Virus record (IMG/VR): IMGVR_UViG_3300045988_058853 | Location: 1 to 46,529 of that record | Length of the DNA stretch: 46,529 bases | Source: a virus | Reading direction: 5' to 3' (one strand) | Shown: positions 1-46,529 of the stretch, piece by piece | How the letters are laid out: every line of letters starts with the position of its first letter | Numbering within the stretch: the stretch's first letter is position 1 | Translations under genes and position numbers: made by a program | Notes under the pieces: model-generated | What the model saw: the letters and a program-made list of their open reading frames with translations, nothing else | What the model was told of the DNA's origin: nothing | Database searches by the model: none

Positions 1-55
1 TCTGGTATAGTCTGTTCATTCATGCAACTTGCATTTTGCATATTTTCAACTTGCA
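1..55. repeat. Terminal overlap, copy 1 (identical to 46475..46529)
   Basis: The 55-nt string tctggtatagtctgttcattcatgcaacttgcattttgcatattttcaacttgca occurs at both window ends. Confidence 0.95.
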
Positions 56-422
56 TTTTGCATTTTTGATAATTCGTATCAGAGTATCCTATTATCGTAT
101 AACCACATGAAACTAACATGTTAATACACTTTTCCGTAAGCGCATACCACATTGTTCGATCCATACGTGATTTATTAAAATTTCCCTTTAATATATATCC
201 TTCTTCTTCCAACTTTCCGATAACTCTATATACCTTCAAAGAGTTCATATATGGGAATAGTTTAGATAACGCCTCCCTTGTGTTATAAGTCCAGTATCTA
301 CCTTCAAAATAATTGCGGTTATCTGCTATATTCTTGTTTATCCAAAACGCAAAATTGTGCAAGACACATGCAGCTTCTATACCCAGTTCCTTTGCTATTT
401 TATCATCAAAACAATGTGTCAT
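1..422 (-). CDS. Replisome-organizer-like winged-helix protein, N-terminal part; the gene crosses the circular junction and continues in frame into 46474->45928 (322 aa total)
   Basis: Own translation from the ATG at 422: MTHCFDDKIAKELGIEAACVLHNFAFWINKNIADNRNYFEGRYWTYNTREALSKLFPYMNSLKVYRVIGKLEEEGYILKGNFNKSRMDRTMWYALTEK...KMQVENMQNASCMNEQTIPD. No stop before the window edge. In-frame stop upstream at 447-449. The last residues equal the start of ORF 45928..46515. Not in the ORF track. Confidence 0.7.
   Translation of the reverse strand, partial: MTHCFDDKIAKELGIEAACVLHNFAFWINKNIADNRNYFEGRYWTYNTREALSKLFPYMNSLKVYRVIGKLEEEGYILKGNFNKSRMDRTMWYALTEKCINMLVSCGYTIIGYSDTNYQKCKMQVENMQNASCMNEQTIP
25..63. 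repeat. Two exact 17-bp direct repeats (caacttgcattttgcat) at 25..41 and 47..63, 22-bp period; candidate iterons inside the initiator gene
   Basis: Read directly. On the coding strand this is ATGCAAAATGCAAGTTG twice, lying between the wHTH N-domain and the C-domain of the junction-spanning gene. Confidence 0.6.
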
Positions 423-463
423 AATATTCGTTTTTATAGGCAGGTGTTACCCTGCCATGTTAT

Positions 464-1279
464 TTATTTGTTTATTTTCAATATGTTTAAAATCTCTTTC
501 TGTATAACCTCCTTTGCATTAAAGTAAAAGATTCCTTTCTTCAACCGTCTAATGTCCTGCATAGTCATTTCATTGATGTAAAAGTAAAAAGCTTCGTACG
601 GGTCGCTGAAATTTCTTGCAAGCGCATTATCAGGCTTATTGTTCATATATCGTTCTATGGAGACAATCATGCGCTTTGCATATCCAGGAAACATCTTAAA
701 CTCTTTCTGCATCTGCTTACATCCTGCAAGGGGACAACCAACACATCCATGACGAGAAAGGTTGTAAGGCGCATTATAATACTTAGAATACGGAAGGTTG
801 TATTTTCGGATATAGTTCCAAACATCAGTTTCTGACCAGTTTAGAATCGGAAGGATATGTTTTGCACCTCTCATCCATTTACGAGTATCGCATTGCTCTG
901 GTTCGTATAATCCCCGGGATGGGCTTTCTTCTGCCCTAATTCCCTCGATTGTACGCTGACCTATGCCATATTGTTCCTTCAACTTCTCACAGCAAAAACG
1001 CCTCATTCTTCCGGGTAAACCTTTAGTTTCTATCAACTGAAAAAAAGATTGCTTCGGTTGAAGTATCCGAACCTGTGGATAATTCTTCTTTATAAAACTA
1101 ATTGTTCCGGGCGGGTCAACGGTAGTATTTGCGTAAGAAGCATTATACTTTATGCCAGAACGCTCTGCAAGGTCAAGAATTACAACACTATCTTTGCCAC
1201 CAGAAAATCCTAAACACATCGTATCGTCACGTTCCATGCTGCGAAGAAAGTCGATTGCTTGCTGCTCTTTTTTATTCAT
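464..1279 (-). CDS. PAPS-reductase-like PP-loop ATP pyrophosphatase with Fe-S type cysteines (DndC/APS-reductase-like fold); probably not a sulfate-assimilation enzyme
   Basis: PP-loop FSGGKDS (res 25-31). Cys-Cys pair C96-C97 (RRFCCEKLK) plus C179-x2-C182 (HGCVGCPLAGC) about 82 aa later. No C-terminal ECG[LI]H motif. Confidence 0.8.
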   Translation of the reverse strand: MNKKEQQAIDFLRSMERDDTMCLGFSGGKDSVVILDLAERSGIKYNASYANTTVDPPGTISFIKKNYPQVRILQPKQSFFQLIETKGLPGRMRRFCCEKLKEQYGIGQRTIEGIRAEESPSRGLYEPEQCDTRKWMRGAKHILPILNWSETDVWNYIRKYNLPYSKYYNAPYNLSRHGCVGCPLAGCKQMQKEFKMFPGYAKRMIVSIERYMNNKPDNALARNFSDPYEAFYFYINEMTMQDIRRLKKGIFYFNAKEVIQKEILNILKINK

Positions 1280-1321
1280 TTCTAATCTGTTTTATATGAT
1301 GGTGTTACCACCTCCTGTTAT

Positions 1322-2071
1322 TTACTTCTTACCTAAAAACTTATTAACAAAATACCTTACTCCTTTTGGGGTTAAAACCGTAGTTGTACAAACCTTAGAT
1401 TCCTCACCAGTTACTATCACCCGTTTCTTAATCTCAAACAGACCCATGTTCATGTATGCCTGAGACGGCTGATTGCGTGACTCTCCAACGCTGCAAAGAT
1501 AACCTGCTTTTCTGATACGTTCATATAGTTGCTTTTCTCCGATCTGATAACCGTTTTGAGTGATTATTTTTGCCAGTTCACGGATAAGAATAGACTTCTT
1601 AGATGCTTCAACCGCTTCGCTAAACAGAACTTTCGGTTTGTCAGCCTCTATCTTTGCGTTCTTTTCCTCGATCTGTTTTTGCTGATTTTCAATGACCCCT
1701 TGTTGTTCGGCTGCAAGCAACAAGGCTTCACGGAATGATTTAGGAACGTTAAAGTTTCCCATGCTGTTAGCTCTTTCCAGTTCTTCCCACCGAATAACAA
1801 GTTTTGCTCTCGCTTCATCATTGAACTTAGTTGCTATATACAGGCACTCTGTTTTTGTTAGCTTATACATAGGACGATTCTCACCTTTCGCGTCTGTGTA
1901 TTCAACGAGGGAAAAATTTCCCCCGTTAACTTTTACCCAAGCACTCTCCATTGCCCGTATAGCTTTTAATACATCGTTATGCGGTTTTCCTGTAATTGTC
2001 GCAATCTCTTTTGATGTCATATACTCTTTTGCGTTTATAGTTTCGCCAACTTTAGATAAATTCGATTCCAT
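1322..2071 (-). CDS. Rha-family regulator / KilAC-type antirepressor (paralog 1 of 5)
   Basis: N-term KVGETINAKEYMTSKEIATITGKPHNDVLKAIR...PMYKLTKTECLYIATKFNDEARAKLVIRWEELE (Rha-like). C-term KPKVLFSEAVEASKKSILIRELAKII (antirepressor-like). Confidence 0.75.
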   Translation of the reverse strand: MESNLSKVGETINAKEYMTSKEIATITGKPHNDVLKAIRAMESAWVKVNGGNFSLVEYTDAKGENRPMYKLTKTECLYIATKFNDEARAKLVIRWEELERANSMGNFNVPKSFREALLLAAEQQGVIENQQKQIEEKNAKIEADKPKVLFSEAVEASKKSILIRELAKIITQNGYQIGEKQLYERIRKAGYLCSVGESRNQPSQAYMNMGLFEIKKRVIVTGEESKVCTTTVLTPKGVRYFVNKFLGKK

Positions 2072-2096
2072 GATTTAAAATTTTAATTATTAATTA

Positions 2097-2297
2097 TTAT
2101 TTGCTTAACAACTCGTCAAGCGTTTTTCTAAACTTTTTGTAGTCCTCTAATTCTTCATCAGACAAGACAATGAAGCACATACCATCAATGTATATACATT
2201 CCAATTTGCCACCTTTAATTAAACGCCAAATCCAAGGTACCGTAACACCTTTCATGTCAGCGTAGCTCTTTACTTTAATAAGATTTTCTAATTTCAT
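2097..2297 (-). CDS. Small putative DNA-binding protein (excisionase/MerR-like HTH)
   Basis: 66 aa; SYADMKGVTVPWIWRLIKGGKL resembles a short HTH. A TAnnTTTG box and a terminator lie upstream. Confidence 0.45.
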   Translation of the reverse strand: MKLENLIKVKSYADMKGVTVPWIWRLIKGGKLECIYIDGMCFIVLSDEELEDYKKFRKTLDELLSK

Positions 2298-2370
2298 ATT
2301 ACTATTATTTATTGATTCAACGCTACAAATATAGTGTTAATTATGATATACCACAAGGAAAAACAGTTTT
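2298..2370 (-). promoter_or_regulatory. Bacteroidota-type promoter candidate (-7 box TATATTTG = plus 2326..2333)
   Basis: Minus strand cacTATATTTGtagc about 28 nt upstream of the ATG at 2297, just downstream of terminator 2414..2453. Confidence 0.4.
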
Positions 2371-2413
2371 ATTTTTAATCTTTTTCGTAAACCGGATGAA
2401 TATCAGCCACTTA

Positions 2414-2453
2414 CAAAAAATACCCCACTCACAACGTTTGCAAGTGGGGTGTA
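2414..2453 (-). terminator. Rho-independent terminator after 2474..2776
   Basis: Stem accccact (2422-2429) / agtggggt (2443-2450). On the minus strand it is followed by ATTTTTTGT. Confidence 0.65.
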
Positions 2454-2473
2454 TATCACAATCAGAACCGGGT

Positions 2474-2776
2474 CTATCTCTCTACCATCTGATAGCATTT
2501 AGTCGTATTCATACCGGGTAACCTGTAATTTGCCTCTCTTATGTATCCAGCCGATACGAGGCGATTTACAGCGTTATACAACTTCTTCGTAGACATGAAA
2601 GGAATTATCTCTTTAAGTTTGGCTATCGAAACAAAAACCGTGTTAGGTACTTGTTTTACTCGACACCCTTTGAATTTCTCTCTGTACATTCCTGTGCAGA
2701 GGATAAGAATCATTTCGGAATATACGGCAGCAGCCTCTAAACCGATCTCGTTTGCTATCTTTTCATCTATAACCAT
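2474..2776 (-). CDS. Stand-alone winged-helix protein, paralog of the initiator N-domain
   Basis: IDEKIANEIGLEAAAVYSEM...VSIAKLKEIIPFMSTKKLYNAVNRLVSAGYIRE aligns with FDDKIAKELGIEAACVLHNF...EALSKLFPYMNSLKVYRVIGKLEEEGYILK of the junction gene. Confidence 0.55.
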   Translation of the reverse strand: MVIDEKIANEIGLEAAAVYSEMILILCTGMYREKFKGCRVKQVPNTVFVSIAKLKEIIPFMSTKKLYNAVNRLVSAGYIREANYRLPGMNTTKCYQMVER

Positions 2777-2779
2777 ATC

Positions 2780-3100
2780 TTACTTTATTTTTTTATACCA
2801 TCTAATATACGACAATGATTTATACCATTTATTTTGCTTTTTGGTTGCTTCAGTACTTATCTTTTCGCCACCGTCCACAAGTATATATTTTAGCTTGTTT
2901 TCATAATGCAAATATCTCTGATCCATTCCTATTTTTATATTTTTACGTATAATTGATTTCTTTGCAGCCTTAACGCAATACGAGTATTCGCAAAAAACTG
3001 TAAAATCGGATAACGCTTCACTAACATAGCAGTACTTGCATATGTCTGTACTCAAAAGGTTTATTACTGAATCTATTGCCAGTTTATTTATCTTTTTCAT
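2780..3100 (-). CDS. Hypothetical protein (Cys-rich N-terminus)
   Basis: ATG start; 4-nt overlap with the upstream gene; compact operon context. Confidence 0.55.
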   Translation of the reverse strand: MKKINKLAIDSVINLLSTDICKYCYVSEALSDFTVFCEYSYCVKAAKKSIIRKNIKIGMDQRYLHYENKLKYILVDGGEKISTEATKKQNKWYKSLSYIRWYKKIK

Positions 3101-4038
3101 TTCGCTTTAATTTGAATAGATTCTTTCACATCTGAGTATTTAATAAACTCTACGTAAATATCCGGATACTTCTCTTTCAACGCTTTAGTATCAAGGGATT
3201 CACGGCTATATGCTTTCTTCCGGGTGATAGTAATCAAGTCACCTTTGATATTGTCCGCTTTCGCTTCTTTCATCAATTCGAGTAATTGAGATTTAAACTT
3301 ATTCATCTGTTCGTCAAGCGTCTTTTGAATCTCGATTAACTGATATACAGATTCCTCTACGTTGTTGACCTTTTCCGGAAGATCGTTCAATTTAGCAACG
3401 TAAAAATCAGCACTACAATTATCTACGTATTTCAAGCCCTCTTTGCAGCATTGAAGGAATATCTCTATCTCTTTGTCCGGTATCCGTTCTACCGGAACAA
3501 TGGTGTCATTATCATCGCCTCTCAGCCATATAGCCAACAAGTGATCTACTATCAAATTCGGATTCTGTTTCTGAAAAAAATATGCGTAGATGGATAATTG
3601 CCATGATAGATATAGCATATCTAATTTGTAGGTAGTTTTTATATCTCCCAGTATAACAGAATTTGAGTATCTGCCTAAATACACCTTATCAATCGGTGAT
3701 GCGATAAATTCGTTATCAGTTACTATATACTCTGAGGCAATGTGAGTTAATCCGAAGTCACTTTTCAGTCTGAGATAGTTTTCACCCTGTTTTGATTCGG
3801 CTTCAATTCCTTCGTTATCTATGTTTTCACATTCTTCGTGCACTCGTTTCCCTCGCTCAGTGGCAAGGGATAAAACGCTTTCGGGGATACCGTCAAGTTT
3901 ACCGGGGAACAATTGCTCGTTGATAAATCCGGTTATACCATGCAGTTTCTTAAAGTCCGGTGTAAAATACTCATGTGTTTCTTCAATGTAGATAACATCT
4001 GATTGATTAAGTTTTGGTAATGTTATAATATTATTCAT
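3097..4038 (-). CDS. PD-(D/E)XK (RecB/Cas4-like) exonuclease, partner of the Erf annealase
   Basis: Motifs ERGKRVHEECE, SPIDKV, GDIKTT (D..D-x-K) and QLSIY (QxxxY). Located two genes downstream of Erf. Confidence 0.65.
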   Translation of the reverse strand: MNNIITLPKLNQSDVIYIEETHEYFTPDFKKLHGITGFINEQLFPGKLDGIPESVLSLATERGKRVHEECENIDNEGIEAESKQGENYLRLKSDFGLTHIASEYIVTDNEFIASPIDKVYLGRYSNSVILGDIKTTYKLDMLYLSWQLSIYAYFFQKQNPNLIVDHLLAIWLRGDDNDTIVPVERIPDKEIEIFLQCCKEGLKYVDNCSADFYVAKLNDLPEKVNNVEESVYQLIEIQKTLDEQMNKFKSQLLELMKEAKADNIKGDLITITRKKAYSRESLDTKALKEKYPDIYVEFIKYSDVKESIQIKAK

Positions 4039-4049
4039 AATGGTATATT

Positions 4050-4250
4050 TTAAAATGGGAAAAAGTTAGTTTTTAATCCAAGTGGATTTATATAAAAATG
4101 GAGTTTATTGTATTCTCTGTGAAAAGACAAAGAACGTCTTATTTTCTTTTCTTTTTGAGTAAATGCGTAAAAACGTCTACCTCCATTAACAATATAATAG
4201 TTTAGCTTTCTTTTGTAAGCTACTAAACCGTTAAACTTTTTGTTTTTCAT
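4050..4250 (-). CDS. Hypothetical small basic protein
   Basis: 66 aa; ATG preceded by GGAGGTAAGAA; 4-nt overlap with erf. Confidence 0.5.
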   Translation of the reverse strand: MKNKKFNGLVAYKRKLNYYIVNGGRRFYAFTQKEKKIRRSLSFHREYNKLHFYINPLGLKTNFFPF

Positions 4251-4864
4251 TTCTTACCTCCTTCGATCTCTGCTCTTTTTTTTGATAAGGCATTCATAAA
4301 AGTACTATCAGATTGATACGATTGATTAGCTTTAAACAAGCTGCTTAATTGTTCAACCGTTGTACACTCGTTGACGTATCCGACCAAAATAGCCGTTTGA
4401 CTCTGTGAGTTATCCGGTTGACTTGTTGATGAATACTTAGCACCCTTCTTATTTGCCGCTTTTCCTTCGTTTTCCGGCATTCCGTTTAATGAATCATTAT
4501 CTATACTATCATCAATTGCAAAAAGTCCACACAGGGCGTATTTTCGTGCATAGCTTGATGTTGCACCGGTCAACTGTGCACCGTCCATTCCTTTTTTGCT
4601 TTCTTCTTCACGAGCAAATGCAGTTGCCTCTTCTGATTCTCCTGTTTCAATATCAACAACCTTTGCAGTCGCTTTAACGTAGAATCTACCTTCAATATAC
4701 TCAATTGTATCGGTTACATTCACATAACAACCGTATTTGCCGCACACCTCTTTTGCTGTCTGCAAAATGTCCTCACATGAACGGTAATAATACCCACCGA
4801 ACTTATTATAACGTCCTTTTTTGACGTTCATCTCGTTTTGAATCTTTGATAAATTTTTAATCAT
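4247..4864 (-). CDS. erf: ERF-family single-strand annealing protein
   Basis: KFGGYYYRSCEDIL...GRFYVKATAKVVD...GATSSYARKYALCGLFAIDD is characteristic of ERF superfamily recombinases. Confidence 0.8.
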   Translation of the reverse strand: MIKNLSKIQNEMNVKKGRYNKFGGYYYRSCEDILQTAKEVCGKYGCYVNVTDTIEYIEGRFYVKATAKVVDIETGESEEATAFAREEESKKGMDGAQLTGATSSYARKYALCGLFAIDDSIDNDSLNGMPENEGKAANKKGAKYSSTSQPDNSQSQTAILVGYVNECTTVEQLSSLFKANQSYQSDSTFMNALSKKRAEIEGGKK

Positions 4865-5105
4865 TGTTTTTTGGTTTTATGTTAAACAGAAAATTTGCGT
4901 CCACTCCAGTAGCCTCACATATCTTTGAGACCCATTCAATATTAATCTTTCGTGTCCTCCGGTTGCAAAGAGAGGACATGTTTACCGTCCTTGATTTTGG
5001 CTTTGTATCCTCCCACAACATTTCGGCTATCTCTTTTTTACTCACTTTTAATCCTTTCAACTTAGCGTTTAAAATGGCTTCATTAATCTTAAAATCACTC
5101 GACAT
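4857..5105 (-). CDS. XRE/Cro-like HTH transcriptional regulator
   Basis: 82 aa; LKGLKVSKKEIAEMLWEDTKPKSRTVNMSSLCN...IEWVSKICEATGVDANFLF fits an HTH_3-type fold. Confidence 0.6.
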   Translation of the reverse strand: MSSDFKINEAILNAKLKGLKVSKKEIAEMLWEDTKPKSRTVNMSSLCNRRTRKINIEWVSKICEATGVDANFLFNIKPKNND

Positions 5106-5268
5106 CTATTACCTCCCTTCCACATTCTTCGCATTTATAAATATTTTCTTCTTCCTGTTCCGGCTCACAATCGTAATCGCAATATTCTTTGCTAAAAACC
5201 GGGTAAGATTGCCAAAGGTATAAATCGCCTCCGCAATACGGACAAACATGTACTTCATTCTGATTCAT
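5095..5268 (-). CDS. Small zinc-ribbon protein (57 aa; below the ORF-track cutoff)
   Basis: Own translation: MNQNEVHVCPYCGGDLYLWQSYPVFSKEYCDYDCEPEQEEENIYKCEECGREVIDVE. CPYC...CEEC pairs. It is the first gene after promoter cassette F and overlaps the XRE start by 11 nt. Confidence 0.55.
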   Translation of the reverse strand: MNQNEVHVCPYCGGDLYLWQSYPVFSKEYCDYDCEPEQEEENIYKCEECGREVIDVE

Positions 5269-5380
5269 ATATACTACTTTTAATTGTTACTTACTTAATT
5301 CAACAATGCAAAGATAAGGCAAAACTTTAAATACACAAAGAATTTCTTTAATTTTATTGTTAATGAAATTTAAAACGCTG
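5269..5380 (-). promoter_or_regulatory. Promoter/leader cassette copy F (diverged); -7 box TATCTTTG = plus 5308..5315, with TTTG 19 nt upstream
   Basis: Minus strand ctTTTGtgtatttaaagttttgcctTATCTTTGcattgttgaattaagtaagtaacaatt; shares leader and -33 segments with the other cassettes. Confidence 0.5.
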
Positions 5381-5487
5381 GAAATATACGAATAGAACGA
5401 CTGTTCGAACTATTTTTGTAGAACTTTTCTTAAATACTTGTTACTACTTATTGTTTATTGACTCGTTTAGTCCGTGAGGATAGAACG

Positions 5488-5523
5488 AAAAAGGGGAATA
5501 CATAGCGTTGCATTCCCCTTTTA
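5488..5523 (-). terminator. Rho-independent terminator of the thyA operon
   Basis: 12-bp stem aaaaaggggaat / attccccttttа-type pairing (5488-5499 with 5512-5523), with a T-run on the minus strand. Confidence 0.75.
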
Positions 5524-5525
5524 AA

Positions 5526-5699
5526 TTACATACCGGATAACTTGCGATTGATAGCGTCTAATATCCTACCTTTTAAAAATATATTTAAGTTTCTCTTATA
5601 CAAGTTTTTTAGATAATACACAGATTCCATATTAAGGTATCTTTCGTAATAATCGATTTTATTACATGATAAAAATCTTACAGTTTCATCTTCATTCAT
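5526..5699 (-). CDS. Small ORF (57 aa) translationally coupled to thyA; below the ORF-track cutoff
   Basis: Own translation: [57 protein letters not shown]. Its ATG overlaps the thyA stop (ATGA) and is preceded by GGGAGGTAGCAGT. Its stop lies 2 nt before the terminator stem. Confidence 0.5.
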
Positions 5700-6496
5700 A
5701 CTGCTACCTCCCCTCTTATTGCCGAATGGCTGTTATAATGAATAATATCTATATCCTCAAACTTAAAATCAAAAAGATCGGTAACGGAAGAATTCAAAAC
5801 AAGTTCCGGCAATCGCAACGGAATGCGATCTAATTGCGTCCTTACCTGTTCAACATGATTCAAGTATATGTGAGCGTCACCCAACGTATGAATGAATTTC
5901 CGTGGTTTCAGATTACACACATGTGCAACCATAGCAAGCAACAACGAATAAGACGCTATATTGAACGGAACGCCCAAGAATAAATCTGCACTACGTTGAT
6001 ACAATTGCAGGTCTAAAAAGCCATCCTTTGATACGTAGAACTGATAAAAGCAATGACATGGAGGCAAGTTCATTTTGTCAAGGTCGCCAACGTTCCATGA
6101 ATTAACGATTAATCTACGTGAATAGGGATCATTCTTAATCATCTCAATGACTGATTTAAGTTGATCTATACTTGTACGGCTGTTAACACGCCAATCACGC
6201 CACTGCGCACCGTATATCCGTCCTAAATTACCGTCCTTGTCTGCCCATGCATCCCAAATATGAACACCGTTTTTAAGCAGGTACTTAATATTGGTATCAC
6301 CTTTAATGAACCAAAGCAATTCATGTATAATACCCTTTGTGAATAGCTTTTTAGTAGTTACAAGCGGGAAGCCGTCACGAAGATCATAAACCTTTTGAGT
6401 ACCACCGAAAACGCTGATTGTTCCCGTTCCTGTTCGATCTTCACGCTTTTCGCCATAATTCAAAACATAAGAAAGTAAGTCTAAATACTGTTTCAT
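5696..6496 (-). CDS. thyA: Thymidylate synthase (ThyA type)
   Basis: [30 protein letters not shown] (catalytic Cys), [18 protein letters not shown] with Asn retained in PFNIAS. Confidence 0.95.
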
Positions 6497-6499
6497 AAT

Positions 6500-6700
6500 T
6501 TACTTGTTATTTTTAACCTGATATTTAATTAGATCATTTTCTCTCACTCTACGAATAAAACCATATTGACTCTGAACGAGATAATTTACGTTCTTATCCT
6601 TTTTACCTACGTGAATCTCAATGGAGAATACTCTAAACGGCTCTTTATGTGCACCGTACATCACTTCTTCGTCAACGTTAAACCTTGTTTTTATAACCAT
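6500..6700 (-). CDS. Hypothetical protein (66 aa)
   Basis: The track ORF 6500..6775 starts at a TTG inside the promoter cassette. The first ATG (6700) gives MVIKTRFNVDEEV... Confidence 0.55.
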   Translation of the reverse strand: MVIKTRFNVDEEVMYGAHKEPFRVFSIEIHVGKKDKNVNYLVQSQYGFIRRVRENDLIKYQVKNNK

Positions 6701-6820
6701 GATATTTGTTTTTAAATTGTTATTACTTTGTTTCCTTTTGACATTGCAAATATAAAGATTAAATTTAAAACACAAAGAGAAACTTTAAGTTTTAACGTGA
6801 AATTAACCTTTGCAAACAAA
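6701..6820 (-). promoter_or_regulatory. Promoter/leader cassette copy A (-7 box TATATTTG = plus 6747..6754)
   Basis: aattgttattactttgtttccttttgacattgcaaatataaag... is near-identical to copies B, C and D. Confidence 0.6.
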
Positions 6821-6821
6821 G

Positions 6822-6847
6822 CAAAAAAAAGAGGGGATAGGCCCTCT
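6822..6847 (-). terminator. Rho-independent terminator after 6849..7682
   Basis: Stem agaggg/ccctct with an 8-nt T-run on the minus strand (plus A-run 6823-6830), directly after the stop codon. Confidence 0.7.
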
Positions 6848-6848
6848 C

Positions 6849-7682
6849 TTATAATTTAACACCCTCAAACTCAATGTCGTTTACCTTCATAAAGTCAGCC
6901 AGTGCAAATGCTTGTTCCCTTGTTACTTTGACTTTAAACGCTCTTACATAAACCTGTTCGCTCTGATGCTTGTTTTCCGGCTGTTTTAGCGGCTGTTGTA
7001 TCCGATTCAATATGTCTGTCAGCTGAGGCGAGTTTTGAGCCGTGGTGGCTTCCAATGCCTTATTAACGAGTGATACACCGTATTGGTAGGTATTGTTATA
7101 GTCCAACGTATCTTGATATCGGTCAATTATAGCCATGTAGCAAGGTTCACCCTCAAAATGCTCTTTCAGTTTCTCGAAGTCAGCCGCCACCAGTTCAAAC
7201 AGTTCGTTAATCTCAGCCCGGACAATCGCAATACCTTTGTTCTTGTTTAGCCAGTTCGATTTAAAGCAACGGTTAAAATTTATAAGGTACTCGTTATGTT
7301 CGTCGAAATAGTCCCTTATTTGCTTCATCTTTGCGTCTTTTTCTTCCTGCTCAAACTTCTTAATCTGCAAATCTATGCTGTTTGAGGTGAGGTCTAACAT
7401 GGAACATGTGTCCTTAACCACATCTTTGAACTTGTTGAAAGGTTGCATGTATATCTTTTCGAGTTCGATTCGGGTATCGTTTAAGGCTTTAGACGATTTG
7501 TTAATCATTGCCCGATCTGCTTTTGCCTCTTTTATATCGTCCTCAGTATATGTTATACATTCATATACCTTCATCTTTTCTCTGACAATATCACGCATCT
7601 GAGAGACTCCCTCTATCATCTCCGACAGCTTTTTATCCTTAGTAATTAGCTGCAATTGGTTTTCAGTTATTCTATCTTTCAT
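6849..7682 (-). CDS. Hypothetical protein, DUF1351-like (recombination-module associated in other siphophages)
   Basis: 277 aa, helical. The N-terminal pattern (EKMKVYECITYTEDDIKEAKADRAMINK...LNDTRIELEK) recalls DUF1351; memory-based only. Confidence 0.4.
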   Translation of the reverse strand: MKDRITENQLQLITKDKKLSEMIEGVSQMRDIVREKMKVYECITYTEDDIKEAKADRAMINKSSKALNDTRIELEKIYMQPFNKFKDVVKDTCSMLDLTSNSIDLQIKKFEQEEKDAKMKQIRDYFDEHNEYLINFNRCFKSNWLNKNKGIAIVRAEINELFELVAADFEKLKEHFEGEPCYMAIIDRYQDTLDYNNTYQYGVSLVNKALEATTAQNSPQLTDILNRIQQPLKQPENKHQSEQVYVRAFKVKVTREQAFALADFMKVNDIEFEGVKL

Positions 7683-7724
7683 TTTATGCTATCCGGTTGA
7701 CCTGTACACCGGAAGGTTTTAATG

Positions 7725-8135
7725 TTAGTGTAATGGTCTAAAAACAACGGTTATTTCTGATCCGTTTAATTGCTGAGAGTGTCGAAGAACACCGTCTTTC
7801 GGGTGGTACTGAATGGTTTCTTTGTTATAGCTATCAATGTGGTAAATGATAAAGCCGTAAATATCCATTTCAGTAGAGGTAACTTTCAGATAATTCACAT
7901 GTCCCATTGAATATACCTTAACGTAGTCCGACGTTAACTCTACCTTATCCCAAACATATAAGGCTACATTCGTTGTACACTCACCCTCTACGTACACCGT
8001 TTGCCACTCCGGTACTATAACCGAATAATTAGTTTCATACTTCGTTTCTTCATCGCCACAAGACGAAAGAAAAGCGGCAATAGCCATCAAACACAAACCT
8101 ACTAAAACACTGAACAAATAACTTGAAGTTTTCAT
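7725..8135 (-). CDS. Phage lipoprotein with an acidic post-Cys segment (putative surface-exposed; candidate superinfection exclusion)
   Basis: MKTSSYLFSVLVGLCLMAIAAFLSSC-GDEET: signal peptide, lipobox LSSC, then D-E-E at +2..+4. Confidence 0.7.
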   Translation of the reverse strand: MKTSSYLFSVLVGLCLMAIAAFLSSCGDEETKYETNYSVIVPEWQTVYVEGECTTNVALYVWDKVELTSDYVKVYSMGHVNYLKVTSTEMDIYGFIIYHIDSYNKETIQYHPKDGVLRHSQQLNGSEITVVFRPLH

Positions 8136-8158
8136 AATTGATTAATTTTTAAAATTGA

Positions 8159-8848
8159 TTACTTATTGATTAATTTATAGAACTTATCTTTTCCTTCCAC
8201 GGTCACTAATGTCTGAGAGCCTGTATTTTCGCCTCTGGCCCATTCCTTTAGAACAAAATACTTACCTACATATTTGGCTATCGGTTTTAATTTTCTTTTA
8301 GCATCTCTATATAAGTATCCATTCAATAACAAATATTCTATAAAGAAACGTTCAGAAACTCCTATCATCTTAGCCGTATCTCTTAGATTTAAATTACTTC
8401 CTCTTTCTACTAAAGTATCGAAATAATCGGCTTTTGGCTTCATTGATTCATTTTCCAATGCAAGAACTTGCTTTTGTTCCTCTGATAAAACTAATGCTTT
8501 CAAGGCTTCTAAATATGTCTGAGGAAGCGCAGGCACGTTTTGTCTTTCCTTTGTTTCAAGTTCCTCCCACCGGATAACGAGTTTTGCCCTCGCTTCATCG
8601 TTGAACTTTGTTGCTATATACAGGCATTCTGTTTTATTTAGCTTATACATAGGTTGTTCTCTATTCCATTGATCTACATAAGAGGTTAACGGAAATTTCC
8701 GTTGACCTATTTTTACCCAAGCAATCTCCATAACTCTAATAGCTTCCATTACGTCACAATGCCGTTTACCTGTAATTTCGGCAATCTCTTTTGAAGTCAT
8801 ATATTCACTTGCGTTTATAGTTTCGCCAACTTTAATAATGTTATTCAT
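8159..8848 (-). CDS. Rha-family regulator / KilAC antirepressor (paralog 2 of 5)
   Basis: N-term MNNIIKVGETINASEYMTSKEIAEITGKRHCDVMEAIR...ECLYIATKFNDEARAKLVIRWEELE. C-term KPKADYFDTLVERGSNLNLRDTAKMIGVSERFFIEYLLLNGYLYRD (KilAC). Confidence 0.8.
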   Translation of the reverse strand: MNNIIKVGETINASEYMTSKEIAEITGKRHCDVMEAIRVMEIAWVKIGQRKFPLTSYVDQWNREQPMYKLNKTECLYIATKFNDEARAKLVIRWEELETKERQNVPALPQTYLEALKALVLSEEQKQVLALENESMKPKADYFDTLVERGSNLNLRDTAKMIGVSERFFIEYLLLNGYLYRDAKRKLKPIAKYVGKYFVLKEWARGENTGSQTLVTVEGKDKFYKLINK

Positions 8849-8865
8849 AACTTTAAAATTACTGT

Positions 8866-9144
8866 TTATAATATATCCACTGTTAAAACCTTTTCTACTA
8901 TGTCGAAGGAATGATTATACCCGTCATTCTCTAATACTTGATAGATGGTATTTAAAATATCATTATCATCTGTCCCAATCGGTATTCGGGCTACGTGATT
9001 GCCGTAGTACGCTTGCTGTATGATCTCCATTCCGATCTCGTGAATAAGCCTACTTATAACCGGGTGTCTACGTACATATATCTCAAACGCTTCGTCCCTT
9101 GTGGTTATCAGTATCTTATCACTTTGCTTCTTAATAAATTTCAT
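8866..9144 (-). CDS. Hypothetical protein
   Basis: ATG start; 4-nt overlap with the upstream gene. Confidence 0.55.
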   Translation of the reverse strand: MKFIKKQSDKILITTRDEAFEIYVRRHPVISRLIHEIGMEIIQQAYYGNHVARIPIGTDDNDILNTIYQVLENDGYNHSFDIVEKVLTVDIL

Positions 9145-9392
9145 AATTCTTCCAATTCTTTAGTTAACGACTCTATTTGTTTTTCACACAACTCACCGTA
9201 TTTTAATTCGACTTCATGGAAGAATCGGATAGATAAATCGTTTCCCGTTCCATCAAAATAAACTTCCTCACAACCTTTTCTATACATAGAAACACGTGAA
9301 AGACTCCTATTTTGATATTGTGCGTATCTTGCTTTCCAAATATTAAGCATTTTCAAAATACTTTTTCCTTTTTCAATTTGTTCGATTGTCAT
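9141..9392 (-). CDS. Hypothetical protein
   Basis: ATG start; compact spacing. Confidence 0.55.
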   Translation of the reverse strand: MTIEQIEKGKSILKMLNIWKARYAQYQNRSLSRVSMYRKGCEEVYFDGTGNDLSIRFFHEVELKYGELCEKQIESLTKELEEL

Positions 9393-9407
9393 AGCTCTAA
9401 TTTTTAA

Positions 9408-9647
9408 TTATAATACATCTTGTTTAATATCTCCATTTGAAAACACATACGTTACCAATATGCAGCGTATATTTGAGTCGACCATTTCGTTTTCAAAGAT
9501 AGTCCAAAATACCGTATGCCCGAACTTTTCAGCGCATTCACGCTGTTTTTTCTTAATCTGAGTCAATGCACCTCTAATTGTTTTTGCTCTAACCGAATAG
9601 GTATAATTAGCAAAAGATTCTCTAAAATACCATGTTTTAATTTTCAT
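9408..9647 (-). CDS. Hypothetical protein (79 aa)
   Basis: The track ORF starts at a TTG inside cassette B. The first ATG (9647) gives MKIKTWYFRESF... Confidence 0.55.
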   Translation of the reverse strand: MKIKTWYFRESFANYTYSVRAKTIRGALTQIKKKQRECAEKFGHTVFWTIFENEMVDSNIRCILVTYVFSNGDIKQDVL

Positions 9648-9760
9648 AATCGTATGCTTTAATGTTACTACTTTGTTTCTTTCGACACTGCAAATATAAA
9701 TCAAAACTTTAAATTACAAAGCAAAACTTTAATCTTTAACACTAATTTAACGTTTACCCG
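9648..9760 (-). promoter_or_regulatory. Promoter/leader cassette copy B (-7 box TATATTTG = plus 9691..9698)
   Basis: aatgttactactttgtttctttcgacactgcaaatataaatcaaaactttaaattacaaagcaaaactttaatctttaacac; first promoter after the late-operon terminators. Confidence 0.6.
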
Positions 9761-9775
9761 TCTGAGATAAGACAA

Positions 9776-9808
9776 TAAAAAACCCCGCTACTTTCACAAG
9801 CAACGGGG
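9776..9808 (-). terminator. Rho-independent terminator (second of a tandem pair) at the end of the late/lysis operon
   Basis: Minus strand CCCCGTTGCttgtgaaagtaGCGGGG followed by TTTTTT. Confidence 0.65.
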
Positions 9809-9898
9809 AAAAATGAAAAATGATAAAAAATCAAATAAACAACAATTACCTAACTAATTAACCTATATTATATATCAATGAATAGAAATTTTCTTTTT

Positions 9899-9929
9899 AA
9901 AAACCTACCTATTTTCACAAACCAGTAGG
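9899..9929 (-). terminator. Weak terminator-like hairpin (first of the tandem pair)
   Basis: Minus strand CCTACtggtttgtgaaaataGGTAGG + TTTTT. The stem is only 5 bp. The loop TTGTGAAAATAG resembles the loop of the 9776..9808 hairpin. Confidence 0.35.
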
Positions 9930-10108
9930 GGATAATCACTTAATATTAACCATGATTGCAATTATTAACAACGCTTTGTTAATGATACGTTTGCTTCTAC
10001 ATAAAGACTTACCAATAAAAAAATGATTAATAATTTATTTATTTGTAATTCTCTGAGTGCAAATGTAGGCATTATTTTTATACCTGCAATAGCTTTAACC
10101 AACGTTAA

Positions 10109-10714
10109 CTATTTAATTATTGTAGTCACCTTTAAATCAAGTATTTGCGTATCTGGATTCTTACTGGTTATGATAAACTCCCTATACTTCACTTTCTTCA
10201 ATCTCCACCACAAGAAACGTTTACGGTGCTCTATGTTCAGTAACTCTAAGCTATCCCGGACGGTTACTTTACCTGCAAATACATCGGTCGGTTCTATGCA
10301 TCCTATAACATCGACCCATTTAGAGGCGAAATTCAAGCACTTTAATGTGTCAGCAACCAAGCTATCACGAATTATAATACTATCACGTAGAGAGCCGGAA
10401 AACACGCTCTCCGTTGACGTTTGAATGCTTGTATGACTCTTTAGGTCTTTGATACTTTGTTTCAAGTCCTTTATAGTGCTGTCTTTCCCCTGCAATGTAT
10501 TCCGATACTGGCGCAATGTGAGGTTTAGCTCCTCCGTTTTCATTGCTGATTTGCCGGACTCCGTTCGGTATGCTACATTCTGAGTAGTAAGTACACTTAC
10601 ATTCCTGTTCAGAATGCCGTTTTGCTCCCTCAGTTTCGCGTTATACCTAATAAGGCATACAACTATTAGGCAAAGGATAGAAAACGCTGCTATGGCTGTT
10701 ATTTTAGCTTTCAT
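10109..10714 (-). CDS. N-terminally membrane-anchored coiled-coil protein in the spanin position (putative lysis accessory protein)
   Basis: TM segment ITAIAAFSILCLIVVCLI, then a coiled-coil-like KLREQNGILNRN...LRQYRNTLQGKDSTIKDLKQSIKDLK. 4-nt overlap with the endolysin gene. Confidence 0.45.
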   Translation of the reverse strand: MKAKITAIAAFSILCLIVVCLIRYNAKLREQNGILNRNVSVLTTQNVAYRTESGKSAMKTEELNLTLRQYRNTLQGKDSTIKDLKQSIKDLKSHTSIQTSTESVFSGSLRDSIIIRDSLVADTLKCLNFASKWVDVIGCIEPTDVFAGKVTVRDSLELLNIEHRKRFLWWRLKKVKYREFIITSKNPDTQILDLKVTTIIK

Positions 10715-11106
10715 AGTTTCAATGTTTGGTTTTTTAAGTTATTGGGATTGTAAGATACATGTATCCAACTGAAATTCTTCTCGTCTATTAACTGGGAGAA
10801 ATGAAAGTTGTGCTTAATGATGTTGAAAAGACGTTCGTTCTCTATTTTGTTCCCTCCTGTCAGATCGACTGCCATTCCTTTCACGTGATCTGACGTTGCA
10901 GAACCTCCGACTGCCTTGTTTAACTCCGTACACCGATAGCCCGAATTGACCGTGATAGGTTTACCGTAAATCTCTCTAACACCGTCTAACACATTCTCAA
11001 CCAAAGCCGTTAAATTACGCTCAACCTCCGGTGTTGGGGTGTTATCTATCCCCTTGGCCTCAGCCGTAGAGGACTTTGTAAGTTCTTTAATCGTAAAATA
11101 CTTCAT
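10711..11106 (-). CDS. Endolysin, peptidase M15 family (VanY/L-Ala-D-Glu peptidase-like zinc peptidase)
   Basis: SGYRCTELNKAVGGSATSDHVKGMAVDL ... WIHVSY (H-x-D ... H zinc ligand pattern). Confidence 0.8.
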   Translation of the reverse strand: MKYFTIKELTKSSTAEAKGIDNTPTPEVERNLTALVENVLDGVREIYGKPITVNSGYRCTELNKAVGGSATSDHVKGMAVDLTGGNKIENERLFNIIKHNFHFSQLIDEKNFSWIHVSYNPNNLKNQTLKL

Positions 11107-11129
11107 AATCTAAATGTTTAAAGGGGGCA

Positions 11130-11630
11130 TTATACCCCCTTGTGAATTACTTGTTTCTCTTTCTCTTCCTGCTCTTCGATAATCTTTGACGCATGTTCAC
11201 CCATTAGCCTCTTAAACTCAAATCTAATGATGTGATAGATCAGTTTGAGACCTTTGTTGTTCGGGTATGTCATGCACAAGTTACGGAAGCCGTTGCATAA
11301 GTAGACGTACATAAACACATACGTGATTGTCTTTGCGCACATGATAGCAGCGTCTTTATCTCCCATCTTAGTTACCGCTGAGAATATCACTACTATAATC
11401 ATTATATACAGCAAAAACTCCTGCAAAGCCGATACGAATTTAAAGATAGTGAATCTTTGAGCTCCTTTAATTGACACGCTTACACCGTCCGCACGCATAC
11501 CGCAAATTATGTTAAACACGAACATGAACACGAGTGCCGTTAAGAAACCGGACGTAGGTGTCAAAAATGCAAGAATAGGGCTGCATGTGGATACTATTAG
11601 CAGCCTTAATTGTTCTTGTGATACTGACAT
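11130..11630 (-). CDS. Putative holin (multi-TM membrane protein with a charged C-terminus)
   Basis: At least 3 hydrophobic segments (ILAFLTPTSGFLTALVFMFVFNII; LLYIMIIVVIFSAV; ITYVFMYVYL) and an EEQEEKEKQ tail, immediately upstream of the endolysin. Confidence 0.6.
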   Translation of the reverse strand: MSVSQEQLRLLIVSTCSPILAFLTPTSGFLTALVFMFVFNIICGMRADGVSVSIKGAQRFTIFKFVSALQEFLLYIMIIVVIFSAVTKMGDKDAAIMCAKTITYVFMYVYLCNGFRNLCMTYPNNKGLKLIYHIIRFEFKRLMGEHASKIIEEQEEKEKQVIHKGV

Positions 11631-11632
11631 GA

Positions 11633-11992
11633 TTACTGCTTTTTAGTTAGTGCAAAGATATAGTTCTGAAAATCTCCAAGCAAAGCGGGTGTTTTTTCGT
11701 GTACGGGAAACTGATTAAGTTCAAAACGAGCCTGTGACATCGACAAAGTGCCCAACTTAACATATTGTTCCTGCATGGTAGGCGTGTTATCCGTTCCCGG
11801 GACTTGAACCATCTCCTTAACAGACACCTCAGCCGTACAGTGAGTAATCTGCTTTACCTGTTCCGGCTGCTGTACGATTGTGATTTGACCCTCAAACATA
11901 CCGTTTGCCGTTTCAAAACTATAATCCAAAATCTGTGTTTCTTTCGAGTACTTAACACTCTCCAAATCAAAAATAGCTGCTTTTGTTGCCAT
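11633..11992 (-). CDS. Hypothetical protein
   Basis: ATG start; 2-nt spacing to the holin gene. Confidence 0.55.
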   Translation of the reverse strand: MATKAAIFDLESVKYSKETQILDYSFETANGMFEGQITIVQQPEQVKQITHCTAEVSVKEMVQVPGTDNTPTMQEQYVKLGTLSMSQARFELNQFPVHEKTPALLGDFQNYIFALTKKQ

Positions 11993-12088
11993 AAAAATTG
12001 ATATTTAATTGTGAATGAATAAATTATTTGCCACAAAGGTAAACGGTAAGAAGGATAAAACCAACTTACCGTTAAAATTAATGTTATA

Positions 12089-15000
12089 TTAAGAAGGCAT
12101 ACCACAAAAATATGCAATAACTGCACAATCAAATAAACCGGAATTAGCATCGAAGGTTTTATACGTAAACGATCCCTGACTATAAGGTTCAATACATGCA
12201 CAACCCCATTTAGTATACTCCATAGGTTGAAGCATAATATATACATCTCCGGTATATCCGGTATATGTTACAGTATATCTGCCAGTCGATAGCTTTCTAA
12301 ATCCTGTGATATGGAAGTTAAAACTTCCCCACGTTTTGCCTATGGTTGCATTAGCAAGAAGTGAACATGCAAAAAACACTCCCGGTATCCGCACTTGATT
12401 TGCTGTCACTTGAAAGGTATCAACATTTAGTGAGCAATACTTTCCGGCAATCAGAGTGTTTCCTTTCCCTTGTATCTCTAAAGCAGGTTGGTTATCCCCT
12501 TTTTGATTTATCAGAATGCGACCCGGCTGCATCAATGTGTTATTTCCCTCTCCGGTGTTTGCACCCGACCATAAATCTATTTGAGAACTGTTTAAACCAG
12601 TCAACCAGTTTAGCGATACTTGGAAACTTCCGATACGTGCACCATTTGTTAAAGTGATATTTCCGCCAGTTAACCTATTGCCCGAAATCGACATGCCCGC
12701 AATCACCGCACCATCCGTCACAGTCAAGTTTCCCGTTGTTATCCTCTGCGCTGCAAAGCCATTCGCAACAACCTCGCCCGCCTCAATAACGTTGGCAGTC
12801 AAGCGACCGTTTGCGTTCAAAGCTGCCGTTTGCTGTCCTGCGTTGTTTTGAAAGAGGACGTTATCCGACTTCAAAACGATCTTGCGGGAGGTGATGTTTA
12901 TCCCAGTTTCGACCAGTCCGTTTTGGGTGGCGGTGACACGACCGTCTACTGCGTCCGCTTTGTTGCTTGCCGTTCCGGCTGTGGCTTTGGCATCATTGGC
13001 TGTGCCCTCAACAACACCAAGTTTAATGCTTGTGGAATCAAGTTTAATCTCAGCAGCACTCAGTCGATTACCTTGATCGTCTACCCTTTCGACCACAGAA
13101 TTAATACTGCTTTCTGTCTGAGTTACCCGTGAAGCAAGTCCGGTTACTTTACCGTCAACCTCTGTTATCTTTTCTACAGTAGTGGTGATTTTGCCCTCTA
13201 CGATACTAATCTGCTGTCTCGTATACTCCTTTGACTCATTTACGCCATCTTCGGGGGCGGGTTTCCATCCGGTAGCGGTGTCACCTATTTCGATCTGAGG
13301 ATTACATATTTTCATCGTAGTACCGTCACCGACTTGAATATAGAAACTTATACCAATATTCTGAGCGTTAACAATATCATTGGGAACTGTAACAGTCTCA
13401 ACAAATCTACCTGTATCAGCTTTTAAAGAAGTGGAATCGAAGTACTTCCACGAACCGATATAGTAATGGTTTGATGTACCATCCTTTAATACAGCTTCTT
13501 CCATCCCTATACGACTATTTCGACCTAAAACAAGGTTGCTATATTCATAATCAAAAGACAAAGTAACTTTCTTTCCCCTTAAATCACGCCAATACTTAGA
13601 CATGTTTATACGAAAATGATTCCCTACGCCAGTAATACATACACCCGATTTTAAACAGAGATTAGCACCACCAATCACACGCTTGTTCAATTGCGTAGTT
13701 ACAGATAGTTCGATCTTCCCATCAACAGCCAATATTTGAGTATCTGTGTACTTCACAGATTTGTACAACTGATCTTCGGGGGCTGGACTCCATGAAACAG
13801 GAAAGCTTGTTTCAAATATTCCAATACGCAAGTAAGTCGAGATAGGAGTGTGATAAGAACCCAATATGTATCTAATAGCCTTTGATGTAAGGATGAAATT
13901 GTTTCCTATGCTGTCATTATATACCGCCATGTACTCGCTTGTGCCATCAGTGTACTCGATCCGCAAAGAGATACTTCTTGTGCCATTAGGAATTGTAGCC
14001 GATGGAACAAAATGATCTATAAACACATAATACCTTTTTTGAGGGTCATAGGTTAAACCGAACATATCCTTCTTAGCTACAAATGACTCCTTGTGCAATA
14101 CCGATGGTAACATAAGAATTGTACCGTCATCATCATATCGTGAAGCGTATGTGAATCCCGCATCAACAATACGTTTAAAAGAGCATAAGTTCTTAAGTCC
14201 TACGTTCTTCTCACTTGCAGCAGGTATCCAACTGGTTACGCCTAAATTGCCATCAGTCAAAACAGCCCAATGTACTTTTGAACCGTACGTGCCATTAGGA
14301 AACTGAAAGAAATAAAGTCCCTCAGTAGGCTTATAACCAACCATAGTAACCTTTTTGCTTTCAACAACCATGTTCCCCTTAGTATTAAAATCTACAAGAA
14401 AATTTGTACCTCTATTAGAGTAGGCTGAAATATGTGTATTCTCGGATGATAAAGTATAACATACAGTTAACGTATATTCCTTTCCATTAATAACAGGAAC
14501 ATCGTAGTTGTAATACCCTATATTATAAGAAGCATTTGTAATTTCCCTAAACGCACCTTTTAGCAGGTTTGTGTCCGCTGTCTTTAAACTACGTACAGCA
14601 AGTTCAATCTTACCGGGAATAGCAGTTATCTCGGTATCCAAATACTCTTTCAGTTTCTTTTCCGCTTCATCTACATACGATTTAGCAGCGTTCGAAATAG
14701 CATTCAACGCTCCGTTACGTTTGTCGTAGTAAGCCGTTTGACTCTGTGCCAACTCCGGACGGACTGCAATATCCTCCGGTGTGGCTGCTGAGTGATAGCG
14801 TAGTTCATTCAGATAGTTATTATACGCCTCTGTGTATTCAGTTACAGGAACACCGTATTTGTCCGCATTCGCTTTTATTTGCAGATATTCAGCCTGTATG
14901 CGCTTCCCCTCGTCAATCAAAGCAGGTTTCTCAGTCGGTGAAATAAAGCCATCGTCAGCCCATTTATTAAGCCGATCTTTCGCCTCCTGCGCTGTCTGTT

Positions 15001-17140
15001 GTGCTCTCTCCGCCTCTGTTGCTGCGTTGGCTGCATCTTGCTTCGCTTGGTTTACTTCATCCTCAACTGACTTTCCGTTTCTCAACAAGAATATACCACG
15101 AAGAAAAGCGTTATCGCAATACAAGCCGCTACCGGATGGCTGTTGTCCTTCCGGAAACGCAGAGTCCTGTATGTTACTTAAATCGCCAAGACGTGTCCTA
15201 TTCGTACCGGATAACGATTTTGTTTTAACTCCGTTCAATATCTCTATGTACGGGTGTCCGCTTTCCTGCGCTGTGATATAAATTAACGCCTGCCGTTCGG
15301 GGTTCTTCGTATTTCCCATCTGAACAACTTCATCGCCAACAGCCGGAACAACGTTGTTAAACTCGGACTTATCGCAAAGAATATAACCGTCTGCGGCTGT
15401 CTTAACCTCTACCCAATAGAATTTAAGCACATTCTTACTCCATGACTGGCAGCGTATCAAGTCACCTTCTTGGAAGGTAGGAAATTCCTCACCGAACGTA
15501 ATTTTGTACTGCGTTCCTGCGTCCTCAACGGCTGTAACCTTACCGTTTGACTGAGACACGACAATGGCACCGTTGACGCTACGAATCTTTTGAATAAGCA
15601 ACTCAAAGATGTTCATAGTTTGACGGACGGTTAGGTTATCGCATTCGATATTCCAGTTACCGTTTTCCAACCATATTTTAAAGCCCTCACCCAAGAAGCC
15701 GGGAACAAACGTTTCGGACGAAAGGAACTCGTAGATGATAGCTGAAAGGTACTGCAACTGTCCTTCTTTCGTAATCTTTCCGGTATGACTGCCATTTTTC
15801 GACCCTGTATATACGTCACTGCGCAATATAGAGTCACCTCTTGCGGTTAAATCGTTTACATTGGCATTACCCATTCCGTCAATTGTTGCGGAAGTATTGT
15901 TAACAGTTAAAAAGCCAGTTTCCACTGAGTCAAAACGTGATTTACCGCCATCAACGTTACCCAATTTGGCGTTCCCGTCCCGGTCTACGCTTGCGGGATA
16001 CTCACCGCTTGTATTCGGTGTACCGATATTAACGCCTCCACGAAGGGACAAAAGGAATTCCGTTACATCTTCGTGATTCTTCGAGATGTACCCCTCTAAC
16101 ATGCGGTAAAGGTTGAATTTACGCGCCTCACCCGCACCCATATCAACGGCAATGGTGGTATTTTCGTCAATCAAATCAATCGGTGATAGTTCCCGGATTA
16201 ACTTACCTTTGATTGTCGGCTCTCCCTGTTTAAATTCACGGTAATACAGCCCTACTGTGTCCGGACTAAACAGAATTGGAGTGTCAATATCCGCCAGTAG
16301 GGCATTATAAAAAGACTCTCTATCTCTCCGATTGAAAGAAGGGAGTTTTTGAATGATTGTATCTGTTTCAAATTGGCATTCAATAGCAGCCAAGTATCCG
16401 TTATCCTGCCAGTCGGGATTGTACTCAAAGTTCAGAGCGTTGTAATACTCCCCGTCATGGGTGAAACGGATATAATCAGACAGACGCACAAGACGAAGCG
16501 CATCGCAAATATACTCCGGTGCGAGGAAATTGAAGCCGAATACTTTGTTGCAAGTTTGCAGTTCAAGAAACTTATAACCTGCACGCTTGGTTATCTCTTC
16601 CTCAAACTCGTATTTAGGCTTAAAGAAGGTAGTCGGGATATACATCTGAAACTTGAAATCGTTATCCGTACCAGTCGTTACGAAGCCATTAGGATACGCC
16701 AACTTTTCATCATTCCAGTACTCCAATTTAACGAAGTTGGTATTAGTTTCTATTCCCTCAGTTACGCAAATAGGGGTGGATACGTATGTTTCGCCTCCGG
16801 GTATAGTGAACTCAGCACGATATACACCCGGTTCGATTGATTTAGCATACACATTACTACCGGGTGATACGTACAAAACTGAGTTATGTTCGTCCATCGT
16901 ATCAACTTTTATTTTGATACCCGTTCCGGTTCTCTCTCCGGTAGCTTCATTCACAAGAAACACCTCTACCGTAGTAGGGTCAAATGATGGAAGGTTGGTA
17001 ACTGTAAACTGAAACGGAGGCAATTCGGTTGTACTAAACGGCAAAGCGAACTCCTTACCATAGGCGTACCATTTTTTATACGTAGCCTTCATGCTTTTCT
17101 CTCTGAAAGCTAATGGACTAAAGTTGTTGAATGTATTCAT
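12089..17140 (-). CDS. Tail fiber / host-specificity protein (1683 aa) with three tandem CBM-like modules
   Basis: Largest ORF, downstream of the tape measure. Coiled-coil QAKQDAANAATEAERAQQTAQEAKDRLNKWADDGFISPTEKP. Repeated W-x-P-A-[PA]-[ES]-[DE] junctions (nt 14210-14230, 13772-13792, 13247-13267). The track start (17167) is a TTG inside a -7 box; the first ATG is at 17140. Confidence 0.8.
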   Translation of the reverse strand: MNTFNNFSPLAFREKSMKATYKKWYAYGKEFALPFSTTELPPFQFTVTNLPSFDPTTVEVFLVNEATGERTGTGIKIKVDTMDEHNSVLYVSPGSNVYAKSIEPGVYRAEFTIPGGETYVSTPICVTEGIETNTNFVKLEYWNDEKLAYPNGFVTTGTDNDFKFQMYIPTTFFKPKYEFEEEITKRAGYKFLELQTCNKVFGFNFLAPEYICDALRLVRLSDYIRFTHDGEYYNALNFEYNPDWQDNGYLAAIECQFETDTIIQKLPSFNRRDRESFYNALLADIDTPILFSPDTVGLYYREFKQGEPTIKGKLIRELSPIDLIDENTTIAVDMGAGEARKFNLYRMLEGYISKNHEDVTEFLLSLRGGVNIGTPNTSGEYPASVDRDGNAKLGNVDGGKSRFDSVETGFLTVNNTSATIDGMGNANVNDLTARGDSILRSDVYTGSKNGSHTGKITKEGQLQYLSAIIYEFLSSETFVPGFLGEGFKIWLENGNWNIECDNLTVRQTMNIFELLIQKIRSVNGAIVVSQSNGKVTAVEDAGTQYKITFGEEFPTFQEGDLIRCQSWSKNVLKFYWVEVKTAADGYILCDKSEFNNVVPAVGDEVVQMGNTKNPERQALIYITAQESGHPYIEILNGVKTKSLSGTNRTRLGDLSNIQDSAFPEGQQPSGSGLYCDNAFLRGIFLLRNGKSVEDEVNQAKQDAANAATEAERAQQTAQEAKDRLNKWADDGFISPTEKPALIDEGKRIQAEYLQIKANADKYGVPVTEYTEAYNNYLNELRYHSAATPEDIAVRPELAQSQTAYYDKRNGALNAISNAAKSYVDEAEKKLKEYLDTEITAIPGKIELAVRSLKTADTNLLKGAFREITNASYNIGYYNYDVPVINGKEYTLTVCYTLSSENTHISAYSNRGTNFLVDFNTKGNMVVESKKVTMVGYKPTEGLYFFQFPNGTYGSKVHWAVLTDGNLGVTSWIPAASEKNVGLKNLCSFKRIVDAGFTYASRYDDDGTILMLPSVLHKESFVAKKDMFGLTYDPQKRYYVFIDHFVPSATIPNGTRSISLRIEYTDGTSEYMAVYNDSIGNNFILTSKAIRYILGSYHTPISTYLRIGIFETSFPVSWSPAPEDQLYKSVKYTDTQILAVDGKIELSVTTQLNKRVIGGANLCLKSGVCITGVGNHFRINMSKYWRDLRGKKVTLSFDYEYSNLVLGRNSRIGMEEAVLKDGTSNHYYIGSWKYFDSTSLKADTGRFVETVTVPNDIVNAQNIGISFYIQVGDGTTMKICNPQIEIGDTATGWKPAPEDGVNESKEYTRQQISIVEGKITTTVEKITEVDGKVTGLASRVTQTESSINSVVERVDDQGNRLSAAEIKLDSTSIKLGVVEGTANDAKATAGTASNKADAVDGRVTATQNGLVETGINITSRKIVLKSDNVLFQNNAGQQTAALNANGRLTANVIEAGEVVANGFAAQRITTGNLTVTDGAVIAGMSISGNRLTGGNITLTNGARIGSFQVSLNWLTGLNSSQIDLWSGANTGEGNNTLMQPGRILINQKGDNQPALEIQGKGNTLIAGKYCSLNVDTFQVTANQVRIPGVFFACSLLANATIGKTWGSFNFHITGFRKLSTGRYTVTYTGYTGDVYIMLQPMEYTKWGCACIEPYSQGSFTYKTFDANSGLFDCAVIAYFCGMPS

Positions 17141-17177
17141 GTTTATAAAAATTTGATTATTGGGCAAATATACAAAA
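17141..17177 (-). promoter_or_regulatory. Promoter candidate for the tail fiber gene (-7 box TATATTTG = plus 17165..17172)
   Basis: Minus strand ...GGGGGTATTTTTGTATATTTGCCCAATAATCAAATTTTTATAAACATG; the box follows the terminator T-run. Confidence 0.4.
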
Positions 17178-17201
17178 ATACCCCCTATTAAGAGGGGGTA
17201 T
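17178..17201 (-). terminator. Terminator hairpin between the 727-aa gene and the tail fiber gene
   Basis: 9-bp stem ataccccct / agggggtat with loop attaag, followed by TTTTT on the minus strand. Overlaps the stop codon at 17188. Confidence 0.6.
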
Positions 17202-19371
17202 ATGTGAGTGAAACGGTTATTTCACGGGTAGTCAAGTCCTCAGTCATGGTTAGAGGCTTCCCGTTTCCGACATCGGTAGTCATTAGCTTGATCGGATCGG
17301 GCGTTGTGTCGTAGGTGAAAGATAAGTCTTGTGTCATACTTCGCCTCAGCCGTTGTACAGTCACCGTTTTATCTCCTTCGTGTTCAATGTTAGCGGCTGG
17401 CATATCGTACATGTAATACTTCACGAGATGCAAGAACGACATATAGCCATTTTGAGGCGTTACGGTGTAGTCGTTACCCGACTTATCCGTCAACGGAACC
17501 GTAACAAACGGCAGTTCCCATTTGCCGGACTTTTGAACCGCACCAAGCAGCGCAAAACCATCTGAGGAAAAGTCACCCGGTGATAGTAGCATATAATCCA
17601 CATCAGAGGAAAAGTTTGCTACTCGAATATCCTCTTTCTTCCCTTCCTGAACATAGTTTGATTTAACGTCAATAGGGAATCCGGCAAAGGTATTAGTCGT
17701 ATCGTCCATCCATGAAAACTCAAAGCGTGACGGCAGGTCTGTTTTATCATACTTAAGCGTGTTAGTCTTAAATGTGAATAGTTGTCCACTCTTTGCATAC
17801 CTCAACTTTGTTAGGTCAATGCCTACCGTCCCTGTTCCGGTATAAGAGCCGCCCGACATGAAGTATGATATATGCTCTATCCTCAGTTTATCACCGTCTA
17901 TAAACCAATAGAGTTTCATTGTATCGCGAAGCATTTTAAAGATGTCGCTCAGTGTCGTTTCTGCTTTCTTTGCGGGTTGATCATACTCACCCTTTAGAAT
18001 GTTACTTTTCGGAGTGATAAAGACCTTGAAAGGAGCGCCAGTCAACGGATTAGACATACCGTATAAGAAGCGTGAATATTCCTCCGTGGCTTCGTGGTGC
18101 AGCGTTGGGTCTACCTGTGTGAGTAGCGTCTTTATTGCGTCACTGATGGCAAAGGAGTGCTTAAGAATGTACTTCTTTCGGGCGCGTTCTTCCAGTGCGC
18201 TATACCCTAAATCATACTCAAACCAAACGGACATATTACCCCATCTTGAACGGCAAATAGGGTACAGTTTGCCAGCTCCTACAGTTGCAGGGAGAAAGTT
18301 ATCTACGAAGTACTTACCATCGTCGTTGACACCGTATTCGGTTGGCGCAACCTGCGTCTTTGTCGAGGTATAGAAATAGTTACCCTGCAAAGGGAAAGCG
18401 TACCGATAATTGCTATTGGTAGGGTATATATCATCAGACGACAACGCACCTGCCTTCTTTCCGTCCAGTTCTGGCAAATCAAGCAATAGACGCTGATATA
18501 GGCTCTGGGACAGGTTCGATTTCATCGTTATGTTAGCTGGTAATGTCGGTTCTTCCGGTATGCGCACGAATGACAACAACCGCTCACCCAAATTAAAGCC
18601 TGTACGTTCGTCCCACGTTAAATTAGACGTTCGGTATAGCTTCGTTCCATTGCTTTGTGCTAAATACATGTATCCATGCGCTACTTGTGCCTCAGATGAA
18701 GTTTTTTCAAGTGCGAGATAGTAGCTTCCATCTTCTTTGCGATACGACCCTTTAGAACCGTAGTAATTCCCGTTAAAAAACTGGTGCGGAGTTTCGTTGA
18801 ATGTTATTTCGTTATAGTCCCCGAAATATTCGAAAAAGTATTTGCTTTTAAGCGTGTCACCGCTCGTCACCACCTCGTATACATCCGTTTCAAAATAAGT
18901 ACCTGCAAGGTAGTTAGATATTGTTCCAGCGCCCGCAATATAGACCTGCACAAGTGGACGCTTATACACACCTATCTGAGTCAAGGCAGGTGCAAGTCTG
19001 ATTAAGTCATACTTATTCTCAATGTTCTTCATTATGCCGGAATAAGCGTCTTTAGGTGATAACTTAACCTTGCAACTCCGATTGTCGTTATCTATCTCAC
19101 AATCTGTCTTGCTGAAATACGCTTCATAGATTACAGTGTATTGCTCCTCCGGCTGTCCTTTGTCCTTTTGTTCGATAGTCATGTAGATCACATCCTCAAT
19201 GCTCTTATTCTTTATTAACAAATAGTCTGCACCGATGAAAGTTAAGCTACCTTCGATTGTCTCTCTGAAAAATTCCTGTTCGTTCTCCTTCCCGAACTTT
19301 CTCTTTAATTCGGTGTAAAGGGGGTGCACCTCTACACCCCCGATTTTAAACCTCAAGTCCTTTACATTCAT
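17188..19371 (-). CDS. Large tail/baseplate protein in the Dit/Tal position
   Basis: 727 aa; 4-nt overlap with the tape measure end. Assignment is positional only. Confidence 0.5.
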   Translation of the reverse strand: MNVKDLRFKIGGVEVHPLYTELKRKFGKENEQEFFRETIEGSLTFIGADYLLIKNKSIEDVIYMTIEQKDKGQPEEQYTVIYEAYFSKTDCEIDNDNRSCKVKLSPKDAYSGIMKNIENKYDLIRLAPALTQIGVYKRPLVQVYIAGAGTISNYLAGTYFETDVYEVVTSGDTLKSKYFFEYFGDYNEITFNETPHQFFNGNYYGSKGSYRKEDGSYYLALEKTSSEAQVAHGYMYLAQSNGTKLYRTSNLTWDERTGFNLGERLLSFVRIPEEPTLPANITMKSNLSQSLYQRLLLDLPELDGKKAGALSSDDIYPTNSNYRYAFPLQGNYFYTSTKTQVAPTEYGVNDDGKYFVDNFLPATVGAGKLYPICRSRWGNMSVWFEYDLGYSALEERARKKYILKHSFAISDAIKTLLTQVDPTLHHEATEEYSRFLYGMSNPLTGAPFKVFITPKSNILKGEYDQPAKKAETTLSDIFKMLRDTMKLYWFIDGDKLRIEHISYFMSGGSYTGTGTVGIDLTKLRYAKSGQLFTFKTNTLKYDKTDLPSRFEFSWMDDTTNTFAGFPIDVKSNYVQEGKKEDIRVANFSSDVDYMLLSPGDFSSDGFALLGAVQKSGKWELPFVTVPLTDKSGNDYTVTPQNGYMSFLHLVKYYMYDMPAANIEHEGDKTVTVQRLRRSMTQDLSFTYDTTPDPIKLMTTDVGNGKPLTMTEDLTTREITVSLTYTPS

Positions 19372-22300
19372 TTCGTCTTTATTATACGTTTAACATTTCC
19401 TTTCACCTCAATGATTGTACCGTCCGCTCCCGTTATAAACTTGTGTCCGGCACTCTCCTTGATTGATTTCAAATCACGTTCTACATTAGACAAATCTACG
19501 TTGCCTCCCTGCATGATATTCGTGACTTCATCAGCACCGGAATAGGCGTTTAGGTATTTCTGTTCAAAAGTACCTTTATTCAGTGAATTAATCAAGTCAG
19601 GCACTAACCGTCTATAACGTTGGGAAGAACGTTTGTTAATTACTGCAAAATATTCACCCTTTTCTACCCGTCTGCGCTTGCCGTCCTTTGTTGTACCTAA
19701 ATCAACATCGTTGCCCGAAGCATGTGAACCTCCGTAGTCAATCATTTCGACCGTACCGTTACCGTATTCCTCTGTTTGGTCTGAGGCTTTAGATAACTGA
19801 GAGGCTTTAATCTTAGCGAATGCAAACGACCCCCACATCAATGCGATTGCCGGAATAGCTGCTAATCCCAAGTCTTTCCACAAATTAGCAGTTGCAGTAA
19901 CCAAAGAACTTGCCTGCATCAGTGTATCTATCCGTTCCTGTGCCTTCTGAGCCTTCTTCTTATCTCTCAGTGCTTTTTCTTGCTGCTTGCGGGCGAAGTC
20001 CAGTTCCTTTTGTGCGGTTGCTACGTTGTTGGCGTATCCGTTTGCCCTCGCTTGTATTTCAGCGTCCAGTACCTTTTGACGTGCTGATACTTCCTTTTCG
20101 GCTGCCTGTACAGCTTTCTCAGCCGCTTCGACCCTTGCCTGTGCTACGCTCTTAAGATTCTCTATTGCGTACTCCGAAGCGTCTGCAATCGACTGCTTAA
20201 ATTCCTCTGAACGCTCTTTGCCGGACTTACCACCTTTATCACCGAACGCGCCGCCAAACATCAGATCAAACAGGTTACCAAATACACCTTGTTCGGAATC
20301 CCAACCGGACGCTTTTTGTTTGATGGCATTATCTATGCCTGCGATAGTGTCCTCAACCGTTTTAATCTCGTATCCCGTAATCTGAGAACCGTATAAGCGT
20401 GTTAGCTCTAATATCTGTTCCCATTTTTGACGCTCAGCATTTAACCGGAAAACTTCCTGCTCTTTTGCTGATCGTTGCACAATGTTAAATTCGGCTTCGC
20501 TTGCTTGTTGTTCTTGCTGCAAGCGGAACACAGACCGGGATATTATACGATTATTCTGATCATTCGTGAAGTCCTCCCGTAGCTTGATAGACGCCAATTG
20601 ATACGCACGCTGCAATATCAAAAGACGTTCGTTCTTTACCGCTTCTGTGTCCGTTGACTGTTTGATACGTAGTTCATCTTGTTTCCGTTCGTTTTCAAGT
20701 AAGTAAGTTTGCAATAACAGTTCTTCCCCAGTTCCTGCACGCACAGCCCTCAGACGTTCGTTCATAAAGTCATGCGCTTTCTGTAAATCTTCCAATTCCC
20801 ATCTTTCACGCAACTTTTCCAAGTCCCTACGCAGTTTTGCCTCTATGTTATAAACGGTATCCGCATATTGTTGCGTAGCTCTTTGCTTTTCCGTTGTGTC
20901 CTTTTGAAGTTTAGAGAGTTCCGCCCTCGCTGCCTCTCTTATCTCCGCTTCTTCTTTCTTTCGTGCGTCTGTAATCAGAGCTACTCTGCTTTCCTCGTAG
21001 GCTTTTAGTAGATCGAACTCCTTTTTCTTGCTGTCCTTAGTAGTATCCTTTCCGGTCACCGAATCAACGCTAACGAGTTTAGTAAGATTCTCCATTGACT
21101 TGGTTAAGATATTCTGCCTCTTAGCAAGTTTCTCCGCTTCATCTCCGTACTCCTTAATATTATCTTTGAGTTTATTAACATTGCTCGCTGTCGCTGCATA
21201 ATATTGACTCGCTGCCTGTGTAGACGTTGCTGTTATGGTAGACGATACCTTTGCGGTGTATTGCTCCGCTTTTGCGAGTTCGCCCTGCGCCTGTACTTGC
21301 TTCGTTAATAGACCGATTCTTTTTTGATCTGCATCTATAAACTCCTTTTGCAACTCTGTTATCTTATCCAGTGCGGCACGTGCTTTTGCATTCTCTGTAA
21401 TAGCCTTAGTTGCTTCTTTATACGCTTTAGACGCTTTCCCTAACTTTATTTCTTCATCGCTTAGGTTTTTAAAGTATTCGGGATACTCCTTTTTCAATGC
21501 CTTAACCGCTTTCGTCCTTTCGTTTGTAGATTTAGCGTTGTTTGTAGCTGTTTTGTACAGTAAGTTGAGTTTTAAAGTCTCTTTCGCTGTCTCTAATCGC
21601 GCGTTTTGCATAGCATCAGCCATATGTTTAAGGCTACCCGTTAAGCTCTCTACCCGCTTCTTTCCTGTGAATAAGCTGCCTATCCAGTTGGTTATATCCT
21701 TACCCCACAGAGAAAAAGCAGTAAGCACTAACACCATGACAGTGTTAAACGAAAACATTGACTTGATAAGTTTCCCCGTAATACTTACTTGCGCCTCACC
21801 TGCTTTTGCTGCTGCTTCATTTGCTGCCCTCAGTTTTTGTATCTCGTCTATAACCATTGGAATGTTATTCGAGATAGCGAGGAAGAAGGTGTTTGCGCTG
21901 ATCGCCAGTGATGGCAACTCACGTGCAACCTGTGACACAGAAAAACCTAAACCATCAAATGCCTGTTTGTAGTTACCTACGCTTAACGTGTGTTTCCCAG
22001 TGCTCTTTTGATACTTATCCATCGCTGCGTATATCTCAGCTGTTTGTTTAACAAGTCGCTTGCCTGCTTCTGTATTCTCCAAATACGACTGAGAAAGATT
22101 GTTCATCTTAATCTTGTTTAGCTCGTATTGTGCGGACAGGGCATTGTAGCTACCAGCCATTGAATTATTTAACTTAGCTTGCAGTTTATTAAGCCGTGTT
22201 TGATCTGTCTGCTGCTGCTTCAATACGGCTATCTCCTTAGCGGTATCTGTCATAGCCAACTTTAAATCAACTTCGGCACGTGCCAGTGAACGAACCTGTT

Positions 22301-22511
22301 TTTCGTAGGCATCTATCTTTTTGCGTCCTTCCTCAGTCGCACCGCCTCCCTCACTGAGTGGCTTTTGAAGACCTTTCGCACCTTCCTCGATACGCTTTAA
22401 CATTGTTTCATACAGCTTTTGCAGTTGCTCCAACTGCTTAACCGCCTCCGATATGCTGTTATCCGGCTGTATCAGATCGCTATATTTTATTCCTTTAACA
22501 TCGTTTGCCAT
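19368..22511 (-). CDS. Tail tape measure protein
   Basis: 1047 aa, highly helical, rich in A/K/E/Q, with internal hydrophobic segments (FFLAISNNIPMV, VMVLVLTAFSLWG, LAAIPAIALMWGSFAFA). Canonical position. Confidence 0.85.
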   Translation of the reverse strand: MANDVKGIKYSDLIQPDNSISEAVKQLEQLQKLYETMLKRIEEGAKGLQKPLSEGGGATEEGRKKIDAYEKQVRSLARAEVDLKLAMTDTAKEIAVLKQQQTDQTRLNKLQAKLNNSMAGSYNALSAQYELNKIKMNNLSQSYLENTEAGKRLVKQTAEIYAAMDKYQKSTGKHTLSVGNYKQAFDGLGFSVSQVARELPSLAISANTFFLAISNNIPMVIDEIQKLRAANEAAAKAGEAQVSITGKLIKSMFSFNTVMVLVLTAFSLWGKDITNWIGSLFTGKKRVESLTGSLKHMADAMQNARLETAKETLKLNLLYKTATNNAKSTNERTKAVKALKKEYPEYFKNLSDEEIKLGKASKAYKEATKAITENAKARAALDKITELQKEFIDADQKRIGLLTKQVQAQGELAKAEQYTAKVSSTITATSTQAASQYYAATASNVNKLKDNIKEYGDEAEKLAKRQNILTKSMENLTKLVSVDSVTGKDTTKDSKKKEFDLLKAYEESRVALITDARKKEEAEIREAARAELSKLQKDTTEKQRATQQYADTVYNIEAKLRRDLEKLRERWELEDLQKAHDFMNERLRAVRAGTGEELLLQTYLLENERKQDELRIKQSTDTEAVKNERLLILQRAYQLASIKLREDFTNDQNNRIISRSVFRLQQEQQASEAEFNIVQRSAKEQEVFRLNAERQKWEQILELTRLYGSQITGYEIKTVEDTIAGIDNAIKQKASGWDSEQGVFGNLFDLMFGGAFGDKGGKSGKERSEEFKQSIADASEYAIENLKSVAQARVEAAEKAVQAAEKEVSARQKVLDAEIQARANGYANNVATAQKELDFARKQQEKALRDKKKAQKAQERIDTLMQASSLVTATANLWKDLGLAAIPAIALMWGSFAFAKIKASQLSKASDQTEEYGNGTVEMIDYGGSHASGNDVDLGTTKDGKRRRVEKGEYFAVINKRSSQRYRRLVPDLINSLNKGTFEQKYLNAYSGADEVTNIMQGGNVDLSNVERDLKSIKESAGHKFITGADGTIIEVKGNVKRIIKTK

Positions 22512-22516
22512 ATAAT

Positions 22517-23257
22517 TTACTTTTTAGCTTTTTTACTTTGTCTTTTAATCATCTCGAATGCTGAGTAGAAATCAAATACTGTCATGTCCTTTGCGTTTAT
22601 GTGCATTTCCTTCGTGATAAGTAAACACATCTCCGTAAACTCCTTATCTGACTGTATCTCTACCGATTTCTCACCTTGAAAGCATCGAGGCGGATAGTAT
22701 ACTGTCAGTTGATCGGTCAATGACTGAATTTCATCGCCTCTATCCGTCCCGTTTGCTGTTTGATCTAACATTGCGGTTAGTAGCTGCAATTTCAGATCGT
22801 AGTACTCCTTAATCTGAGGGCTGTCACCCATTGAAGGGAAGTACATCGACATCTCACCCTCTATTTTTTTTTTGACCGCCTCGTTTGCCTCTGACAGCTC
22901 CGAAACGGTTACATCTGATAGAATGGTGTGTATTTCCTTCAATTGCTCGTCCGTTATGTGTACCGGATACTCTTTCCCGTCCAATGACTTAACGAACGCA
23001 CCGAATGCAATCATGCCCGGGTGAATGCCGTTCGTTGCCATGTTGAACGACTGTCTGAGGTTTAATAGTTCGGTGTACGTGTGATCTGGGTTAGTCTTGC
23101 AGTACAGAGTAGCCCGTTTCAGATGGGTATCCAATTCCTCAATAGTAGAGCCTACACCGGAATCAACCAACATCAAACGGTTGAACTTTTGATACCTTGC
23201 AATAGGTAGTGAGTCGATGCCCTCGTACAACTCGACTTCATGCCGCCCTACTTTCAT
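22517..23257 (-). CDS. Hypothetical protein in the tail-assembly-chaperone position
   Basis: 246 aa immediately upstream of the tape measure. Contains an A10 tract (plus T-run 22864..22873). SD-like GAAAGGAGGCGAAGA precedes the ATG. Confidence 0.45.
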   Translation of the reverse strand: MKVGRHEVELYEGIDSLPIARYQKFNRLMLVDSGVGSTIEELDTHLKRATLYCKTNPDHTYTELLNLRQSFNMATNGIHPGMIAFGAFVKSLDGKEYPVHITDEQLKEIHTILSDVTVSELSEANEAVKKKIEGEMSMYFPSMGDSPQIKEYYDLKLQLLTAMLDQTANGTDRGDEIQSLTDQLTVYYPPRCFQGEKSVEIQSDKEFTEMCLLITKEMHINAKDMTVFDFYSAFEMIKRQSKKAKK

Positions 23258-23517
23258 TCTTCGCCTCCTTTCTCGTATAGCATTGAGAACGTTTCAGAAT
23301 CGACCGCAAACGTTACTTTCTCACCCATGACAATGTAATCACCTGCATACACCTTCATCGTGCAATCGCTGATTCGGATAGTTGCTATTCCATCTGTGCC
23401 CGACAATAACTCAACGTCCGGAATCAAAACGGCAAGTTCGTACATATCACCGTTAAACTGTACAGCCTCAACAATATAAAACGGAAACAACACACTTACA
23501 TACTTTCTAATTTCCAT
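23254..23517 (-). CDS. Hypothetical protein (87 aa), tail-module associated
   Basis: ATGA overlap with the downstream gene. Confidence 0.5.
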   Translation of the reverse strand: MEIRKYVSVLFPFYIVEAVQFNGDMYELAVLIPDVELLSGTDGIATIRISDCTMKVYAGDYIVMGEKVTFAVDSETFSMLYEKGGEE

Positions 23518-23522
23518 AACTA

Positions 23523-23825
23523 TTAGATTAAGATTCTACAAACAGGTGCAGCAAATAACGGTGTGGCGAGAAACAACGGATCACCGAATAAAATAGCGAA
23601 TACCATCGACATAACGAACGAAGCCCAAAATGACAGACAAAAGTTGCATCCCGCTAACTGGTACATGAAGCTACGATTATATGCAGGGAATATCTTTTTC
23701 ACCCACATATCACCGAACACCTGCAATCTTTCGATTACTCCCCACTTTCTCAATAAACCAACAACAAATGCTGCCATAAACGCCACCAAAAGCGCACAAT
23801 TCAATAGTAAATTTACTTTTTCCAT
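23523..23825 (-). CDS. Small integral membrane protein with a CxxC motif (DUF1360-like?)
   Basis: The track ORF starts at a TTG; the first ATG (23825) gives MEKVNLLLNCALLVAFMAAFVVGLL...LAGCNFCLSFWASFVMSMVFAILF. 3 predicted TM segments. Confidence 0.55.
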   Translation of the reverse strand: MEKVNLLLNCALLVAFMAAFVVGLLRKWGVIERLQVFGDMWVKKIFPAYNRSFMYQLAGCNFCLSFWASFVMSMVFAILFGDPLFLATPLFAAPVCRILI

Positions 23826-23880
23826 ATTATAACATATTAGTTTTGTACAAATGTATGAATAAATAGCGAAAAACAAAACA
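23826..23880 (-). promoter_or_regulatory. Promoter candidate (-7 box TACATTTG = plus 23848..23855)
   Basis: Minus strand gTTTTGtttttcgctatttattcaTACATTTGtacaaaactaatatgttataatATG. Confidence 0.4.
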
Positions 23881-23950
23881 GATTGATAATTAAAAGGTTA
23901 GTTTGAATCTCTCCGAGGCGGGATAAAAAGAGAATGTATAAAAACAAGAA

Positions 23951-23970
23951 AAGGAGGCGTTAACCTCCTA
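23951..23970 (-). terminator. Rho-independent terminator after 23989..24348
   Basis: Stem aggagg/cctcct with a 6-nt loop. The minus strand continues TTTTCTTGTTTTT. Confidence 0.6.
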
Positions 23971-23988
23971 TTCCTTACTTGTTCATAA

Positions 23989-24348
23989 TTAGCTATTTTC
24001 TGTATAGTTCCTATACAAAGCAATCAATGCTGGGTGACATAAACACCCCTTGCCCGGCACAAATTCCATCCAATCGTGGATAGACACCCTTTCACACTGA
24101 ACGTGAGAACGGTTGCCATTAACATTAATGTTTTGCATTTCCGTCCTGATGAAACCACAACTTTCCATATACTCTAAAAAACGTGATGTTTCCTCACCTA
24201 ATAGGTCGTACACATCAACAAAGTCACAAGACATCAACATAGACACCATTTCCTTACCTTCTGCGGGACTTTCTTTCTTGACACGCATAATTGTGTCATT
24301 AATCCGAGAACGTATCTCTGAGAGCATTAAAATAACTTCTTCTTTCAT
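23989..24348 (-). CDS. Hypothetical protein
   Basis: 119 aa, ATG start, followed by a terminator. Confidence 0.55.
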   Translation of the reverse strand: MKEEVILMLSEIRSRINDTIMRVKKESPAEGKEMVSMLMSCDFVDVYDLLGEETSRFLEYMESCGFIRTEMQNINVNGNRSHVQCERVSIHDWMEFVPGKGCLCHPALIALYRNYTENS

Positions 24349-24443
24349 AAGTCAACACTTTTGAATTAAAACTTTAATTTTTAAACTTTCTCTTTAATAG
24401 TTACTAAAAGTAAGTACTATACTTACCAAAAGTAACCATTGAT

Positions 24444-24680
24444 TTAAGTTAATTCTACGTATATCACATCTTCTCTTTCCTCCCCTCTTTCCTCTAATAA
24501 ACACATCACTCTATTACATTTAAACGGAGCATTTGATTTAAGGAAAAAACATTCTCCGCACGAACATTCATTTGACGGGACACACTTCAATAGCTGACAC
24601 TCACCGTCTGTATCTATCAACTCCATTGTTTCACCGACCTCTAAATCTAATGGCAGGCATGATAAATCTAATCTTTTCAT
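24444..24680 (-). CDS. Small Cys4 mini-domain protein (paralog c)
   Basis: LLKCVPSNECSCGECFFLKSNAPFKCNRVMCLL shares C-x-[EK]-C-x-F-x(6-8)-C-x(4)-C with the two upstream genes. Confidence 0.6.
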   Translation of the reverse strand: MKRLDLSCLPLDLEVGETMELIDTDGECQLLKCVPSNECSCGECFFLKSNAPFKCNRVMCLLEERGEEREDVIYVELT

Positions 24681-24895
24681 AACTTTACTTGTTTATAGGT
24701 TTGACACTTTCCCGTAGCCATATCGACACATCGCATAAGCGGGCATATCTTTTTAAACTCCTTTTGCCGGAATAGGCATTCCCTGCATGATATTACATTG
24801 TTACCTTCCATTGCTTGCACTCTGATTGTTTCCCCTGTCACCGGATGATCTATTGTGAAGGTGTCATACAGTTCTACGCTTTTAAATTTTCCCAT
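24677..24895 (-). CDS. Small Cys4 mini-domain protein (paralog b)
   Basis: IRVQAMEGNNVISCRECLFRQKEFKKICPLMRCVD. Confidence 0.6.
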   Translation of the reverse strand: MGKFKSVELYDTFTIDHPVTGETIRVQAMEGNNVISCRECLFRQKEFKKICPLMRCVDMATGKCQTYKQVKL

Positions 24896-25721
24896 CTGAT
24901 ACCATCCTAAATGTTAGTTGTGTTTCATCGTCTATTGTTATGCAACGTACTCCCCAACACAAAAAGCCTAATTCACCACCATAAAAACAGCACTTCTCAC
25001 ATGCTTCCCTATCTTTCGATACCAGTGCTTTCACTTTTCGATCTATCCCCTTATTTGGTACTTCCGCTAAAAATATTTCTCCTTTTTCCGGAACAAACGT
25101 ACCTTTGTCTGATATAGATAATCTACGCATTTTCTTAGATTTAGCCACATACTTTTTAACTAAATCTTTCTGCGCTTCAAGTTCTTTGTTTGTCTTTTCA
25201 TAGTTTAGCTTTAGTTTGTCATTCTCCCGTCTGCACATCTCGTTTTCCTCCGCCAACAATTTTCCGTTTGCTCTCTCAGACTTCAATTCATCTACAATAC
25301 CTCTCACAGAGCTACATTCAACTTCTTTCAGCATTGAGAAAATTTCATCAACTATAAACTTATGATGTCTTTCCGCATTATCTCTTTCTTTTTCAGCTTC
25401 CAATCTCCTTGCCGCTTCTTTCCTCCATTTGTTAAGCAAATAATTGCTTTTCTGTTGTTCCTTCTTATATCTATCACATACATACGAATAGTCCTCTTTC
25501 AGCTTTTCAAGTTCCTGGGAGACTTTCACCTGCTTTCTTTCAGTTCCGGTTATATCGCATACCAGTTTGTGAAAATCGTCACTCTCTGTCAGATACTCCA
25601 AAAGAGCTACTTTCGTTTGGTCTGTCAAACCTGTCTTTGTAGGCGTGGATGATTTACCTACGAATACATCATCTGAATACGTTGTTTCATACATCCATGT
25701 GCTACTTACTTTCTTTTCCAT
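24882..25721 (-). CDS. Coiled-coil protein with a C-terminal Cys4 mini-domain (paralog a)
   Basis: Central heptad-like EKLKEDY...RRLEAEKERDNAERHHK...NDKLKLNYEKTNKELEAQKDLVKK. C-term KVKALVSKDREACEKCCFYGGELGFLCWGVRCIT. Confidence 0.6.
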   Translation of the reverse strand: MEKKVSSTWMYETTYSDDVFVGKSSTPTKTGLTDQTKVALLEYLTESDDFHKLVCDITGTERKQVKVSQELEKLKEDYSYVCDRYKKEQQKSNYLLNKWRKEAARRLEAEKERDNAERHHKFIVDEIFSMLKEVECSSVRGIVDELKSERANGKLLAEENEMCRRENDKLKLNYEKTNKELEAQKDLVKKYVAKSKKMRRLSISDKGTFVPEKGEIFLAEVPNKGIDRKVKALVSKDREACEKCCFYGGELGFLCWGVRCITIDDETQLTFRMVSDGKI

Positions 25722-25725
25722 GTTA

Positions 25726-26481
25726 TTACAATTTTACGTTATTAATTAATTTTAAAAAGTGATCTCTACCTTTTGCAGTTACCAGTGTTTGAGTCCCTGC
25801 CTTTTCACCTTTCGCCCATTCTTTCAACTCCAAATAGTTTCCAACATACTGGGCTATTGGCTTCAACTTTCCTTTCTGATCTCGGTATATGTACTTCTTA
25901 TCAATCAGGAGAAAGATAAGTGCTTTTTCAGACACGCCTAACAGCTTTGCTGTATCTCTGAAATTGGTTAGTCCGTTCCGGTCTACTATTTCATCAAAGT
26001 ATTCGGCTTTGGGCTTCATATCTTTATTCTCTATCTGCAACCGTTCGTTTTCCTCTACCTGTACGAGTAGTTCCTTTAAAGCCTCTTTGTACGTTTGAGG
26101 CAATTTAGGTTGATTGTCCATTAGAGCGTTTTCCAATTTTTCAATATAAGAAATAACTGCTTTACGGACAAACTTACTTTCACGTACTAAAACCTGCTTT
26201 GCTTGTGATAGAGTCAACTCAAACATTGGGTATTCTTGACCGTTCTGAGGGTGTTTATATAGGGTAGGCAGAATTTTCTGCATACCTATTTCCTCGTCAA
26301 ATTCATCTCTAATAACATCTAATAAAGTTTTATGTTTCAATTTAGTTCTGTCACCTTCCTGCTCTCTAAACAAATTGATTTGTTTCAATAACTCCAAAGA
26401 TGTTATTTTCTCCTGCGTACGTTCGCCAACTTTGATTAATTCATTCATTTGTTTTCTTGTTTTTATTATTGCGGGTGACAT
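25726..26481 (-). CDS. KilAC-domain antirepressor (paralog 3 of 5) with a divergent N-domain
   Basis: C-term KPKAEYFDEIVDRNGLTNFRDTAKLLGVSEKALIFLLIDKKYIYRD...LELKEWAKGEKAGTQTLVT is close to the paralog 2 C-term. The track start (26517) is a TTG. ATG at 26481. An alternative ATG at 26448 gives MNELIKVGE, matching the leader of paralogs 1, 2 and 4. Confidence 0.75.
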   Translation of the reverse strand: MSPAIIKTRKQMNELIKVGERTQEKITSLELLKQINLFREQEGDRTKLKHKTLLDVIRDEFDEEIGMQKILPTLYKHPQNGQEYPMFELTLSQAKQVLVRESKFVRKAVISYIEKLENALMDNQPKLPQTYKEALKELLVQVEENERLQIENKDMKPKAEYFDEIVDRNGLTNFRDTAKLLGVSEKALIFLLIDKKYIYRDQKGKLKPIAQYVGNYLELKEWAKGEKAGTQTLVTAKGRDHFLKLINNVKL

Positions 26482-26506
26482 TTCTGCCACCCTGTTAACT
26501 ACTTGA

Positions 26507-26737
26507 TTACTTACCAAAATCTATTACTATGTTAATACAATGTTTGTTGCAGTCAATTGTGAATGGTACATTGTGAACGTTACAAGCATGAAGAATAGCA
26601 TTCGTTAAAACTGTGTTCTCTTTTCCGTAACCGCATGATACTCCTTCATCCGAACATTGTGCACACCCATCACCACCAAGCAATTTATACATTGCATAAA
26701 CACTCTCACAAAATTGTTTTTTAGTCATTGTTGCCAT
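26507..26737 (-). CDS. Small Cys-rich protein (76 aa)
   Basis: First gene after cassette C; GGDGCAQCSDEGVSCGYG...HACNVH...IDCNKHC. Confidence 0.55.
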   Translation of the reverse strand: MATMTKKQFCESVYAMYKLLGGDGCAQCSDEGVSCGYGKENTVLTNAILHACNVHNVPFTIDCNKHCINIVIDFGK

Positions 26738-26846
26738 AATTGTTGTTTTTTAATTGTTACTACTTTGTTTCCTTTTGACATTGCAAATATAAGCATAACT
26801 TTTAAAATGCAAAGCAAAACTTTAATCTTTAACACTTATTTAACAC
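26738..26846 (-). promoter_or_regulatory. Promoter/leader cassette copy C (-7 box TATATTTG = plus 26784..26791)
   Basis: tttttaattgttactactttgtttccttttgacattgcaaatataa (1 mismatch to copy D over 46 nt) and ttaatctttaacacttatttaacacaaaa (29 nt identical to D). Confidence 0.65.
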
Positions 26847-26880
26847 AAAAGGGGATATATACATATATGTATACTCCCCT
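26847..26880 (-). terminator. Rho-independent terminator after the head/neck genes
   Basis: Long bulged stem ggggatatata / tatgtata(c)tcccc. The minus strand continues TTTTG. Confidence 0.6.
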
Positions 26881-26887
26881 TGTCGTA

Positions 26888-27457
26888 TTATGGATAACAC
26901 GCCTCCGGTGCAATCATATCACACACAAAACGTAGGCAGGCATAAGGATAGACGTAGAATTGATTGTCGGTTTTCTCAATACTAAAGCCGTCATACACAT
27001 TCTTTGCGTCATTAAATATCCGCTTAACGTTCAAACCTCCGTATGACAATTCAAGTTCATGCGTTAACGCTCGCAATATGCGTTGTTTGACGAACTCAAC
27101 ATTGTACCCCTCTGCACCGGGAATTGTACGGGTGTCGAACCAGAATATAATACTCACCTCACCCTTCAGATCACCGAAACCAAAGTCCCCATTCCCCTCG
27201 TAGTCCTGCGAGTCATGAATATAGAAAAAGCAGGTGTTGCCGTACTTATCATTTGGCTCTAACCTCAAATAGTCTTTATCCTTGTAATAAACGGACGGAG
27301 TGATGAACTTTCCTTTCTCCGTTCGCTCCACTAACTTATATGCGCTTCCAAACGCATAATTTAGCCATTGTAGCGACTTTACAAGGCTAAACTGTACATT
27401 TCCTATCACTTCATCGAAAAGTACCGCATTCGGCTTTAAAATAGCTCTATCTTTCAT
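26888..27457 (-). CDS. Hypothetical structural (neck/head-tail joining position) protein
   Basis: 189 aa; positional only. Confidence 0.45.
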   Translation of the reverse strand: MKDRAILKPNAVLFDEVIGNVQFSLVKSLQWLNYAFGSAYKLVERTEKGKFITPSVYYKDKDYLRLEPNDKYGNTCFFYIHDSQDYEGNGDFGFGDLKGEVSIIFWFDTRTIPGAEGYNVEFVKQRILRALTHELELSYGGLNVKRIFNDAKNVYDGFSIEKTDNQFYVYPYACLRFVCDMIAPEACYP

Positions 27458-27899
27458 TTAGTATCTCCTTAACTTTTTTTGCTGCTTCATCTTTCACATA
27501 ATCGTTAATAAATTCGGCAAGCGATTCATTAGTTAAACCAAATATCTCGGCACCGTATTTCTTGATTAACCAGTCCGTTTTTTCGTCTGAGGCTTTAATA
27601 TAGAATCTGTCCTCAGCCGTTTCAACGTAAAAAGAGTCGTAAAACTCCCCTGTGTCCTTTAGAGTTACCCGGTCATACGGTTGCCGCTTCTCTATCTTAA
27701 CCTTTATAGTGAAAGGGCTGTACGGTCTATATTCGTCTATCCGGACCCCCAGCCTGTTTACCCCTTTGGCGAATAGCTGATCTTGTGCGTTCATGTCGAT
27801 AAGAATGTTATCGTTATCCCGCACAATTTCCTTTGCTATTCGTCCTGAGTCTAAAGCTTCTTTCACTTTCTTAACTCTATCTAATAAGTTTGTTATCAT
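27447..27899 (-). CDS. Putative head-tail joining protein (HK97 gp10-like pattern)
   Basis: 150 aa; ...DRVTLKDTGEFYDSFYVE... resembles head-tail adaptor/morphogenesis families; memory-based. Confidence 0.4.
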   Translation of the reverse strand: MITNLLDRVKKVKEALDSGRIAKEIVRDNDNILIDMNAQDQLFAKGVNRLGVRIDEYRPYSPFTIKVKIEKRQPYDRVTLKDTGEFYDSFYVETAEDRFYIKASDEKTDWLIKKYGAEIFGLTNESLAEFINDYVKDEAAKKVKEILNER

Positions 27900-29200
27900 G
27901 TCGATTTAAATCTGATACCACCGTTCCGACAAGTCAAGCATATTCTATCCATACCTTTAGTATCTACGCTTAACGCTTTCATTGCTTGGTTCAACTGATG
28001 TCCTATACCCTGCGCACGACCTTGTGATACACCGTCAACCTCGTATAAGATTGATTCTCTATCAATGTTCAATTGATTGGCATTCTGCCGGACGTTCGGA
28101 TTTAAGGCAAGTTCGCGAAGGATATAAGCAGCCATCTGCAAAGAAATAGCATTCGCAAAGACAAGTTTTTCGCTTATGATGAAGTCGGTTATATCACAAG
28201 CAACCGTAAACTGCACATTCATTCCGTAGCATGTTGCAGGTGTATAAACGCTTGATTGAATATTAAACAGATTCTCACCCTGTTTTGAGTCATTCCTGAA
28301 CGGTGATATTTGAATGTACTTTGTTAGCTCTCTCCACGCCTGCACACTTCCAACGTTGCAAGTTCCACACGGCTCTGCGCTAAAGTCTTTTGCCATGTTT
28401 ATTGCAAATACATCGTACGGCAATGATTCTTGATCGTAACACAGATACCATGTACCGCCCGGTGACGTTGCCTCAGAAATATAAGGTAAAAATGCGTCCG
28501 GTACATCAAACCATTGATAAGACCCATTACTCGTATAATTCAAGTCAAACGTGTGTGTGGGCTGAGGCTGTGAGCTGTGAAAAAGATACATCTTAACTTT
28601 CACTGGCTTAGTAAACTGCAAACCGATTCTTTCAATCTTCGTAGTAACACCCATCGCCCGAACTGGCAATATTTCATATCCTACCATGCTCTTTGTAGGG
28701 TCAATTTGGTTAGTGTAGTAGCCCGAACCGTCAAACAGTGGCCTACGCTCTAACAGCGTCTTTGTTTCCCCGGCTATCGTCTTTTCCGTGATAAATTTAG
28801 TGATAGTAGCCGTTATTGCTTTTTCGTTTAGCTCTCTGAGGTAATCGGACAAAGGGTTATATCTCTCCCAGTTTCGACCTCCCTCTGAGGGCTGCTCTCC
28901 GGTTGTTCCGTTTGTGGCTATCCACACCGAAGGTTTTGACAATAGAGGATCACTGTTAAACCTCACCTTGTCACCGACCGCATAAGTCTCTGTATCGCTG
29001 TATTCCGGATACTTCTTATAGTAGTCTAACGGCATTATAGATGATATGTTTTCAAGCGTCACAAGTGGGTGAACGTCTTGATAAGAAATACCGCTTTCAG
29101 ACGTTGTTAGTTCGGTGTCTATCTGATTGTCTAAATCGTACGACTGCCTCCAACCTACTACGTTTTTTAAGCTATCTTTTATGTCTTTTATTCTATACAT
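27896..29200 (-). CDS. Hypothetical virion-module protein (434 aa)
   Basis: Follows the major capsid gene and its terminator; function not recognisable. Confidence 0.5.
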   Translation of the reverse strand: MYRIKDIKDSLKNVVGWRQSYDLDNQIDTELTTSESGISYQDVHPLVTLENISSIMPLDYYKKYPEYSDTETYAVGDKVRFNSDPLLSKPSVWIATNGTTGEQPSEGGRNWERYNPLSDYLRELNEKAITATITKFITEKTIAGETKTLLERRPLFDGSGYYTNQIDPTKSMVGYEILPVRAMGVTTKIERIGLQFTKPVKVKMYLFHSSQPQPTHTFDLNYTSNGSYQWFDVPDAFLPYISEATSPGGTWYLCYDQESLPYDVFAINMAKDFSAEPCGTCNVGSVQAWRELTKYIQISPFRNDSKQGENLFNIQSSVYTPATCYGMNVQFTVACDITDFIISEKLVFANAISLQMAAYILRELALNPNVRQNANQLNIDRESILYEVDGVSQGRAQGIGHQLNQAMKALSVDTKGMDRICLTCRNGGIRFKST

Positions 29201-29213
29201 GTTGCTTCAAATT

Positions 29214-29250
29214 AAAAAAGGGAAGGGATATTTCTTTCCCCTCCCTTTTA
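29214..29250 (-). terminator. Strong hairpin/attenuator directly after the major capsid gene
   Basis: AAAAGGGA-A-GGG atatttcttt CCC-C-TCCCTTTT, flanked by A/T runs on both sides. Confidence 0.65.
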
Positions 29251-29277
29251 ATTAAACTTTAATTTACTATATAACTA

Positions 29278-30594
29278 CTATCCCCCAACTGTTTTCGTTG
29301 GAACTGGTTCGCTATCTGCGTTTTTAACCTCTACATTAAGATTTGATGCTTGAGAGTTAACCTTTACATCAACTACACCACCAGTAGATGAAACTGCCAC
29401 ACCCTTAACCTTATCTAAATCTACCTTTAAAGCCGATTCTCCAACTGCACTGCCTCCAATTTTAGCAAGGTTAACAGATATTTCACCTGTAGCAGCCCCG
29501 CCACCGATTTGATCGGCATTAGTGATATAAACGGGTGTACCTCCGAACTGAGAACCGTCCTTCTTAATTTCAACCTTCATAATCGGGTTGGAAACAGTTT
29601 CCGGCGCAGAGTTGTAAGCTACAACGAAAGCAATATCAACGGAGAAACCGTAGTGCTCTTTGATGTTACATTTCATGTCAGCAGTTGCTGCGCCTGCTAT
29701 AGCGGACTGATCACCTACCGACTCGTAGTAATGTGTACCAACTTGGAAACCTGCAAACGGGAAGTTGATAACGTCCCATTCGTGACCTGCTTTAGAGGTT
29801 GCTCGTCTGAGGGCCTCACGGTCAACACGTGTCAACATACCAACATTACCACTTTCAATTGCGTAGAATTGAGCGAAGTTTTCACTTTCCAAAACCATGT
29901 TATTTGTAAAGTGGAAAATCTTATTTGCATATTCCAGTTGCTTGTTAACATCGTTGTAGATTCCGTGTTGTTCCAACTTCCGAACAATAGCGTCTACACC
30001 TGTATCACCTACGATATGAAGTTGACCGGAATAGTCCATAGAACGGAACATCGGGTGCAAATCTCCGAGGATGTCGTTGCGCTGCATGTAGTTAACCTGT
30101 ACGTCATTCGCTGTCTGCGTGTAGTAAAGCAAATTACCGAATTTCTGCGTTTTAGCCGCTTCCAATGCTGCGATAGCGTCCTTGTCGACTTGGTCTAAGA
30201 ATTTACGAGAAAACTTAAGCATTTTCTTTTCAAAATCTTTCTGATAGTCGATTTCGTTGTTGTTAAACATAGTCGGAACCATCGTAAAACCGAAAGCGTA
30301 TGTTTTCCATACAACAGCCATCAGTTTAGAGGTGTTCTCAGCGTCCGCAATGACGCATGTACGTTCGTTTGCAACGGTGACAGTCCCGTCATAATCAATC
30401 ACCGGAATCTTGATGTCTGTCCCCATAGACGAGAAAGCACGTCTTTTAGTTTCATCCGTCAACATCGAATCCGGAGCATTCGTCTGAGAAAGGAAAAAGT
30501 CAAGCGCACCCCATTCGGTGAGGCGGCTCATGTTTTTGTCAACTTGCGGATTTCTCAACCGCATTTCTTGAGTGCGTGTCGCAATTAAGCTCAT
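29278..30594 (-). CDS. Major capsid protein (putative) with a Gly/Val-rich repetitive C-terminal extension
   Basis: 438 aa, directly after the scaffold-like gene and followed by a strong hairpin. C-term GGGAATGEISVNLAKIGGSAVGESALKVDLDKVKGVAVSSTGGVVDVKVNSQ. Confidence 0.6.
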   Translation of the reverse strand: MSLIATRTQEMRLRNPQVDKNMSRLTEWGALDFFLSQTNAPDSMLTDETKRRAFSSMGTDIKIPVIDYDGTVTVANERTCVIADAENTSKLMAVVWKTYAFGFTMVPTMFNNNEIDYQKDFEKKMLKFSRKFLDQVDKDAIAALEAAKTQKFGNLLYYTQTANDVQVNYMQRNDILGDLHPMFRSMDYSGQLHIVGDTGVDAIVRKLEQHGIYNDVNKQLEYANKIFHFTNNMVLESENFAQFYAIESGNVGMLTRVDREALRRATSKAGHEWDVINFPFAGFQVGTHYYESVGDQSAIAGAATADMKCNIKEHYGFSVDIAFVVAYNSAPETVSNPIMKVEIKKDGSQFGGTPVYITNADQIGGGAATGEISVNLAKIGGSAVGESALKVDLDKVKGVAVSSTGGVVDVKVNSQASNLNVEVKNADSEPVPTKTVGG

Positions 30595-30644
30595 AATAAT
30601 CTGTTTTTAAAGTTTATAATGTGGGGATTGCTCCCCCTTTTGTT

Positions 30645-31562
30645 TTACTGTAACGGCAAGTTCTGAATATCGTTTTCTTGCCAAATTGTATTAAGTTCTG
30701 TTTGATACTCTTCCGAACCAACTGTCAGACCTTTTCCGGCGAGGTATTTATGCGCAACTTCCTGTGCTTCTACCTTTGTCTTACAGCCTGTCAGATCAAT
30801 TGCCGTTGGCGTTACTTTTCCGCCTCCTTTGCCACCTGCACCTCCCACGGTTCTACCTTCGTCAAGAACACCAAACGGTTTCAGTTTCTCTGTAAGCAGT
30901 TCAGATACAGAGTAAGGATTTAGACCGTTTGCCGGATTATTGTAAGGCATACCGTCTTTCATAAAGATAACGCTTTCCTTACCGTCTTTCTCGACAATTG
31001 TAGGAGTAAACTCAGTTTTTAGATCGTTAACTGCTTGCTGTTTGATAATATTCAACATAGCGTCATTAACTCCCTTTCCAAACTTCATGCTGCCTAAAGC
31101 CTGTGTAATATGGGAAGTGATCTTATAATCGGATAGCTTGTTTGAGAACTCTTTTTCTTTCTCTGTAAGCTGATTTGTTAGTTCCGAATACTTCGTCTTA
31201 GTATCGTTTAACTCAGCCTGCAAAGCGGCTATTTTCTCGTTATCCTTATCACCTACCTTCTTTGCTTTTTCGGCCTCAAGTTCTGTTTTAAGGTCTGAAA
31301 TAATCTTTTCAAACTTAGCAGAATCGACAGAAGAAAGTTTGTTCTTTCCGAACTCCACAGCATTTTCAAATGTGAGGTCTGTAACATCGTCAATACCGAA
31401 CGCTTGACTCAGTGATAAAGTTGCTTTTGCACGTTCCTCTTTGACTTTCGTCTGAACAACCTGTACCTCGTCATTCTGAGAAAGAGTAGCAATAGCATTC
31501 AACTGTTCATCTGTTAGCTCCGAAAGAGCTTTATTTTGTCTTAGAATATCTACCGTTAACAT
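30645..31562 (-). CDS. Scaffolding protein (putative)
   Basis: 305 aa, helical/coiled-coil, K/E-rich (ELEAEKAKKVGDKDNEKIAALQAELNDTKTKYSELTNQLTEKEKE), upstream of the capsid gene. Confidence 0.55.
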   Translation of the reverse strand: MLTVDILRQNKALSELTDEQLNAIATLSQNDEVQVVQTKVKEERAKATLSLSQAFGIDDVTDLTFENAVEFGKNKLSSVDSAKFEKIISDLKTELEAEKAKKVGDKDNEKIAALQAELNDTKTKYSELTNQLTEKEKEFSNKLSDYKITSHITQALGSMKFGKGVNDAMLNIIKQQAVNDLKTEFTPTIVEKDGKESVIFMKDGMPYNNPANGLNPYSVSELLTEKLKPFGVLDEGRTVGGAGGKGGGKVTPTAIDLTGCKTKVEAQEVAHKYLAGKGLTVGSEEYQTELNTIWQENDIQNLPLQ

Positions 31563-31963
31563 TACTTACCTCCTTTCTTTTCTTCCTTTTTCAACTCAGC
31601 AATAACCTTCTTTCTCTCTTCCTCTCTGATCTGTTCTCTCAGTTCCTCTAAAGCCTGTTCTTGCTTTGCTTTTTTAACCTGTTCTGAATATTCCTGCATA
31701 TCCTTTGCATACTTTCGAGGATCGTGCACAATTCTAATATCGTAGCCTCCTCGACTCAAATACGGGTAAACTATCATTTCAAATGTTAAAGGTCTGTATT
31801 TCTGCAATACTGGTGAAAATACCCTCGCACCAGTATTCGGGTCAAACTGTAACCTTTCTTGAATCACGTGATAGCGACCTTTTTCATTTTCCGGACACAG
31901 ATAATTTTCTGCTGTCACCTTATCAAGCGGATGCTCCGGGTAAAGTGGTCTGTTCATTTGCAT
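31562..31963 (-). CDS. Hypothetical protein with a K/E-rich tail
   Basis: 133 aa; overlaps the portal end by 41 nt; GGAGGTAAGTA before the next ATG. Confidence 0.5.
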   Translation of the reverse strand: MQMNRPLYPEHPLDKVTAENYLCPENEKGRYHVIQERLQFDPNTGARVFSPVLQKYRPLTFEMIVYPYLSRGGYDIRIVHDPRKYAKDMQEYSEQVKKAKQEQALEELREQIREEERKKVIAELKKEEKKGGK

Positions 31964-33650
31964 AACGTTTTAATGTTTCTAAAATTTTGTTTATCTTATT
32001 AGAGTAATCAATATTAGAGCCAAACTCTATAATATTCATATTCTCTCTTTCAAATCTACGCACAAATGTAGGCAAGTTTAGTTTTATCCGCAAATCTTCC
32101 TCACTTATAACGTTTTCTTTATACAAATTAATTGCTTCTTCCCTCGTTAAGTGAGAATAAGGCTCAATCTCTTTCAAGATTAATAACCTTTGCATTTGTA
32201 TTGGGTCATGCCTGTACTCCGTTTCGATTATCTGTGTACGCATAGCGTCTAACTCGCTTTCGCTCGCTCCCGATTCTTTGAGTACTTTATACCTCTCTGC
32301 AAGTTGTTCCGGTGTATAGATGTAAAACTCAGTCCCGTAGTTAATCGAACATGAAACGAAAGTATTCCCGTATCTCAGTCGGCAAACAGTTGCGTCTACA
32401 AAGCATTGTGCTTCCTCAAAGCCTCGTTTAATCCGGTTTAGAATTGTCGTTTGACTCTCAAATGAAGCCTGTACCTGTTTTTCGTTTACGGCTGTTTCTT
32501 TCTGAACTTCACCGCCTACACCTGTCACAGAGGTAATAATGTTCTTCTTTAAACGTTCTTCCTCAGCCACATTGTACTGCAAAGCGGATACATCGGCAGA
32601 AATAATCTTTATCGGGTCTGATAAGTCCGGTTGCAACTCAGTTGGAACGGGTATTTCTACATAAGAACCTGCACCGCTCAGCCGCTTTGACGAACATACG
32701 GGACACTTCATAGGTTGACCATCCATATCTGAGATATACTCACCTGTATCACCGATTAAAAATCCATGTCCGTTACATCTCTCTTTACCTCCGTTCGCAA
32801 TATAATCGCAATCCTGTTCATATCCGGAATATATCGGATAAGCACCGTACAAATCAAGATGTTTCTTTGCCGTTGATTGATACAAATACCAGTCAAGCGA
32901 ATCAAGGACTTTGGTAAGCGGGCTTTTCTTTATATCCGGTTCTTGCAATGATATAGAGTCAGACCAAAAGAACCTTGACGGACAATAACCTAAATCGTGC
33001 GTACTTTCAACCTCTAATGTAAGTGAATTGTTCTTTTCCACTTTAAAACGTCTGTAAAAAACATCATCAATCTGAATCATCTTTTCATCATTCGTCTTGA
33101 ACATTATCCACGCCATGACATTGTTATCCTCTTTGGTAGTTTCGTAGCTAACTACTGAGGCAATATCAATGAAATAGAAATAAGGCTCTGGCTTATCACC
33201 CTGCTGCACTTCCGGCAAATCAATCACAAGAACGGAGTTAATTCTATCCTTGAAATTGTCCCAACCATCAGTAGCCCAAACATGCGGTTCTTTCAGTACT
33301 TCCTGCCTGTAATACTCCCAGTCATCACGATCCTCTGAGTCGGTAAATTGGTAGTTAAATGCAGGATTCCGACCATCAAACACACGGCTCAATTTATCAA
33401 ATATCTCGCTCGTAACTTCGTTTGTCTTTACTGGAAAGTGGAACATAGAGTTAAATATCTCGTATTTGTCCGGTGCGATCCACATCTTTACACGATTAAG
33501 AAAGTCTAAAGCAGGCTTTGTGCGTACATCGTCAACCTTTACCCTTGCGTGGAATGCTATTCGTTCCTCCTGTTCCCTCGCTTTCTGTATCCACTTCCGA
33601 TTGATCGGTTTTCTGAATATCTCCCGTATTTCTTCGACTGATTTTCCCAT
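31923..33650 (-). CDS. Portal protein (putative)
   Basis: 575 aa, first large gene after the terminase. Internal CPVCSSK / C-rich insertion. Positional and size-based. Confidence 0.55.
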   Translation of the reverse strand: MGKSVEEIREIFRKPINRKWIQKAREQEERIAFHARVKVDDVRTKPALDFLNRVKMWIAPDKYEIFNSMFHFPVKTNEVTSEIFDKLSRVFDGRNPAFNYQFTDSEDRDDWEYYRQEVLKEPHVWATDGWDNFKDRINSVLVIDLPEVQQGDKPEPYFYFIDIASVVSYETTKEDNNVMAWIMFKTNDEKMIQIDDVFYRRFKVEKNNSLTLEVESTHDLGYCPSRFFWSDSISLQEPDIKKSPLTKVLDSLDWYLYQSTAKKHLDLYGAYPIYSGYEQDCDYIANGGKERCNGHGFLIGDTGEYISDMDGQPMKCPVCSSKRLSGAGSYVEIPVPTELQPDLSDPIKIISADVSALQYNVAEEERLKKNIITSVTGVGGEVQKETAVNEKQVQASFESQTTILNRIKRGFEEAQCFVDATVCRLRYGNTFVSCSINYGTEFYIYTPEQLAERYKVLKESGASESELDAMRTQIIETEYRHDPIQMQRLLILKEIEPYSHLTREEAINLYKENVISEEDLRIKLNLPTFVRRFERENMNIIEFGSNIDYSNKINKILETLKRYANEQTTLPGASA

Positions 33651-33801
33651 CCTGTTTTAAATAATAGCCTTCGTCCTCTGTCAGTTCCCACCCTCCTTTG
33701 GGAAACATTGATAAAAGACGTTCGGCATGTTCAACTTCAAATAAACGAGTTTCCCCCAACTCTTTACAAGTGAGGGAAACCATTGTTTTTTTAGCATTCA
33801 T
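33532..33801 (-). CDS. Hypothetical protein (89 aa) overlapping the portal start by 119 nt
   Basis: The track start is a GTG. The ATG at 33801 lies 1 nt after the stop of the upstream gene. The C-terminal 39 aa are low-complexity. Confidence 0.35.
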   Translation of the reverse strand: MNAKKTMVSLTCKELGETRLFEVEHAERLLSMFPKGGWELTEDEGYYLKQDGKISRRNTGDIQKTDQSEVDTESEGTGGTNSIPRKGKG

Positions 33802-33802
33802 G

Positions 33803-34444
33803 TTAACCACCTACTCCACTCGGTGCGGGGACTAACTGGGTCAGAGGGTTAAAGTCCGGTTTAAAAATCTCCAAGTTATCCGACCAATTAGGCTTGAAAC
33901 TCCACGAAATTACATTCGTGTCCGGTGCTTCCAAACCTCCGATAGTGCGATCACCTACAAACAGCGATTCAACGGGAATTGGCTTATAGTTTTCACCGTC
34001 TTTAATAGCTGCTATCTGACCGTTGCCGTTAATCAAATACACTCCCAGTCCTCCGGTAACTTCGCACATAAATTGCTTCAAAACCTTGATAACTGCCTGT
34101 GGAGTTTTCAAGAACTTACCAGTACACGGACTACTATTAGACCCCAAAATTTCAACTACGCCACCGGGTGTTGCGTTCCCGCCTCCATACGTCAAAGCCT
34201 CTCCCGCTTCAACAGTAGGTTCAGCAATGTACGGTGAAACTACCATTTTAGTAGCGTCTTTTGCAGCGAGTAAAGCAGTCCAAGTACCCAAAGTTTTTGC
34301 GGTTGCAATAGTTATTGAGTTCTCAGCCGCTTTACCCATCAATCTCTGAAATACTACTTTCTGAATCTGACCGAAGTTCTCCGGACATGTTACAACCGGG
34401 ATATCCGGTAAAGCCGTTCCTAACGGACAATCACAATACAACAT
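33803..34444 (-). CDS. Beta-rich virion-type protein (possible tail tube / major tail protein) in an unusual position between TerL and portal
   Basis: 213 aa with its own TACATTTG box upstream. No other tail-tube candidate lies between the neck genes and the tape measure. Confidence 0.3.
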   Translation of the reverse strand: MLYCDCPLGTALPDIPVVTCPENFGQIQKVVFQRLMGKAAENSITIATAKTLGTWTALLAAKDATKMVVSPYIAEPTVEAGEALTYGGGNATPGGVVEILGSNSSPCTGKFLKTPQAVIKVLKQFMCEVTGGLGVYLINGNGQIAAIKDGENYKPIPVESLFVGDRTIGGLEAPDTNVISWSFKPNWSDNLEIFKPDFNPLTQLVPAPSGVGG

Positions 34445-34529
34445 ATTTTCTTAATTTTTAGTTAAACAATTAATTAACAATGCAAATGTACCTATATTAT
34501 TTTGAAACATAGATACAATTTGCTTTCTA
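34445..34529 (-). promoter_or_regulatory. Promoter candidate (-7 box TACATTTG = plus 34483..34490)
   Basis: Minus strand aataatataggTACATTTGcattgttaattaattg...ATG. Confidence 0.4.
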
Positions 34530-36041
34530 TTAATTTATACGCTTGATTCCCCTCCGTTTCGGTTCAATTGCGGGCATAACCTCTTTCTCTACAATTCCTG
34601 TTAAGGTGTCCGGTGCGTCATCGTGTGCGTTCGCTTTAAAGTCCCTCAGATAGCCTGTAACATCTTCGTAGAAACGTGGAAATTTAGACTCCCACCCGAA
34701 CGGCATGACAATAGATTGCGTAACATTGGCAGCGTGCGTTAATATTCTCGCCTCCTTGTTATTATGCTGAGAAAACCAATGTATCGCCGTCATTGTCTTA
34801 GGTGATATGTTAACAGCGAAAGAACGCCCTCCGTTGTTGCTTTCAATATTAGCATACTCAGTTTCGTTTCTGTTTAACATCTCCGGCACTGTAACCTGTG
34901 TAACCTCTATTGGCTCAGTGGTATATATTACATCGGTGACAAGGCAGAATATTAAATGCTTATATGCCTTGTCTTTCTCACTCCAAACAGGCTGTTTTGA
35001 ACGGTATTTATCATAGCATATACTACAAAGATTATCCGTTCCGGTATCTGCACAATCGGTATAGTTGCCACGACCGAGAAAGACACCGAAATCTGACTTA
35101 TCAGACCACGTTTTAAACTTTCCGTATAGCTGTCCCTCTGCGCTTCCCGGATTCCCTTGATTCAAACACTCAAATTCCACCTTGTCAAGTTCACGCTCAG
35201 CAAGAAGTTTCTTTGCGCTATGTTTCTCTTCCCACAACGCCTCACCTTCTTGGCGTGGATCTATTTCTGTCGGATCACCCACTTTCAAGGCAGGAAAGTT
35301 TATCTTTACCCATGCGCCATCAGGTATATTATCAAGGTCGGACCATTTTGTTACCGTGATAACTTTCTCTTTCTTTTCTATACGACCTATCAAGTCGTCT
35401 TTATGCCATCGTGTAAATACGATCAATTCTTGACCGTTATTATCGAGTCGTTTGCGGATAACAGTTGTGTACCACTTCCAAGCGGCTTCCCGTATGATAG
35501 GAGAATTTGCCTCCAAGTGATCCTTATACACGTCGTCAAGTATAGAAACATTTACAGATTTACCCGTCAAACCTCCCGAACGTCCGACAGCCGTAACCGA
35601 CCCTTTTCTGCCTATTACCTCAGTCATTTTGCTGTTACGAGTATATGCTTCATAACGTGACGTTTTCTCAGCACCCATTATTCGAGTACCAGGGAACAAA
35701 CTAATATACTCCGGAGTGTCTAAAATGCGCTGTACGTCCTTATTAAAGCCCTCAGCAAGTGTTGCAGCATAAGAGCCTATTGCTATCTTATCGTCTGGAC
35801 GCAAACCTAAAATGAAGGCCGGTAGTTTACGGCTACTACCTTCCGATTTTCCTGTTTGCGGTGGTACTGAGATAATCAACTTCTTTATCTTTCCATGCGC
35901 AAACATATCAAGAATTTCGTAATACGTTTTATGAAACTGGCTTAATATAATTCCATTATCCACATATTTAGCAAAATTCTTAAACTTGTTTCTCGCAACG
36001 TGCTTTACAATCTCTTCTGGTGGTATATTATTTATCTTCAT
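34530..36041 (-). CDS. terL: Terminase large subunit
   Basis: Walker A VPPQTGKS, Walker B SILDDVYKD, C-terminal nuclease-like region. The track start (36098) is a GTG. The ATG at 36041 is preceded by GGAGGTAACA and overlaps TerS by 14 nt. Confidence 0.85.
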   Translation of the reverse strand: MKINNIPPEEIVKHVARNKFKNFAKYVDNGIILSQFHKTYYEILDMFAHGKIKKLIISVPPQTGKSEGSSRKLPAFILGLRPDDKIAIGSYAATLAEGFNKDVQRILDTPEYISLFPGTRIMGAEKTSRYEAYTRNSKMTEVIGRKGSVTAVGRSGGLTGKSVNVSILDDVYKDHLEANSPIIREAAWKWYTTVIRKRLDNNGQELIVFTRWHKDDLIGRIEKKEKVITVTKWSDLDNIPDGAWVKINFPALKVGDPTEIDPRQEGEALWEEKHSAKKLLAERELDKVEFECLNQGNPGSAEGQLYGKFKTWSDKSDFGVFLGRGNYTDCADTGTDNLCSICYDKYRSKQPVWSEKDKAYKHLIFCLVTDVIYTTEPIEVTQVTVPEMLNRNETEYANIESNNGGRSFAVNISPKTMTAIHWFSQHNNKEARILTHAANVTQSIVMPFGWESKFPRFYEDVTGYLRDFKANAHDDAPDTLTGIVEKEVMPAIEPKRRGIKRIN

Positions 36042-36621
36042 TGTTACCTCCATTCTGCAAAGCGTCTGCCATTTTTTCGAGAACATCTTCCGGGACACTG
36101 GATAAGTCGTATTTTGGTTTCTCTTTTTCTTTATCCCCTACAATAGAAACAACCAACGGACTATCATAGCCTAACAAGCGTGCTTTTCTTTGCTGCACGT
36201 TAAGAATGACATTCAAGAACGAAGGGTCACCAGTTGTGGTTTCCTTTTGCACCTCGACAGCCGTTTTAAACCTGTATTTCGTTTTGCATTTAGGACGCTT
36301 AGAGCGTTCCCATTCCTCCCACGCCTCCCTCGCTACATTGTCGAGTGCTTGAATTTCCTGTGTAACATACTGGTCTATGTTAGTGAATTGTTCCCGCTTC
36401 CACTCAGCCAAACATTTCTGAATGTCGTTATACACAGACTGATAAGATATTTGTATATCTATTCCCATCTCCTTGTAGCGTTCATTGATCTTATCTCTGA
36501 TTCTGCGATAAGAATAGCCCTTGAGAAACAATTCAGATTCAAGTGCTTTGTCAGCCTCCCATTGTTCGTCAGTTCTCTTTATTTTTCCTTGTGATTTAAT
36601 CATACTACCTACTTTAACCAT
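36028..36621 (-). CDS. terS: Terminase small subunit (putative)
   Basis: 197 aa immediately upstream of, and overlapping, TerL. First gene after a terminator and a promoter-like box. Confidence 0.55.
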   Translation of the reverse strand: MVKVGSMIKSQGKIKRTDEQWEADKALESELFLKGYSYRRIRDKINERYKEMGIDIQISYQSVYNDIQKCLAEWKREQFTNIDQYVTQEIQALDNVAREAWEEWERSKRPKCKTKYRFKTAVEVQKETTTGDPSFLNVILNVQQRKARLLGYDSPLVVSIVGDKEKEKPKYDLSSVPEDVLEKMADALQNGGNNEDK

Positions 36622-36718
36622 ATCATTAATAATTATATTTAAACAAAAATAGATTCACTTTGCTAAAAATGAACAGTTTACCTATGCAAATATATATATA
36701 TTAACTCGAATATAAAAG
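36622..36718 (-). promoter_or_regulatory. Late-operon promoter candidate (-7 box TATATTTG = plus 36687..36694)
   Basis: Minus strand atatatataTATTTGcataggtaaactg... about 65 nt upstream of the TerS ATG. No clear TTTG -33 element. Confidence 0.35.
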
Positions 36719-36753
36719 AATAGGCATGTCGCAATAGTTGCAACACGCCTATT
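36719..36753 (-). terminator. Terminator hairpin closing the early block
   Basis: Outer stem aataggc/gcctatt, inner stem gcaa/ttgc. The minus strand continues CTTTTATATT. Confidence 0.5.
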
Positions 36754-36775
36754 CACTACGTATCAATAATTAAAA

Positions 36776-37429
36776 TCAAAGTTTCGGTTCATATATATCA
36801 TCAAAATAAGCCTTAGGCAGAATATGATATACACCGTCCTCAGATAGCATAACATAGTTTCCGTAGGGTACGCACACTTCTTTTTCTTCCCTATCTCTAA
36901 AATACACACATTCGTTTGATTTATAACCGTAAATGTGCAAACCAATGTCGCCAATCTCTTTTTTAAAATTACCTTCACGTGATACATAAACTGCTTTTAC
37001 TTCGTGTATTTTCCTAACGTAAACATTCCTGTTTGACACCTTTTTAGACTCATATTCAATACTTATCCCCATATCGGTATGTATCACAGTCGTTTCAGTT
37101 TCTTTTCCTTCCGCCTCTTTTTTCGCTTGACTGATCAATTCATCATATTGCTCTTTCGTGTACAACTGTCCGCCTAACATATACATGTTGTATTCGTCTT
37201 TCAAAATCAATTGTAGAGTATGAATAGCTTTCGCAATATCTCTTTCTTTGTTTTTTCGTCTGTGACGGAATGCGTATTTTATCGCATATCCGTCCATTGT
37301 ATTAACATTATTCTGATTGAGAAACTGATATAAAGGAATAGAATCGCCTTGATAGTGATTACCGTCTATTTGAATACCCTCAGGATCAGCTGCTAAAATA
37401 GCGTTAATTTTGATTTGCCCTAAATTCAT
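36776..37429 (-). CDS. DUF3310-like protein with a C-terminal extension
   Basis: MDGYAIKYAFRHRRKNKERDIAKAIHTLQLIL matches the DUF3310 core pattern. Confidence 0.5.
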   Translation of the reverse strand: MNLGQIKINAILAADPEGIQIDGNHYQGDSIPLYQFLNQNNVNTMDGYAIKYAFRHRRKNKERDIAKAIHTLQLILKDEYNMYMLGGQLYTKEQYDELISQAKKEAEGKETETTVIHTDMGISIEYESKKVSNRNVYVRKIHEVKAVYVSREGNFKKEIGDIGLHIYGYKSNECVYFRDREEKEVCVPYGNYVMLSEDGVYHILPKAYFDDIYEPKL

Positions 37430-37430
37430 T

Positions 37431-37631
37431 TTAATCTATTATTTTAAGTTTAACATCTATGTTTCTTACAAACGGTGTTTCTTTTGATAACATGTTAGCA
37501 AGTTCTTTTAACACTTGCGATTGTTCTTTATCCATCGACAGAGGGGACACCGTACCATCACCGTTCGATATTACTAAAAAGAACGCACCTTCCTGAAGTT
37601 CTTTTAATTCCTCCTTAATATTTCTTTCCAT
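37431..37631 (-). CDS. Hypothetical protein (66 aa)
   Basis: The track start is a TTG. The ATG at 37631 gives MERNIKEELKELQ... Confidence 0.5.
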   Translation of the reverse strand: MERNIKEELKELQEGAFFLVISNGDGTVSPLSMDKEQSQVLKELANMLSKETPFVRNIDVKLKIID

Positions 37632-38211
37632 GTTTGTAGCCTCTCGTTTCGTTATACCGTATTTTAGCCTCAATTGCTTTGCCTAAATCAATGCTGTGTA
37701 TGATGGCTATTGCTGCACAAATTTCCATCATTACCATTAAATTCTGACAGCAAGTTTTTTCATTTAGAGTAGACCACGAACTTAACACATAAACGTAATA
37801 AGCAAACGTATTAGGAGAGTCTTTCATCTGATTTACACGTTCATTAATGCGATGTTTAAACAAAACTACATCGTTTCCCTCTTTTCCCTCTTTGTTATAC
37901 TTACCGACCGCATCCATACACCGGATAAAAACATCCGCAAGTTCATCGCTAACGGTATCTTTTATACATTGATTAAATTTCGACTTGAAACTTTCATCTT
38001 CCTTATATGCTAACACCCAAGTATACTTTCCGTTTTCAACAGTTCTTCCATTTCGTTCCGCATCCATCGCTTCGCACATCTCCGAAATGATAAGCCCGAA
38101 TATCTCAGTAAGAGGAACGTCCCGATCATGGAAACCTTTTTCCTTCATTCTTTTATGCTGTTCTTTACATTCTTTTGTTAAGAAAATAACGCTTTTACTA
38201 AAATCAATCAT
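37615..38211 (-). CDS. MazG-like nucleoside triphosphate pyrophosphohydrolase
   Basis: All-alpha; acidic motifs LIISEMCEAMDAER and SDELADVFIRCMD. Confidence 0.55.
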   Translation of the reverse strand: MIDFSKSVIFLTKECKEQHKRMKEKGFHDRDVPLTEIFGLIISEMCEAMDAERNGRTVENGKYTWVLAYKEDESFKSKFNQCIKDTVSDELADVFIRCMDAVGKYNKEGKEGNDVVLFKHRINERVNQMKDSPNTFAYYVYVLSSWSTLNEKTCCQNLMVMMEICAAIAIIHSIDLGKAIEAKIRYNETRGYKHGKKY

Positions 38212-38214
38212 ATC

Positions 38215-38934
38215 TTATTTGTTTAAAGTTAATGTTTTGCGTATAAAATCTAATCCCTTTTGAAACACCACTGTCTTTATATTAATGCAGTTAGTTCCAT
38301 CACTTTTTGTATATTGAGTTTCAACGGTTCTAAAATACCCCAAATCTATATACTTTTGATAAGGCATGTTTTTACGATCAAGAACACGTTTATCTCTTAA
38401 TACTTCAAATATTTTATTCCGACCTATCCCCATATTCAACACAGTTGCAACCGTTCGCATATCAATAGTGTCCTCGCTACCTGTAACAGCATTATAAAAC
38501 TCAACCTTTGGAGTCTGCTCTAACAGCAATTTATTTTTCTCCTCTATTTCCTCCGCTTGTTTTGCTTCTAACATTAAAGCCTCGCTAAATGTAGACGGAA
38601 TAACGAAGTTGCCGAAACGCTTCTCCTTTTCGAGTTCTTCCCAACGATTAATGATTTTAGCCCGTAGATTTGCATCATATCCGCTTGCAAGAAGTAGGCT
38701 ATCTTTTTTAGTTAGAAGATAATAAGGGTCTTTTCTTTCTGCGTTATTCCCTAACTTGGTGATTTTGAACATCAATTCAAAATTGAATTTATGTTTTTCT
38801 TCCAGTTGTTCAAGGATATTGCGAATATCTCTCATAACATTTGAATGTTGTTTACCTGTGAGCTCTGCTATCTGCAAAGAACTCATAGTTTCTTTTGCGT
38901 TTATAGTTTCGCCAACTTTAATCAAATTATTCAT
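38215..38934 (-). CDS. Rha-like / KilAC-type antirepressor (paralog 4 of 5)
   Basis: MNNLIKVGETINAKETMSSLQIAELTGKQHSNVMRDIR...RAKIINRWEELE. C-term TPKVEFYNAVTGSEDTIDMRTVATVL. Confidence 0.7.
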   Translation of the reverse strand: MNNLIKVGETINAKETMSSLQIAELTGKQHSNVMRDIRNILEQLEEKHKFNFELMFKITKLGNNAERKDPYYLLTKKDSLLLASGYDANLRAKIINRWEELEKEKRFGNFVIPSTFSEALMLEAKQAEEIEEKNKLLLEQTPKVEFYNAVTGSEDTIDMRTVATVLNMGIGRNKIFEVLRDKRVLDRKNMPYQKYIDLGYFRTVETQYTKSDGTNCINIKTVVFQKGLDFIRKTLTLNK

Positions 38935-38946
38935 ATTTTTCTATTT

Positions 38947-39219
38947 TTAAAATGGTAATTCACTATATTTTTCACACCCCTCGCAGCAATAATCTTTTTT
39001 CTCTCCGGTCAACGAGCATTTATACTTTCCGGATCTTTTCTTAGCAGGAAGATATATACAGTTTCCGCAATATCGAATGTTTCCTAAATTTGATTTGCTT
39101 TCAAATTCCAACATTTCTTTAAGACATGCGGCATGTCTTTTCTTTGCTACTTGCATGTCCTTGTATGCTTCTTCTTCCTGCAAAATAAGAACTGCTAATT
39201 GATTCAATTTACTTTCCAT
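38947..39219 (-). CDS. Small Cys-rich (zinc-binding?) protein
   Basis: The track start is a GTG. The ATG at 39219 gives MESKLNQLAV.... C-term YCGNC...CSLTGEKKDYCCEGC. Confidence 0.5.
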   Translation of the reverse strand: MESKLNQLAVLILQEEEAYKDMQVAKKRHAACLKEMLEFESKSNLGNIRYCGNCIYLPAKKRSGKYKCSLTGEKKDYCCEGCEKYSELPF

Positions 39220-39487
39220 GATAAAACTCCCTTCGTACTTTTTCAAACCTGCTAAACGCCTCCACTTCACTCTCAGAAAACACAAGTTCACCCAAACCTG
39301 CACAGTATAAATCAGCTTTCAATATAATTTTATCAAGTTCTAAAAGAGAATCGAAGGTTTTATCCCTATCCTTTCTAATTTTTCTTTTTCCACTCAAAAT
39401 ATTGGTAAACTGTCTTTGTTCCTTTAAGCTAAATTTAACCGTAACAAAACGACTTTTAAGTCGATTAATCTTTCTTGATTTCTTCAT
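39209..39487 (-). CDS. Hypothetical basic protein
   Basis: ATG start; operon context. Confidence 0.5.
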   Translation of the reverse strand: MKKSRKINRLKSRFVTVKFSLKEQRQFTNILSGKRKIRKDRDKTFDSLLELDKIILKADLYCAGLGELVFSESEVEAFSRFEKVRREFYHGK

Positions 39488-39863
39488 TTGAATTTATGTC
39501 TTTTAAGTTGGTTATCCATTCGTTCAACGGGTAAGGTATTCCGGCTTTCTTCATCATTGATTTAGCTTTTTCCCAGTTACCCAAAGACGGGTTAAAACCC
39601 TTCATTTCCTCGATTGCTCTATCATGGCACTGTTTAGGTGTCTCACCATTCAATTTCTCAATACTTTTCACTCTAAACCCTGTGATTGACTCTGTTATAT
39701 CTACCATCTGAAATGTTTTATCCCAGTGTAGAAAATATTGATAAGCACCGATTTGGTACATAAACCCAGTTACAACGCTTACACCGTCTTCGTATAGCCC
39801 AGTACTTTCGTTTAGTCTATGAACCGCAATCTTAAACTCTCCGGGCATTCTTCTTTTTTCCAT
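39465..39863 (-). CDS. Hypothetical protein
   Basis: ATG start; operon context. Confidence 0.55.
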   Translation of the reverse strand: MEKRRMPGEFKIAVHRLNESTGLYEDGVSVVTGFMYQIGAYQYFLHWDKTFQMVDITESITGFRVKSIEKLNGETPKQCHDRAIEEMKGFNPSLGNWEKAKSMMKKAGIPYPLNEWITNLKDINSNEEIKKD

Positions 39864-39884
39864 AATTCTACTATTTAATTGTTA

Positions 39885-40061
39885 TTACTTTACTTCTAAA
39901 TCTCTAAGGATATTTGTTGCACGCTCGTTCCCATTCTCAGCCGCTTTAACTAAAGCCTCGTAATGTGATAGCTTGTTTCCGCCAAAAACGTGTGCAGAAC
40001 GCAAAAGCATTAATAACTTTGAATGACTGATCTTTTCTCCTTTATAAATGTAAGTTGTCAT
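39885..40061 (-). CDS. Small ORF (58 aa; below the track cutoff), first gene after cassette D
   Basis: Own translation: MTTYIYKGEKISHSKLLMLLRSAHVFGGNKLSHYEALVKAAENGNERATNILRDLEVK. Confidence 0.45.
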   Translation of the reverse strand: MTTYIYKGEKISHSKLLMLLRSAHVFGGNKLSHYEALVKAAENGNERATNILRDLEVK

Positions 40062-40170
40062 ATTGGTTAATTTTTAATTGTTACTACTTTGTTTCCTTTT
40101 GACACTGCAAATATAAAGCAAAACTTTAATATTCTAATTATAAATTTAATCTTTAACACTTATTTAACAC
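40062..40170 (-). promoter_or_regulatory. Promoter/leader cassette copy D (-7 box TATATTTG = plus 40108..40115)
   Basis: Near-identical to copy C in the leader (46 nt, 1 mismatch) and the distal segment (29 nt identical). Confidence 0.65.
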
Positions 40171-40203
40171 AAAAAGGGATACCCTGCTTTAGAGTATCCC
40201 CCC
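40171..40203 (-). terminator. Rho-independent terminator after ssb
   Basis: Stem gggatac (40176-40182) / gtatccc (40194-40200). The minus strand continues TTTTTGTG. Confidence 0.7.
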
Positions 40204-40207
40204 GTTT

Positions 40208-40663
40208 TTAGAATGGCAAATCATCTGCAAATTGCTGTTCTTTTAAGGCTCGTGATGGTGGCGGTGTCGGTTGTACTGGCGGATGACCCCCACTTCCGGC
40301 AGATTCCGCCCGCTGACCGCTATTGCCTCCAGGCTTCGCTCCCATCTGCATGTTAGAAACTAAAATTTCCGCAATAGTCTTTTCTACGTTATTCGAGTCT
40401 GTGTACTTCCGATAATGCAAAGTGCCCTCTACATATAACTCTATACCTTTAGTAACATATTGCTCGCATACACCTGCCAAGCCTCCTTTGAATACCACGT
40501 TGTGAAAGTCCGTGCGTTCCGGCACTTCAACACCGCTACTCGTTTTATATGCACGCTCGTTTGTAGCGATAGACACGTTGCAAATTTTACCTCCATTATC
40601 AAACGTTTTTACTTGCGGGTCATTGCACACCCGACCGATCAACTGAATTTTGTTTAAGTTCAT
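40208..40663 (-). CDS. ssb: Single-stranded DNA-binding protein
   Basis: OB-fold N-term MNLNKIQLIGRVCNDPQVKTF...TDFHNVVFKG...LYVEGTLHYRKY, Gly/Pro-rich linker, acidic tail DDLPF. Confidence 0.95.
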   Translation of the reverse strand: MNLNKIQLIGRVCNDPQVKTFDNGGKICNVSIATNERAYKTSSGVEVPERTDFHNVVFKGGLAGVCEQYVTKGIELYVEGTLHYRKYTDSNNVEKTIAEILVSNMQMGAKPGGNSGQRAESAGSGGHPPVQPTPPPSRALKEQQFADDLPF

Positions 40664-40914
40664 TGCATTAATTTTAAAAAGATGAATACTAAGAATAGCA
40701 CAAAGATAGCTATATCTATAAAACTTACACGAATTCCATCGTCTATTTTTCGTGATACCGTTTTGAAATTCTCAGCAACACGCAAATAATCATATTCGCC
40801 AGACCCTGTGAAAATCTTAGTCGAATCGTTACAAGCCTCCAAAGATACTACTTTGTCCCTATTTATTAATACCTTTTGTCCGTCTACTCCAGTAAATTCT
40901 ACTAATTTTCCCAT
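40660..40914 (-). CDS. Small protein with a C-terminal TM anchor
   Basis: 84 aa ending IDIAIFVLFLVFIFLKLMQ. Confidence 0.5.
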   Translation of the reverse strand: MGKLVEFTGVDGQKVLINRDKVVSLEACNDSTKIFTGSGEYDYLRVAENFKTVSRKIDDGIRVSFIDIAIFVLFLVFIFLKLMQ

Positions 40915-40918
40915 GATA

Positions 40919-41347
40919 CTACTTTTGTAATTTTAAACTATCCCTTTTGAGGACTTTTATTTTCTCTAAATTTTCTTGATAGATACGCATTCCCTTGCGG
41001 GTGTTAGCGTGTTCCCATTGATTGTGATGTTCAAAGCAAAGTATGTTGATATTTCGAGGATCATGCGCTAACATCGGGAATGCTCCTCGAGTGCAAATAT
41101 GCGAAATATAAACGGCTGAGTACCCTTTCAACGGCTTCAAGCATTCTTCGCAATAGTGAGGCTTAATCTCCCACATATACCGAAAAAACCGCTCGTTTGC
41201 CCTATGATCGTGACCGTCACCGAATAGACTTTTCAAATACTGATACCTTGCTTTAGGCTCTATGTCGAAATGTCGATTGAAAAGCAAGGGATTATATCCC
41301 CTACTTAAACAATACTCTATTTCTTCCGGACTACTCAACAGGTACAT
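40919..41347 (-). CDS. Putative HNH-family endonuclease
   Basis: CEEC...SHICTRGAFPMLAHDPRNINILCFEHHNQWEH (CxxC, H, N, CxxHH pattern). The long track ORF (to 41485) overlaps the upstream gene by 155 nt; the ATG at 41347 is preferred. Confidence 0.45.
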   Translation of the reverse strand: MYLLSSPEEIEYCLSRGYNPLLFNRHFDIEPKARYQYLKSLFGDGHDHRANERFFRYMWEIKPHYCEECLKPLKGYSAVYISHICTRGAFPMLAHDPRNINILCFEHHNQWEHANTRKGMRIYQENLEKIKVLKRDSLKLQK

Positions 41348-41978
41348 CGCTTTCAGTTTCTTCGTCAAAGAAAGAATCACCCTCTGTATCGTCATCAGCG
41401 TCTTTAATATCGTCCGCCTCCGCAATCTCACCGAACATTGAAAGTTGCGCACGCTTACCTTTAAACAGATAATCAAATATTTCATGCTTCATACCCTCTA
41501 AGTCAGTATTCATGTCAATTTCAAATTTAAGTATTTCACCCTCCAAATTGATTTTAGGAGTCTGCATTTTAAACAGCGACAAGTCTGTACCTGTAAACTC
41601 GTATTTGATAATTACCGTGTTCTTTTCTTCATCTCTCACAATCTCTCTAATCAGAATTCGAGTAGACTGTATTTCAAAGAAGTCTTGAAACTGCCTATCC
41701 AATTCCTTATCTTGTTTTGAAAGATCGGATAAGTAGGTGATGTTTGCAAAATTCATCAAACCCATAAGCCGGACGATATACCCTCTCAATTTCCAGGATT
41801 CGTTCTGCAAATCGGGGTGAGGATATTCCGGATTCTTCACTTTATGAAACGTCTTAACCGTTTCACCGTCAACATTCATACAATCATTGTAATCTACTTC
41901 CAAACCGTTGGGAATGAACTTTACTCTCTTTAATTCAAAATTGTCGTACAACATACTAATATTTGTTTTTAGGTTCAT
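41331..41978 (-). CDS. Hypothetical protein with an acidic C-terminus
   Basis: 215 aa ending ADDIKDADDDTEGDSFFDEETESDVPVE. Confidence 0.55.
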   Translation of the reverse strand: MNLKTNISMLYDNFELKRVKFIPNGLEVDYNDCMNVDGETVKTFHKVKNPEYPHPDLQNESWKLRGYIVRLMGLMNFANITYLSDLSKQDKELDRQFQDFFEIQSTRILIREIVRDEEKNTVIIKYEFTGTDLSLFKMQTPKINLEGEILKFEIDMNTDLEGMKHEIFDYLFKGKRAQLSMFGEIAEADDIKDADDDTEGDSFFDEETESDVPVE

Positions 41979-42126
41979 AATGCTCGCATACCCTTCCGAT
42001 ATTCGGGCAACTGCATAACTTTTGTTTTCTTTTGCTGCAATAGCATATCAGATTGTGGTAATCTGATCCAAATTGGCAATCTGTACAGTGAACGAGGACT
42101 AAATTTTTGTTATTCTTCTTCGCCAT
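41956..42126 (-). CDS. Small Cys-rich ORF (56 aa; below the track cutoff) filling the 130-nt gap
   Basis: Own translation: MAKKNNKNLVLVHCTDCQFGSDYHNLICYCSKRKQKLCSCPNIGRVCEHYEPKNKY. Overlaps both neighbours (17 and 23 nt). Confidence 0.45.
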   Translation of the reverse strand: MAKKNNKNLVLVHCTDCQFGSDYHNLICYCSKRKQKLCSCPNIGRVCEHYEPKNKY

Positions 42127-42436
42127 TCAAATAACGCTCCAACCGTTCATCAATCAATCGCTTGTATTCAACTGCCAACGGATCGTTAACCTCTAATTGG
42201 TTTTGAAATTTGCGGTGCGCTATCACTATTAAAGCCCTCGTCCTATCTAATAGCTCCGGCAAACCGTCTAAACGATAATCGTACAATTGATGGATAATAC
42301 AGTTTCGTCTAATTGAAATATCTCTCGTAATCTCCCGGCTTAAAATATCTTCCGGTGATACCGAAAGAGCCTCACACATCAAGTCGAATTTTTCTCTCAA
42401 TGTCATTTCGCAATCTTCTTCTCTAACTTCTTTCAT
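42110..42436 (-). CDS. Hypothetical protein
   Basis: ATG start; 4-nt overlap with the upstream gene. Confidence 0.55.
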   Translation of the reverse strand: MKEVREEDCEMTLREKFDLMCEALSVSPEDILSREITRDISIRRNCIIHQLYDYRLDGLPELLDRTRALIVIAHRKFQNQLEVNDPLAVEYKRLIDERLERYLNGEEE

Positions 42437-42873
42437 TTCTTTACGTATTTTGTTGCGTCCTCTATAAAAACTCCCAGTTCTTCGGCTGCAAACTGTTTTA
42501 AAAAATCAATATACTCTACAAACTCACTGTTTGATAAGTCGTTGATACTTACCGGGTCACTCCGATACTCACCCGTCTCAATATCCACAACCTCACCCAT
42601 TGTTACCGGACATAAGTTTCGCATATACAACTCTGTGTCTTTTTCGCTCCATCTATCACCATTGTCGTACATTCCTTTTTGAAACTGTGGTACTACCACT
42701 TTGTAGTAATATGCTTTCATGGCGACAGATTGCGAAGGCTCGTAAACGCTAAAACTTGCTATGATATTCTTTCCTTTGTGCAGTTTCGCAAACTCGTTTA
42801 GCTCACCCATGTACATTTGCAACTGTCCGTTACTTGTTACCTTCCCCGGTATTGTTATCCTGTTTTGCTTCAT
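42433..42873 (-). CDS. Hypothetical protein
   Basis: 146 aa, ATG start. Confidence 0.55.
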   Translation of the reverse strand: MKQNRITIPGKVTSNGQLQMYMGELNEFAKLHKGKNIIASFSVYEPSQSVAMKAYYYKVVVPQFQKGMYDNGDRWSEKDTELYMRNLCPVTMGEVVDIETGEYRSDPVSINDLSNSEFVEYIDFLKQFAAEELGVFIEDATKYVKK

Positions 42874-43177
42874 TTTGTTTCATTTTAGAAAATACCTTAG
42901 CAAATACACTACCACACAAAGAAGAAATAAAGCCACGCACAGCAGCAGGGAGATCGCTCTTTCTCAGCAGAATTTTTTCAAACTCTTCGATAATGTCCGA
43001 AACAGTCATATCGTCAATGCGATCTAACATAATCCGCTTCGTCAATCCTCCATTTCTCAGAATTTTGTTTTTAGCTCGTTCAACATCTGAACGCATAGTA
43101 CTAAGCTGATTTGTTAATTCACCTTTAAACTCCTGTGATTTAATTACATCTTCAACTGTCATTTCATTAGTATTCAT
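42830..43177 (-). CDS. Hypothetical protein, first gene after cassette E
   Basis: 115 aa, ATG start. Confidence 0.55.
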   Translation of the reverse strand: MNTNEMTVEDVIKSQEFKGELTNQLSTMRSDVERAKNKILRNGGLTKRIMLDRIDDMTVSDIIEEFEKILLRKSDLPAAVRGFISSLCGSVFAKVFSKMKQNEAKQDNNTGEGNK

Positions 43178-43260
43178 ACTTTAATAAGTTTTTAAATCGT
43201 TACTACTATGATTAAATTTGATATTGCAAATTAAAGCAAAACTTTAATTATACGCAAACA
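43178..43260 (-). promoter_or_regulatory. Promoter/leader cassette copy E (diverged)
   Basis: aatcgttactactatgattaaatttgatattgcaaattaaagcaaaactttaatta shares the gttactact, ttgcaaat and gcaaaactttaat blocks. Confidence 0.45.
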
Positions 43261-43312
43261 AAAACGGATAAATCTTTCCGAAATACCCGTTATTTAACTT
43301 TTGTTTAGAATA

Positions 43313-44005
43313 TCACTTGAATAAGTTTAATATAAAATCTCTTCCCTTTCCAGTCCAACGTCGATCATACGTTATTTTTCCACTATCTAAAACTATTTGC
43401 TTTGTGGAGGTATATTCGTTTTCTGCATACTTCGCATAAAGCAACCAAGTTCCGTTTTGCTTGAACTGTATTCCCATCTTTTCAAGTACCTTATTTAATT
43501 CTATTGCAGAACGAAAACCAAGCTCTTTTGAAATTTCAGTAGTCGTATATGTTTTGTTATTATGGATAAGTCTTTCTACATTTTCCTTTGCCTCCTTTGC
43601 TTCGATCTGGGCTTTTTGTTTTTCTCTGTATTCGTTTGCCCATGCAATAGCCGCCTCAGCCGGGTCTGAAAAATTAGGCAATACAATCGATTGTTCTTTC
43701 AGTATCTTTTCCATTTTGTTAAAAGCGTCTATATAATCTTCCTTAAATTTCATTGCAGTTTCACCAGTATAGCCCATAACTAAAAGAGTGAAACCATCTT
43801 TATTCATAACATACATAGGTAGTTCTCTATTCTGATCGCTACAATAAGAGGAGAGCACGAAATTGTGCTGTCTAAATTTGTTACTACATTTTAAATCTCG
43901 AATGTCTTGCAAAACTCTCTTATGATCCTTCCCGAACTTTTCGGCTACTAATAAGCTACTTGTTAAAACTTGATTTGATTCTCCTTTAAATACTAAATCT
44001 TTCAT
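43313..44005 (-). CDS. Rha-family phage regulatory protein (paralog 5 of 5, most canonical Rha N-domain)
   Basis: LTSSLLVAEKFGKDHKRVLQDIRDL...LPMYVMNKDGFTLLVMGYTGETAMKFKEDYIDAFNKME. Confidence 0.75.
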   Translation of the reverse strand: MKDLVFKGESNQVLTSSLLVAEKFGKDHKRVLQDIRDLKCSNKFRQHNFVLSSYCSDQNRELPMYVMNKDGFTLLVMGYTGETAMKFKEDYIDAFNKMEKILKEQSIVLPNFSDPAEAAIAWANEYREKQKAQIEAKEAKENVERLIHNNKTYTTTEISKELGFRSAIELNKVLEKMGIQFKQNGTWLLYAKYAENEYTSTKQIVLDSGKITYDRRWTGKGRDFILNLFK

Positions 44006-44026
44006 ATTCTTATTATTTTAAAATTA

Positions 44027-44071
44027 AATGCCTCGATCCGTGTGCCGCCAAACAACACGAACCGAGGCATT
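44027..44071 (-). other. Long, locally GC-rich imperfect hairpin (terminator or structured RNA element)
   Basis: Outer stem aatgcctcg (44027-44035) / cgaggcatt (44063-44071); inner stem cgtgt/acacg. Confidence 0.4.
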
Positions 44072-44171
44072 AACGCTATTAAGCAATATCTTTAAATTTA
44101 TTGGCGGACAAATTTTACACCGCAAATATACGTACTAAACCGAATATAGCAATAGGCGAATGGTTAATAAA

Positions 44172-44387
44172 TCAAAATAAACTTGTTTGCGTGTCCGTCA
44201 GCTTAGAAATTATATCATCTACTTTCTTTTCCTCGGCCTCTTTCTCTTCCCTGTACTTTTCACCGAATCGCTCAAACCTCTTTTGCTTCCCTCGCATCCT
44301 TATGACAGCTTGAATCAAAACATCGCTTATTTCGCTATTTACTTGACCGCTATTCAATTTTCCCTTCATCTCTGAGTAATCTATCAT
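44172..44387 (-). CDS. Hypothetical protein (71 aa)
   Basis: The track start is a TTG; the ATG is at 44387. K/E-rich. Confidence 0.45.
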   Translation of the reverse strand: MIDYSEMKGKLNSGQVNSEISDVLIQAVIRMRGKQKRFERFGEKYREEKEAEEKKVDDIISKLTDTQTSLF

Positions 44388-44940
44388 ATCCAATGGAATC
44401 GTTCGTTAAATCAAAGGAAAACACGCAATCTGAATTGTTGGCTAAATGCTCCGATATCCACTTAGGCTTGTTAGCTATCATCAGCTGAGTAAAGCGAAGT
44501 ATGCAAACCGCATCGCTATTCCACTTAAAGACGTTGCCAGTCGGGAAGGAATGTGTCGCAAACTGGAAATATTTCTCTTTTCTCAGCGACTTATCCTCTT
44601 TCGCCCCCTTCGCCCTCAGACCTAAACCTGTTTGCCACGTCATCGGAGTAACGAGCACTAAAGGTATTTCGAGGACTTTCGCACAGCATACAAGGTTGTT
44701 GTAGTTTTCAAGCATGGTAACTATGCGATATTGCTTGCCTCCTGTATCGTCGCCTCTAATTGAAAGTCTTTCAACAACAATCATCGGGCTACCGGAACGC
44801 TTAATCTTTTTGAATAGCCTGTATATATCCAAAGGGTCTTCCGGCATTTTAACCGTAACAAGCGGACTACCCGGTTTATAAATTGCTATCCCCCCGGCTG
44901 ATACACCGGGGTCAATTCCAACTAAAATATTAATTTCCAT
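44350..44940 (-). CDS. RuvC-like Holliday junction resolvase
   Basis: N-terminal ILVGIDPGVSAGGIAIY (catalytic Asp motif), VVERL, and the overall RNase-H-like spacing. Confidence 0.7.
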   Translation of the reverse strand: MEINILVGIDPGVSAGGIAIYKPGSPLVTVKMPEDPLDIYRLFKKIKRSGSPMIVVERLSIRGDDTGGKQYRIVTMLENYNNLVCCAKVLEIPLVLVTPMTWQTGLGLRAKGAKEDKSLRKEKYFQFATHSFPTGNVFKWNSDAVCILRFTQLMIANKPKWISEHLANNSDCVFSFDLTNDSIGYDRLLRDEGKIE

Positions 44941-44944
44941 GTTT

Positions 44945-45868
44945 TTAATGTTTATAGTAATACAAATCTTTTATGCTATCTTCCTCTATCAGCATTTCGT
45001 CCCAGTACCGGAATAACAAACGTTTCTTTGCTATCATTAAAGCCCGAAAATAAACGGCTTCATGTTCAATGCCAACAGTCGCTAAACATTCCTTTTCAAA
45101 CACTTGTGCAAAGCTATTTATCGGTCTTCCTTTAAATTGCGCTAAAGCTAACTTCTTATCCTCGTATGTCGGTATAGTATCCATGTCATACCCCAACCGT
45201 TCCATGTACTTGAATGTTGATTCGCTTATAAGCCGATCAGATTCCATCTTAAAACGCCCGCTATACTTGTATTTCATAATAGCGAAAATGAAGTTATTAG
45301 CCTGTACATTCAAAAACGCTCTTTCCTGCTCAGGTGTTACTTTCGGCTTATCCGGTAGCAGGGCGGTAGTCTTTGCCATCATATCCGCTTTACGCTTTCG
45401 GTATGCTTTCAATACCTTCGTTACGTAATCGACATTTAAGCTACCGTAGTGGTTTTTATCCGGATTCCCGTAGCGATCTTTAGGTAGGTAGTTATCAAGT
45501 TCACCGACAGCAAGCAATCGCCAAGCAAGCTTGACCTCAGCGAATGAAAGATCGTCAAAATACAAATCAATAACGTCAAAAATAGAAGAAAATACGCTTT
45601 TAACTGCACTACGTTCCGGTGCATTCAGACCAAAATCAGAACACACCCCTATAAATATAATGCCTAAATACTCTATTTTCTTTTCTTCGCTTTCTTCTTC
45701 GGAAATTAAACGTTTGGTAGATTCTACAAATATGCGCTGATCTACCTTAGAAAGCTGCTTTATTTTATTAGACTGTATTAATTCTCTATTTCTCTCTACG
45801 AATGACGGAAGTACGCCACTCGACAAAGCCACTTTTCCGCCTCTATTTTGATATTTCTCTATTTCCAT
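44945..45868 (-). CDS. Hypothetical replication-module protein
   Basis: 307 aa immediately downstream of the initiator-like gene. No Walker motif seen. Confidence 0.5.
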   Translation of the reverse strand: MEIEKYQNRGGKVALSSGVLPSFVERNRELIQSNKIKQLSKVDQRIFVESTKRLISEEESEEKKIEYLGIIFIGVCSDFGLNAPERSAVKSVFSSIFDVIDLYFDDLSFAEVKLAWRLLAVGELDNYLPKDRYGNPDKNHYGSLNVDYVTKVLKAYRKRKADMMAKTTALLPDKPKVTPEQERAFLNVQANNFIFAIMKYKYSGRFKMESDRLISESTFKYMERLGYDMDTIPTYEDKKLALAQFKGRPINSFAQVFEKECLATVGIEHEAVYFRALMIAKKRLLFRYWDEMLIEEDSIKDLYYYKH

Positions 45869-45927
45869 GTTAGATTACTCGTTTTTATTATGAAAGTCTT
45901 AAATTCGCAAAGCAAATGCCATTCTCG

Positions 45928-46529
45928 TTAATCAAACGTCTCTGTTAGGTATCTCTCGTATATTTCCCTATGCTCGTCATTAGCAAAATACTGCTTTGTC
46001 TTATACTGCTGAGAGTTGTTTTGCTGATATTGGTTAGTAGCTCCCGTTTTCTCTCTCAGCCATTGCAGATATTGTTTAGGAGTTGACTCGTACACCAGCG
46101 ATGCCCAACCTTTCGATATGCTTTGTTGAATAAGGCTTTTAGCAAATTCTTCTTCAAACTGCGCTATCTCGTTTAAGTTAGCTTGCATAGCTGTTAGAGT
46201 CTTTGTCTTTACACGCCATTTCGGTTGAGTCATTAGAACGTAGAATAAGCGTTTAAAGTCCTCGGACTCGAAAGGAAATGTTAGCTGAGTAAATAGACTA
46301 TCTGTCCTTTCGATTGTTTTCTTTGTTACGTCAAGTCCTTTAGCGGTGAATCCAAATACTTCAGATGGTAGAGGATCATTGTTTGATTCAACTTCGAATA
46401 AATCCGTTTCTTCGCGCGTGGCTATACTATAATTGACGTTAGTCAATTTAGTATTACTATCTGTATATATACTATCTGGTATAGTCTGTTCATTCATGCA
46501 ACTTGCATTTTGCATATTTTCAACTTGCA
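45928..46529 (-). CDS. C-terminal part of the junction-spanning replisome-organizer-like gene (joined to 422->56 via the 55-bp overlap)
   Basis: Track ORF 45928..46515 (MQNASCMNEQ...). The frame stays open to the window end and is continuous with minus-strand 1..422. Confidence 0.7.
   Translation of the reverse strand, partial: QVENMQNASCMNEQTIPDSIYTDSNTKLTNVNYSIATREETDLFEVESNNDPLPSEVFGFTAKGLDVTKKTIERTDSLFTQLTFPFESEDFKRLFYVLMTQPKWRVKTKTLTAMQANLNEIAQFEEEFAKSLIQQSISKGWASLVYESTPKQYLQWLREKTGATNQYQQNNSQQYKTKQYFANDEHREIYERYLTETFD
46475..46529. repeat. Terminal overlap, copy 2 (identical to 1..55)
   Basis: Exact 55-nt identity with the window start. Consistent with circular closure of an assembly or with terminal redundancy. 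Confidence 0.95.

Follow-up and report, generated by a model that had tools for sequence, protein, structure and literature searches.

Five Rha–KilAC proteins with exchangeable N-terminal modules in the genome of a virulent Bacteroides phage

The 46,529-nt stretch of DNA analysed here (the window) represents the complete, circular genome (about 46.5 kb) of a strictly lytic (virulent) gut siphophage of Bacteroides, similar to B40-8 and B124-14, and it carries one protein architecture five times over, with mosaicism among domain subtypes. The set is not a system of a new kind; it belongs to an already known gene family, here expanded to an unusual extent. All five genes (P1 to P5) are intact and homologous, and we propose, with moderate confidence, that they encode functional modular regulator or host-takeover proteins in which the N-terminal module would set specificity and the KilAC module would act as host effector, with P1 as the core member and P2–P5 as accessory ones.

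Five intact copies of one architecture

The five ORFs are present where a preliminary description of the sequence had placed them, all on the minus strand and with the combined length of about 3.6 kb that it had given:

1322–2071, minus strand: P1, Rha (subtype alpha), linker helix and KilAC (subtype B, AriS/gp42-like); core slot, heading the replication operon
8159–8848, minus strand: P2, Rha (alpha, P1-like) and KilAC (subtype A, P3-like), assigned with Pfam; accessory, fourth gene after the 9.7-kb promoter cassette
25726–26448, minus strand: P3, divergent Rha-like N-domain (gamma) and KilAC (subtype A); accessory, located among the structural genes as the second gene behind the 26.8-kb cassette
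38215–38934, minus strand: P4, Rha (alpha) and KilAC (subtype C); accessory, flanked by conserved genes and lying downstream of the 40.1-kb cassette
43313–44005, minus strand: P5, canonical Rha (beta) and KilAC (subtype D); accessory, with its own promoter-like site

When the six-frame ORFs of the window were searched with a profile built from the five proteins, exactly those five matched (E 1e-78 to 1e-112), the best non-member match reaching only E 0.35. [quoted passage not shown] The C-halves all match Pfam ANT/KilAC (PF03374) at 66–97 bits, against a cut-off of 25.3, and the "different C-domains" described earlier are hence KilAC subtypes and not different families. P1 and P4 score 67.4 and 76.5 bits for Rha (cut-off 29.9) and 83.7 and 96.6 bits for ANT. 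P5, previously singled out as the most canonical Rha, indeed has the top score of the five (106.8 bits), but its supposedly distinct C-terminus is ANT/KilAC too (66 bits). Likewise, the separate C-domain attributed to P1 and P4 is KilAC in both, and their mutual identity is just 28%, no closer than that of other pairs. These two C-domains have in common a KPKV.F..AV subtype motif and resemble the KilAC of Listeria phage A118 gp42 (P1, 44% identity over 121 aa of linker and KilAC, E 1e-27; P4, E 9e-12); BLASTP found nothing significant between gp42 and the KilAC domains of P2 and P3.

Three candidate starts exist for P3, at TTG 26517, ATG 26481 (adopted in the earlier account) and ATG 26448. 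The last is the best supported on comparative grounds, since in the BF695P3 orthologue a stop precedes the equivalent Met by four codons, and this Met is also where the alignment of the paralogues begins. From this predicted start P3, like P2 and P4, opens with M-N-x-[LI]-I-KVGE; the leader once ascribed to four of the genes is thus common to these three, that of P1 (MESNLSKVGE) being one residue longer and that of P5 (MKDLVFKGE) merely similar. P3 scores 78.2 bits for ANT and only 17.9 for Rha, under the 29.9-bit cut-off, but its Rha domain is nonetheless homologous along its full length, as seen with PHROG 63 (E 1e-37) and with BLASTP to P2. The central long helix starts at a conserved P-x-T-[FY]-x-E-A-L motif, and in an AlphaFold model of moderate confidence (pLDDT 71) the linker helix spans residues 116–140 and both domains adopt a helix-turn-helix plus beta-hairpin topology. 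A Foldseek search against the PDB gave no significant match, the best being winged-helix proteins (E 0.017–0.03); the fold assignment is thus suggestive, and the N-terminal Rha-type domain is predicted to be a winged-helix target-recognition module.

Neither integrase nor repressor was detected among 40 other window proteins scanned with PHROGs and Pfam (about 20 small ORFs being left out), consistent with the earlier remark that the genome lacks both an integrase and a CI repressor, and the "DNA invertase" of B124-14 has no counterpart in the window. The absence of lysogeny genes is accordingly supported. A lytic lifestyle without these genes, together with truncated or interrupted copies in relatives (an in-frame stop in P4 of BK649P1, a 97-aa fragment in BF486P1 and the ORF63 fragment of B124-14), could indicate that a temperate ancestor left the genes behind as non-functional remnants, as proposed for B124-14 (PMC3338817). 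Five of the five window copies are intact, however, and purifying selection is evident in eight orthologue pairs (dN/dS 0.07–0.37; 0.12–0.17 for P1 and 0.07–0.37 for P2). Furthermore, P4 has dozens of full-length metagenomic relatives (78–100% identical), and the family has expanded, not decayed. Decay from a temperate state is disfavoured, and we consider it extremely unlikely.

Exchange of N-terminal modules

The preliminary description had held that N- and C-modules were shuffled combinatorially. The different histories of the two halves are borne out: P2 shares with P1 a Rha core (...ECLYIATKFNDEARAKLVIRWEELE; N-domains 69% identical) and with P3 its KilAC C-domain (60% identical), both as described earlier, and the DNA of P1 and P2 is 78% identical over 294 nt, including a 100-nt stretch at 90%. 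The part that does not hold is the recruitment of unrelated C-terminal families, all C-termini being KilAC.

The mosaicism is real, and stronger than the window alone could reveal. Across 10 sequenced relatives, in which slot synteny was confirmed, the C-domain subtype is constant in each genomic slot, with 76–100% identity within a slot (76–97% for that of P1). The N-domain within one syntenic slot varies among three Rha subtypes, Bro-N (PF02498) and AntA (PF08346), as assigned by Pfam on slot orthologues; the P3 slot, for instance, is filled by an AntA+KilAC protein, by KilAC behind a short N-terminal part, by a fusion protein of 475 aa or by a fragment, and N-modules have been swapped even from slot to slot. 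Synonymous divergence is correspondingly discordant: within a single orthologue pair the two halves can differ by as much as about 12-fold (for P2 versus BF698P3, dS is 1.29 for the N-half against 0.10 for the C-half; for P5 versus B40-8, 2.48 against 0.20). The N-module of P4 shares 86% identity with a Rha gene that stands alone in a Bacteroides acidifaciens genome and with LoVEphage Ant, and phage contigs of 74–82 kb carry genes 83% identical to full-length P3 and 88% identical to the P5 N-module. Recombination near the linker has hence exchanged N-modules from one slot to another, across phage lineages, and also with prophage-like regions and unrelated phages of Bacteroides.

Core and accessory slots and their expression context

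The survey of copy number in related phages that the preliminary description had recommended gave a range of one to five. By DNA similarity, P1 is present in eight of the 10 relatives, P2 in four, P3 in two, P4 in one and P5 in two, and structural and replication genes are present in all 10; at the protein level the P1 slot is occupied in 10 of 10 and is the sole slot filled in every relative. P2 also occurs in six of about 40 IMG/VR contigs, the only isolate with P4 is BK649P1, and P5 has orthologues in BF766P1 (94%) and B40-8 (ORF26, 81%). The full set of five was found in none of the 10 relatives and in none of the approximately 40 IMG/VR contigs, where the highest number per contig is four. 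The family therefore occupies one core slot (P1, the first sizeable gene of the replication operon) and four accessory slots in accessory islands (P2–P5), and the variable presence of the latter among relatives shows that the basic lytic cycle does not require them.

The genes are associated with the following promoter-like elements:

2326–2450, minus strand: terminator hairpin (2450–2422) followed by a TATATTTG promoter-like site (2333–2326), preceding small ORF 2097–2297 and P1
9637–9764, minus strand: conserved terminator/promoter/5'-leader cassette upstream of the P2-containing unit (repeat family D1/D4, alignment A3, TTTG...TAnnTTTGC match)
26730–26857, minus strand: the same cassette, upstream of ORF 26507–26737 and P3
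40054–40181, minus strand: the same cassette, upstream of the P4-containing unit
43191–43232, minus strand: partial cassette copy immediately downstream of P5, at the start of the next unit (repeats D7 and D17)

A promoter-like site precedes each of P1–P4 by a few genes; for P2–P4 it is a TTTG/TAnnTTTG site inside the conserved cassette, with repeated GTTAAA motifs upstream; that of P5 (TATATTTGC) is at 44130–44122. These predicted promoters match the Bacteroides host-type consensus. The cassette is conserved in 10 of 10 relatives, including those with a single gene copy and another N-domain type, and the 26.8-kb copy is found at the equivalent place in relatives.

This arrangement could be read as that of temporal transcription factors acting, in the manner of Roi or Rha, on sites in the phage's own genome to tune its own operon: P1–P4 follow promoter-like sites, P2–P4 share the GTTAAA-bearing cassette, and Roi, a full-length homologue, is a DNA-binding protein that has its site inside its own gene and interplays with IHF. 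The N-domain of AriS, moreover, regulates genes of its own phage (PMC9043618). Nevertheless, since all 10 relatives keep the cassette, even single-copy ones, it cannot depend on P2–P5, and these genes are missing from most relatives even though the operons are the same. Within one slot Rha, Bro-N and AntA replace each other with no co-varying sites seen, which is unexpected for an essential regulator, and such a role in the phage's own transcription seems rather unlikely.

Patchy occurrence amid conserved neighbours and modules common to unrelated phages are also what would be expected of selfish cassettes that, like free-standing homing genes, insert between conserved genes at no benefit to the phage. 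P5 has a promoter-like site to itself and, because the partial cassette directly downstream opens the next unit, has the look of a self-contained insert. Nuclease, recombinase and transposase domains are nonetheless absent from the genes and their neighbours, a search for flanking repeats detected none, and both domains are under strong purifying selection, making self-spreading very unlikely.

Known relatives and proposed function

The architecture, and the alternation of N-domains on KilAC, have already been described for AriS-like proteins (PMC9043618) and HK022 Roi. In AriS-like proteins SOS inhibition resides in KilAC, with AntA, Bro-N or pRha as alternative N-domains (PMC9043618), the same three families that fill the slots of this phage group; AriS itself (Listeria phi10403S LMRG_02920; Azulay et al., 2022) is, however, a single-copy gene of a temperate prophage with a CI-like repressor, in contrast to five copies in a virulent phage without one. 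In A118, gp42 belongs to the early lytic region, where about 2 kb with several small genes separate it from the cro-side regulator upstream; P1 is similarly placed, preceded by a promoter-like site and one small ORF where the replication genes begin. HK022/HK97 Roi (nin-region "DNA-binding protein Roi") has the same Rha + KilAC plan and a similar size (about 230–240 aa), P4 being collinear with it over its full length (32% identity over residues 1–238), but the temperate lambdoid phages have it in single copy. The KilA-C domain of Staphylococcus phage phi11 Gp07 (Bro-N + KilA-C) inhibits growth, an effect known, together with filamentation, only from over-expression in E. coli (PMC5944126). 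Gp07 likewise joins KilAC to an exchangeable N-domain, and Bro-N + KilAC fills the P1 slot in B40-8 and BF698P1/P3, whereas the window copies bear Rha.

From these precedents, the N-module would give specificity, for a DNA site (as in Roi) or a partner, and the KilAC module would supply a host-directed effector activity, either a RecA-dependent SOS block (AriS, A118 gp42) or growth or division arrest (Gp07), an analogy that rests on homologues 32–44% identical from temperate phages of Firmicutes and E. coli. P1, with a KilAC 44% identical to that of the tested gp42, is probably the core early regulator of the family and an SOS/RecA modulator in a phage that relies for replication on recombination genes of its own (Erf, exonuclease and SSB), and P2–P5 are probably strain-dependent accessory variants, their turnover reflecting differing hosts, resident prophages or host factors. 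Because the KilAC domains of P2 and P3 lack significant similarity to gp42, activity may differ among subtypes. PADLOC revealed no tie to known defence systems.

The direct orthologues of the P1 and P5 slots (B40-8 ORF22 [Ant] and ORF26 [Rha], B124-14 ORF67 and vB_BfrS_23 CD70) occur as one or two copies per phage, to which the window adds the P2, P3 and P4 slots. Antirepressor genes are already labelled as such in the B40-8 annotation, and antirepressor/Rha genes in these lytic phages have been remarked upon as odd (PMC3338817, PMC7644841). We infer that "antirepressor" is a misnomer for P1–P5, given that the phage has no repressor. They might still act in trans, each inactivating the repressor of a different resident prophage or element and thereby lifting superinfection immunity or waking competitors. 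The family name, the precedent of phage P1 Ant1 with its KilAC domain and the trans-acting antirepressors of Gifsy prophages (as cited in PMC7644841) point that way; modules 70–88% identical to those of other Bacteroides phages and of a B. acidifaciens prophage-like region would fit shared targets, and N-modules and copy number differ among phages from different isolation hosts. Yet repressor binding has been reported for none of AriS/gp42, Roi and phi11 Gp07, the target of AriS is the SOS response and not a repressor (PMC9043618), ordinary recombination among co-infecting phages explains module sharing equally well, and no target is identifiable from sequence. Repressor inactivation in trans is consequently a fairly improbable alternative to the modular host-takeover proteins proposed here. 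A phage deploying such antirepressors would itself need no repressor.

The expansion takes place within a 46-kb phage, and its rule across relatives is a C-subtype fixed per slot under a promiscuous N-module. The general principle is that which Iyer, Koonin and Aravind (2002; cited in PMC9043618) reportedly described for the BRO, KilA-N and Bro-N multigene families found in phages and large DNA viruses, where DNA-binding N-modules are shuffled onto a few C-modules, including KilA-C, and lineage-specific expansions give several copies per viral genome.

Domain content and mosaicism of the five paralogues

The window carries five paralogous genes, P1 to P5, whose translations agree with those given in a preliminary description made from the DNA alone:

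1322-2071, - strand, P1
8159-8848, - strand, P2
25726-26448, - strand, P3
38215-38934, - strand, P4
43313-44005, - strand, P5

A profile built from P1-P5 and run against all six-frame ORFs of the window retrieves the same five only (E 1e-78 to 1e-112; next match E 0.35), which rules out further hidden paralogues. In Pfam, the five share a single architecture, with Phage_pRha at approximately residues 15-104 and ANT/KilAC at approximately residues 132-248. The C-terminal halves match PF03374 (ANT/KilAC; gathering cut-off 25.3 bits) at 66-97 bits (P1 83.7, P2 71.2, P3 78.2, P4 96.6, P5 66.0), all above the cut-off and with near-complete coverage of the 108-position model, so that the "different C-domain" ascribed earlier to P1 and P4, and the "yet another C-terminus" ascribed to P5, are to be read as KilAC subtypes and not as families of their own. 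Among the N-terminal halves, P1 (67.4 bits), P2 (66.8), P4 (76.5) and P5 (106.8) exceed the PF09669 (Phage_pRha) gathering cut-off of 29.9 bits and P3 falls below it (17.9 bits, E 0.0048), while the NCBIfam model TIGR02681 (cut-off 45.95) is reached by P5 (112.6) and P4 (46.1) only. PHROG 63 ("anti-repressor Ant") matches all five at full length (approximately residues 1-237, E 1e-37 to 6e-60), P3 included (E 1e-37), and P3 and P2 yield a full-length BLASTP alignment (42.5%); through these two matches, the N-half of P3 appears, indirectly, to be homologous to the Rha family. The KVGE leader reported for four of the proteins is present in P2, P3 and P4, and P1 carries it with one extra residue. 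For P3, the start suggested as an alternative, ATG 26448, is the best supported, since in the BF695P3 orthologue a stop codon lies only four codons ahead of the corresponding Met.

The proposal that N- and C-modules have been shuffled is borne out by pairwise identities. P1 and P2 are 69% identical in the N-domain and 25% in the C-domain, P2 and P3 30% and 60%, respectively, and P4 is about 45% identical to P1 or P2 in the N-domain and 28% in the C-domain; P2 therefore combines a P1-like front with a P3-like back. In DNA, P1 matches P2 at 78% identity across nt 13-298, including a 100-nt tract at 90%, and P2 matches P3 at 68% across the last 294 nt. An alignment of the 150 nt upstream of P1-P5 shows no conservation 5' of the ATG, which leads us to reject a common upstream regulatory sequence. 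Over 27-91 nt, the 5' coding leader common to P1, P2 and P4 is 78-87% identical in DNA, no more than protein identity predicts, and a Roi-like DNA site in this leader was set aside on this ground. Residues 1-13 are disordered and of low confidence in AlphaFold.

In P4 as modelled by AlphaFold (alignment of 39 sequences, pLDDT 71), helices and a beta-hairpin form the N-domain, residues 116-140 form a long helix, and the C-domain has a helix/hairpin topology resembling that of the N-domain, with the KVGE leader at low confidence; a C-domain-only model gives the same result. Neither the full nor the C-domain model has a Foldseek match in the PDB at E <= 0.001, and a PDB sequence search returns no match. 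The weak top Foldseek matches are mostly winged-helix DNA-binding domains, and a winged-helix fold is a suggestion compatible with these predicted models.

Copy number, genomic slots and module exchange

Megablast assigns the window to the Bacteroides siphophages of the B40-8/B124-14 group, with BK649P1 as the closest record (93% identity and 92% coverage with a 12-kb query). The six-frame ORFs of ten complete relatives were searched with the paralogue profile, and comparison of flanking genes sorts the matches into five syntenic positions, or slots. In this survey of related phages, of the kind suggested earlier, copy number varies, from one to five per genome, and is highest in the window.

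Table. Paralogue copies in the window and ten complete relatives
B124-14: 1 copy and a small fragment (ORF63)
vB_BfrS_23, UZM3: 1 copy each
B40-8, BF766P1, BF698P1: 2 copies each
BF486P1: 2 copies and a 97-aa fragment
BF695P3, BF698P3: 3 copies each
BK649P1: 4 loci; P4 with an in-frame stop, P3-slot gene without a Rha domain
Window: 5 intact copies

By DNA similarity, P1 is found in eight of the ten relatives, P2 in four, P3 in two, P4 in one, P5 in two and the structural and replication genes in all ten; by protein, P1 too is present in all ten. A scan of IMG/VR for each paralogue returned about 40 contigs of the phage group with a P1-slot gene, which include 6 with P2, about 10 with a gene in the P3 slot, 5 with P4 and 3 with P5; each contig has at most four copies, in a pattern-based scan that may miss divergent copies and in which some contigs are partial. 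The five intact copies of the window, which make up 7.7% of its 46-kb genome, are the highest number seen among about 50 relatives, and no description of a multi-copy state in this phage group was found in the literature. In BK649P1, the P4 orthologue (locus L002, 19676-20398) is 99% identical, but one in-frame stop breaks it into two ORFs, 98 and 140 aa long; either the gene has recently become a pseudogene or the stop is an error of sequencing. The P3-slot gene of BF695P3 (locus L003, 12970-14397) is a 475-aa fusion, in which a P3-like N-domain and the first 44 or so KilAC positions are followed by about 290 aa without a Pfam match.

Sequence comparison across slots reveals a clear pattern, in which C-domains track the genomic slot and N-domains do not. 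Within slots, C-domain identity is 76-97% (P1 slot), 98% (P2 slot), 77-96% (P3 slot) and 94-100% (P5 slot), whereas between slots it is at most 34%, except for the P2 versus P3 slots (52-60%). The N-terminal position of the P1 slot, by contrast, is occupied by the Rha subtype alpha in the window, BK649P1 and BF486P1, by Rha-beta in B124-14, vB_BfrS_23, UZM3, BF766P1 and BF695P3, and by Bro-N (PF02498) in B40-8, BF698P1 and BF698P3; in the P3 slot, Rha-gamma, AntA (PF08346), a short N-terminus without an assigned family and the 475-aa fusion alternate. N-modules also cross slots: B40-8 carries in its P5 slot an N-domain 94% identical to the one in the P1 slot of BF766P1, and the P2-slot N-domain of BF698P3 is nearer to P4 (64%) than to P2 (53%), while its C-domain is 98% identical to that of P2. 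The discordant dS values of the two halves confirm that their histories are separate.

Table. Synonymous divergence (dS) of the N- and C-halves
P2 vs BF698P3: N-half 1.29, C-half 0.10
P5 vs B40-8: N-half 2.48, C-half 0.20
P1 vs BK649P1: N-half 0.09, C-half 0.39

Unrelated elements share modules with these genes as well. The N-module of P4 is 86% identical to Ant of LoVEphage and, to the same degree, to a stand-alone 123-aa Rha gene, adjacent to a KilA-N gene, of Bacteroides acidifaciens DSM 15896 and several MAGs, and a 74-kb B. uniformis phage has a gene 70% identical to the C-module of P5. In IMG/VR, 74-82-kb contigs carry genes 83% identical to full-length P3 and 88% identical to the N-module of P5, and modules in common with P3, P4 and P5 (N-module 82-88%) are found at loci L161, L167, L168, L263-L269, L278 and L282. 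Phages of a different, larger Bacteroides phage group (3300045988_123660, 82.5 kb; 3300029417_000003, 79.2 kb; 3300045988_107942, 74.4 kb) hold two to three Rha/KilAC genes each, with three in each of two contigs of about 80 kb. The B40-8 group is therefore not alone in having multiple copies and in sharing modules. In B. acidifaciens DSM 15896 (locus L013, 5989-7095), the stand-alone Rha gene lies directly 5' of a KilA-N domain gene, in a region that looks prophage-like and has a 1644-aa ORF upstream.

Such genes have been proposed to be relics of a temperate past (PMC3338817), a reading that is rejected by dN/dS values of 0.07-0.37 across eight orthologue comparisons. Metagenomic contigs about 46 kb long hold dozens of full-length relatives of P4, at 78-100% identity.

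The promoter-like cassette and flanking sequences

A conserved terminator/promoter/5'-leader cassette is present in at least six copies on the - strand, at 5.3, 6.7, 9.7, 26.8, 40.1 and 43.2 kb, and delimits transcription units:

5299-5339, - strand, cassette copy
6693-6820, - strand, cassette copy
9637-9764, - strand, cassette copy
26730-26857, - strand, cassette copy
40054-40181, - strand, cassette copy
43191-43232, - strand, cassette copy
39873-39896, leader-only cassette copy

The cassette comprises a GC hairpin with a T-run, repeated GTTAAA motifs, a promoter-like TTTG...TAnnTTTGC site and an A-rich leader about 40 nt long (GAAACAAAGTAGTAACAATTAAAAA), which is unusually conserved for a 5' UTR. 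TTTG/TAnnTTTG is the Bacteroides promoter consensus, and the promoter pattern matches the window five times, where chance would give 0.56 matches. P2, P3 and P4 each have a cassette copy a few genes upstream, that of P3 within a variable island of the structural module. P5 has its own promoter-like site (TATATTTGC), with the next cassette directly downstream. Between P1 and a terminator upstream of it lie a TATATTTG site and a 66-aa ORF, and replication genes come after P1. The cassette might be taken for an operator serving the extra paralogues, but it is conserved in all ten relatives, single-copy genomes included, which rejects this reading and identifies it as a family-wide regulatory element not tied to the additional copies. 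The leader of P5, about 115 nt from promoter-like site to ATG, contains an inverted repeat (GCCTCGGTTCG...CGGATCGAGGC, 44070-44030, - strand) that may form a regulatory hairpin. A small ORF at 2097-2297, considered as Xis/HTH_17-like, has no support in Pfam, NCBIfam or PHROGs.

Known systems and possible roles

The published members of the B40-8/B124-14 group are described as strictly lytic (PMC3338817, PMC7644841). The window had been described as having no integrase or CI repressor, and neither is found among 40 of its non-paralogue proteins, scanned with PHROGs and Pfam; no immunity repressor is annotated in the ten relatives, and the "DNA invertase" of B124-14 has no homologue in the window. 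The same 40 proteins include recombination functions (Erf, a RecE-like exonuclease, SSB, a Holliday-junction resolvase and a NinB-like protein), together with replication, nucleotide-metabolism and HNH genes. The arrangement thus differs from that of classical antirepressors (P22 Ant, phage P1 Ant) in that a cognate immunity repressor is not found in the window, and we infer that the name "antirepressor" misleads where the phage has no repressor.

Azulay et al. defined AriS-like proteins by a C-terminal KilAC, which suppresses the SOS response, probably via RecA, and an N-terminal AntA, Bro-N or pRha domain that regulates genes of their own phage (PMC9043618). The slots of the window's phage group hold exactly AntA, Bro-N and pRha on KilAC. 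The linker and KilAC of P1 are 44% identical over 121 aa (E 1e-27) to A118 gp42, an AriS-like protein tested experimentally (PMC9043618), with lower similarity for P4 (36%, E 9e-12) and P5 (E 4e-5) and no significant match for the KilAC of P2 and P3. The KilAC of P1 is nearer to this Listeria phage protein than to its four co-resident paralogues, indicating that KilAC subtypes are old lineages. AriS-type proteins, however, come from temperate phages with a CI-like repressor, whereas the scanned proteins of the window include neither repressor nor integrase. P4 also shows full-length collinear homology to HK022 Roi, with 32-34% identity to roi of HK022, HK97 and H-19B in tblastn (residues 1-238, E 1e-18 to 1e-21). 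Roi binds DNA sequence-specifically within its own gene and depends on IHF. In phage phi11, Gp07 inhibits growth through its KilA-C domain (PMC5944126). PADLOC assigns none of the five to a defence system, with marginal matches only (E >= 0.0013). Shuffling and expansion in viral BRO/KilA families is said to have been set out as a general principle by Iyer and colleagues in 2002.

P1-P5 are probably modular regulator or host-takeover proteins, a statement that, like every functional statement made here on them, we infer. P1 is the core of the set and the leading candidate for acting on RecA and the SOS response as AriS does, an activity that would be plausible for a phage replicating with its own recombination machinery, and P2-P5 are accessory variants. 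A broader reading, which taken as a whole we regard as rather improbable, is that Rha/Bro-N/AntA-KilAC genes constitute a community-wide plug-and-play effector system of gut Bacteroides phages. Each slot may then hold its own KilAC effector subtype, with targeting N-modules recombined from a pool common to unrelated phages and prophages, and five copies in a virulent phage may be host-takeover, anti-prophage or anti-immunity effectors for particular host strains, not lysogeny regulators, which may for example offer different ways to silence RecA/SOS-linked or repressor-type responses.

Earlier work had established the family, the architecture and the way its N-domains alternate, and had recorded one or two of these genes in B40-8 and B124-14; the five-copy expansion, the slot rule (fixed KilAC subtype, promiscuous N-module) and the evidence for purifying selection are new. 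The finding reveals no new kind of system. B40-8/B124-14-like phages are markers of human faecal pollution and candidates for gut-microbiome engineering, and their "antirepressor" genes have so far been treated as puzzling leftovers. Since selection keeps these genes, their promoter sites match a host-type consensus, copies range from one to five and the rule of module exchange is clear, they are prime candidates for a role in strain-level host range or phage-prophage interplay.

The window has an exact 55-nt terminal overlap (bases 1-55 equal 46475-46529), indicating that the assembly is circular, with a length of about 46,474 bp, and every credible gene lies on the - strand. P1 adjoins an accessory gene:

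464-1279, - strand, PAPS (phosphoadenosine-phosphosulfate) reductase-like gene (PHROG 424, E 1e-32)

This gene is present in one of the ten relatives (BK649P1) and may be a DNA-modification or metabolic moron. An O-like replication-initiator gene crosses the circular junction (ORF 3-446 joins 45928-46515) and contains two tandem repeats of 21-22 nt, at 25-45 and 47-67 (CAACTTGCATTTTGCAT[A/T]TTT), which are possible origin iterons; the lambda ori sits inside gene O.

Follow-up and report, generated by a model that had tools for sequence, protein, structure and literature searches.

The 46,529-nt stretch of DNA analysed here (the window) is the complete genome of a B124-14-like Bacteroides siphophage. 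Within it, a block of ~3 kb with its own promoter and terminators, made up of apparently non-virion genes, separates the tail-terminator gene (26888-27457) from the tail operon. A first-pass annotation had described an accessory block splitting the late structural genes, and this was borne out, both flanks matching solved virion proteins; every feature it listed was found in the sequence, at or close to where it had been placed. All seven minus-strand ORFs of the interval 23523-26737 are present, encoding a 76-aa protein, a KilAC/ANT protein, proteins of 279, 72, 78 and 119 aa, and a membrane protein. The seventh, the membrane protein, lies outside the inserted block, however.

The tail-terminator gene (minus strand) is the last of the head/neck late operon and forms the upstream flank. 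Its 189-aa product, kept in all three clades compared, matches the 'terminator protein' chain 9wwa_h with an E-value of 1e-35 and also phrog_8145. Flank proteins of 434 and 438 aa match the 'adaptor' 9wwa_I and the capsid chain 9ww9_F, respectively. The canonical major-tail-protein slot is empty, as had been remarked, and the tube gene lies elsewhere: a 213-aa protein (33803-34444) matches the 'tube protein' 9wwa_N with an E-value of 1e-70. Downstream, the tail operon starts with a DUF1360-like 100-aa membrane protein with three transmembrane segments and a CxxC motif (23523-23825, minus strand; family F2), followed by two minus-strand genes, of 87 aa (23254-23517) and, in the chaperone position, 246 aa (22517-23257), assigned jointly from phrog_8914 and the annotations of relatives, and by the tape measure gene (19368-22511), which lies 3' of the 246-aa gene. 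The 246-aa protein had no match among the solved virion chains.

The membrane protein had been counted as an island gene. It belongs instead to the backbone of the tail operon, being 3' of both the island terminator and a conserved restart promoter; the F2 gene is found in all three clades and adjoins the terminator gene in the PDS1-like clade. Its GC content is 39.9%. The Pfam DUF1360 model scores below threshold against it (14-16 bits vs. 21), and a PDS1 feature annotated DUF1360, within a match region that covers the entire neck-to-tape-measure stretch, is presumably its homologue. Its start codon is most probably the ATG at 23825 rather than the TTG at 23876; the resulting 100-aa product agrees with the annotation of relatives.

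The signals bounding the block are all on the minus strand. The intrinsic terminator of the head/neck operon (26847-26880), read from the sequence and confirmed by folding, is a hairpin at 26851-26879 followed by TTTT, 3' of the stop codon of the 189-aa gene; its dG is -22.9 kcal/mol (z = -6.4), and none of 200 shuffled sequences folded equally well. Next comes a promoter/leader cassette, copy C (26738-26846), with an upstream GTTAAATAAGTGTTAAAGATTAAAG element, TTTG at -33, TATATTTG at -7 (26784-26791) and a conserved A-rich leader (26738-26783) that extends to the ATG. At the far end, the island terminator (23942-23969), identified by terminator scan, folding and alignment, consists of an AGGAGGT-TAAC-GCCTCCT hairpin followed by a T-run. 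This hairpin, earlier put at 23951-23970 and found at 23952-23969, is the sole terminator-like site called by the scan within 22500-27500 (fold z = -3.8), and its stem is preserved by compensatory changes in clades 1 and 2 (alignment A6). It is followed by the tail-operon restart promoter (23826-23941), with the predicted -7 box, TACATTTG, present at 23848-23855 and a TTTG ~19 nt upstream; both -7 boxes are of the form TAnnTTTG. The intergenic region of the restart promoter has a mean identity of 79% across clades 1 and 2, exceeding the conservation of the adjacent coding DNA. A terminator and promoter of the block's own are thus present in the sequence, as had been proposed, together with a leader, and its base composition agrees: the island has a GC content of 36.3%, like the non-structural regions (35.4-36.9%), vs. 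41.5-42.6% in the structural blocks.

Six genes lie between these signals, all on the minus strand. The first encodes the Cys-rich 76-aa protein (26507-26737), which had no hit in Pfam or PHROG; it is the swappable gene next to the promoter. The second (25726-26448) encodes an Ant-like regulator whose C-terminus is a KilAC domain and whose N-terminus is weakly Rha-like; its assignment to the KilAC antirepressor family holds up well (Pfam PF03374, 78 bits against a cut-off of 25.3, E 8.7e-22; phrog_63, E 7e-39). Its start is most likely 26448 (MNELIKVG), the same as in relatives. Four Ant-like paralogues occur in the genome, and the island protein is 42.5% identical to the one in the early region (8159-8848). 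Among the islands compared, Ant is found only in those of clade 1 and a few of clade 2, with mosaic N-termini. The island of BF486P1 lacks it and carries an N6_N4 DNA methylase (PF01555, 56.8 bits) between the cassette and the coiled-coil gene; judged by its domain, this putative counter-defence gene is the only functionally clear cargo observed in the slot.

The third gene (24882-25721) encodes a 279-aa coiled-coil protein fused to a Cys4 unit: residues 1-199 align with free-standing coiled-coil proteins of relatives, while residues 198-279 align end to end with free-standing Cys4 proteins of 77-98 aa. Two Cys4 mini-proteins follow, of 72 aa (24677-24895; subfamily F3, alignment A1) and 78 aa (24444-24680; subfamily F5, alignments A1 and A2). 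In alignment A1, four invariant cysteines and one phenylalanine are conserved in at least 90% of the Cys4 sequences, and because of the four invariant cysteines the units are presumed to bind zinc. The Cys4 proteins had no Pfam match in scans to an E-value of 1, either to Ogr_Delta or to any DNA-binding family, and their profile gave only weak RING-finger hits against PDB sequences (best E 0.072). An AlphaFold2 model of the 78-aa protein (pLDDT 79) had no match in the PDB by Foldseek. Its viral matches with E-values of 0.001 or below are ranks 1-3 only, unnamed BFVD entries with 41-49% identity whose lengths (100, 156 and 90 aa) equal those of Cys4 ORFs of vB_BfrS_23, VA7 and B124-14; the next viral match, a 114-aa Herelleviridae protein, has an E-value of 0.038. 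These searches suggest that the Cys4 proteins are a phage-restricted tandem family. Subfamily F3 occurs in 21 of the 23 mapped islands, which carry between one and seven Cys4 ORFs, with truncated copies in BF695P3 and BF698P1.

After an intergenic spacer (24349-24443) that holds a weak hairpin and a degenerate remnant of the upstream half of the cassette (24364-24403; repeat family D4, 70% identity to the reference copy), the last gene (23989-24348) encodes a 119-aa protein, F1, which the island survey places in an orphan family of this phage lineage. All 23 mapped islands have this gene, as do nearly all loci of clades 1 and 2; it carries a frameshift in isolate BK649P1 and is truncated at the N-terminus in vB_BfrS_23. 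F1 has no Pfam domain, and its AlphaFold2 model (pLDDT 86) had no PDB match by Foldseek. A database search returned 114 clusters of homologues, mostly on contigs of ~47 kb or shorter, with two of 89 and 137 kb. One homologue contig carries the NCBI label Ruminococcus intestinalis.

Comparison of relatives places the block at the same junction in all 12 B124-14-like isolates and all 36 informative IMG/VR loci, which belong to clades 1 and 2. The synteny check proposed with the first-pass annotation thus found it in every B124-14-like genome examined and in none of 41 loci of the PDS1-like sister clade, where the terminator gene, the F2 gene, a 257-aa gene and the tape measure gene follow one another in that order without an island; the terminator and F2 genes there are separated by -8 to +11 nt in every one of the 33 loci with both ORFs called. 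The terminator protein is only ~70% identical between clades 1 and 2, and the conserved core of the island, comprising the coiled-coil protein, the Cys4 array and the 119-aa protein, runs throughout the B124-14-like lineage, contrary to the suggestion of a recent gain by this phage. As the comparison has no outgroup, the absence from the PDS1-like clade may alternatively reflect deletion.

The promoter-proximal end behaves differently from this core. Each genome has six copies of the cassette, which is ~125 nt long; every copy has a terminator hairpin of its own ahead of it and heads a non-structural unit. A repeat search found copies of this family (D1) at 6693-6820, 9637-9764, 26730-26857 and 40054-40181, and nhmmer (E 4e-32 for copy C) added weaker ones at 43188 and 5279; the cassettes were also aligned (A3). 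Six syntenic copies are present in each of three full genomes, and 23 of 23 mapped islands start with one. Copies C and D, once called almost identical, are 81-84% identical in the window. Within a genome the two copies are more alike (80-81%) than either is to its positional counterpart in the other clade (71-74%), a pattern of concerted evolution. DNA homology to every relative resumes at 26731-26774, homology breakpoints coincide with the 3' end of the cassette, and the island differs from one IMG/VR locus (L024) solely at 26464-26742. The 76-aa gene follows cassette C in the window, while its homologues (49-67% protein identity) follow D in B124-14 and A in BF695P3; BF698P1 and BF698P3 fit slot A by position, and in Barc2635 and vB_BfrS_23 the homologues lie ~13-16 kb downstream of the island, matching the distance of cassette D, a placement made by distance alone. 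In none of these six relatives is the homologue inside the island. The MTTYIYKG family conversely takes slot D in the window and BF695P3, and slot C in the B124-14 clade. In six islands there is a second cassette, so that one or two small genes lie between two copies. Recombination at the cassette, as first envisaged, is thus shown for promoter-proximal genes; the block as a whole is not a recent acquisition.

Could the block be a morphogenesis module, with the coiled-coil, Cys4 and 119-aa proteins made late to help assemble the tail or neck or to serve as minor virion components? All B124-14-like genomes keep it in the same place with a common core of genes, and it occupies the usual siphophage location of the tube and chaperone genes. 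The B124-14 paper places these ORFs in a 24-ORF 'structure and packaging' cluster, and its virion mass spectrometry was shallow, yielding three proteins and missing the portal (PMC3338817). Against this, the solved structures 9ww9 and 9wwa, which span capsid, neck and tube, come from the island-less clade: the part of 9wwa_h recovered from the HMMER alignment (186 residues) shows 100% identity to island-less clade 3 loci, so the sister clade assembles a complete neck, tube and capsid of the same kind without island genes. Four flanking structural proteins match chains of 9ww9 or 9wwa, while no island protein matched any PDB chain, and the B124-14 virion mass spectrometry detected ORF38, 39 and 42 only. 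The block is also insulated by terminators and a cassette-type, non-structural promoter, has the GC content of non-structural regions, and includes frameshifted or truncated copies in plaque-forming isolates and genes of highly variable copy number. The Bf12P1 single-cell RNA-seq study divides the genes into one early, three middle and two late clusters, with late cluster 2 ending with gene 44 (the terminator) and gene 45 (PMC13139388); when its gene numbers are mapped onto B124-14, the two separate late clusters leave a non-late block exactly at the island. Middle rather than late expression fits this picture, as deduced from the architecture and from the cluster counts and gene numbering in that study of a related phage. 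The same cassette type heads the unit called early there and, it would seem, middle units as well, so the cassette alone does not fix timing. Overall, we consider a morphogenesis role improbable.

It is similarly doubtful that the island is a timing switch, in which one or more Cys4 mini-proteins would serve as mid-infection zinc-finger factors activating the late promoters, with the Ant-like and coiled-coil proteins as co-regulators. The model for this would be P2 Ogr and P4 Delta, which are Cys4 activators of 72 aa. The island Cys4 proteins are small (69-100 aa), have four invariant cysteines and lie between two late operons beside a strongly conserved late restart promoter; F3 is widely retained, and its cross-clade conservation exceeds that of the flanking genes. 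However, the Pfam, PDB-profile and fold searches described above returned neither an Ogr_Delta match nor a PDB neighbour, the sister clade has similar late genes with no Cys4 genes at the junction or within ~8 kb on either side, and one to seven paralogues, some of them decayed, would be unusual for an essential regulator. Least probable is a moron gained recently, and only by this phage or its closest kin, through one recombination step at cassette C: it would account for the flanking promoter and terminator, the lower GC, and the 76-aa gene and N-terminal half of Ant that differ from the closest relative BK649P1 (breakpoints 26091 and 26731), but the junction and core genes are shared across two diverged clades, the phage-specific part is the promoter-proximal 0.3-0.7 kb only, and the conserved distal junction gives no sign of independent insertions.

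Among known systems, the closest analogue appears to be the promoter-early stem-loop (PeSL) mobile cassette of T4-type phages, with its hyperplastic regions (Arbiol et al., 2010, PMC2839356; Comeau et al., 2014, PMC4122927). In both, an early-type promoter comes after a terminator stem-loop; both are repeated several times per genome between conserved gene blocks, flank small ORFs without assigned function, and bound indels or replacements among close relatives, some genes being bracketed by two copies. The sequences are unrelated, with a Bacteroides TAnnTTTG box and -33 TTTG here and sigma-70 early promoters in PeSL; here the promoter and ~45-nt leader are conserved while the hairpins are non-homologous between copies, and the cassette, known from sequence alone, has only six copies in a 46-kb siphophage, in fixed syntenic slots, one of them within the late structural region. 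The likeness to hyper-variability hotspots defined with iLund4u (Egorov, Hauryliuk & Atkinson, 2024, as cited in PMC13139388) is a fixed locus between conserved genes whose cargo varies among close relatives and includes a DNA methylase of counter-defence type; the island differs in that the recombination substrate can be identified as a particular repeated regulatory cassette, and in that a conserved multigene family, specific to the lineage, takes up part of the locus in place of free cargo.

The Ant-like protein resembles the KilAC/ANT family in a C-terminal domain well above threshold and in mosaic N-terminal modules, a usual feature of Ant, Bro and Rha proteins. Going by its name, the family would relieve a prophage repressor, whereas this genome has no recognisable repressor, integrase or lysogeny genes and has several Ant-like paralogues. 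Lambdoid morons, reportedly described by Juhala and co-workers and by Hendrix and co-workers in 2000, are said to be autonomous promoter-gene-terminator units between late genes. The island is like them in its insertion between two genes adjacent in related phages, its own promoter and terminator, a base composition unlike its neighbours, and a probable expression independent of the surrounding late operon. It differs in having six genes, including a conserved core, where a moron has one, in being fixed in a whole lineage, in belonging to a phage to which prophage expression is inapplicable, and in having required a second promoter to restart the interrupted operon.

We therefore favour, with reasonable though not full confidence, the reading that ~23942-26880 is a self-contained, separately transcribed accessory operon with non-virion products, inserted in an ancestor of the B124-14-like siphophages between the tail-terminator gene and the DUF1360-like membrane-protein gene. 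From the anatomy of the locus, the head/neck late transcript would end at hairpin 26851-26879; host RNA polymerase would initiate at the consensus Bacteroides promoter of cassette C; the transcript would comprise the conserved A-rich leader and six genes and end at hairpin 23952-23969; and the second conserved promoter would restart the tail operon. The comparison of genomes shows that the cassette acts as portable homology, with recombination between copies moving, inserting or replacing promoter-proximal small genes, of which the 76-aa gene is one passenger, and that the Cys4 tandem array expands, contracts, fuses and decays within a retained core.

Apart from the KilAC domain, no island protein has a recognisable function. 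The frameshifted and truncated genes and the variable number of Cys4 units suggest that the island is dispensable and plastic, while a core conserved in dozens of genomes argues for a useful, possibly important function rather than disposable cargo. Its products would probably work inside the infected cell, before replication or while it is under way, with roles in regulation, host takeover or counter-defence, and the anti-host role originally proposed for them is plausible.

The window falls in the B124-14/B40-8 group of Bacteroides fragilis phages and is a complete siphophage genome of 46,529 bases, with nearly all genes on the minus strand. Its nearest relative, Bacteroides phage BK649P1, is 96.7% identical over the queried region. 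Virion structures have been solved for a PDS1-like phage (PDB 9ww9, 9wwa and 9wwb), and with them the structural genes of the entire B124-14 group, whose GenBank names are poor, can be re-annotated. In PDB sequence searches, the 189-aa protein next to the island (26888-27457, minus strand) matched the 'terminator protein' 9wwa_h (E = 1e-35), the 434-aa protein (27896-29200) matched the 'adaptor protein' 9wwa_I (E = 2e-135), the 438-aa protein (29278-30594) matched the capsid chain 9ww9_F (E = 8e-132), and the 213-aa protein (33803-34444, minus strand) matched the 'tube protein' 9wwa_N (E = 1e-70). Given these matches, the first-pass annotation was correct in ending the head/neck operon at 26888 and in locating the tube gene outside its usual slot. 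The same searches matched no solved chain to the 246-aa protein or to any island protein. The tube protein, labelled 'major head protein' (MP2) in relatives, is encoded between the large terminase and portal genes, distant from the remaining tail genes. PDS1-like phages also have no tube gene between the terminator and tape measure genes, which makes the displacement appear older than the island.

The island, a low-GC minus-strand block at ~23942-26880, was compared across 12 sequenced isolates and 11 IMG/VR contigs. All 23 have variable DNA, 3.2-6.0 kb long, at the same junction, with a stereotyped gene order. A ~125-nt promoter/leader repeat, the cassette, is followed by one to four small, highly variable genes and, in the window's clade only, by a gene for an Ant-like (KilAC-domain) protein; then come a coiled-coil protein, a tandem array of four-cysteine (Cys4) mini-proteins and a 119-aa protein (23/23); and finally, sometimes after a 106-126-aa protein, a terminator, a promoter and the gene for F2, a 100-aa membrane protein with three transmembrane segments and a CxxC motif (23/23). 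The seven minus-strand ORFs listed in the first-pass annotation are all present, with starts corrected to 23825 for F2 and 26448 for Ant. Islands hold one to seven Cys4 ORFs, some with two units and some truncated. In the 279-aa protein of the window, the coiled-coil protein (residues 1-199) is fused to a whole Cys4 unit (residues 198-279), which elsewhere has an ORF of its own. The Ant-like island genes have mosaic N-termini. In the BF486P1 island, which lacks an Ant gene, the coiled-coil gene lies downstream of one for an N6_N4 DNA methylase (PF01555, 56.8 bits; 222 aa, locus L007, 3015-3683), the only clearly counter-defence-type cargo observed in this slot. No description of the island or of cassette shuffling was found in papers on B40-8, B124-14, vB_BfrS_23 and UZM3.

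A profile search of IMG/VR with the terminator protein returned 79 loci in three tiers of identity to the window. The island is present in the 11 window-like loci (clade 1, 92-98%) and in every one of the 27 B124-14-like loci (clade 2, ~70%) that has downstream sequence; it is absent from the 41 loci of clade 3 (35-38%), which corresponds to the Parabacteroides phage PDS1 group. In every clade 3 locus the terminator gene is followed by that for the membrane protein (85-91 aa), then by a 257-aa gene and the tape measure gene. The terminator and F2 ORFs were both called in 33 of the 41 loci and are separated there by -8 to +11 nt, and a cassette was found within 8 kb in 0/41 clade 3 loci vs. 26/27 clade 2 loci. 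The 186 residues of the solved terminator protein 9wwa_h that were rebuilt from the HMMER alignment are 100% identical to several of the clade 3 loci (L065-L105). This junction and this identity argue that the block was inserted exactly between the terminator and F2 genes, with clade-specific loss the less likely reading, that F2 belongs to the backbone, and that an island-less phage builds the solved capsid, neck and tube, parts for which the island would not be needed. The island thus comprises six genes and not the seven first counted. Comparison of synteny had been proposed as a check on acquisition: the block is indeed missing precisely at the junction in clade 3, but it is present throughout clades 1 and 2, and it is a lineage-wide feature and not a recent arrival. 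Base composition agrees with insertion, the island (36.3% GC) resembling the non-structural regions (35.4-36.9%) and not the structural blocks (41.5-42.6%); the F2 gene (23523-23825) has 39.9% GC.

The next gene, encoding 87 aa (23254-23517, minus strand; 41.7% GC) and lying between the F2 and 246-aa genes, makes the tail operon variable at a second place. Otherwise close relatives carry deeply divergent alleles of it (identities of 100%, ~80% and ~36%), and it is missing from the PDS1-like clade.

Repeat searches and alignment established the cassette as a genuine repeat family in the window. It occurs six times, at syntenic positions, in all three of the complete genomes compared (the window, B124-14 and BF695P3). 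Those of the window lie on the minus strand at about 43188, 40061, 26734, 9640, 6694 and 5279, and all head non-structural units; copy C (26738-26846) heads the island, and the others span 43188-43302, 40061-40178, 9640-9774, 6694-6827 and 5279-5354. The conserved part runs from GTTAAATAAGTGTTAAAGATTAAAG through a -33 TTTG box, TATATTTG and CA(A/G)TGTCAAAAGGAAACAAAGTAGTAACAATTAAAAA to the ATG, with -33 TTTG and -7 TAnnTTTG boxes both present. When folded, copies A, B, C and D have a hairpin and U-run just 5' of the promoter block (ΔG -16 to -23 kcal/mol), and these hairpins are not homologous to one another. Copy E has, by sequence, a short inverted repeat and T-run inside the cassette, while the nearest hairpin to copy F is ~130 nt upstream. 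An exact-pattern scan of IMG/VR for the leader gave eight matches, all in this phage family, the pattern being too strict for a census.

The terminators and promoter boxes proposed for the two ends of the island were recovered by sequence and folding. At the proximal end, the 189-aa gene stops immediately before a hairpin with a T-run (26851-26879; -22.9 kcal/mol, z = -6.4). There is a Bacteroides-type -7 box (TAnnTTTG) at each end, at 26784-26791 and at 23848-23855. A terminator scan of 22500-27500 called a single terminator-like site, at 23952-23969. This distal junction (terminator, spacer, TAC[A/T]TTTG box and leader) has ~79% mean identity between clades 1 and 2, vs. ~64-70% for the coding DNA beside it, and the terminator stem carries compensatory changes between the clades. 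Both features fit a functional stop after which the tail operon is restarted. Insertion of the island would have made such a restart promoter necessary.

Several observations identify the cassette as the place where the island is remodelled, as the first-pass annotation had suggested. In pairwise comparisons of the window with every relative, homology resumes at 26731-26774, the 3' end of the cassette, and the sole island difference from IMG/VR locus L024 is 26464-26742, the 76-aa gene. That gene family follows cassette C in the window, D in B124-14 and A in BF695P3; by position, Barc2635 and vB_BfrS_23 would fit slot D, and BF698P1 and BF698P3 slot A. A second family, MTTYIYKG, follows cassette D in the window and is found in the island in the B124-14 clade. 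In 6/23 islands, a second cassette copy brackets one or two small genes. Copies C and D, earlier described as almost identical, are 81-84% identical; within a genome they share 80-81%, compared with 71-74% to their positional counterparts in the other clade; they evolve in concert. The leader variant (AGTAG vs. ATTAC) is common to most slots within a genome, with B124-14 copy A as the exception. Taken as evidence, these patterns point to the cassette as a recombination substrate. A decayed upstream half of a cassette (24364-24403), lacking a -7 box, lies in the spacer upstream of the 119-aa gene (24349-24443, minus strand) and suggests an earlier cassette junction within the island.

The same behaviour has been described for the PeSL cassettes of T4-type phages (PMC2839356, PMC4122927). 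There too, a terminator stem-loop leads directly into an early-type promoter, several copies per genome border variable regions between conserved modules, the motif marks the limits of indels and replacements that distinguish related genomes, and genes shift between copies. However, PeSLs carry a T4-type sigma-70 early promoter, whereas the window cassette is unrelated in sequence. Because its promoter is Bacteroides-type and a sigma-70 promoter scan was at background (12 sites vs. 13.4 expected), the cassette is an analogue of PeSLs and not a member. Motif-guided gene shuffling, known in T4-type myophages, appears also to operate in siphophages that are unrelated to them and differ in promoter grammar. 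The island also resembles a moron, in that it sits between genes that are directly adjacent in related phages (the PDS1-like loci) and has its own promoter and terminator, as predicted by sequence and folding. Unlike the one or very few genes of a moron, which vary among close relatives, the island has six genes and a lineage-wide core.

Expression timing was considered through Bf12P1, which is 89% identical to Barc2635. The main text of a single-cell study of this phage resolves one early cluster (genes 16-20), three middle and two late clusters, the latest genes of late cluster 2 being 44 (tail terminator) and 45 (tail protein); it also reports a second early promoter, and does not discuss the island block (PMC13139388). 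We mapped gene numbers between Bf12P1 and B124-14 (thymidylate synthase, 13/ORF008; terminator, 44/ORF035; RNase E, 54/ORF044), and on this mapping the early genes reported there correspond to the unit headed by cassette B. From the count of late clusters in that text and the gene numbering, we infer that a non-late block separates the tail genes from gene 44, which is the position of the island. The lysis/tail block is separated from cassette B by a 404-nt non-coding stretch with no ORF (9705-10108, minus strand), in which a TACATTTG box of its own lies at 10060-10067. Candidate roles for this stretch are the second early promoter reported for Bf12P1, a non-coding RNA, and a site of replication or packaging. 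The whole window gave no matches in Rfam and tRNA scans. The ends share an exact 55-nt terminal repeat or overlap (1-67 and 46475-46529), probably the assembly overlap of a circular or circularly permuted genome, and a 21-nt motif, CAACTTGCATTTTGCAT(A/T)TTT, is present in two adjoining copies at 25-45 and 47-67.

When all island proteins were scanned against Pfam, PHROGs and PADLOC, the only matches were KilAC and orphan PHROGs. Profile and sequence searches of the PDB gave no real match for any island protein; the hits for the joined sequences came from the GGGGS linkers between them. The Ant-like protein carries a bona fide KilAC domain (KilAC/ANT, PF03374, residues 163-259; 78 bits vs. a gathering cut-off of 25.3) and matches phrog_63 (E = 7e-39). 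The window has four Ant-like paralogues (1322-2071, 8159-8848, 38215-38934 and 25726-26448, minus strand) with 24-45% pairwise identity. Three begin M-N-x-[LI]-I-K-V-G-E, the one at 1322-2071 begins MESNLSKVGE, and the island copy is closest to the early-unit paralogue (42.5%). This phage, with its four paralogues, has no recognisable lysogeny genes; no repressor or integrase is listed in the annotations of relatives, and the authors of the UZM3 paper made the same observation (PMC10222676). F2 scored 14.4 and 15.9 bits against DUF1360 (PF07098; gathering cut-off 21), centred on its CxxC-x3-W segment. A DUF1360-annotated feature lies under the PDS1 match, and F2 is its only candidate counterpart.

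The Cys4 unit has two or three β-strands followed by the motif C-x2-C-x-F, 6-10 residues, C-x4-C, with four invariant cysteines and one phenylalanine that at least 90% of sequences share. No Pfam family covers it, and a scan of 24 members up to E = 1 gave no Ogr_Delta match, so an Ogr/Delta identity has no sequence support. Matches among 5.8 billion proteins fell into 114 clusters, most on contigs of up to ~47 kb and six on contigs of 57-137 kb. The family profile, run against 1.84 billion representatives, matched only 47 clusters, mostly small unannotated proteins; the exceptions include a 590-aa Cys-rich repeat protein (P0265), which is probably spurious. P0260 is a remote multi-domain member among small genes beside replication genes on another phage-like contig. 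Foldseek searches with a confident model of the Cys4 protein of 78 aa (pLDDT 79) and a predicted structure of the orphan 119-aa protein (pLDDT 86) gave no PDB neighbour, and their viral matches were almost all of the same family. The 119-aa gene is frameshifted in the isolate BK649P1. Paralogy of this protein with the 126-aa or 106-aa proteins encoded downstream in some relatives was not supported (hhalign probability 12-15%, over a short motif).

An insulated, non-late accessory unit, inserted in the late region and remodelled at the cassette, is a description that is right in its main thrust. The best-supported reading of its products is that they are neither virion components nor essential for assembly; the UZM3 paper contains no virion proteome (PMC10222676). 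On function, the best-supported statement is contextual: the slot also accepts a DNA methylase. The anti-host role was put forward with too much certainty. A tentative, somewhat doubtful proposal is that Bacteroides siphophages have, in the cassette, a native mobile regulatory element of the PeSL kind, which spreads captured small genes over six expression slots, and that the island is a fast-evolving, host-directed arsenal (a new-fold zinc mini-protein family, Ant-like regulators and sometimes a DNA methylase) that helps set which Bacteroides strains can be infected.

For this phage group, the earlier annotation can be corrected to tail terminator for the 189-aa protein and to tube for the 213-aa protein, and B124-14 ORFs 26-34 are not structural. 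The Cys4 mini-proteins and the 119-aa protein, with no known family or solved fold, are concrete candidates for new proteins of phage-host interaction. Few lytic phages of Bacteroides fragilis have been cultured; the B124-14-like phages are among these, serve as markers of faecal pollution and are considered for therapy. If the island is non-virion and host-directed, it would be the obvious place to seek what makes their host ranges narrow, down to the level of strains, and a site that may tolerate engineered cargo.

Follow-up and report, generated by a model that had tools for sequence, protein, structure and literature searches.

Phage morons, as conceived for HK97 and HK022, are extra genes that lie between conserved late genes and carry a promoter and a terminator of their own. 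Among small accessory proteins of phages, the Lar restriction-alleviation family (PF14354) and Mu Com are built as Cys4 zinc ribbons or zinc knuckles. B124-14-like phages are abundant, specific to the human gut and very narrow in host range; they serve as faecal-source markers and have been considered for therapy against Bacteroides fragilis. We know of no anti-defence protein in phages that infect this host group, and none was found in the literature. Here we analyse a 46.5-kb stretch of DNA (the window), which represents a Bacteroides siphophage of the B124-14/B40-8 group with all of its genes on the minus strand. The original prediction was that three consecutive genes in this DNA share an unrecognised Cys4 mini-domain. 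According to our main reading, to which we assign a probability of about 90%, these genes constitute a paralogous array within a moron-like cassette, and the domain that they encode represents a genuine family, so far unclassified, that is confined to phages of gut Bacteroidales.

All three ORFs were found as predicted, and the peptide segments quoted for them match the translations verbatim (Table 1). The region encoding the domains is 96% identical to that of Bacteroides phage BK649P1 and 77-93% identical to those of other B. fragilis and B. ovatus phages. The 72-aa gene begins within the last 14 nt of the 279-aa gene, and at its stop codon it shares 4 nt (ATGA) with the start of the 78-aa gene; because the gene ends overlap, the three are read as one operon. 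Pairwise dN/dS values against orthologues are those of genuine coding genes in all three cases, with fast evolution in two of them. The 72-aa gene is the best conserved (0.00-0.16 against eight orthologues); the 78-aa gene ranges from 0.17 to 0.66, and the C-terminal domain of the 279-aa protein from 0.21 to 0.96. The literature on phages B124-14, B40-8 and vB_BfrS_23 makes no mention of these ORFs. Position 25109, at which the original prediction ended the shared region, corresponds to residue 205 of the 279-aa protein.

Table 1. Features of the cassette and its borders in the window, listed in the direction of transcription.
Feature	Coordinates	Strand	Remarks
Bacteroides-type promoter motif (TTTG ... 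TAnnTTTG)	26784..26818	-	Upstream of first cassette gene
76-aa cysteine-rich protein	26507..26737	-	First cassette gene; no family assigned
263-aa Ant-like protein, KilAC domain	25726..26517	-	Second cassette gene; Pfam ANT E 8.7e-22, phrog_63 E 7e-39
279-aa protein	24882..25721	-	N-terminal ~197 aa charged-rich; C-terminal Cys4 domain, residues 198-279
Cys4 domain part of 279-aa gene	24885..25130	-	Starts at internal ATG (Met198)
72-aa single-domain protein	24677..24895	-	Cys37, Cys40, Phe42, Cys51, Cys56; basic, pI 8.9
78-aa single-domain protein	24444..24680	-	Cys41, Cys44, Phe46, Cys55, Cys60; acidic, pI 4.3
119-aa protein, unknown function (phrog_34779)	23989..24348	-	Last cassette gene; E 3e-26
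Terminator-like hairpin and T-run	23952..23969	-	20 nt past 119-aa gene; proposed cassette end
Second conserved Bacteroides-type promoter motif	23848..23877	-	Candidate restart toward tail-assembly genes

The motif C-x2-C-x-F-x8-C-x4-C is present in all three proteins, within a homologous domain of ~65 aa. A spacing of six to eight residues between the phenylalanine and the third cysteine had been proposed; the motif itself was confirmed, and the spacing is eight in all three. Among the 685 six-frame ORFs of the window the motif occurs in exactly these three, whereas 2000 residue-shuffled ORF sets gave a mean of 0.045 matches and a maximum of two. Pairwise BLASTP comparisons were weak (E 0.022, 0.34 and 5e-4) because the copies are only ~20-25% identical, and taken by themselves the two poorer values would be compatible with a chance resemblance between unrelated small ORFs. 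This explanation is contradicted by the motif shuffles and refuted by profile comparisons. Aligning separate orthologue profiles with hhalign gave P = 7e-4 for the 72-aa against the 78-aa protein, 3.5e-8 for the 72-aa protein against the C-terminal domain of the 279-aa protein and 1.9e-4 for the 78-aa protein against that domain. A hidden Markov model constructed from 24 relatives, all from outside the B124-14-like clade, found exactly the three proteins (78-aa, E 7e-12; 72-aa, 2e-8; 279-aa, 7e-8), with the next ORF at 0.017 and the match in the 279-aa protein confined to its C-terminal ~50 residues. The corresponding cassette of related phages contains dozens more copies, and we regard the probability of chance resemblance as practically nil.

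That next ORF (2780-3100, minus strand) was considered as a fourth copy and rejected: only the cysteine stretch aligns, and it lacks both the phenylalanine and the preceding hairpin. The sequence comparisons thus identify the three genes as paralogous copies of one unclassified domain of ~65 residues. Being adjacent, on the same strand and mutually homologous, they form a tandem paralogous array. Tandem duplication had been proposed for them, and the adjacent paralogues bear this out; an identity of 20-25% among the copies, however, speaks for old paralogues and not for a recent event.

The domain matches no catalogued family or solved structure beyond a single unannotated orthologous group. 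Scanning the three proteins, together with alignments of 32 and 38 members, against Pfam and NCBIfam gave nothing above the family cut-offs, and no family was matched by more than three members; the best stray E-value was 0.016 in Pfam and 8.9e-4 in NCBIfam, the latter from a single member matching an unrelated mercury-transport family. An hmmsearch of PDB sequences with two family profiles returned no match at E <= 10. Foldseek comparison of the 78-aa model with the PDB gave a best E of 0.69 with TM <= 0.36, although this tool is weak for metal-stabilised domains of ~70 residues, and a distant link to a known zinc-finger fold may exist. Against BFVD the same model retrieved only paralogues and distant family members, with TM scores of up to 0.87. 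Among the matches were paralogues from B124-14 and vB_BfrS_23, a protein of a crAss-like phage and proteins of uncultured gut phages; members only 19-22% identical still aligned with TM 0.69-0.79. The one catalogued profile with a signal was phrog_33085 (PHROGs v4, without annotation). Distant family members match positions ~20-69 of its 74, which cover the cysteine-rich part and the last strand, at E 4e-6 to 5e-3; in the window the 78-aa protein matches weakly (E 0.11) and the 72-aa and 279-aa proteins not at all. Since the function of phrog_33085 is unknown, it adds no functional knowledge. The original prediction could not assign the domain to any characterised family and had named profile searches as a possible refutation; none of them placed it in a well-characterised family.

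Conservation within the domain is centred on the cysteines. All four are invariant in every alignment (19, 32 and 38 sequences), and in the diverse 38-sequence alignment no column other than C41, C44, C55 and C60 (78-aa numbering) is invariant. Phe46 never varies within the clade (alignments of 19 and 32 sequences), but several distant members have another residue there; likewise, the glycine of a G-E/D turn is invariant among the 32 within-clade sequences and replaced in distant members. The consensus of the wider family reads h-x-V-G-E-x-F ... G-x-x-h-x-C-V ... C-x2-C-x-F-x(5-12)-C-x4-C-x(3-4)-R-x-D-x3-V-I-F-K-E-V. With the 38-sequence alignment, AlphaFold2 modelled the 78-aa protein at pLDDT 85.4 and pTM 0.72, with strands at residues 2-5, 18-22, 28-35 and 72-76; between the third and fourth of these, short helical turns surround the cysteines. 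The model would describe a small antiparallel beta-sheet in which the G-E/D turn is followed by a hairpin and the sheet is closed by the C-terminal strand, with a cysteine-rich insert of ~35 residues placed between the third and last strands. Of the small-barrel module that had been envisaged, the model thus retains a four-stranded sheet with a cysteine-rich insert, but not a closed barrel. The 72-aa protein, for which a shallow clade-only alignment was used, reached a pLDDT of only 44, such that the expected common fold is confidently predicted for one of the three proteins. A lack of any common fold, which the original prediction had named as its other refutation, did not emerge from the models.

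We infer that the four invariant cysteines (C-x2-C-x-F ... C-x4-C) most likely hold one zinc ion, a reading that draws on general knowledge of zinc knuckles. The invariance of the candidate ligand residues across 38 diverse sequences is what would be expected of a structural Cys4 zinc site. Alternatively, the cysteines could bind iron or an iron-sulfur centre, or form two disulfides, and serve a redox role. Rubredoxin-like iron sites share the signature of four invariant cysteines, the host is anaerobic and one member gave a stray weak HIPIP match (E 0.057). Across the 38 members, however, there was no consistent match to an Fe-S or rubredoxin family, no signal peptide was seen in these small phage proteins, and for C-x2-C ... 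C-x4-C within a short loop insert of small cytoplasmic proteins structural zinc is the simplest explanation. We therefore consider the non-zinc alternative improbable. It concerns the chemistry of the site only and is compatible with any functional reading.

The distribution of the domain was determined by an exhaustive HMMER search of 1.84 billion representatives at 50% identity, which recovered 74 proteins at E < 1e-3. One of these (P0132; 1025 aa, eight repeats and no cysteines) was spurious, matching the hairpin part only. About half of the 74 representatives belong to the B124-14-like clade. The others that were traced come from Bacteroides and Parabacteroides phages, from the crAss-like phage cr108_1, from gut metagenome phage contigs of 83-140 kb and from the Segatella copri chromosome, where a prophage-like region contains a copy broken by a stop codon. 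Protein searches that rely on a word index hardly reached beyond the B124-14-like clade, and the distant members were found through the exhaustive profile search. The 72-aa protein had no close relative in 185,579 species-representative genomes. Judged by its traceable members, the domain occurs almost only in phages of gut Bacteroidales. Some of the proteins carry two or three copies of it; among the fusion proteins, one has a borderline match to DUF3310 and another contains further phage-only domains.

Across the B124-14-like clade, all copies are found in a single variable island of 3.5-4.9 kb. It is flanked by a 189-aa tail-region gene and by a gene annotated as tail-assembly chaperone in UZM3, with the tape-measure gene beyond; in the annotations of UZM3 and vB_BfrS_23 the neighbours appear as tail protein, tail assembly chaperone and tape measure. 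Coverage of the island by relatives is only 57-78%, while its flanks are 85-96% identical. Its content therefore differs, in length and in genes, between close relatives that are otherwise collinear, as is characteristic of a moron-type insertion. The sequence termini of B40-8 and of some other records fall within the island, which may mark the physical ends of the genome.

In the window the cassette runs from a promoter motif through genes for the 76-aa cysteine-rich, 263-aa Ant/KilAC, 279-aa, 72-aa, 78-aa and 119-aa proteins to a terminator-like hairpin. The promoter motif TTTG-N-TAnnTTTG is taken here to be the B. fragilis promoter consensus, and the promoter assignment is a match to this consensus only. 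It occurs ten times in the window against 3.5 expected, nine of them on the coding strand, and is kept at the same cassette border in nine related loci. A sigma-70 promoter scan showed no enrichment, and the sigma-70 consensus is not applicable to Bacteroides. The terminator-like site is the only one between positions 23200 and 27500; shuffled sequences average 2.5, so that this count is not above chance. Under this arrangement the three copies would be co-transcribed with the Ant-like protein from the cassette promoter motif. Ant/Rha proteins are encoded in the cassettes of relatives, one of which has a gene for an N6/N4 DNA methyltransferase.

Because the genes sit within the late morphogenesis block, with tail genes on one side and those for the tail-assembly chaperone and tape measure on the other, their products could be tail-associated structural or assembly factors. 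Against such a role, phages with near-identical tail genes carry anywhere from zero to seven copies (the B40-8 record has none), and the cassette has its own promoter motif. The B124-14 virion proteome yielded only ORF38, ORF39 and ORF42, although the depth of that analysis was low and the tail fibre escaped it as well. Moreover, homologues in other phages sit in early, replication or modification regions, a placement that argues against a virion role. In BK735P1 the domain gene overlaps the stop codon of a Dam methyltransferase gene and lies upstream of an SNF2 helicase; in BT24 it is near a DNA methyltransferase; in PD491P1 it adjoins genes for a Gp3-like protein and a DnaD/HTH protein; and in C3_41T2LP it is near polymerase, dUTPase and SSB genes. 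Neighbours outside the clade also include a helicase and YopX, and elsewhere an N6/N4 methylase and Mom lie upstream. A tail function is thus very improbable.

The array itself is dynamic. Related phage islands contain between zero and seven copies or fragments; in B124-14, for example, five adjacent genes encode six complete copies, and a 42-aa fragment is also present. Metagenomic relatives include hybrid genes whose N-terminal half comes from one paralogue and whose C-terminal half comes from another (P0097, P0102, P0105, P0118, P0122 and P0147), along with truncated fusions of neighbours (P0089, P0093 and P0094). Both are the products expected of unequal recombination within an array.

The 279-aa gene provides an example in the window. 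The N-terminal ~197 aa of its product are probably a coiled coil, and comparison of this segment with PDB sequences returned only noise. The internal ATG at 25130 (Met198) coincides with the start codon of a free-standing 80-84-aa gene in related phages, and P0033, P0039 and other free-standing relatives begin MRRLSISDKG; these correspondences identify Met198 as the apparent ancestral start of the domain. In relative L012, residues 1-175 of the 279-aa protein are matched at 93% identity by a domain-free, coiled-coil-like protein of 277 aa. The tail of that protein differs and is closed by a stop codon, and the domain is encoded by a gene of its own (80 aa) that lies 45 nt further downstream. 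The coiled-coil fusion is therefore read as a recombination product of the array, generated by a local deletion. The domain had been described as once fused to a long coiled coil: the fusion is there, but it is a local event, and in close relatives the domain is a separate 80-aa gene.

Within the domain, variation is concentrated in the loops around the invariant cysteines. Entropy within orthologue groups is low in the N-terminal sheet and peaks just before the first cysteine, between the phenylalanine and the third cysteine, and after the fourth cysteine. Together with the varying copy number and the hybrid genes, these hypervariable loops agree with the proposed diversification of a small binding domain. 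The pI ranges from 4.2 to 9.6 across the family; the three copies in the window are acidic, basic and near-neutral, and acidic members account for 19 of 32 distant and 113 of 174 clade sequences.

These features suggest a model in which the beta-sheet and metal site would provide a rigid scaffold and the loops flanking the cysteines a binding surface. Each paralogue would bind a different host macromolecule or variant, most likely a defence factor or another strain-variable factor, and recombination between paralogues would remodel the array, as an arms race would lead one to expect. The likelihood that the domain is such a zinc-stabilised scaffold with variable binding loops, aimed at strain-variable host components in counter-defence or takeover, falls somewhat short of an even chance in our judgement. 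In its favour, dN/dS reaches 0.66-0.96 in two of the three genes. On the other hand, all values are below 1 and come from short pairwise comparisons, so that the variability may reflect relaxed constraint, and the 72-aa paralogue, with dN/dS <= 0.16, is unlike a participant in an arms race. No annotated homologue tying the domain to any target was found, and a literature search for anti-defence zinc proteins of Bacteroides phages returned nothing relevant.

The main rival to a host-directed function is that the domain is a nucleic-acid-binding zinc finger, whose paralogues recognise different sites and not host proteins, and that its members act in the replication, modification or transcription of phage DNA, either as small regulators or as accessory factors. 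The replication and modification modules that surround the genes of BK735P1, BT24, PD491P1 and C3_41T2LP would fit this explanation, although an early-region location is equally typical of host-takeover genes. It is also consistent with the multi-copy and fusion proteins, including the one with the borderline DUF3310 match, with the predicted operon that joins the window copies to an Ant/KilAC protein and with the strongly basic character of some members (pI 9-9.6). However, net charge is not conserved across the family, many members being acidic like the 78-aa protein of the window, and this speaks against one shared nucleic-acid ligand; nor did any member match a DNA- or RNA-binding zinc-finger family. 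We consider the nucleic-acid alternative rather unlikely.

Returning to the host-directed scaffold, a bolder version of it can be formulated: the domain would be a new metal-stabilised fold serving as a diversifying mini-binder, and the recombining paralogues a repertoire in which each neutralises a different host defence or strain-specific factor. We hold this version to be doubtful. If it were true, the array would help to determine the narrow host range, at strain level, that B124-14-like phages have. More generally, a phage-restricted, multi-copy and recombining family of small, putatively metal-binding proteins is a testable candidate for host takeover or counter-defence. The family merits a Pfam-type entry, and because the domain is compact, confidently predicted and has no structural neighbour, it is an attractive target for structure determination.

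In relation to described systems, we infer that the family comprises small accessory proteins of phage morons with putative metal binding. As in phage morons, variable cargo is inserted between conserved tail genes, with a promoter motif upstream and a terminator-like hairpin at the end; unlike them, the cassette contains six genes including a three-copy paralogous array instead of a single gene. Since these phages are reported to be lytic, the classic rationale of morons, a benefit to the lysogen, does not apply. Like Lar and Mu Com, the proteins are 60-80 aa long, contain four cysteines and are encoded in accessory or early phage regions. In contrast, Lar and Mu Com are C-x2-C ... C-x2-C ribbons that have neither the preceding beta-hairpin nor the invariant phenylalanine, and none of the 38 members matched a zinc-finger or Lar model of Pfam. 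Finally, the locus resembles anti-CRISPR and anti-restriction islands in its genomic context only: small, fast-evolving ORFan genes are clustered, their content varies among close relatives, and the cassette adjoins regulators (Ant/Rha) and, in relatives, DNA methyltransferases.

The variable island, which carries the Cys4 domain copies within the tail genes, is flanked on both sides by Bacteroides-type promoter motifs. Comparison of the window with the equivalent positions in related loci (L001, L003, L006 and L010-L014) showed that both motifs are near-identical in sequence across nine related phages, and within the window 9 of the 10 matches to this consensus lie on the coding strand. Because the motifs are conserved and bracket a variable segment, they point to regulatory borders kept around changing cargo.

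Features in the window and in related phage or element loci (L numbers)
Feature	Location	Strand	Remark
Promoter motifs TTTG...TAnnTTTG	26784-26818; 23848-23877	-	consensus match
279-aa fusion gene	24882-25721	-
76-aa protein, 7 cysteines	26507-26737	-	first gene of cassette
106-aa ORF	2780-3100	-	deviating Cys4 pattern, CKYC ... CEYSYC
Coiled-coil-like gene and separate 80-aa domain gene	L012 6678-7799; also L013, L014
Frameshifted orthologue of 78-aa gene	L003 (BF698P1) 2548-2813
DNA-modification neighbourhoods of domain copies	L014 5798-6433; L017 4525-5004; L019 3083-4558; L021 1-1511; L027 334-1152
Domain gene relative	L027, Segatella copri HDE04 chromosome NZ_CP152346.1, ~1.456 Mb		prophage-like region

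Among the relatives, the coiled-coil-like protein is 277-280 aa long and has a C-terminal tail of ~100 aa unlike that of the window protein. In them the Cys4 domain is encoded by a separate 80-aa gene located 45 nt 3′ of the coiled-coil-like gene, so the 279-aa gene of the window is a fusion generated by in-frame deletion. In phage BF698P1 a frameshift divides the orthologue of the 78-aa gene between two overlapping reading frames, which suggests that single paralogues of the domain array are dispensable. The Segatella copri relative, accompanied by a C5 methylase and YopX, is broken by a stop codon 3′ of its C-x2-C-x-F motif; its position in a prophage-like region indicates that the family is also present in integrated elements of Prevotellaceae.

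Two further cysteine-rich ORFs of the window were considered. The family HMM matched the 106-aa ORF weakly (E 0.017) and only over the cysteine stretch; both the invariant Phe and the preceding hairpin are absent, and the ORF therefore probably encodes an unrelated zinc protein. Neither Pfam nor PHROGs gave a match for the 76-aa protein, which has no relationship to the Cys4 domain.

In unrelated phages, genes for N6/N4, Dam and C5 methyltransferases and for Mom are repeatedly found a few kb or less from copies of the domain, and in BK735P1 the start of the domain gene overlaps the Dam stop. This neighbourhood may be a meaningful link between the domain and restriction evasion, or it may mirror only the gene content of the early region.

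Several deposited linear genome records terminate within or beside the island (both ends of B40-8, FJ008913, and one end of BF486P1), and the records of BF10P3 and BF344P1 also have termini at or near it. The B40-8 record contains no Cys4 domain copy, possibly because its ends fall at the island. To agree with B40-8, the authors of B124-14 likewise linearised that genome between ORF29 and ORF30. The physical genome ends could lie at the island, in which case the cassette would be the first DNA injected, or these termini could be assembly artefacts.

Follow-up and report, generated by a model that had tools for sequence, protein, structure and literature searches.

Six related cassettes in a Bacteroides siphophage genome

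The stretch of DNA analysed here (the window, 46,529 nt) carries every long ORF on its minus strand, and since its two ends repeat each other (positions 1-55 equal 46475-46529) it is a closed, complete Bacteroides siphophage genome of 46,474 bp (46.5 kb). In a 4-kb test region, the window is 95% identical to BF486P1, a phage of B. fragilis, 93-94% identical to BK649P1, BF695P2/P3 and BF698P1/P3, and ~71% identical to the B124-14 / B40-8 / Barc2635 group. A Bacteroidota host had been proposed beforehand from the promoter boxes in the letters alone (hereafter the sequence-only reading), and the 95% identity to BF486P1 shows this to be correct, the host being a Bacteroides. The genome encodes an ERF recombinase, which is a single-strand annealing protein, and five Rha+KilAC (Rha/ANT-domain) paralogs that are distributed across its transcription units.

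The same reading had described a module recurring six times on the minus strand. We built an nhmmer profile from the six window copies and ran it on the window and on related phages. Exactly six matches were obtained in the window, at or very near the positions first described and all on the gene (minus) strand, with E-values from 2e-16 to 9e-28 (Table 1); beyond these six, nhmmer gave zero further profile matches in the window up to E=10. A 34-nt leader string occurs three times in the window at ≤3 mismatches, compared with no occurrence in 100 shuffles. Each of the six related phages searched holds 6-8 profile matches in synteny, and all six sites are syntenic across the seven genomes. BK649P1, BF698P1 and Barc2635 carry an extra cassette in tandem at site D, which we call D2. 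The cassettes lie in the non-structural regions, as well as in an accessory island that separates the head genes from the tail genes.

An alignment of the six copies shows that B, C, D and E are very alike and that A and F are diverged members. A pair of copies with a single leader mismatch and identical upstream nucleotides does exist as had been claimed, but it is formed by the cassettes at 26738 and 40062 (D and E), not by those at 9648 and 26738. D and E differ at one position over the −7 box plus leader and share a 30-nt identical block upstream. Each cassette ends at the ATG of a small ORF, and the predicted size range of 57-115 aa holds for all of these (57, 66, 79, 76, 58 and 115 aa, for A to F). 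The first gene of D has no Pfam or PHROG match, and neither database yields a function for any of the six.

Table 1 Coordinates of the cassettes, their first genes and neighbouring elements in the window
Feature	Span	Strand	nhmmer match (E-value)	Hairpin	−33 box	−7 box	Predicted start	Leader	ATG	Remarks
Cassette A (diverged)	5269-5384	−	5270-5384 (2e-16)	no strong hairpin	TTTG 5336-5339	TATCTTTG 5309-5316	5306	5269-5306 (38 nt), retains AAGTAACAATTAAAA	5266-5268	57-aa ORF downstream, then ERF recombinase (4247-4864)
A first gene	5095-5268	−								57 aa, CxxC motifs; phrog_33979, function unknown
Cassette B	6701-6850	−	6698-6820	6827-6850	TTTG 6773-6776	TATATTTG 6747-6754	A 6744	6701-6744	6698-6700	66-aa ORF downstream, then thymidylate synthase (5696-6496)
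B first gene	6500-6700	−								66-aa orphan
Cassette C	9648-9808	−	9646-9768	9783-9808, −23 kcal/mol	TTTG 9717-9720	TATATTTG 9691-9698	G 9688	9648-9688 (41 nt; 1-nt deletions relative to D)	9645-9647	
C first gene	9408-9647	−								79-aa orphan
Cassette D	26738-26890	−	26735-26857	hairpin + T-run 26841-26890, −25 kcal/mol	TTTG 26810-26813	TATATTTG 26784-26791	A 26781	26738-26781 (44 nt)	26735-26737	UP block ~26817-26853
D first gene	26507-26737	−								76-aa Cys-rich orphan (MATMTKKQFC...)
GC-rich hairpin GGGTGGCAGAAATGTCACCC	26473-26492	−								no T-run; directly after the mobile small gene; preceded by leader-like AGTAGTTAACA
Cassette E	40062-40203	−	40059-40184	40173-40203, −19.4 kcal/mol	TTAG at this position, 40134-40137	TATATTTG 40108-40115	G 40105	40062-40105	40059-40061	behind the ssb gene (40208-40663)
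E first gene	39885-40061	−								58-aa orphan
Orphan half-leader AAAGTAATAACAATTAAAT	39873-39891	−								9 nt before ATG of ORF 39465-39863; no promoter ahead
Cassette F (diverged)	43178-43292	−	43178-43292 (4e-18)	43265-43289, at UP position	TTTG 43255-43258	TTAATTTG 43227-43234 (imperfect)	A 43224	43178-43224 (47 nt), retains GTAGTAACGATTTAAAAA	43175-43177	
F first gene	42830-43177	−								115-aa orphan

Architecture of the cassettes

Read in the gene direction, the parts follow one another in the order previously described: a hairpin, a GTTAAAT..GTTAAA..TTAAAGTT block, TTTG, TAnnTTTG, the leader and the ATG. Hairpins followed by T-runs lie upstream of B-E and fold directly at −16 to −25 kcal/mol. 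In all, five of the six copies have a hairpin with a T-run, that of F being weaker and placed at the UP-block position, and A has none. A generic terminator scanner called no terminator at D owing to its loop and stem rules, although direct folding shows the hairpins. The A/T-rich block (GTTAAATnnnTGTTAAAnnTTAAAGTT), hereafter the UP block, lies at about −72 to −37.

In A, B, C, D and F the −33 box is a TTTG that precedes the −7 box by 18-20 nt, as the sequence-only reading had it, although the motif concerned is not the TTTG inside the AAAGTTTTGC block. E has TTAG at this position and no canonical TTTG. The spacers between the two boxes are site-specific and are the least conserved part of the cassette. 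TAnnTTTG is exact in A-E (TATCTTTG or TATATTTG), and F has TTAATTTG, with one mismatch. Past this box come CA, a purine (taken as +1) and the 38-47-nt leader, for which the consensus is RTGTCAAAAGGAAACAAAGTAGTAACAATTAAAAA plus 6-10 nt.

The boxes had been assigned to the published Bacteroides sigma-AB consensus, and they match the sigma-ABfr motif, which has TTTG at ~−33 and TAnnTTTG at −7 (Ryan et al. 2020, PMC7366714; Bayley et al. 2000 cited therein). The 18-20-nt distance between the boxes is likewise that of generic sigma-ABfr promoters. Unlike these cassettes, ~10 other intergenic TAnnTTTG boxes of the window lack both UP block and leader, among them gene-strand boxes before a head gene (34490), before a tail-fibre gene (17172) and in the terminase region (36694). 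The cassettes thus make up an extended subclass of sigma-ABfr promoters, distinct from the generic ones. A sigma-70 promoter scan has no relevance to Bacteroides. We rejected a promoter class read by a phage RNA polymerase, as no such enzyme is annotated in B124-14 and the ortholog described below is active in uninfected cells.

Among 92 unique cassettes, drawn from both isolates and IMG/VR contigs, information content is highest at −10 to −1 (1.75 bits/position), followed by +1 to +12 (1.35), the UP block (1.08) and the −33 box (0.78). The earlier view that the leader is conserved beyond what a promoter needs is thus borne out, +1 to +12 exceeding the −33 box.

Orthology to the B124-14 promoter P_BfP1E6

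The sequence of P_BfP1E6 as printed (PMC13634575) is 100% identical by BLAST to positions 4183-4282 of B124-14, minus strand. The window profile matches B124-14 at 4145-4253 (E 9.5e-15) and at five other loci, all syntenic. In the alignment of copy B with P_BfP1E6, 70 of 100 columns are identical, and both lie upstream of a small ORF and thymidylate synthase (thyA). On this combination of sequence and gene order, copy B (6701-6850) is the ortholog of B124-14 4183-4282, that is, of P_BfP1E6.

This promoter is in wide use for engineering gut Bacteroides. The literature treats it as constitutive and traces it to phage B124-14 (PMC10746243); it is further described as a strong B. fragilis phage promoter and paired with the ‘original RBS (RBSphage)’ or improved variants (PMC11554821), and it contains UP elements and the −7 consensus, which are not to be disrupted (bioRxiv 2025.03.18.644028). 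Together with its native RBSphage it is the strongest constitutive expression part in Bacteroides. In CRISPRi use, sgRNA spacers are placed directly after the promoter end, ...TATATTTGCAG (...TTTGCAG) (PMC13634575). Because these constructs fuse the spacer right after that end, we infer that transcription of the window cassettes would start at the purine 3 nt past TTTG, with TAnnTTTG then at −10 to −3. Since the ortholog is constitutive in uninfected Bacteroides, host RNA polymerase suffices to read it. By analogy the window cassettes may be expected to drive strong constitutive expression, a property known for the B124-14 copy only, and the promoter and RBS activities behind this analogy are those that the literature attributes to that ortholog.

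The window shares with the P_BfP1E6/RBSphage family (Whitaker, Shepherd & Sonnenburg 2017, Cell 169:538) the same six syntenic sites, and the parts in common are the UP block, the −33 and −7 boxes, GCA plus purine, and the leader. It differs in lineage, being ~71% identical to B124-14 in the 4-kb test region and matching in 70 of 100 promoter columns. The literature on P_BfP1E6 cited here treats a single copy as an engineering part, not a six-copy family or a set of recombination joints. In their 2017 work Whitaker and colleagues reportedly compared several copies of the phage promoter. From these sequence relationships, the promoter/leader family is one already known and exploited through its B124-14 ortholog, and the window copies are new members of it.

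Whether the six cassettes form one co-regulated early class, as the sequence-only reading suggested, can be weighed against Bf12P1, a phage 89% identical to Barc2635. Single-cell RNA-seq of Bf12P1 resolved an early, a middle and a late module, for which 2, 7 and 5 promoters, respectively, were predicted. The gene for thymidylate synthase, which lies downstream of the B site, is ‘middle’ there, and the early genes are 16-20; judged from gene order, these would correspond to the operon behind the C site only. The cassette-driven genes thus probably span at least two temporal modules by analogy with Bf12P1, and a single early class is therefore not established.

In a rival reading, the UP block and/or +1 to +12 would be operators for a phage regulator, e.g. 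a Rha/ANT paralog, by which the cassettes as a class are turned on or off in the course of infection. This idea is compatible with the promoter/leader reading, and several observations are in its favour. The UP block, with its phased repeats (GTTAAAT..GTTAAA..TTAAAG), and +1 to +12 are both more conserved than the −33 box; the UP block is 84% identical among orthologs vs 68% for the spacer; the five Rha+KilAC proteins are encoded across the transcription units; and in Bf12P1 the cassette-driven genes apparently fall into more than one temporal module. The cassettes show no evident palindromic operator, however, and the ortholog is strong and constitutive in the absence of any phage protein, so no activator is required. 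We regard such operators as unlikely.

Conservation and probable translational role of the leader

The sequence-only reading had further proposed a second function for the leader, naming a translation enhancer, an antiterminator or regulator site and an RNA-processing site. Folding bears on these directly. The six leaders taken with the first 20-25 nt of coding sequence have folding energies of only −0.4 to −5 kcal/mol, and their z-scores vs dinucleotide shuffles run from +0.16 to +1.6; none folds better than its shuffles, and A-C fold worse. Conservation beyond the promoter could reflect regulatory RNA structure in the leader (a riboswitch, an antiterminator target, a processing site), but the leaders are less structured than shuffled controls, Rfam at gathering thresholds returned no family anywhere in the window, and no terminator interrupts the stretch from the start site to the ATG. 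A structured element is accordingly very hard to credit, and no antiterminator or RNA-processing structure was found. The translation-enhancer part of the proposal fits best, given the unstructured RNA, the A residues at −12/−13 and the use of RBSphage.

Bacteroidetes mRNAs lack a Shine-Dalgarno sequence and are better translated with A at −3, −6 and −11 to −15 (PMC7366714). Among the cassettes of the seven genomes, A occupies both −12 and −13 in 44/44 copies, with A at −3 in 75% and at −6 in 73% of them. The motif GTAGTAACAATTAAAA lies 8-13 nt before the ATG in all six window copies. The 3′ half of the leader also occurs by itself, two mismatches from the cassette motif, ahead of an internal gene (orphan half-leader, Table 1), and its distance to the ATG of that gene is as in the cassettes. 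The 3′ half of the leader is thus best read as a putative optimised, SD-independent initiation region. A translational role for the leader is well supported, by analogy with the RBSphage part and by these sequence statistics.

The most conserved stretch of the leader, +1 to +12, lies far from the start codon, beyond the reach of the rule for A at −12/−13. Candidate explanations for this segment are an effect on promoter escape, on 5′-end stability or on S1 binding, or a regulator site, and a translational role of the leader's 5′ half is putative.

One further proposal for +1 to +12 is a leaderless mini-ORF at the transcript 5′ end, in which an ATG or GTG at the start site would couple ribosomes to the downstream ATG. 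RTG is indeed found at +1 to +3 in most B, C, D and E copies, within this highly conserved segment. Yet the encoded peptide is not conserved and varies from 6 to 18 codons, a 1-nt indel in C and in the B copy of B124-14 shifts the frame, and A, F and the C copy of B124-14 have no RTG. The idea also depends on a start site that is itself only inferred, and leaderless mRNAs are rare in Bacteroides (PMC7366714). Such a mini-ORF is highly improbable.

The distribution of the leader is narrow. A search for the leader pattern in 185,579 species genomes gave no match; at the search stringency the leader is neither a copy of a host gene nor present in prophages. In IMG/VR the pattern was found at 51 loci on contigs of 26-57 kb, mostly 42-48 kb, about the genome size of this phage group, and no spread of the leader beyond the group was seen in IMG/VR with the stringent pattern.

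Cassettes as candidate recombination joints

The window was compared by BLAST with each of its four closest relatives in turn, and homology end-points were located at sites B, C, D and E. Twelve of these fall ≤20 nt from a cassette ATG, compared with 0.6 expected under a uniform distribution. Counted as start-by-phage pairs, a breakpoint is present in 9/24 cassette pairs vs 31/236 others (p=0.005), the pairs being non-independent; counted per gene start, the values are 4/6 for cassettes vs 19/59 for other starts (p=0.17, Fisher), which is not significant. The enrichment over other gene starts is thus modest, and given the per-start p=0.17 we do not claim that the cassettes are the only mosaic joints.

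The D2 leader of BF698P1 is identical to that of window D up to the ATG, beyond which a different gene follows. In BF486P1 and BK649P1, a 184-bp insertion comprising a 46-aa gene and a hairpin, flanked by repeated TAACAATTAAAAA, lies between the E leader and the resident gene. BF486P1, BF695P2 and BF698P1 likewise have an extra small gene plus hairpin inserted at the B-site ATG. Window D combines the site-D UP block, as found in D of BF698P1/BK649P1, with a spacer, −7 box and leader identical to those of their D2, an outcome that deletion between tandem cassettes would give. In BF486P1, E is a similar composite of the E UP block, a B-type spacer and core, and the B-site gene.

The genes in the first slot also move. 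Two small-protein families each occur at sites B, D and E in different phages, and the window D gene belongs to one of them; homologs of this 76-aa protein follow the E-site cassette in B124-14 and Barc2635, whereas BF695P2 and BF698P1 have them at the B site. The GC-rich hairpin directly after it (Table 1) has variants with compensatory stem changes in relatives, and its G.U pair fits the gene-strand RNA only. Over 67 IMG/VR cassettes plus isolates, the first slot is occupied by 16 protein families. The ORF-plus-hairpin format invites comparison with integron-like cassettes docking behind a promoter, but there is no integrase and no conserved attC-like core, and junctions at variable 7-13-nt microhomologies also rule this model out.

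The leaders within a lineage resemble one another in a lineage-specific manner. The variant ATTACTAACA is common to C, D, D2 and E of the B124-14 lineage and the window lineage has AGTAGTAACA, a sequence pattern that shows concerted change among paralogs. Such concerted variants, together with the hybrid cassettes and the long identical stretches in D and E, might suggest that the leaders are alike merely because the copies were recently duplicated or underwent gene conversion, and that the leader itself is functionless. Against this, the D and E leaders retain 87-90% identity between the window and the B124-14 lineage, which are ~71% identical in the 4-kb region, whereas the adjacent spacers retain only 58-62%. 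The invariant A residues at −12/−13, the steady 8-13-nt distance from motif to ATG and the use of the native leader as a strong RBS point the same way. A functionless leader is accordingly very improbable.

Proposed function and relation to known systems

Taken together, the cassette is very probably a self-contained expression unit read by host RNA polymerase, with a possible secondary role in recombination. The intrinsic-terminator hairpin would close the operon upstream. The A/T-rich block, in which TTAAA recurs at intervals of about one helical turn, would then act as an UP element, and holoenzyme with the primary sigma-ABfr would recognise TTTG (−33) and TAnnTTTG (−7) and start at the purine 3 nt on. 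The resulting 38-47-nt A-rich, unstructured leader would serve as a Shine-Dalgarno-independent ribosome loading site, its A-run at −11 to −14 and A at −3/−6 ahead of the ATG leading to strong expression of a small accessory gene.

The secondary role would be that of homology patches for insertion, deletion and inter-site moves of small genes, because 6-8 near-identical copies share the genome with an ERF annealing protein. On the sequence comparisons above, we judge it slightly better than an even bet that the cassettes double as recombination joints for small genes, which is the aspect we consider new. They would thereby form, besides driving expression, a docking system resembling the PeSL (promoter-early stem-loop) system but in Bacteroides siphophages, a proposal that we hold with similarly narrow confidence. 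In this arrangement short homologies would be supplied by the UP block at the left end and by the leader at the right end, and units of core promoter, leader, small orphan gene and GC hairpin would be copied, deleted and moved among the six fixed sites, probably by the phage ERF annealing protein. Some of the genes so moved may have an anti-defence function. Translation and recombination (concerted evolution) would then jointly uphold the conservation of the leader.

PeSLs of T4-type phages (Arbiol et al. 2010, PMC2839356; Comeau et al. 2014, PMC4122927) are, like the window cassettes, small units of a terminator and a strong host-type promoter. Both are present in many near-identical copies per genome and flank small orphan genes, and in both, indel and replacement junctions between close relatives fall in the cassettes. 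The two have no sequence relationship, however: the boxes of the window are sigma-ABfr and those of PeSLs sigma-70, and the window is a Bacteroides siphovirus whereas PeSLs belong to T4-like myoviruses. The window cassettes also carry a long conserved translation leader, their junctions often fall exactly at the leader/ATG boundary, and the window group has only 6-8 copies, at fixed syntenic sites. As promoter type, virus family and host phylum all differ, the window cassettes are an analog of the PeSL and not a member. A second parallel is found in Cluster K mycobacteriophages, where SAS/ESAS are conserved short motifs at a fixed distance upstream of some start codons, with a presumed role in translation initiation. 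An SAS is GC-rich, 13 bp long and adjacent to a Shine-Dalgarno-type site, and it has no promoter fused to it. The window motif, in contrast, is A-rich, SD-independent and part of a promoter cassette.

The six-copy module is real and non-random, and the sequence-only reading of it is largely right. As first described, it is of small practical value, since it rediscovers in a sister phage a known promoter/RBS family on which the strongest constitutive expression parts for gut Bacteroides are already based. The analysis adds natural variants for part libraries (six sites in many phages, with site-specific spacers and leaders) and two candidate determinants of strength, the UP block and the +1 to +12 segment. 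The recombination role weighs more for phage biology and, if true, would explain how small accessory genes are exchanged among B124-14-like phages, which serve as faecal-pollution markers and are candidates for therapy. The first slot behind each cassette would then also be a place to seek new anti-defence genes.

Genome ends and a PAPS-reductase-domain protein

The two ends of the record are identical over 55 nt (1-55 and 46475-46529), and the record thus represents a circularly closed, complete genome of 46,474 bp. A 22-nt tandem repeat, CAACTTGCATTTTGCAT(A/T)TTT, lies in the same region as this identity. A 271-aa protein matches the PAPS-reductase domain of Pfam PF01507 (E 1.5e-18) and may be an enzyme that modifies DNA or nucleotides.

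Features in the window and, where indicated, in related phages
Feature	Location	Strand
Tandem repeat, 22 nt	25-67	
PAPS-reductase-domain protein	464-1279	minus
Rha + ANT/KilAC paralog	1322-2071	minus
Rha + ANT/KilAC paralog	8159-8848	minus
Rha + ANT/KilAC paralog	25726-26517	minus
Rha + ANT/KilAC paralog	38215-38934	minus
Rha + ANT/KilAC paralog	43313-44005	minus
Non-coding gap, 340 bp	9769-10108	
Second TAnnTTTG box in gap	10060-10067	
GC hairpin, GAAA or TTTC loop, no T-run	26473-26492	minus
GC hairpin, relative L003	16456	
GC hairpin, relative L003	28132	
GC hairpin, relatives L005 (BF695P2)/L006		
GC hairpin, relative L007	16194	
Orphan half-leader without promoter	39873-39891	minus
Segment missing from relatives, 875 bp	43312-44186	
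Box within the segment	44123-44130	

Leader fragments, inferred starts and flanking elements

Among the six promoter-and-leader cassettes (A-F), copies B-E have an ATG or GTG at the inferred +1 (6744, 9688, 26781 and 40105), opening mini-ORFs of 6-18 codons. The encoded peptides show no conservation, since a 1-nt indel puts copy C in another frame.

Leader sequence also occurs in incomplete form. The orphan half-leader AAAGTAATAACAATTAAAT stands 9 nt upstream of the ATG of the second gene in the transcription unit behind cassette E, and is either what remains of a cassette since lost or an initiation motif put to use again. In the related phage BF695P2, the cassette at the D site (about 11360-11451) is truncated inside the leader, where ...ATGTCAAACAACGAAAG gives way to unrelated sequence and no ATG follows, a further leader-internal breakpoint.

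The non-coding gap that follows the lysis genes and lies upstream of cassette C contains a second TAnnTTTG box, TACATTTG, and may be the counterpart of the ‘two promoters’ reported for the early cluster of the relative Bf12P1.

A stable GC hairpin is placed after small mobile genes and is preceded by a leader-like (A)GTAGTAACA. Its stem varies among the relatives (GGGTGGCA/TGCCACCC, GGGTGATA/TATCACCC, AGCGGTA/TACCGCT and GGGTGGTA/TACCACCC) through compensatory changes, and the G.U pair in the window copy is compatible with gene-strand RNA only. The hairpin could stabilise the 3' end of the mRNA, provide a processing site or act as a landmark in recombination.

Rha/ANT paralogs and the cassettes

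Five paralogous proteins combine an N-terminal Rha domain with a C-terminal ANT/KilAC domain, and parts of two of their genes (1774-2054 and 8554-8834) share 82-90% DNA identity. Four of the five were assigned to separate transcription units, three of them to the operons of C, D and E and one to the unit that follows the promoter box at 2333, and the fifth lies immediately upstream of cassette F. This last gene is carried, along with a TATATTTG box, on a segment missing from the closest relatives, BF486P1, BK649P1, BF695P2 and BF698P1. The segment, which has exactly the stop codon of the gene as its end, a short way upstream of the hairpin of cassette F, looks like a moron-type insertion. The Rha/ANT proteins are candidate regulators, which could act on the cassettes.
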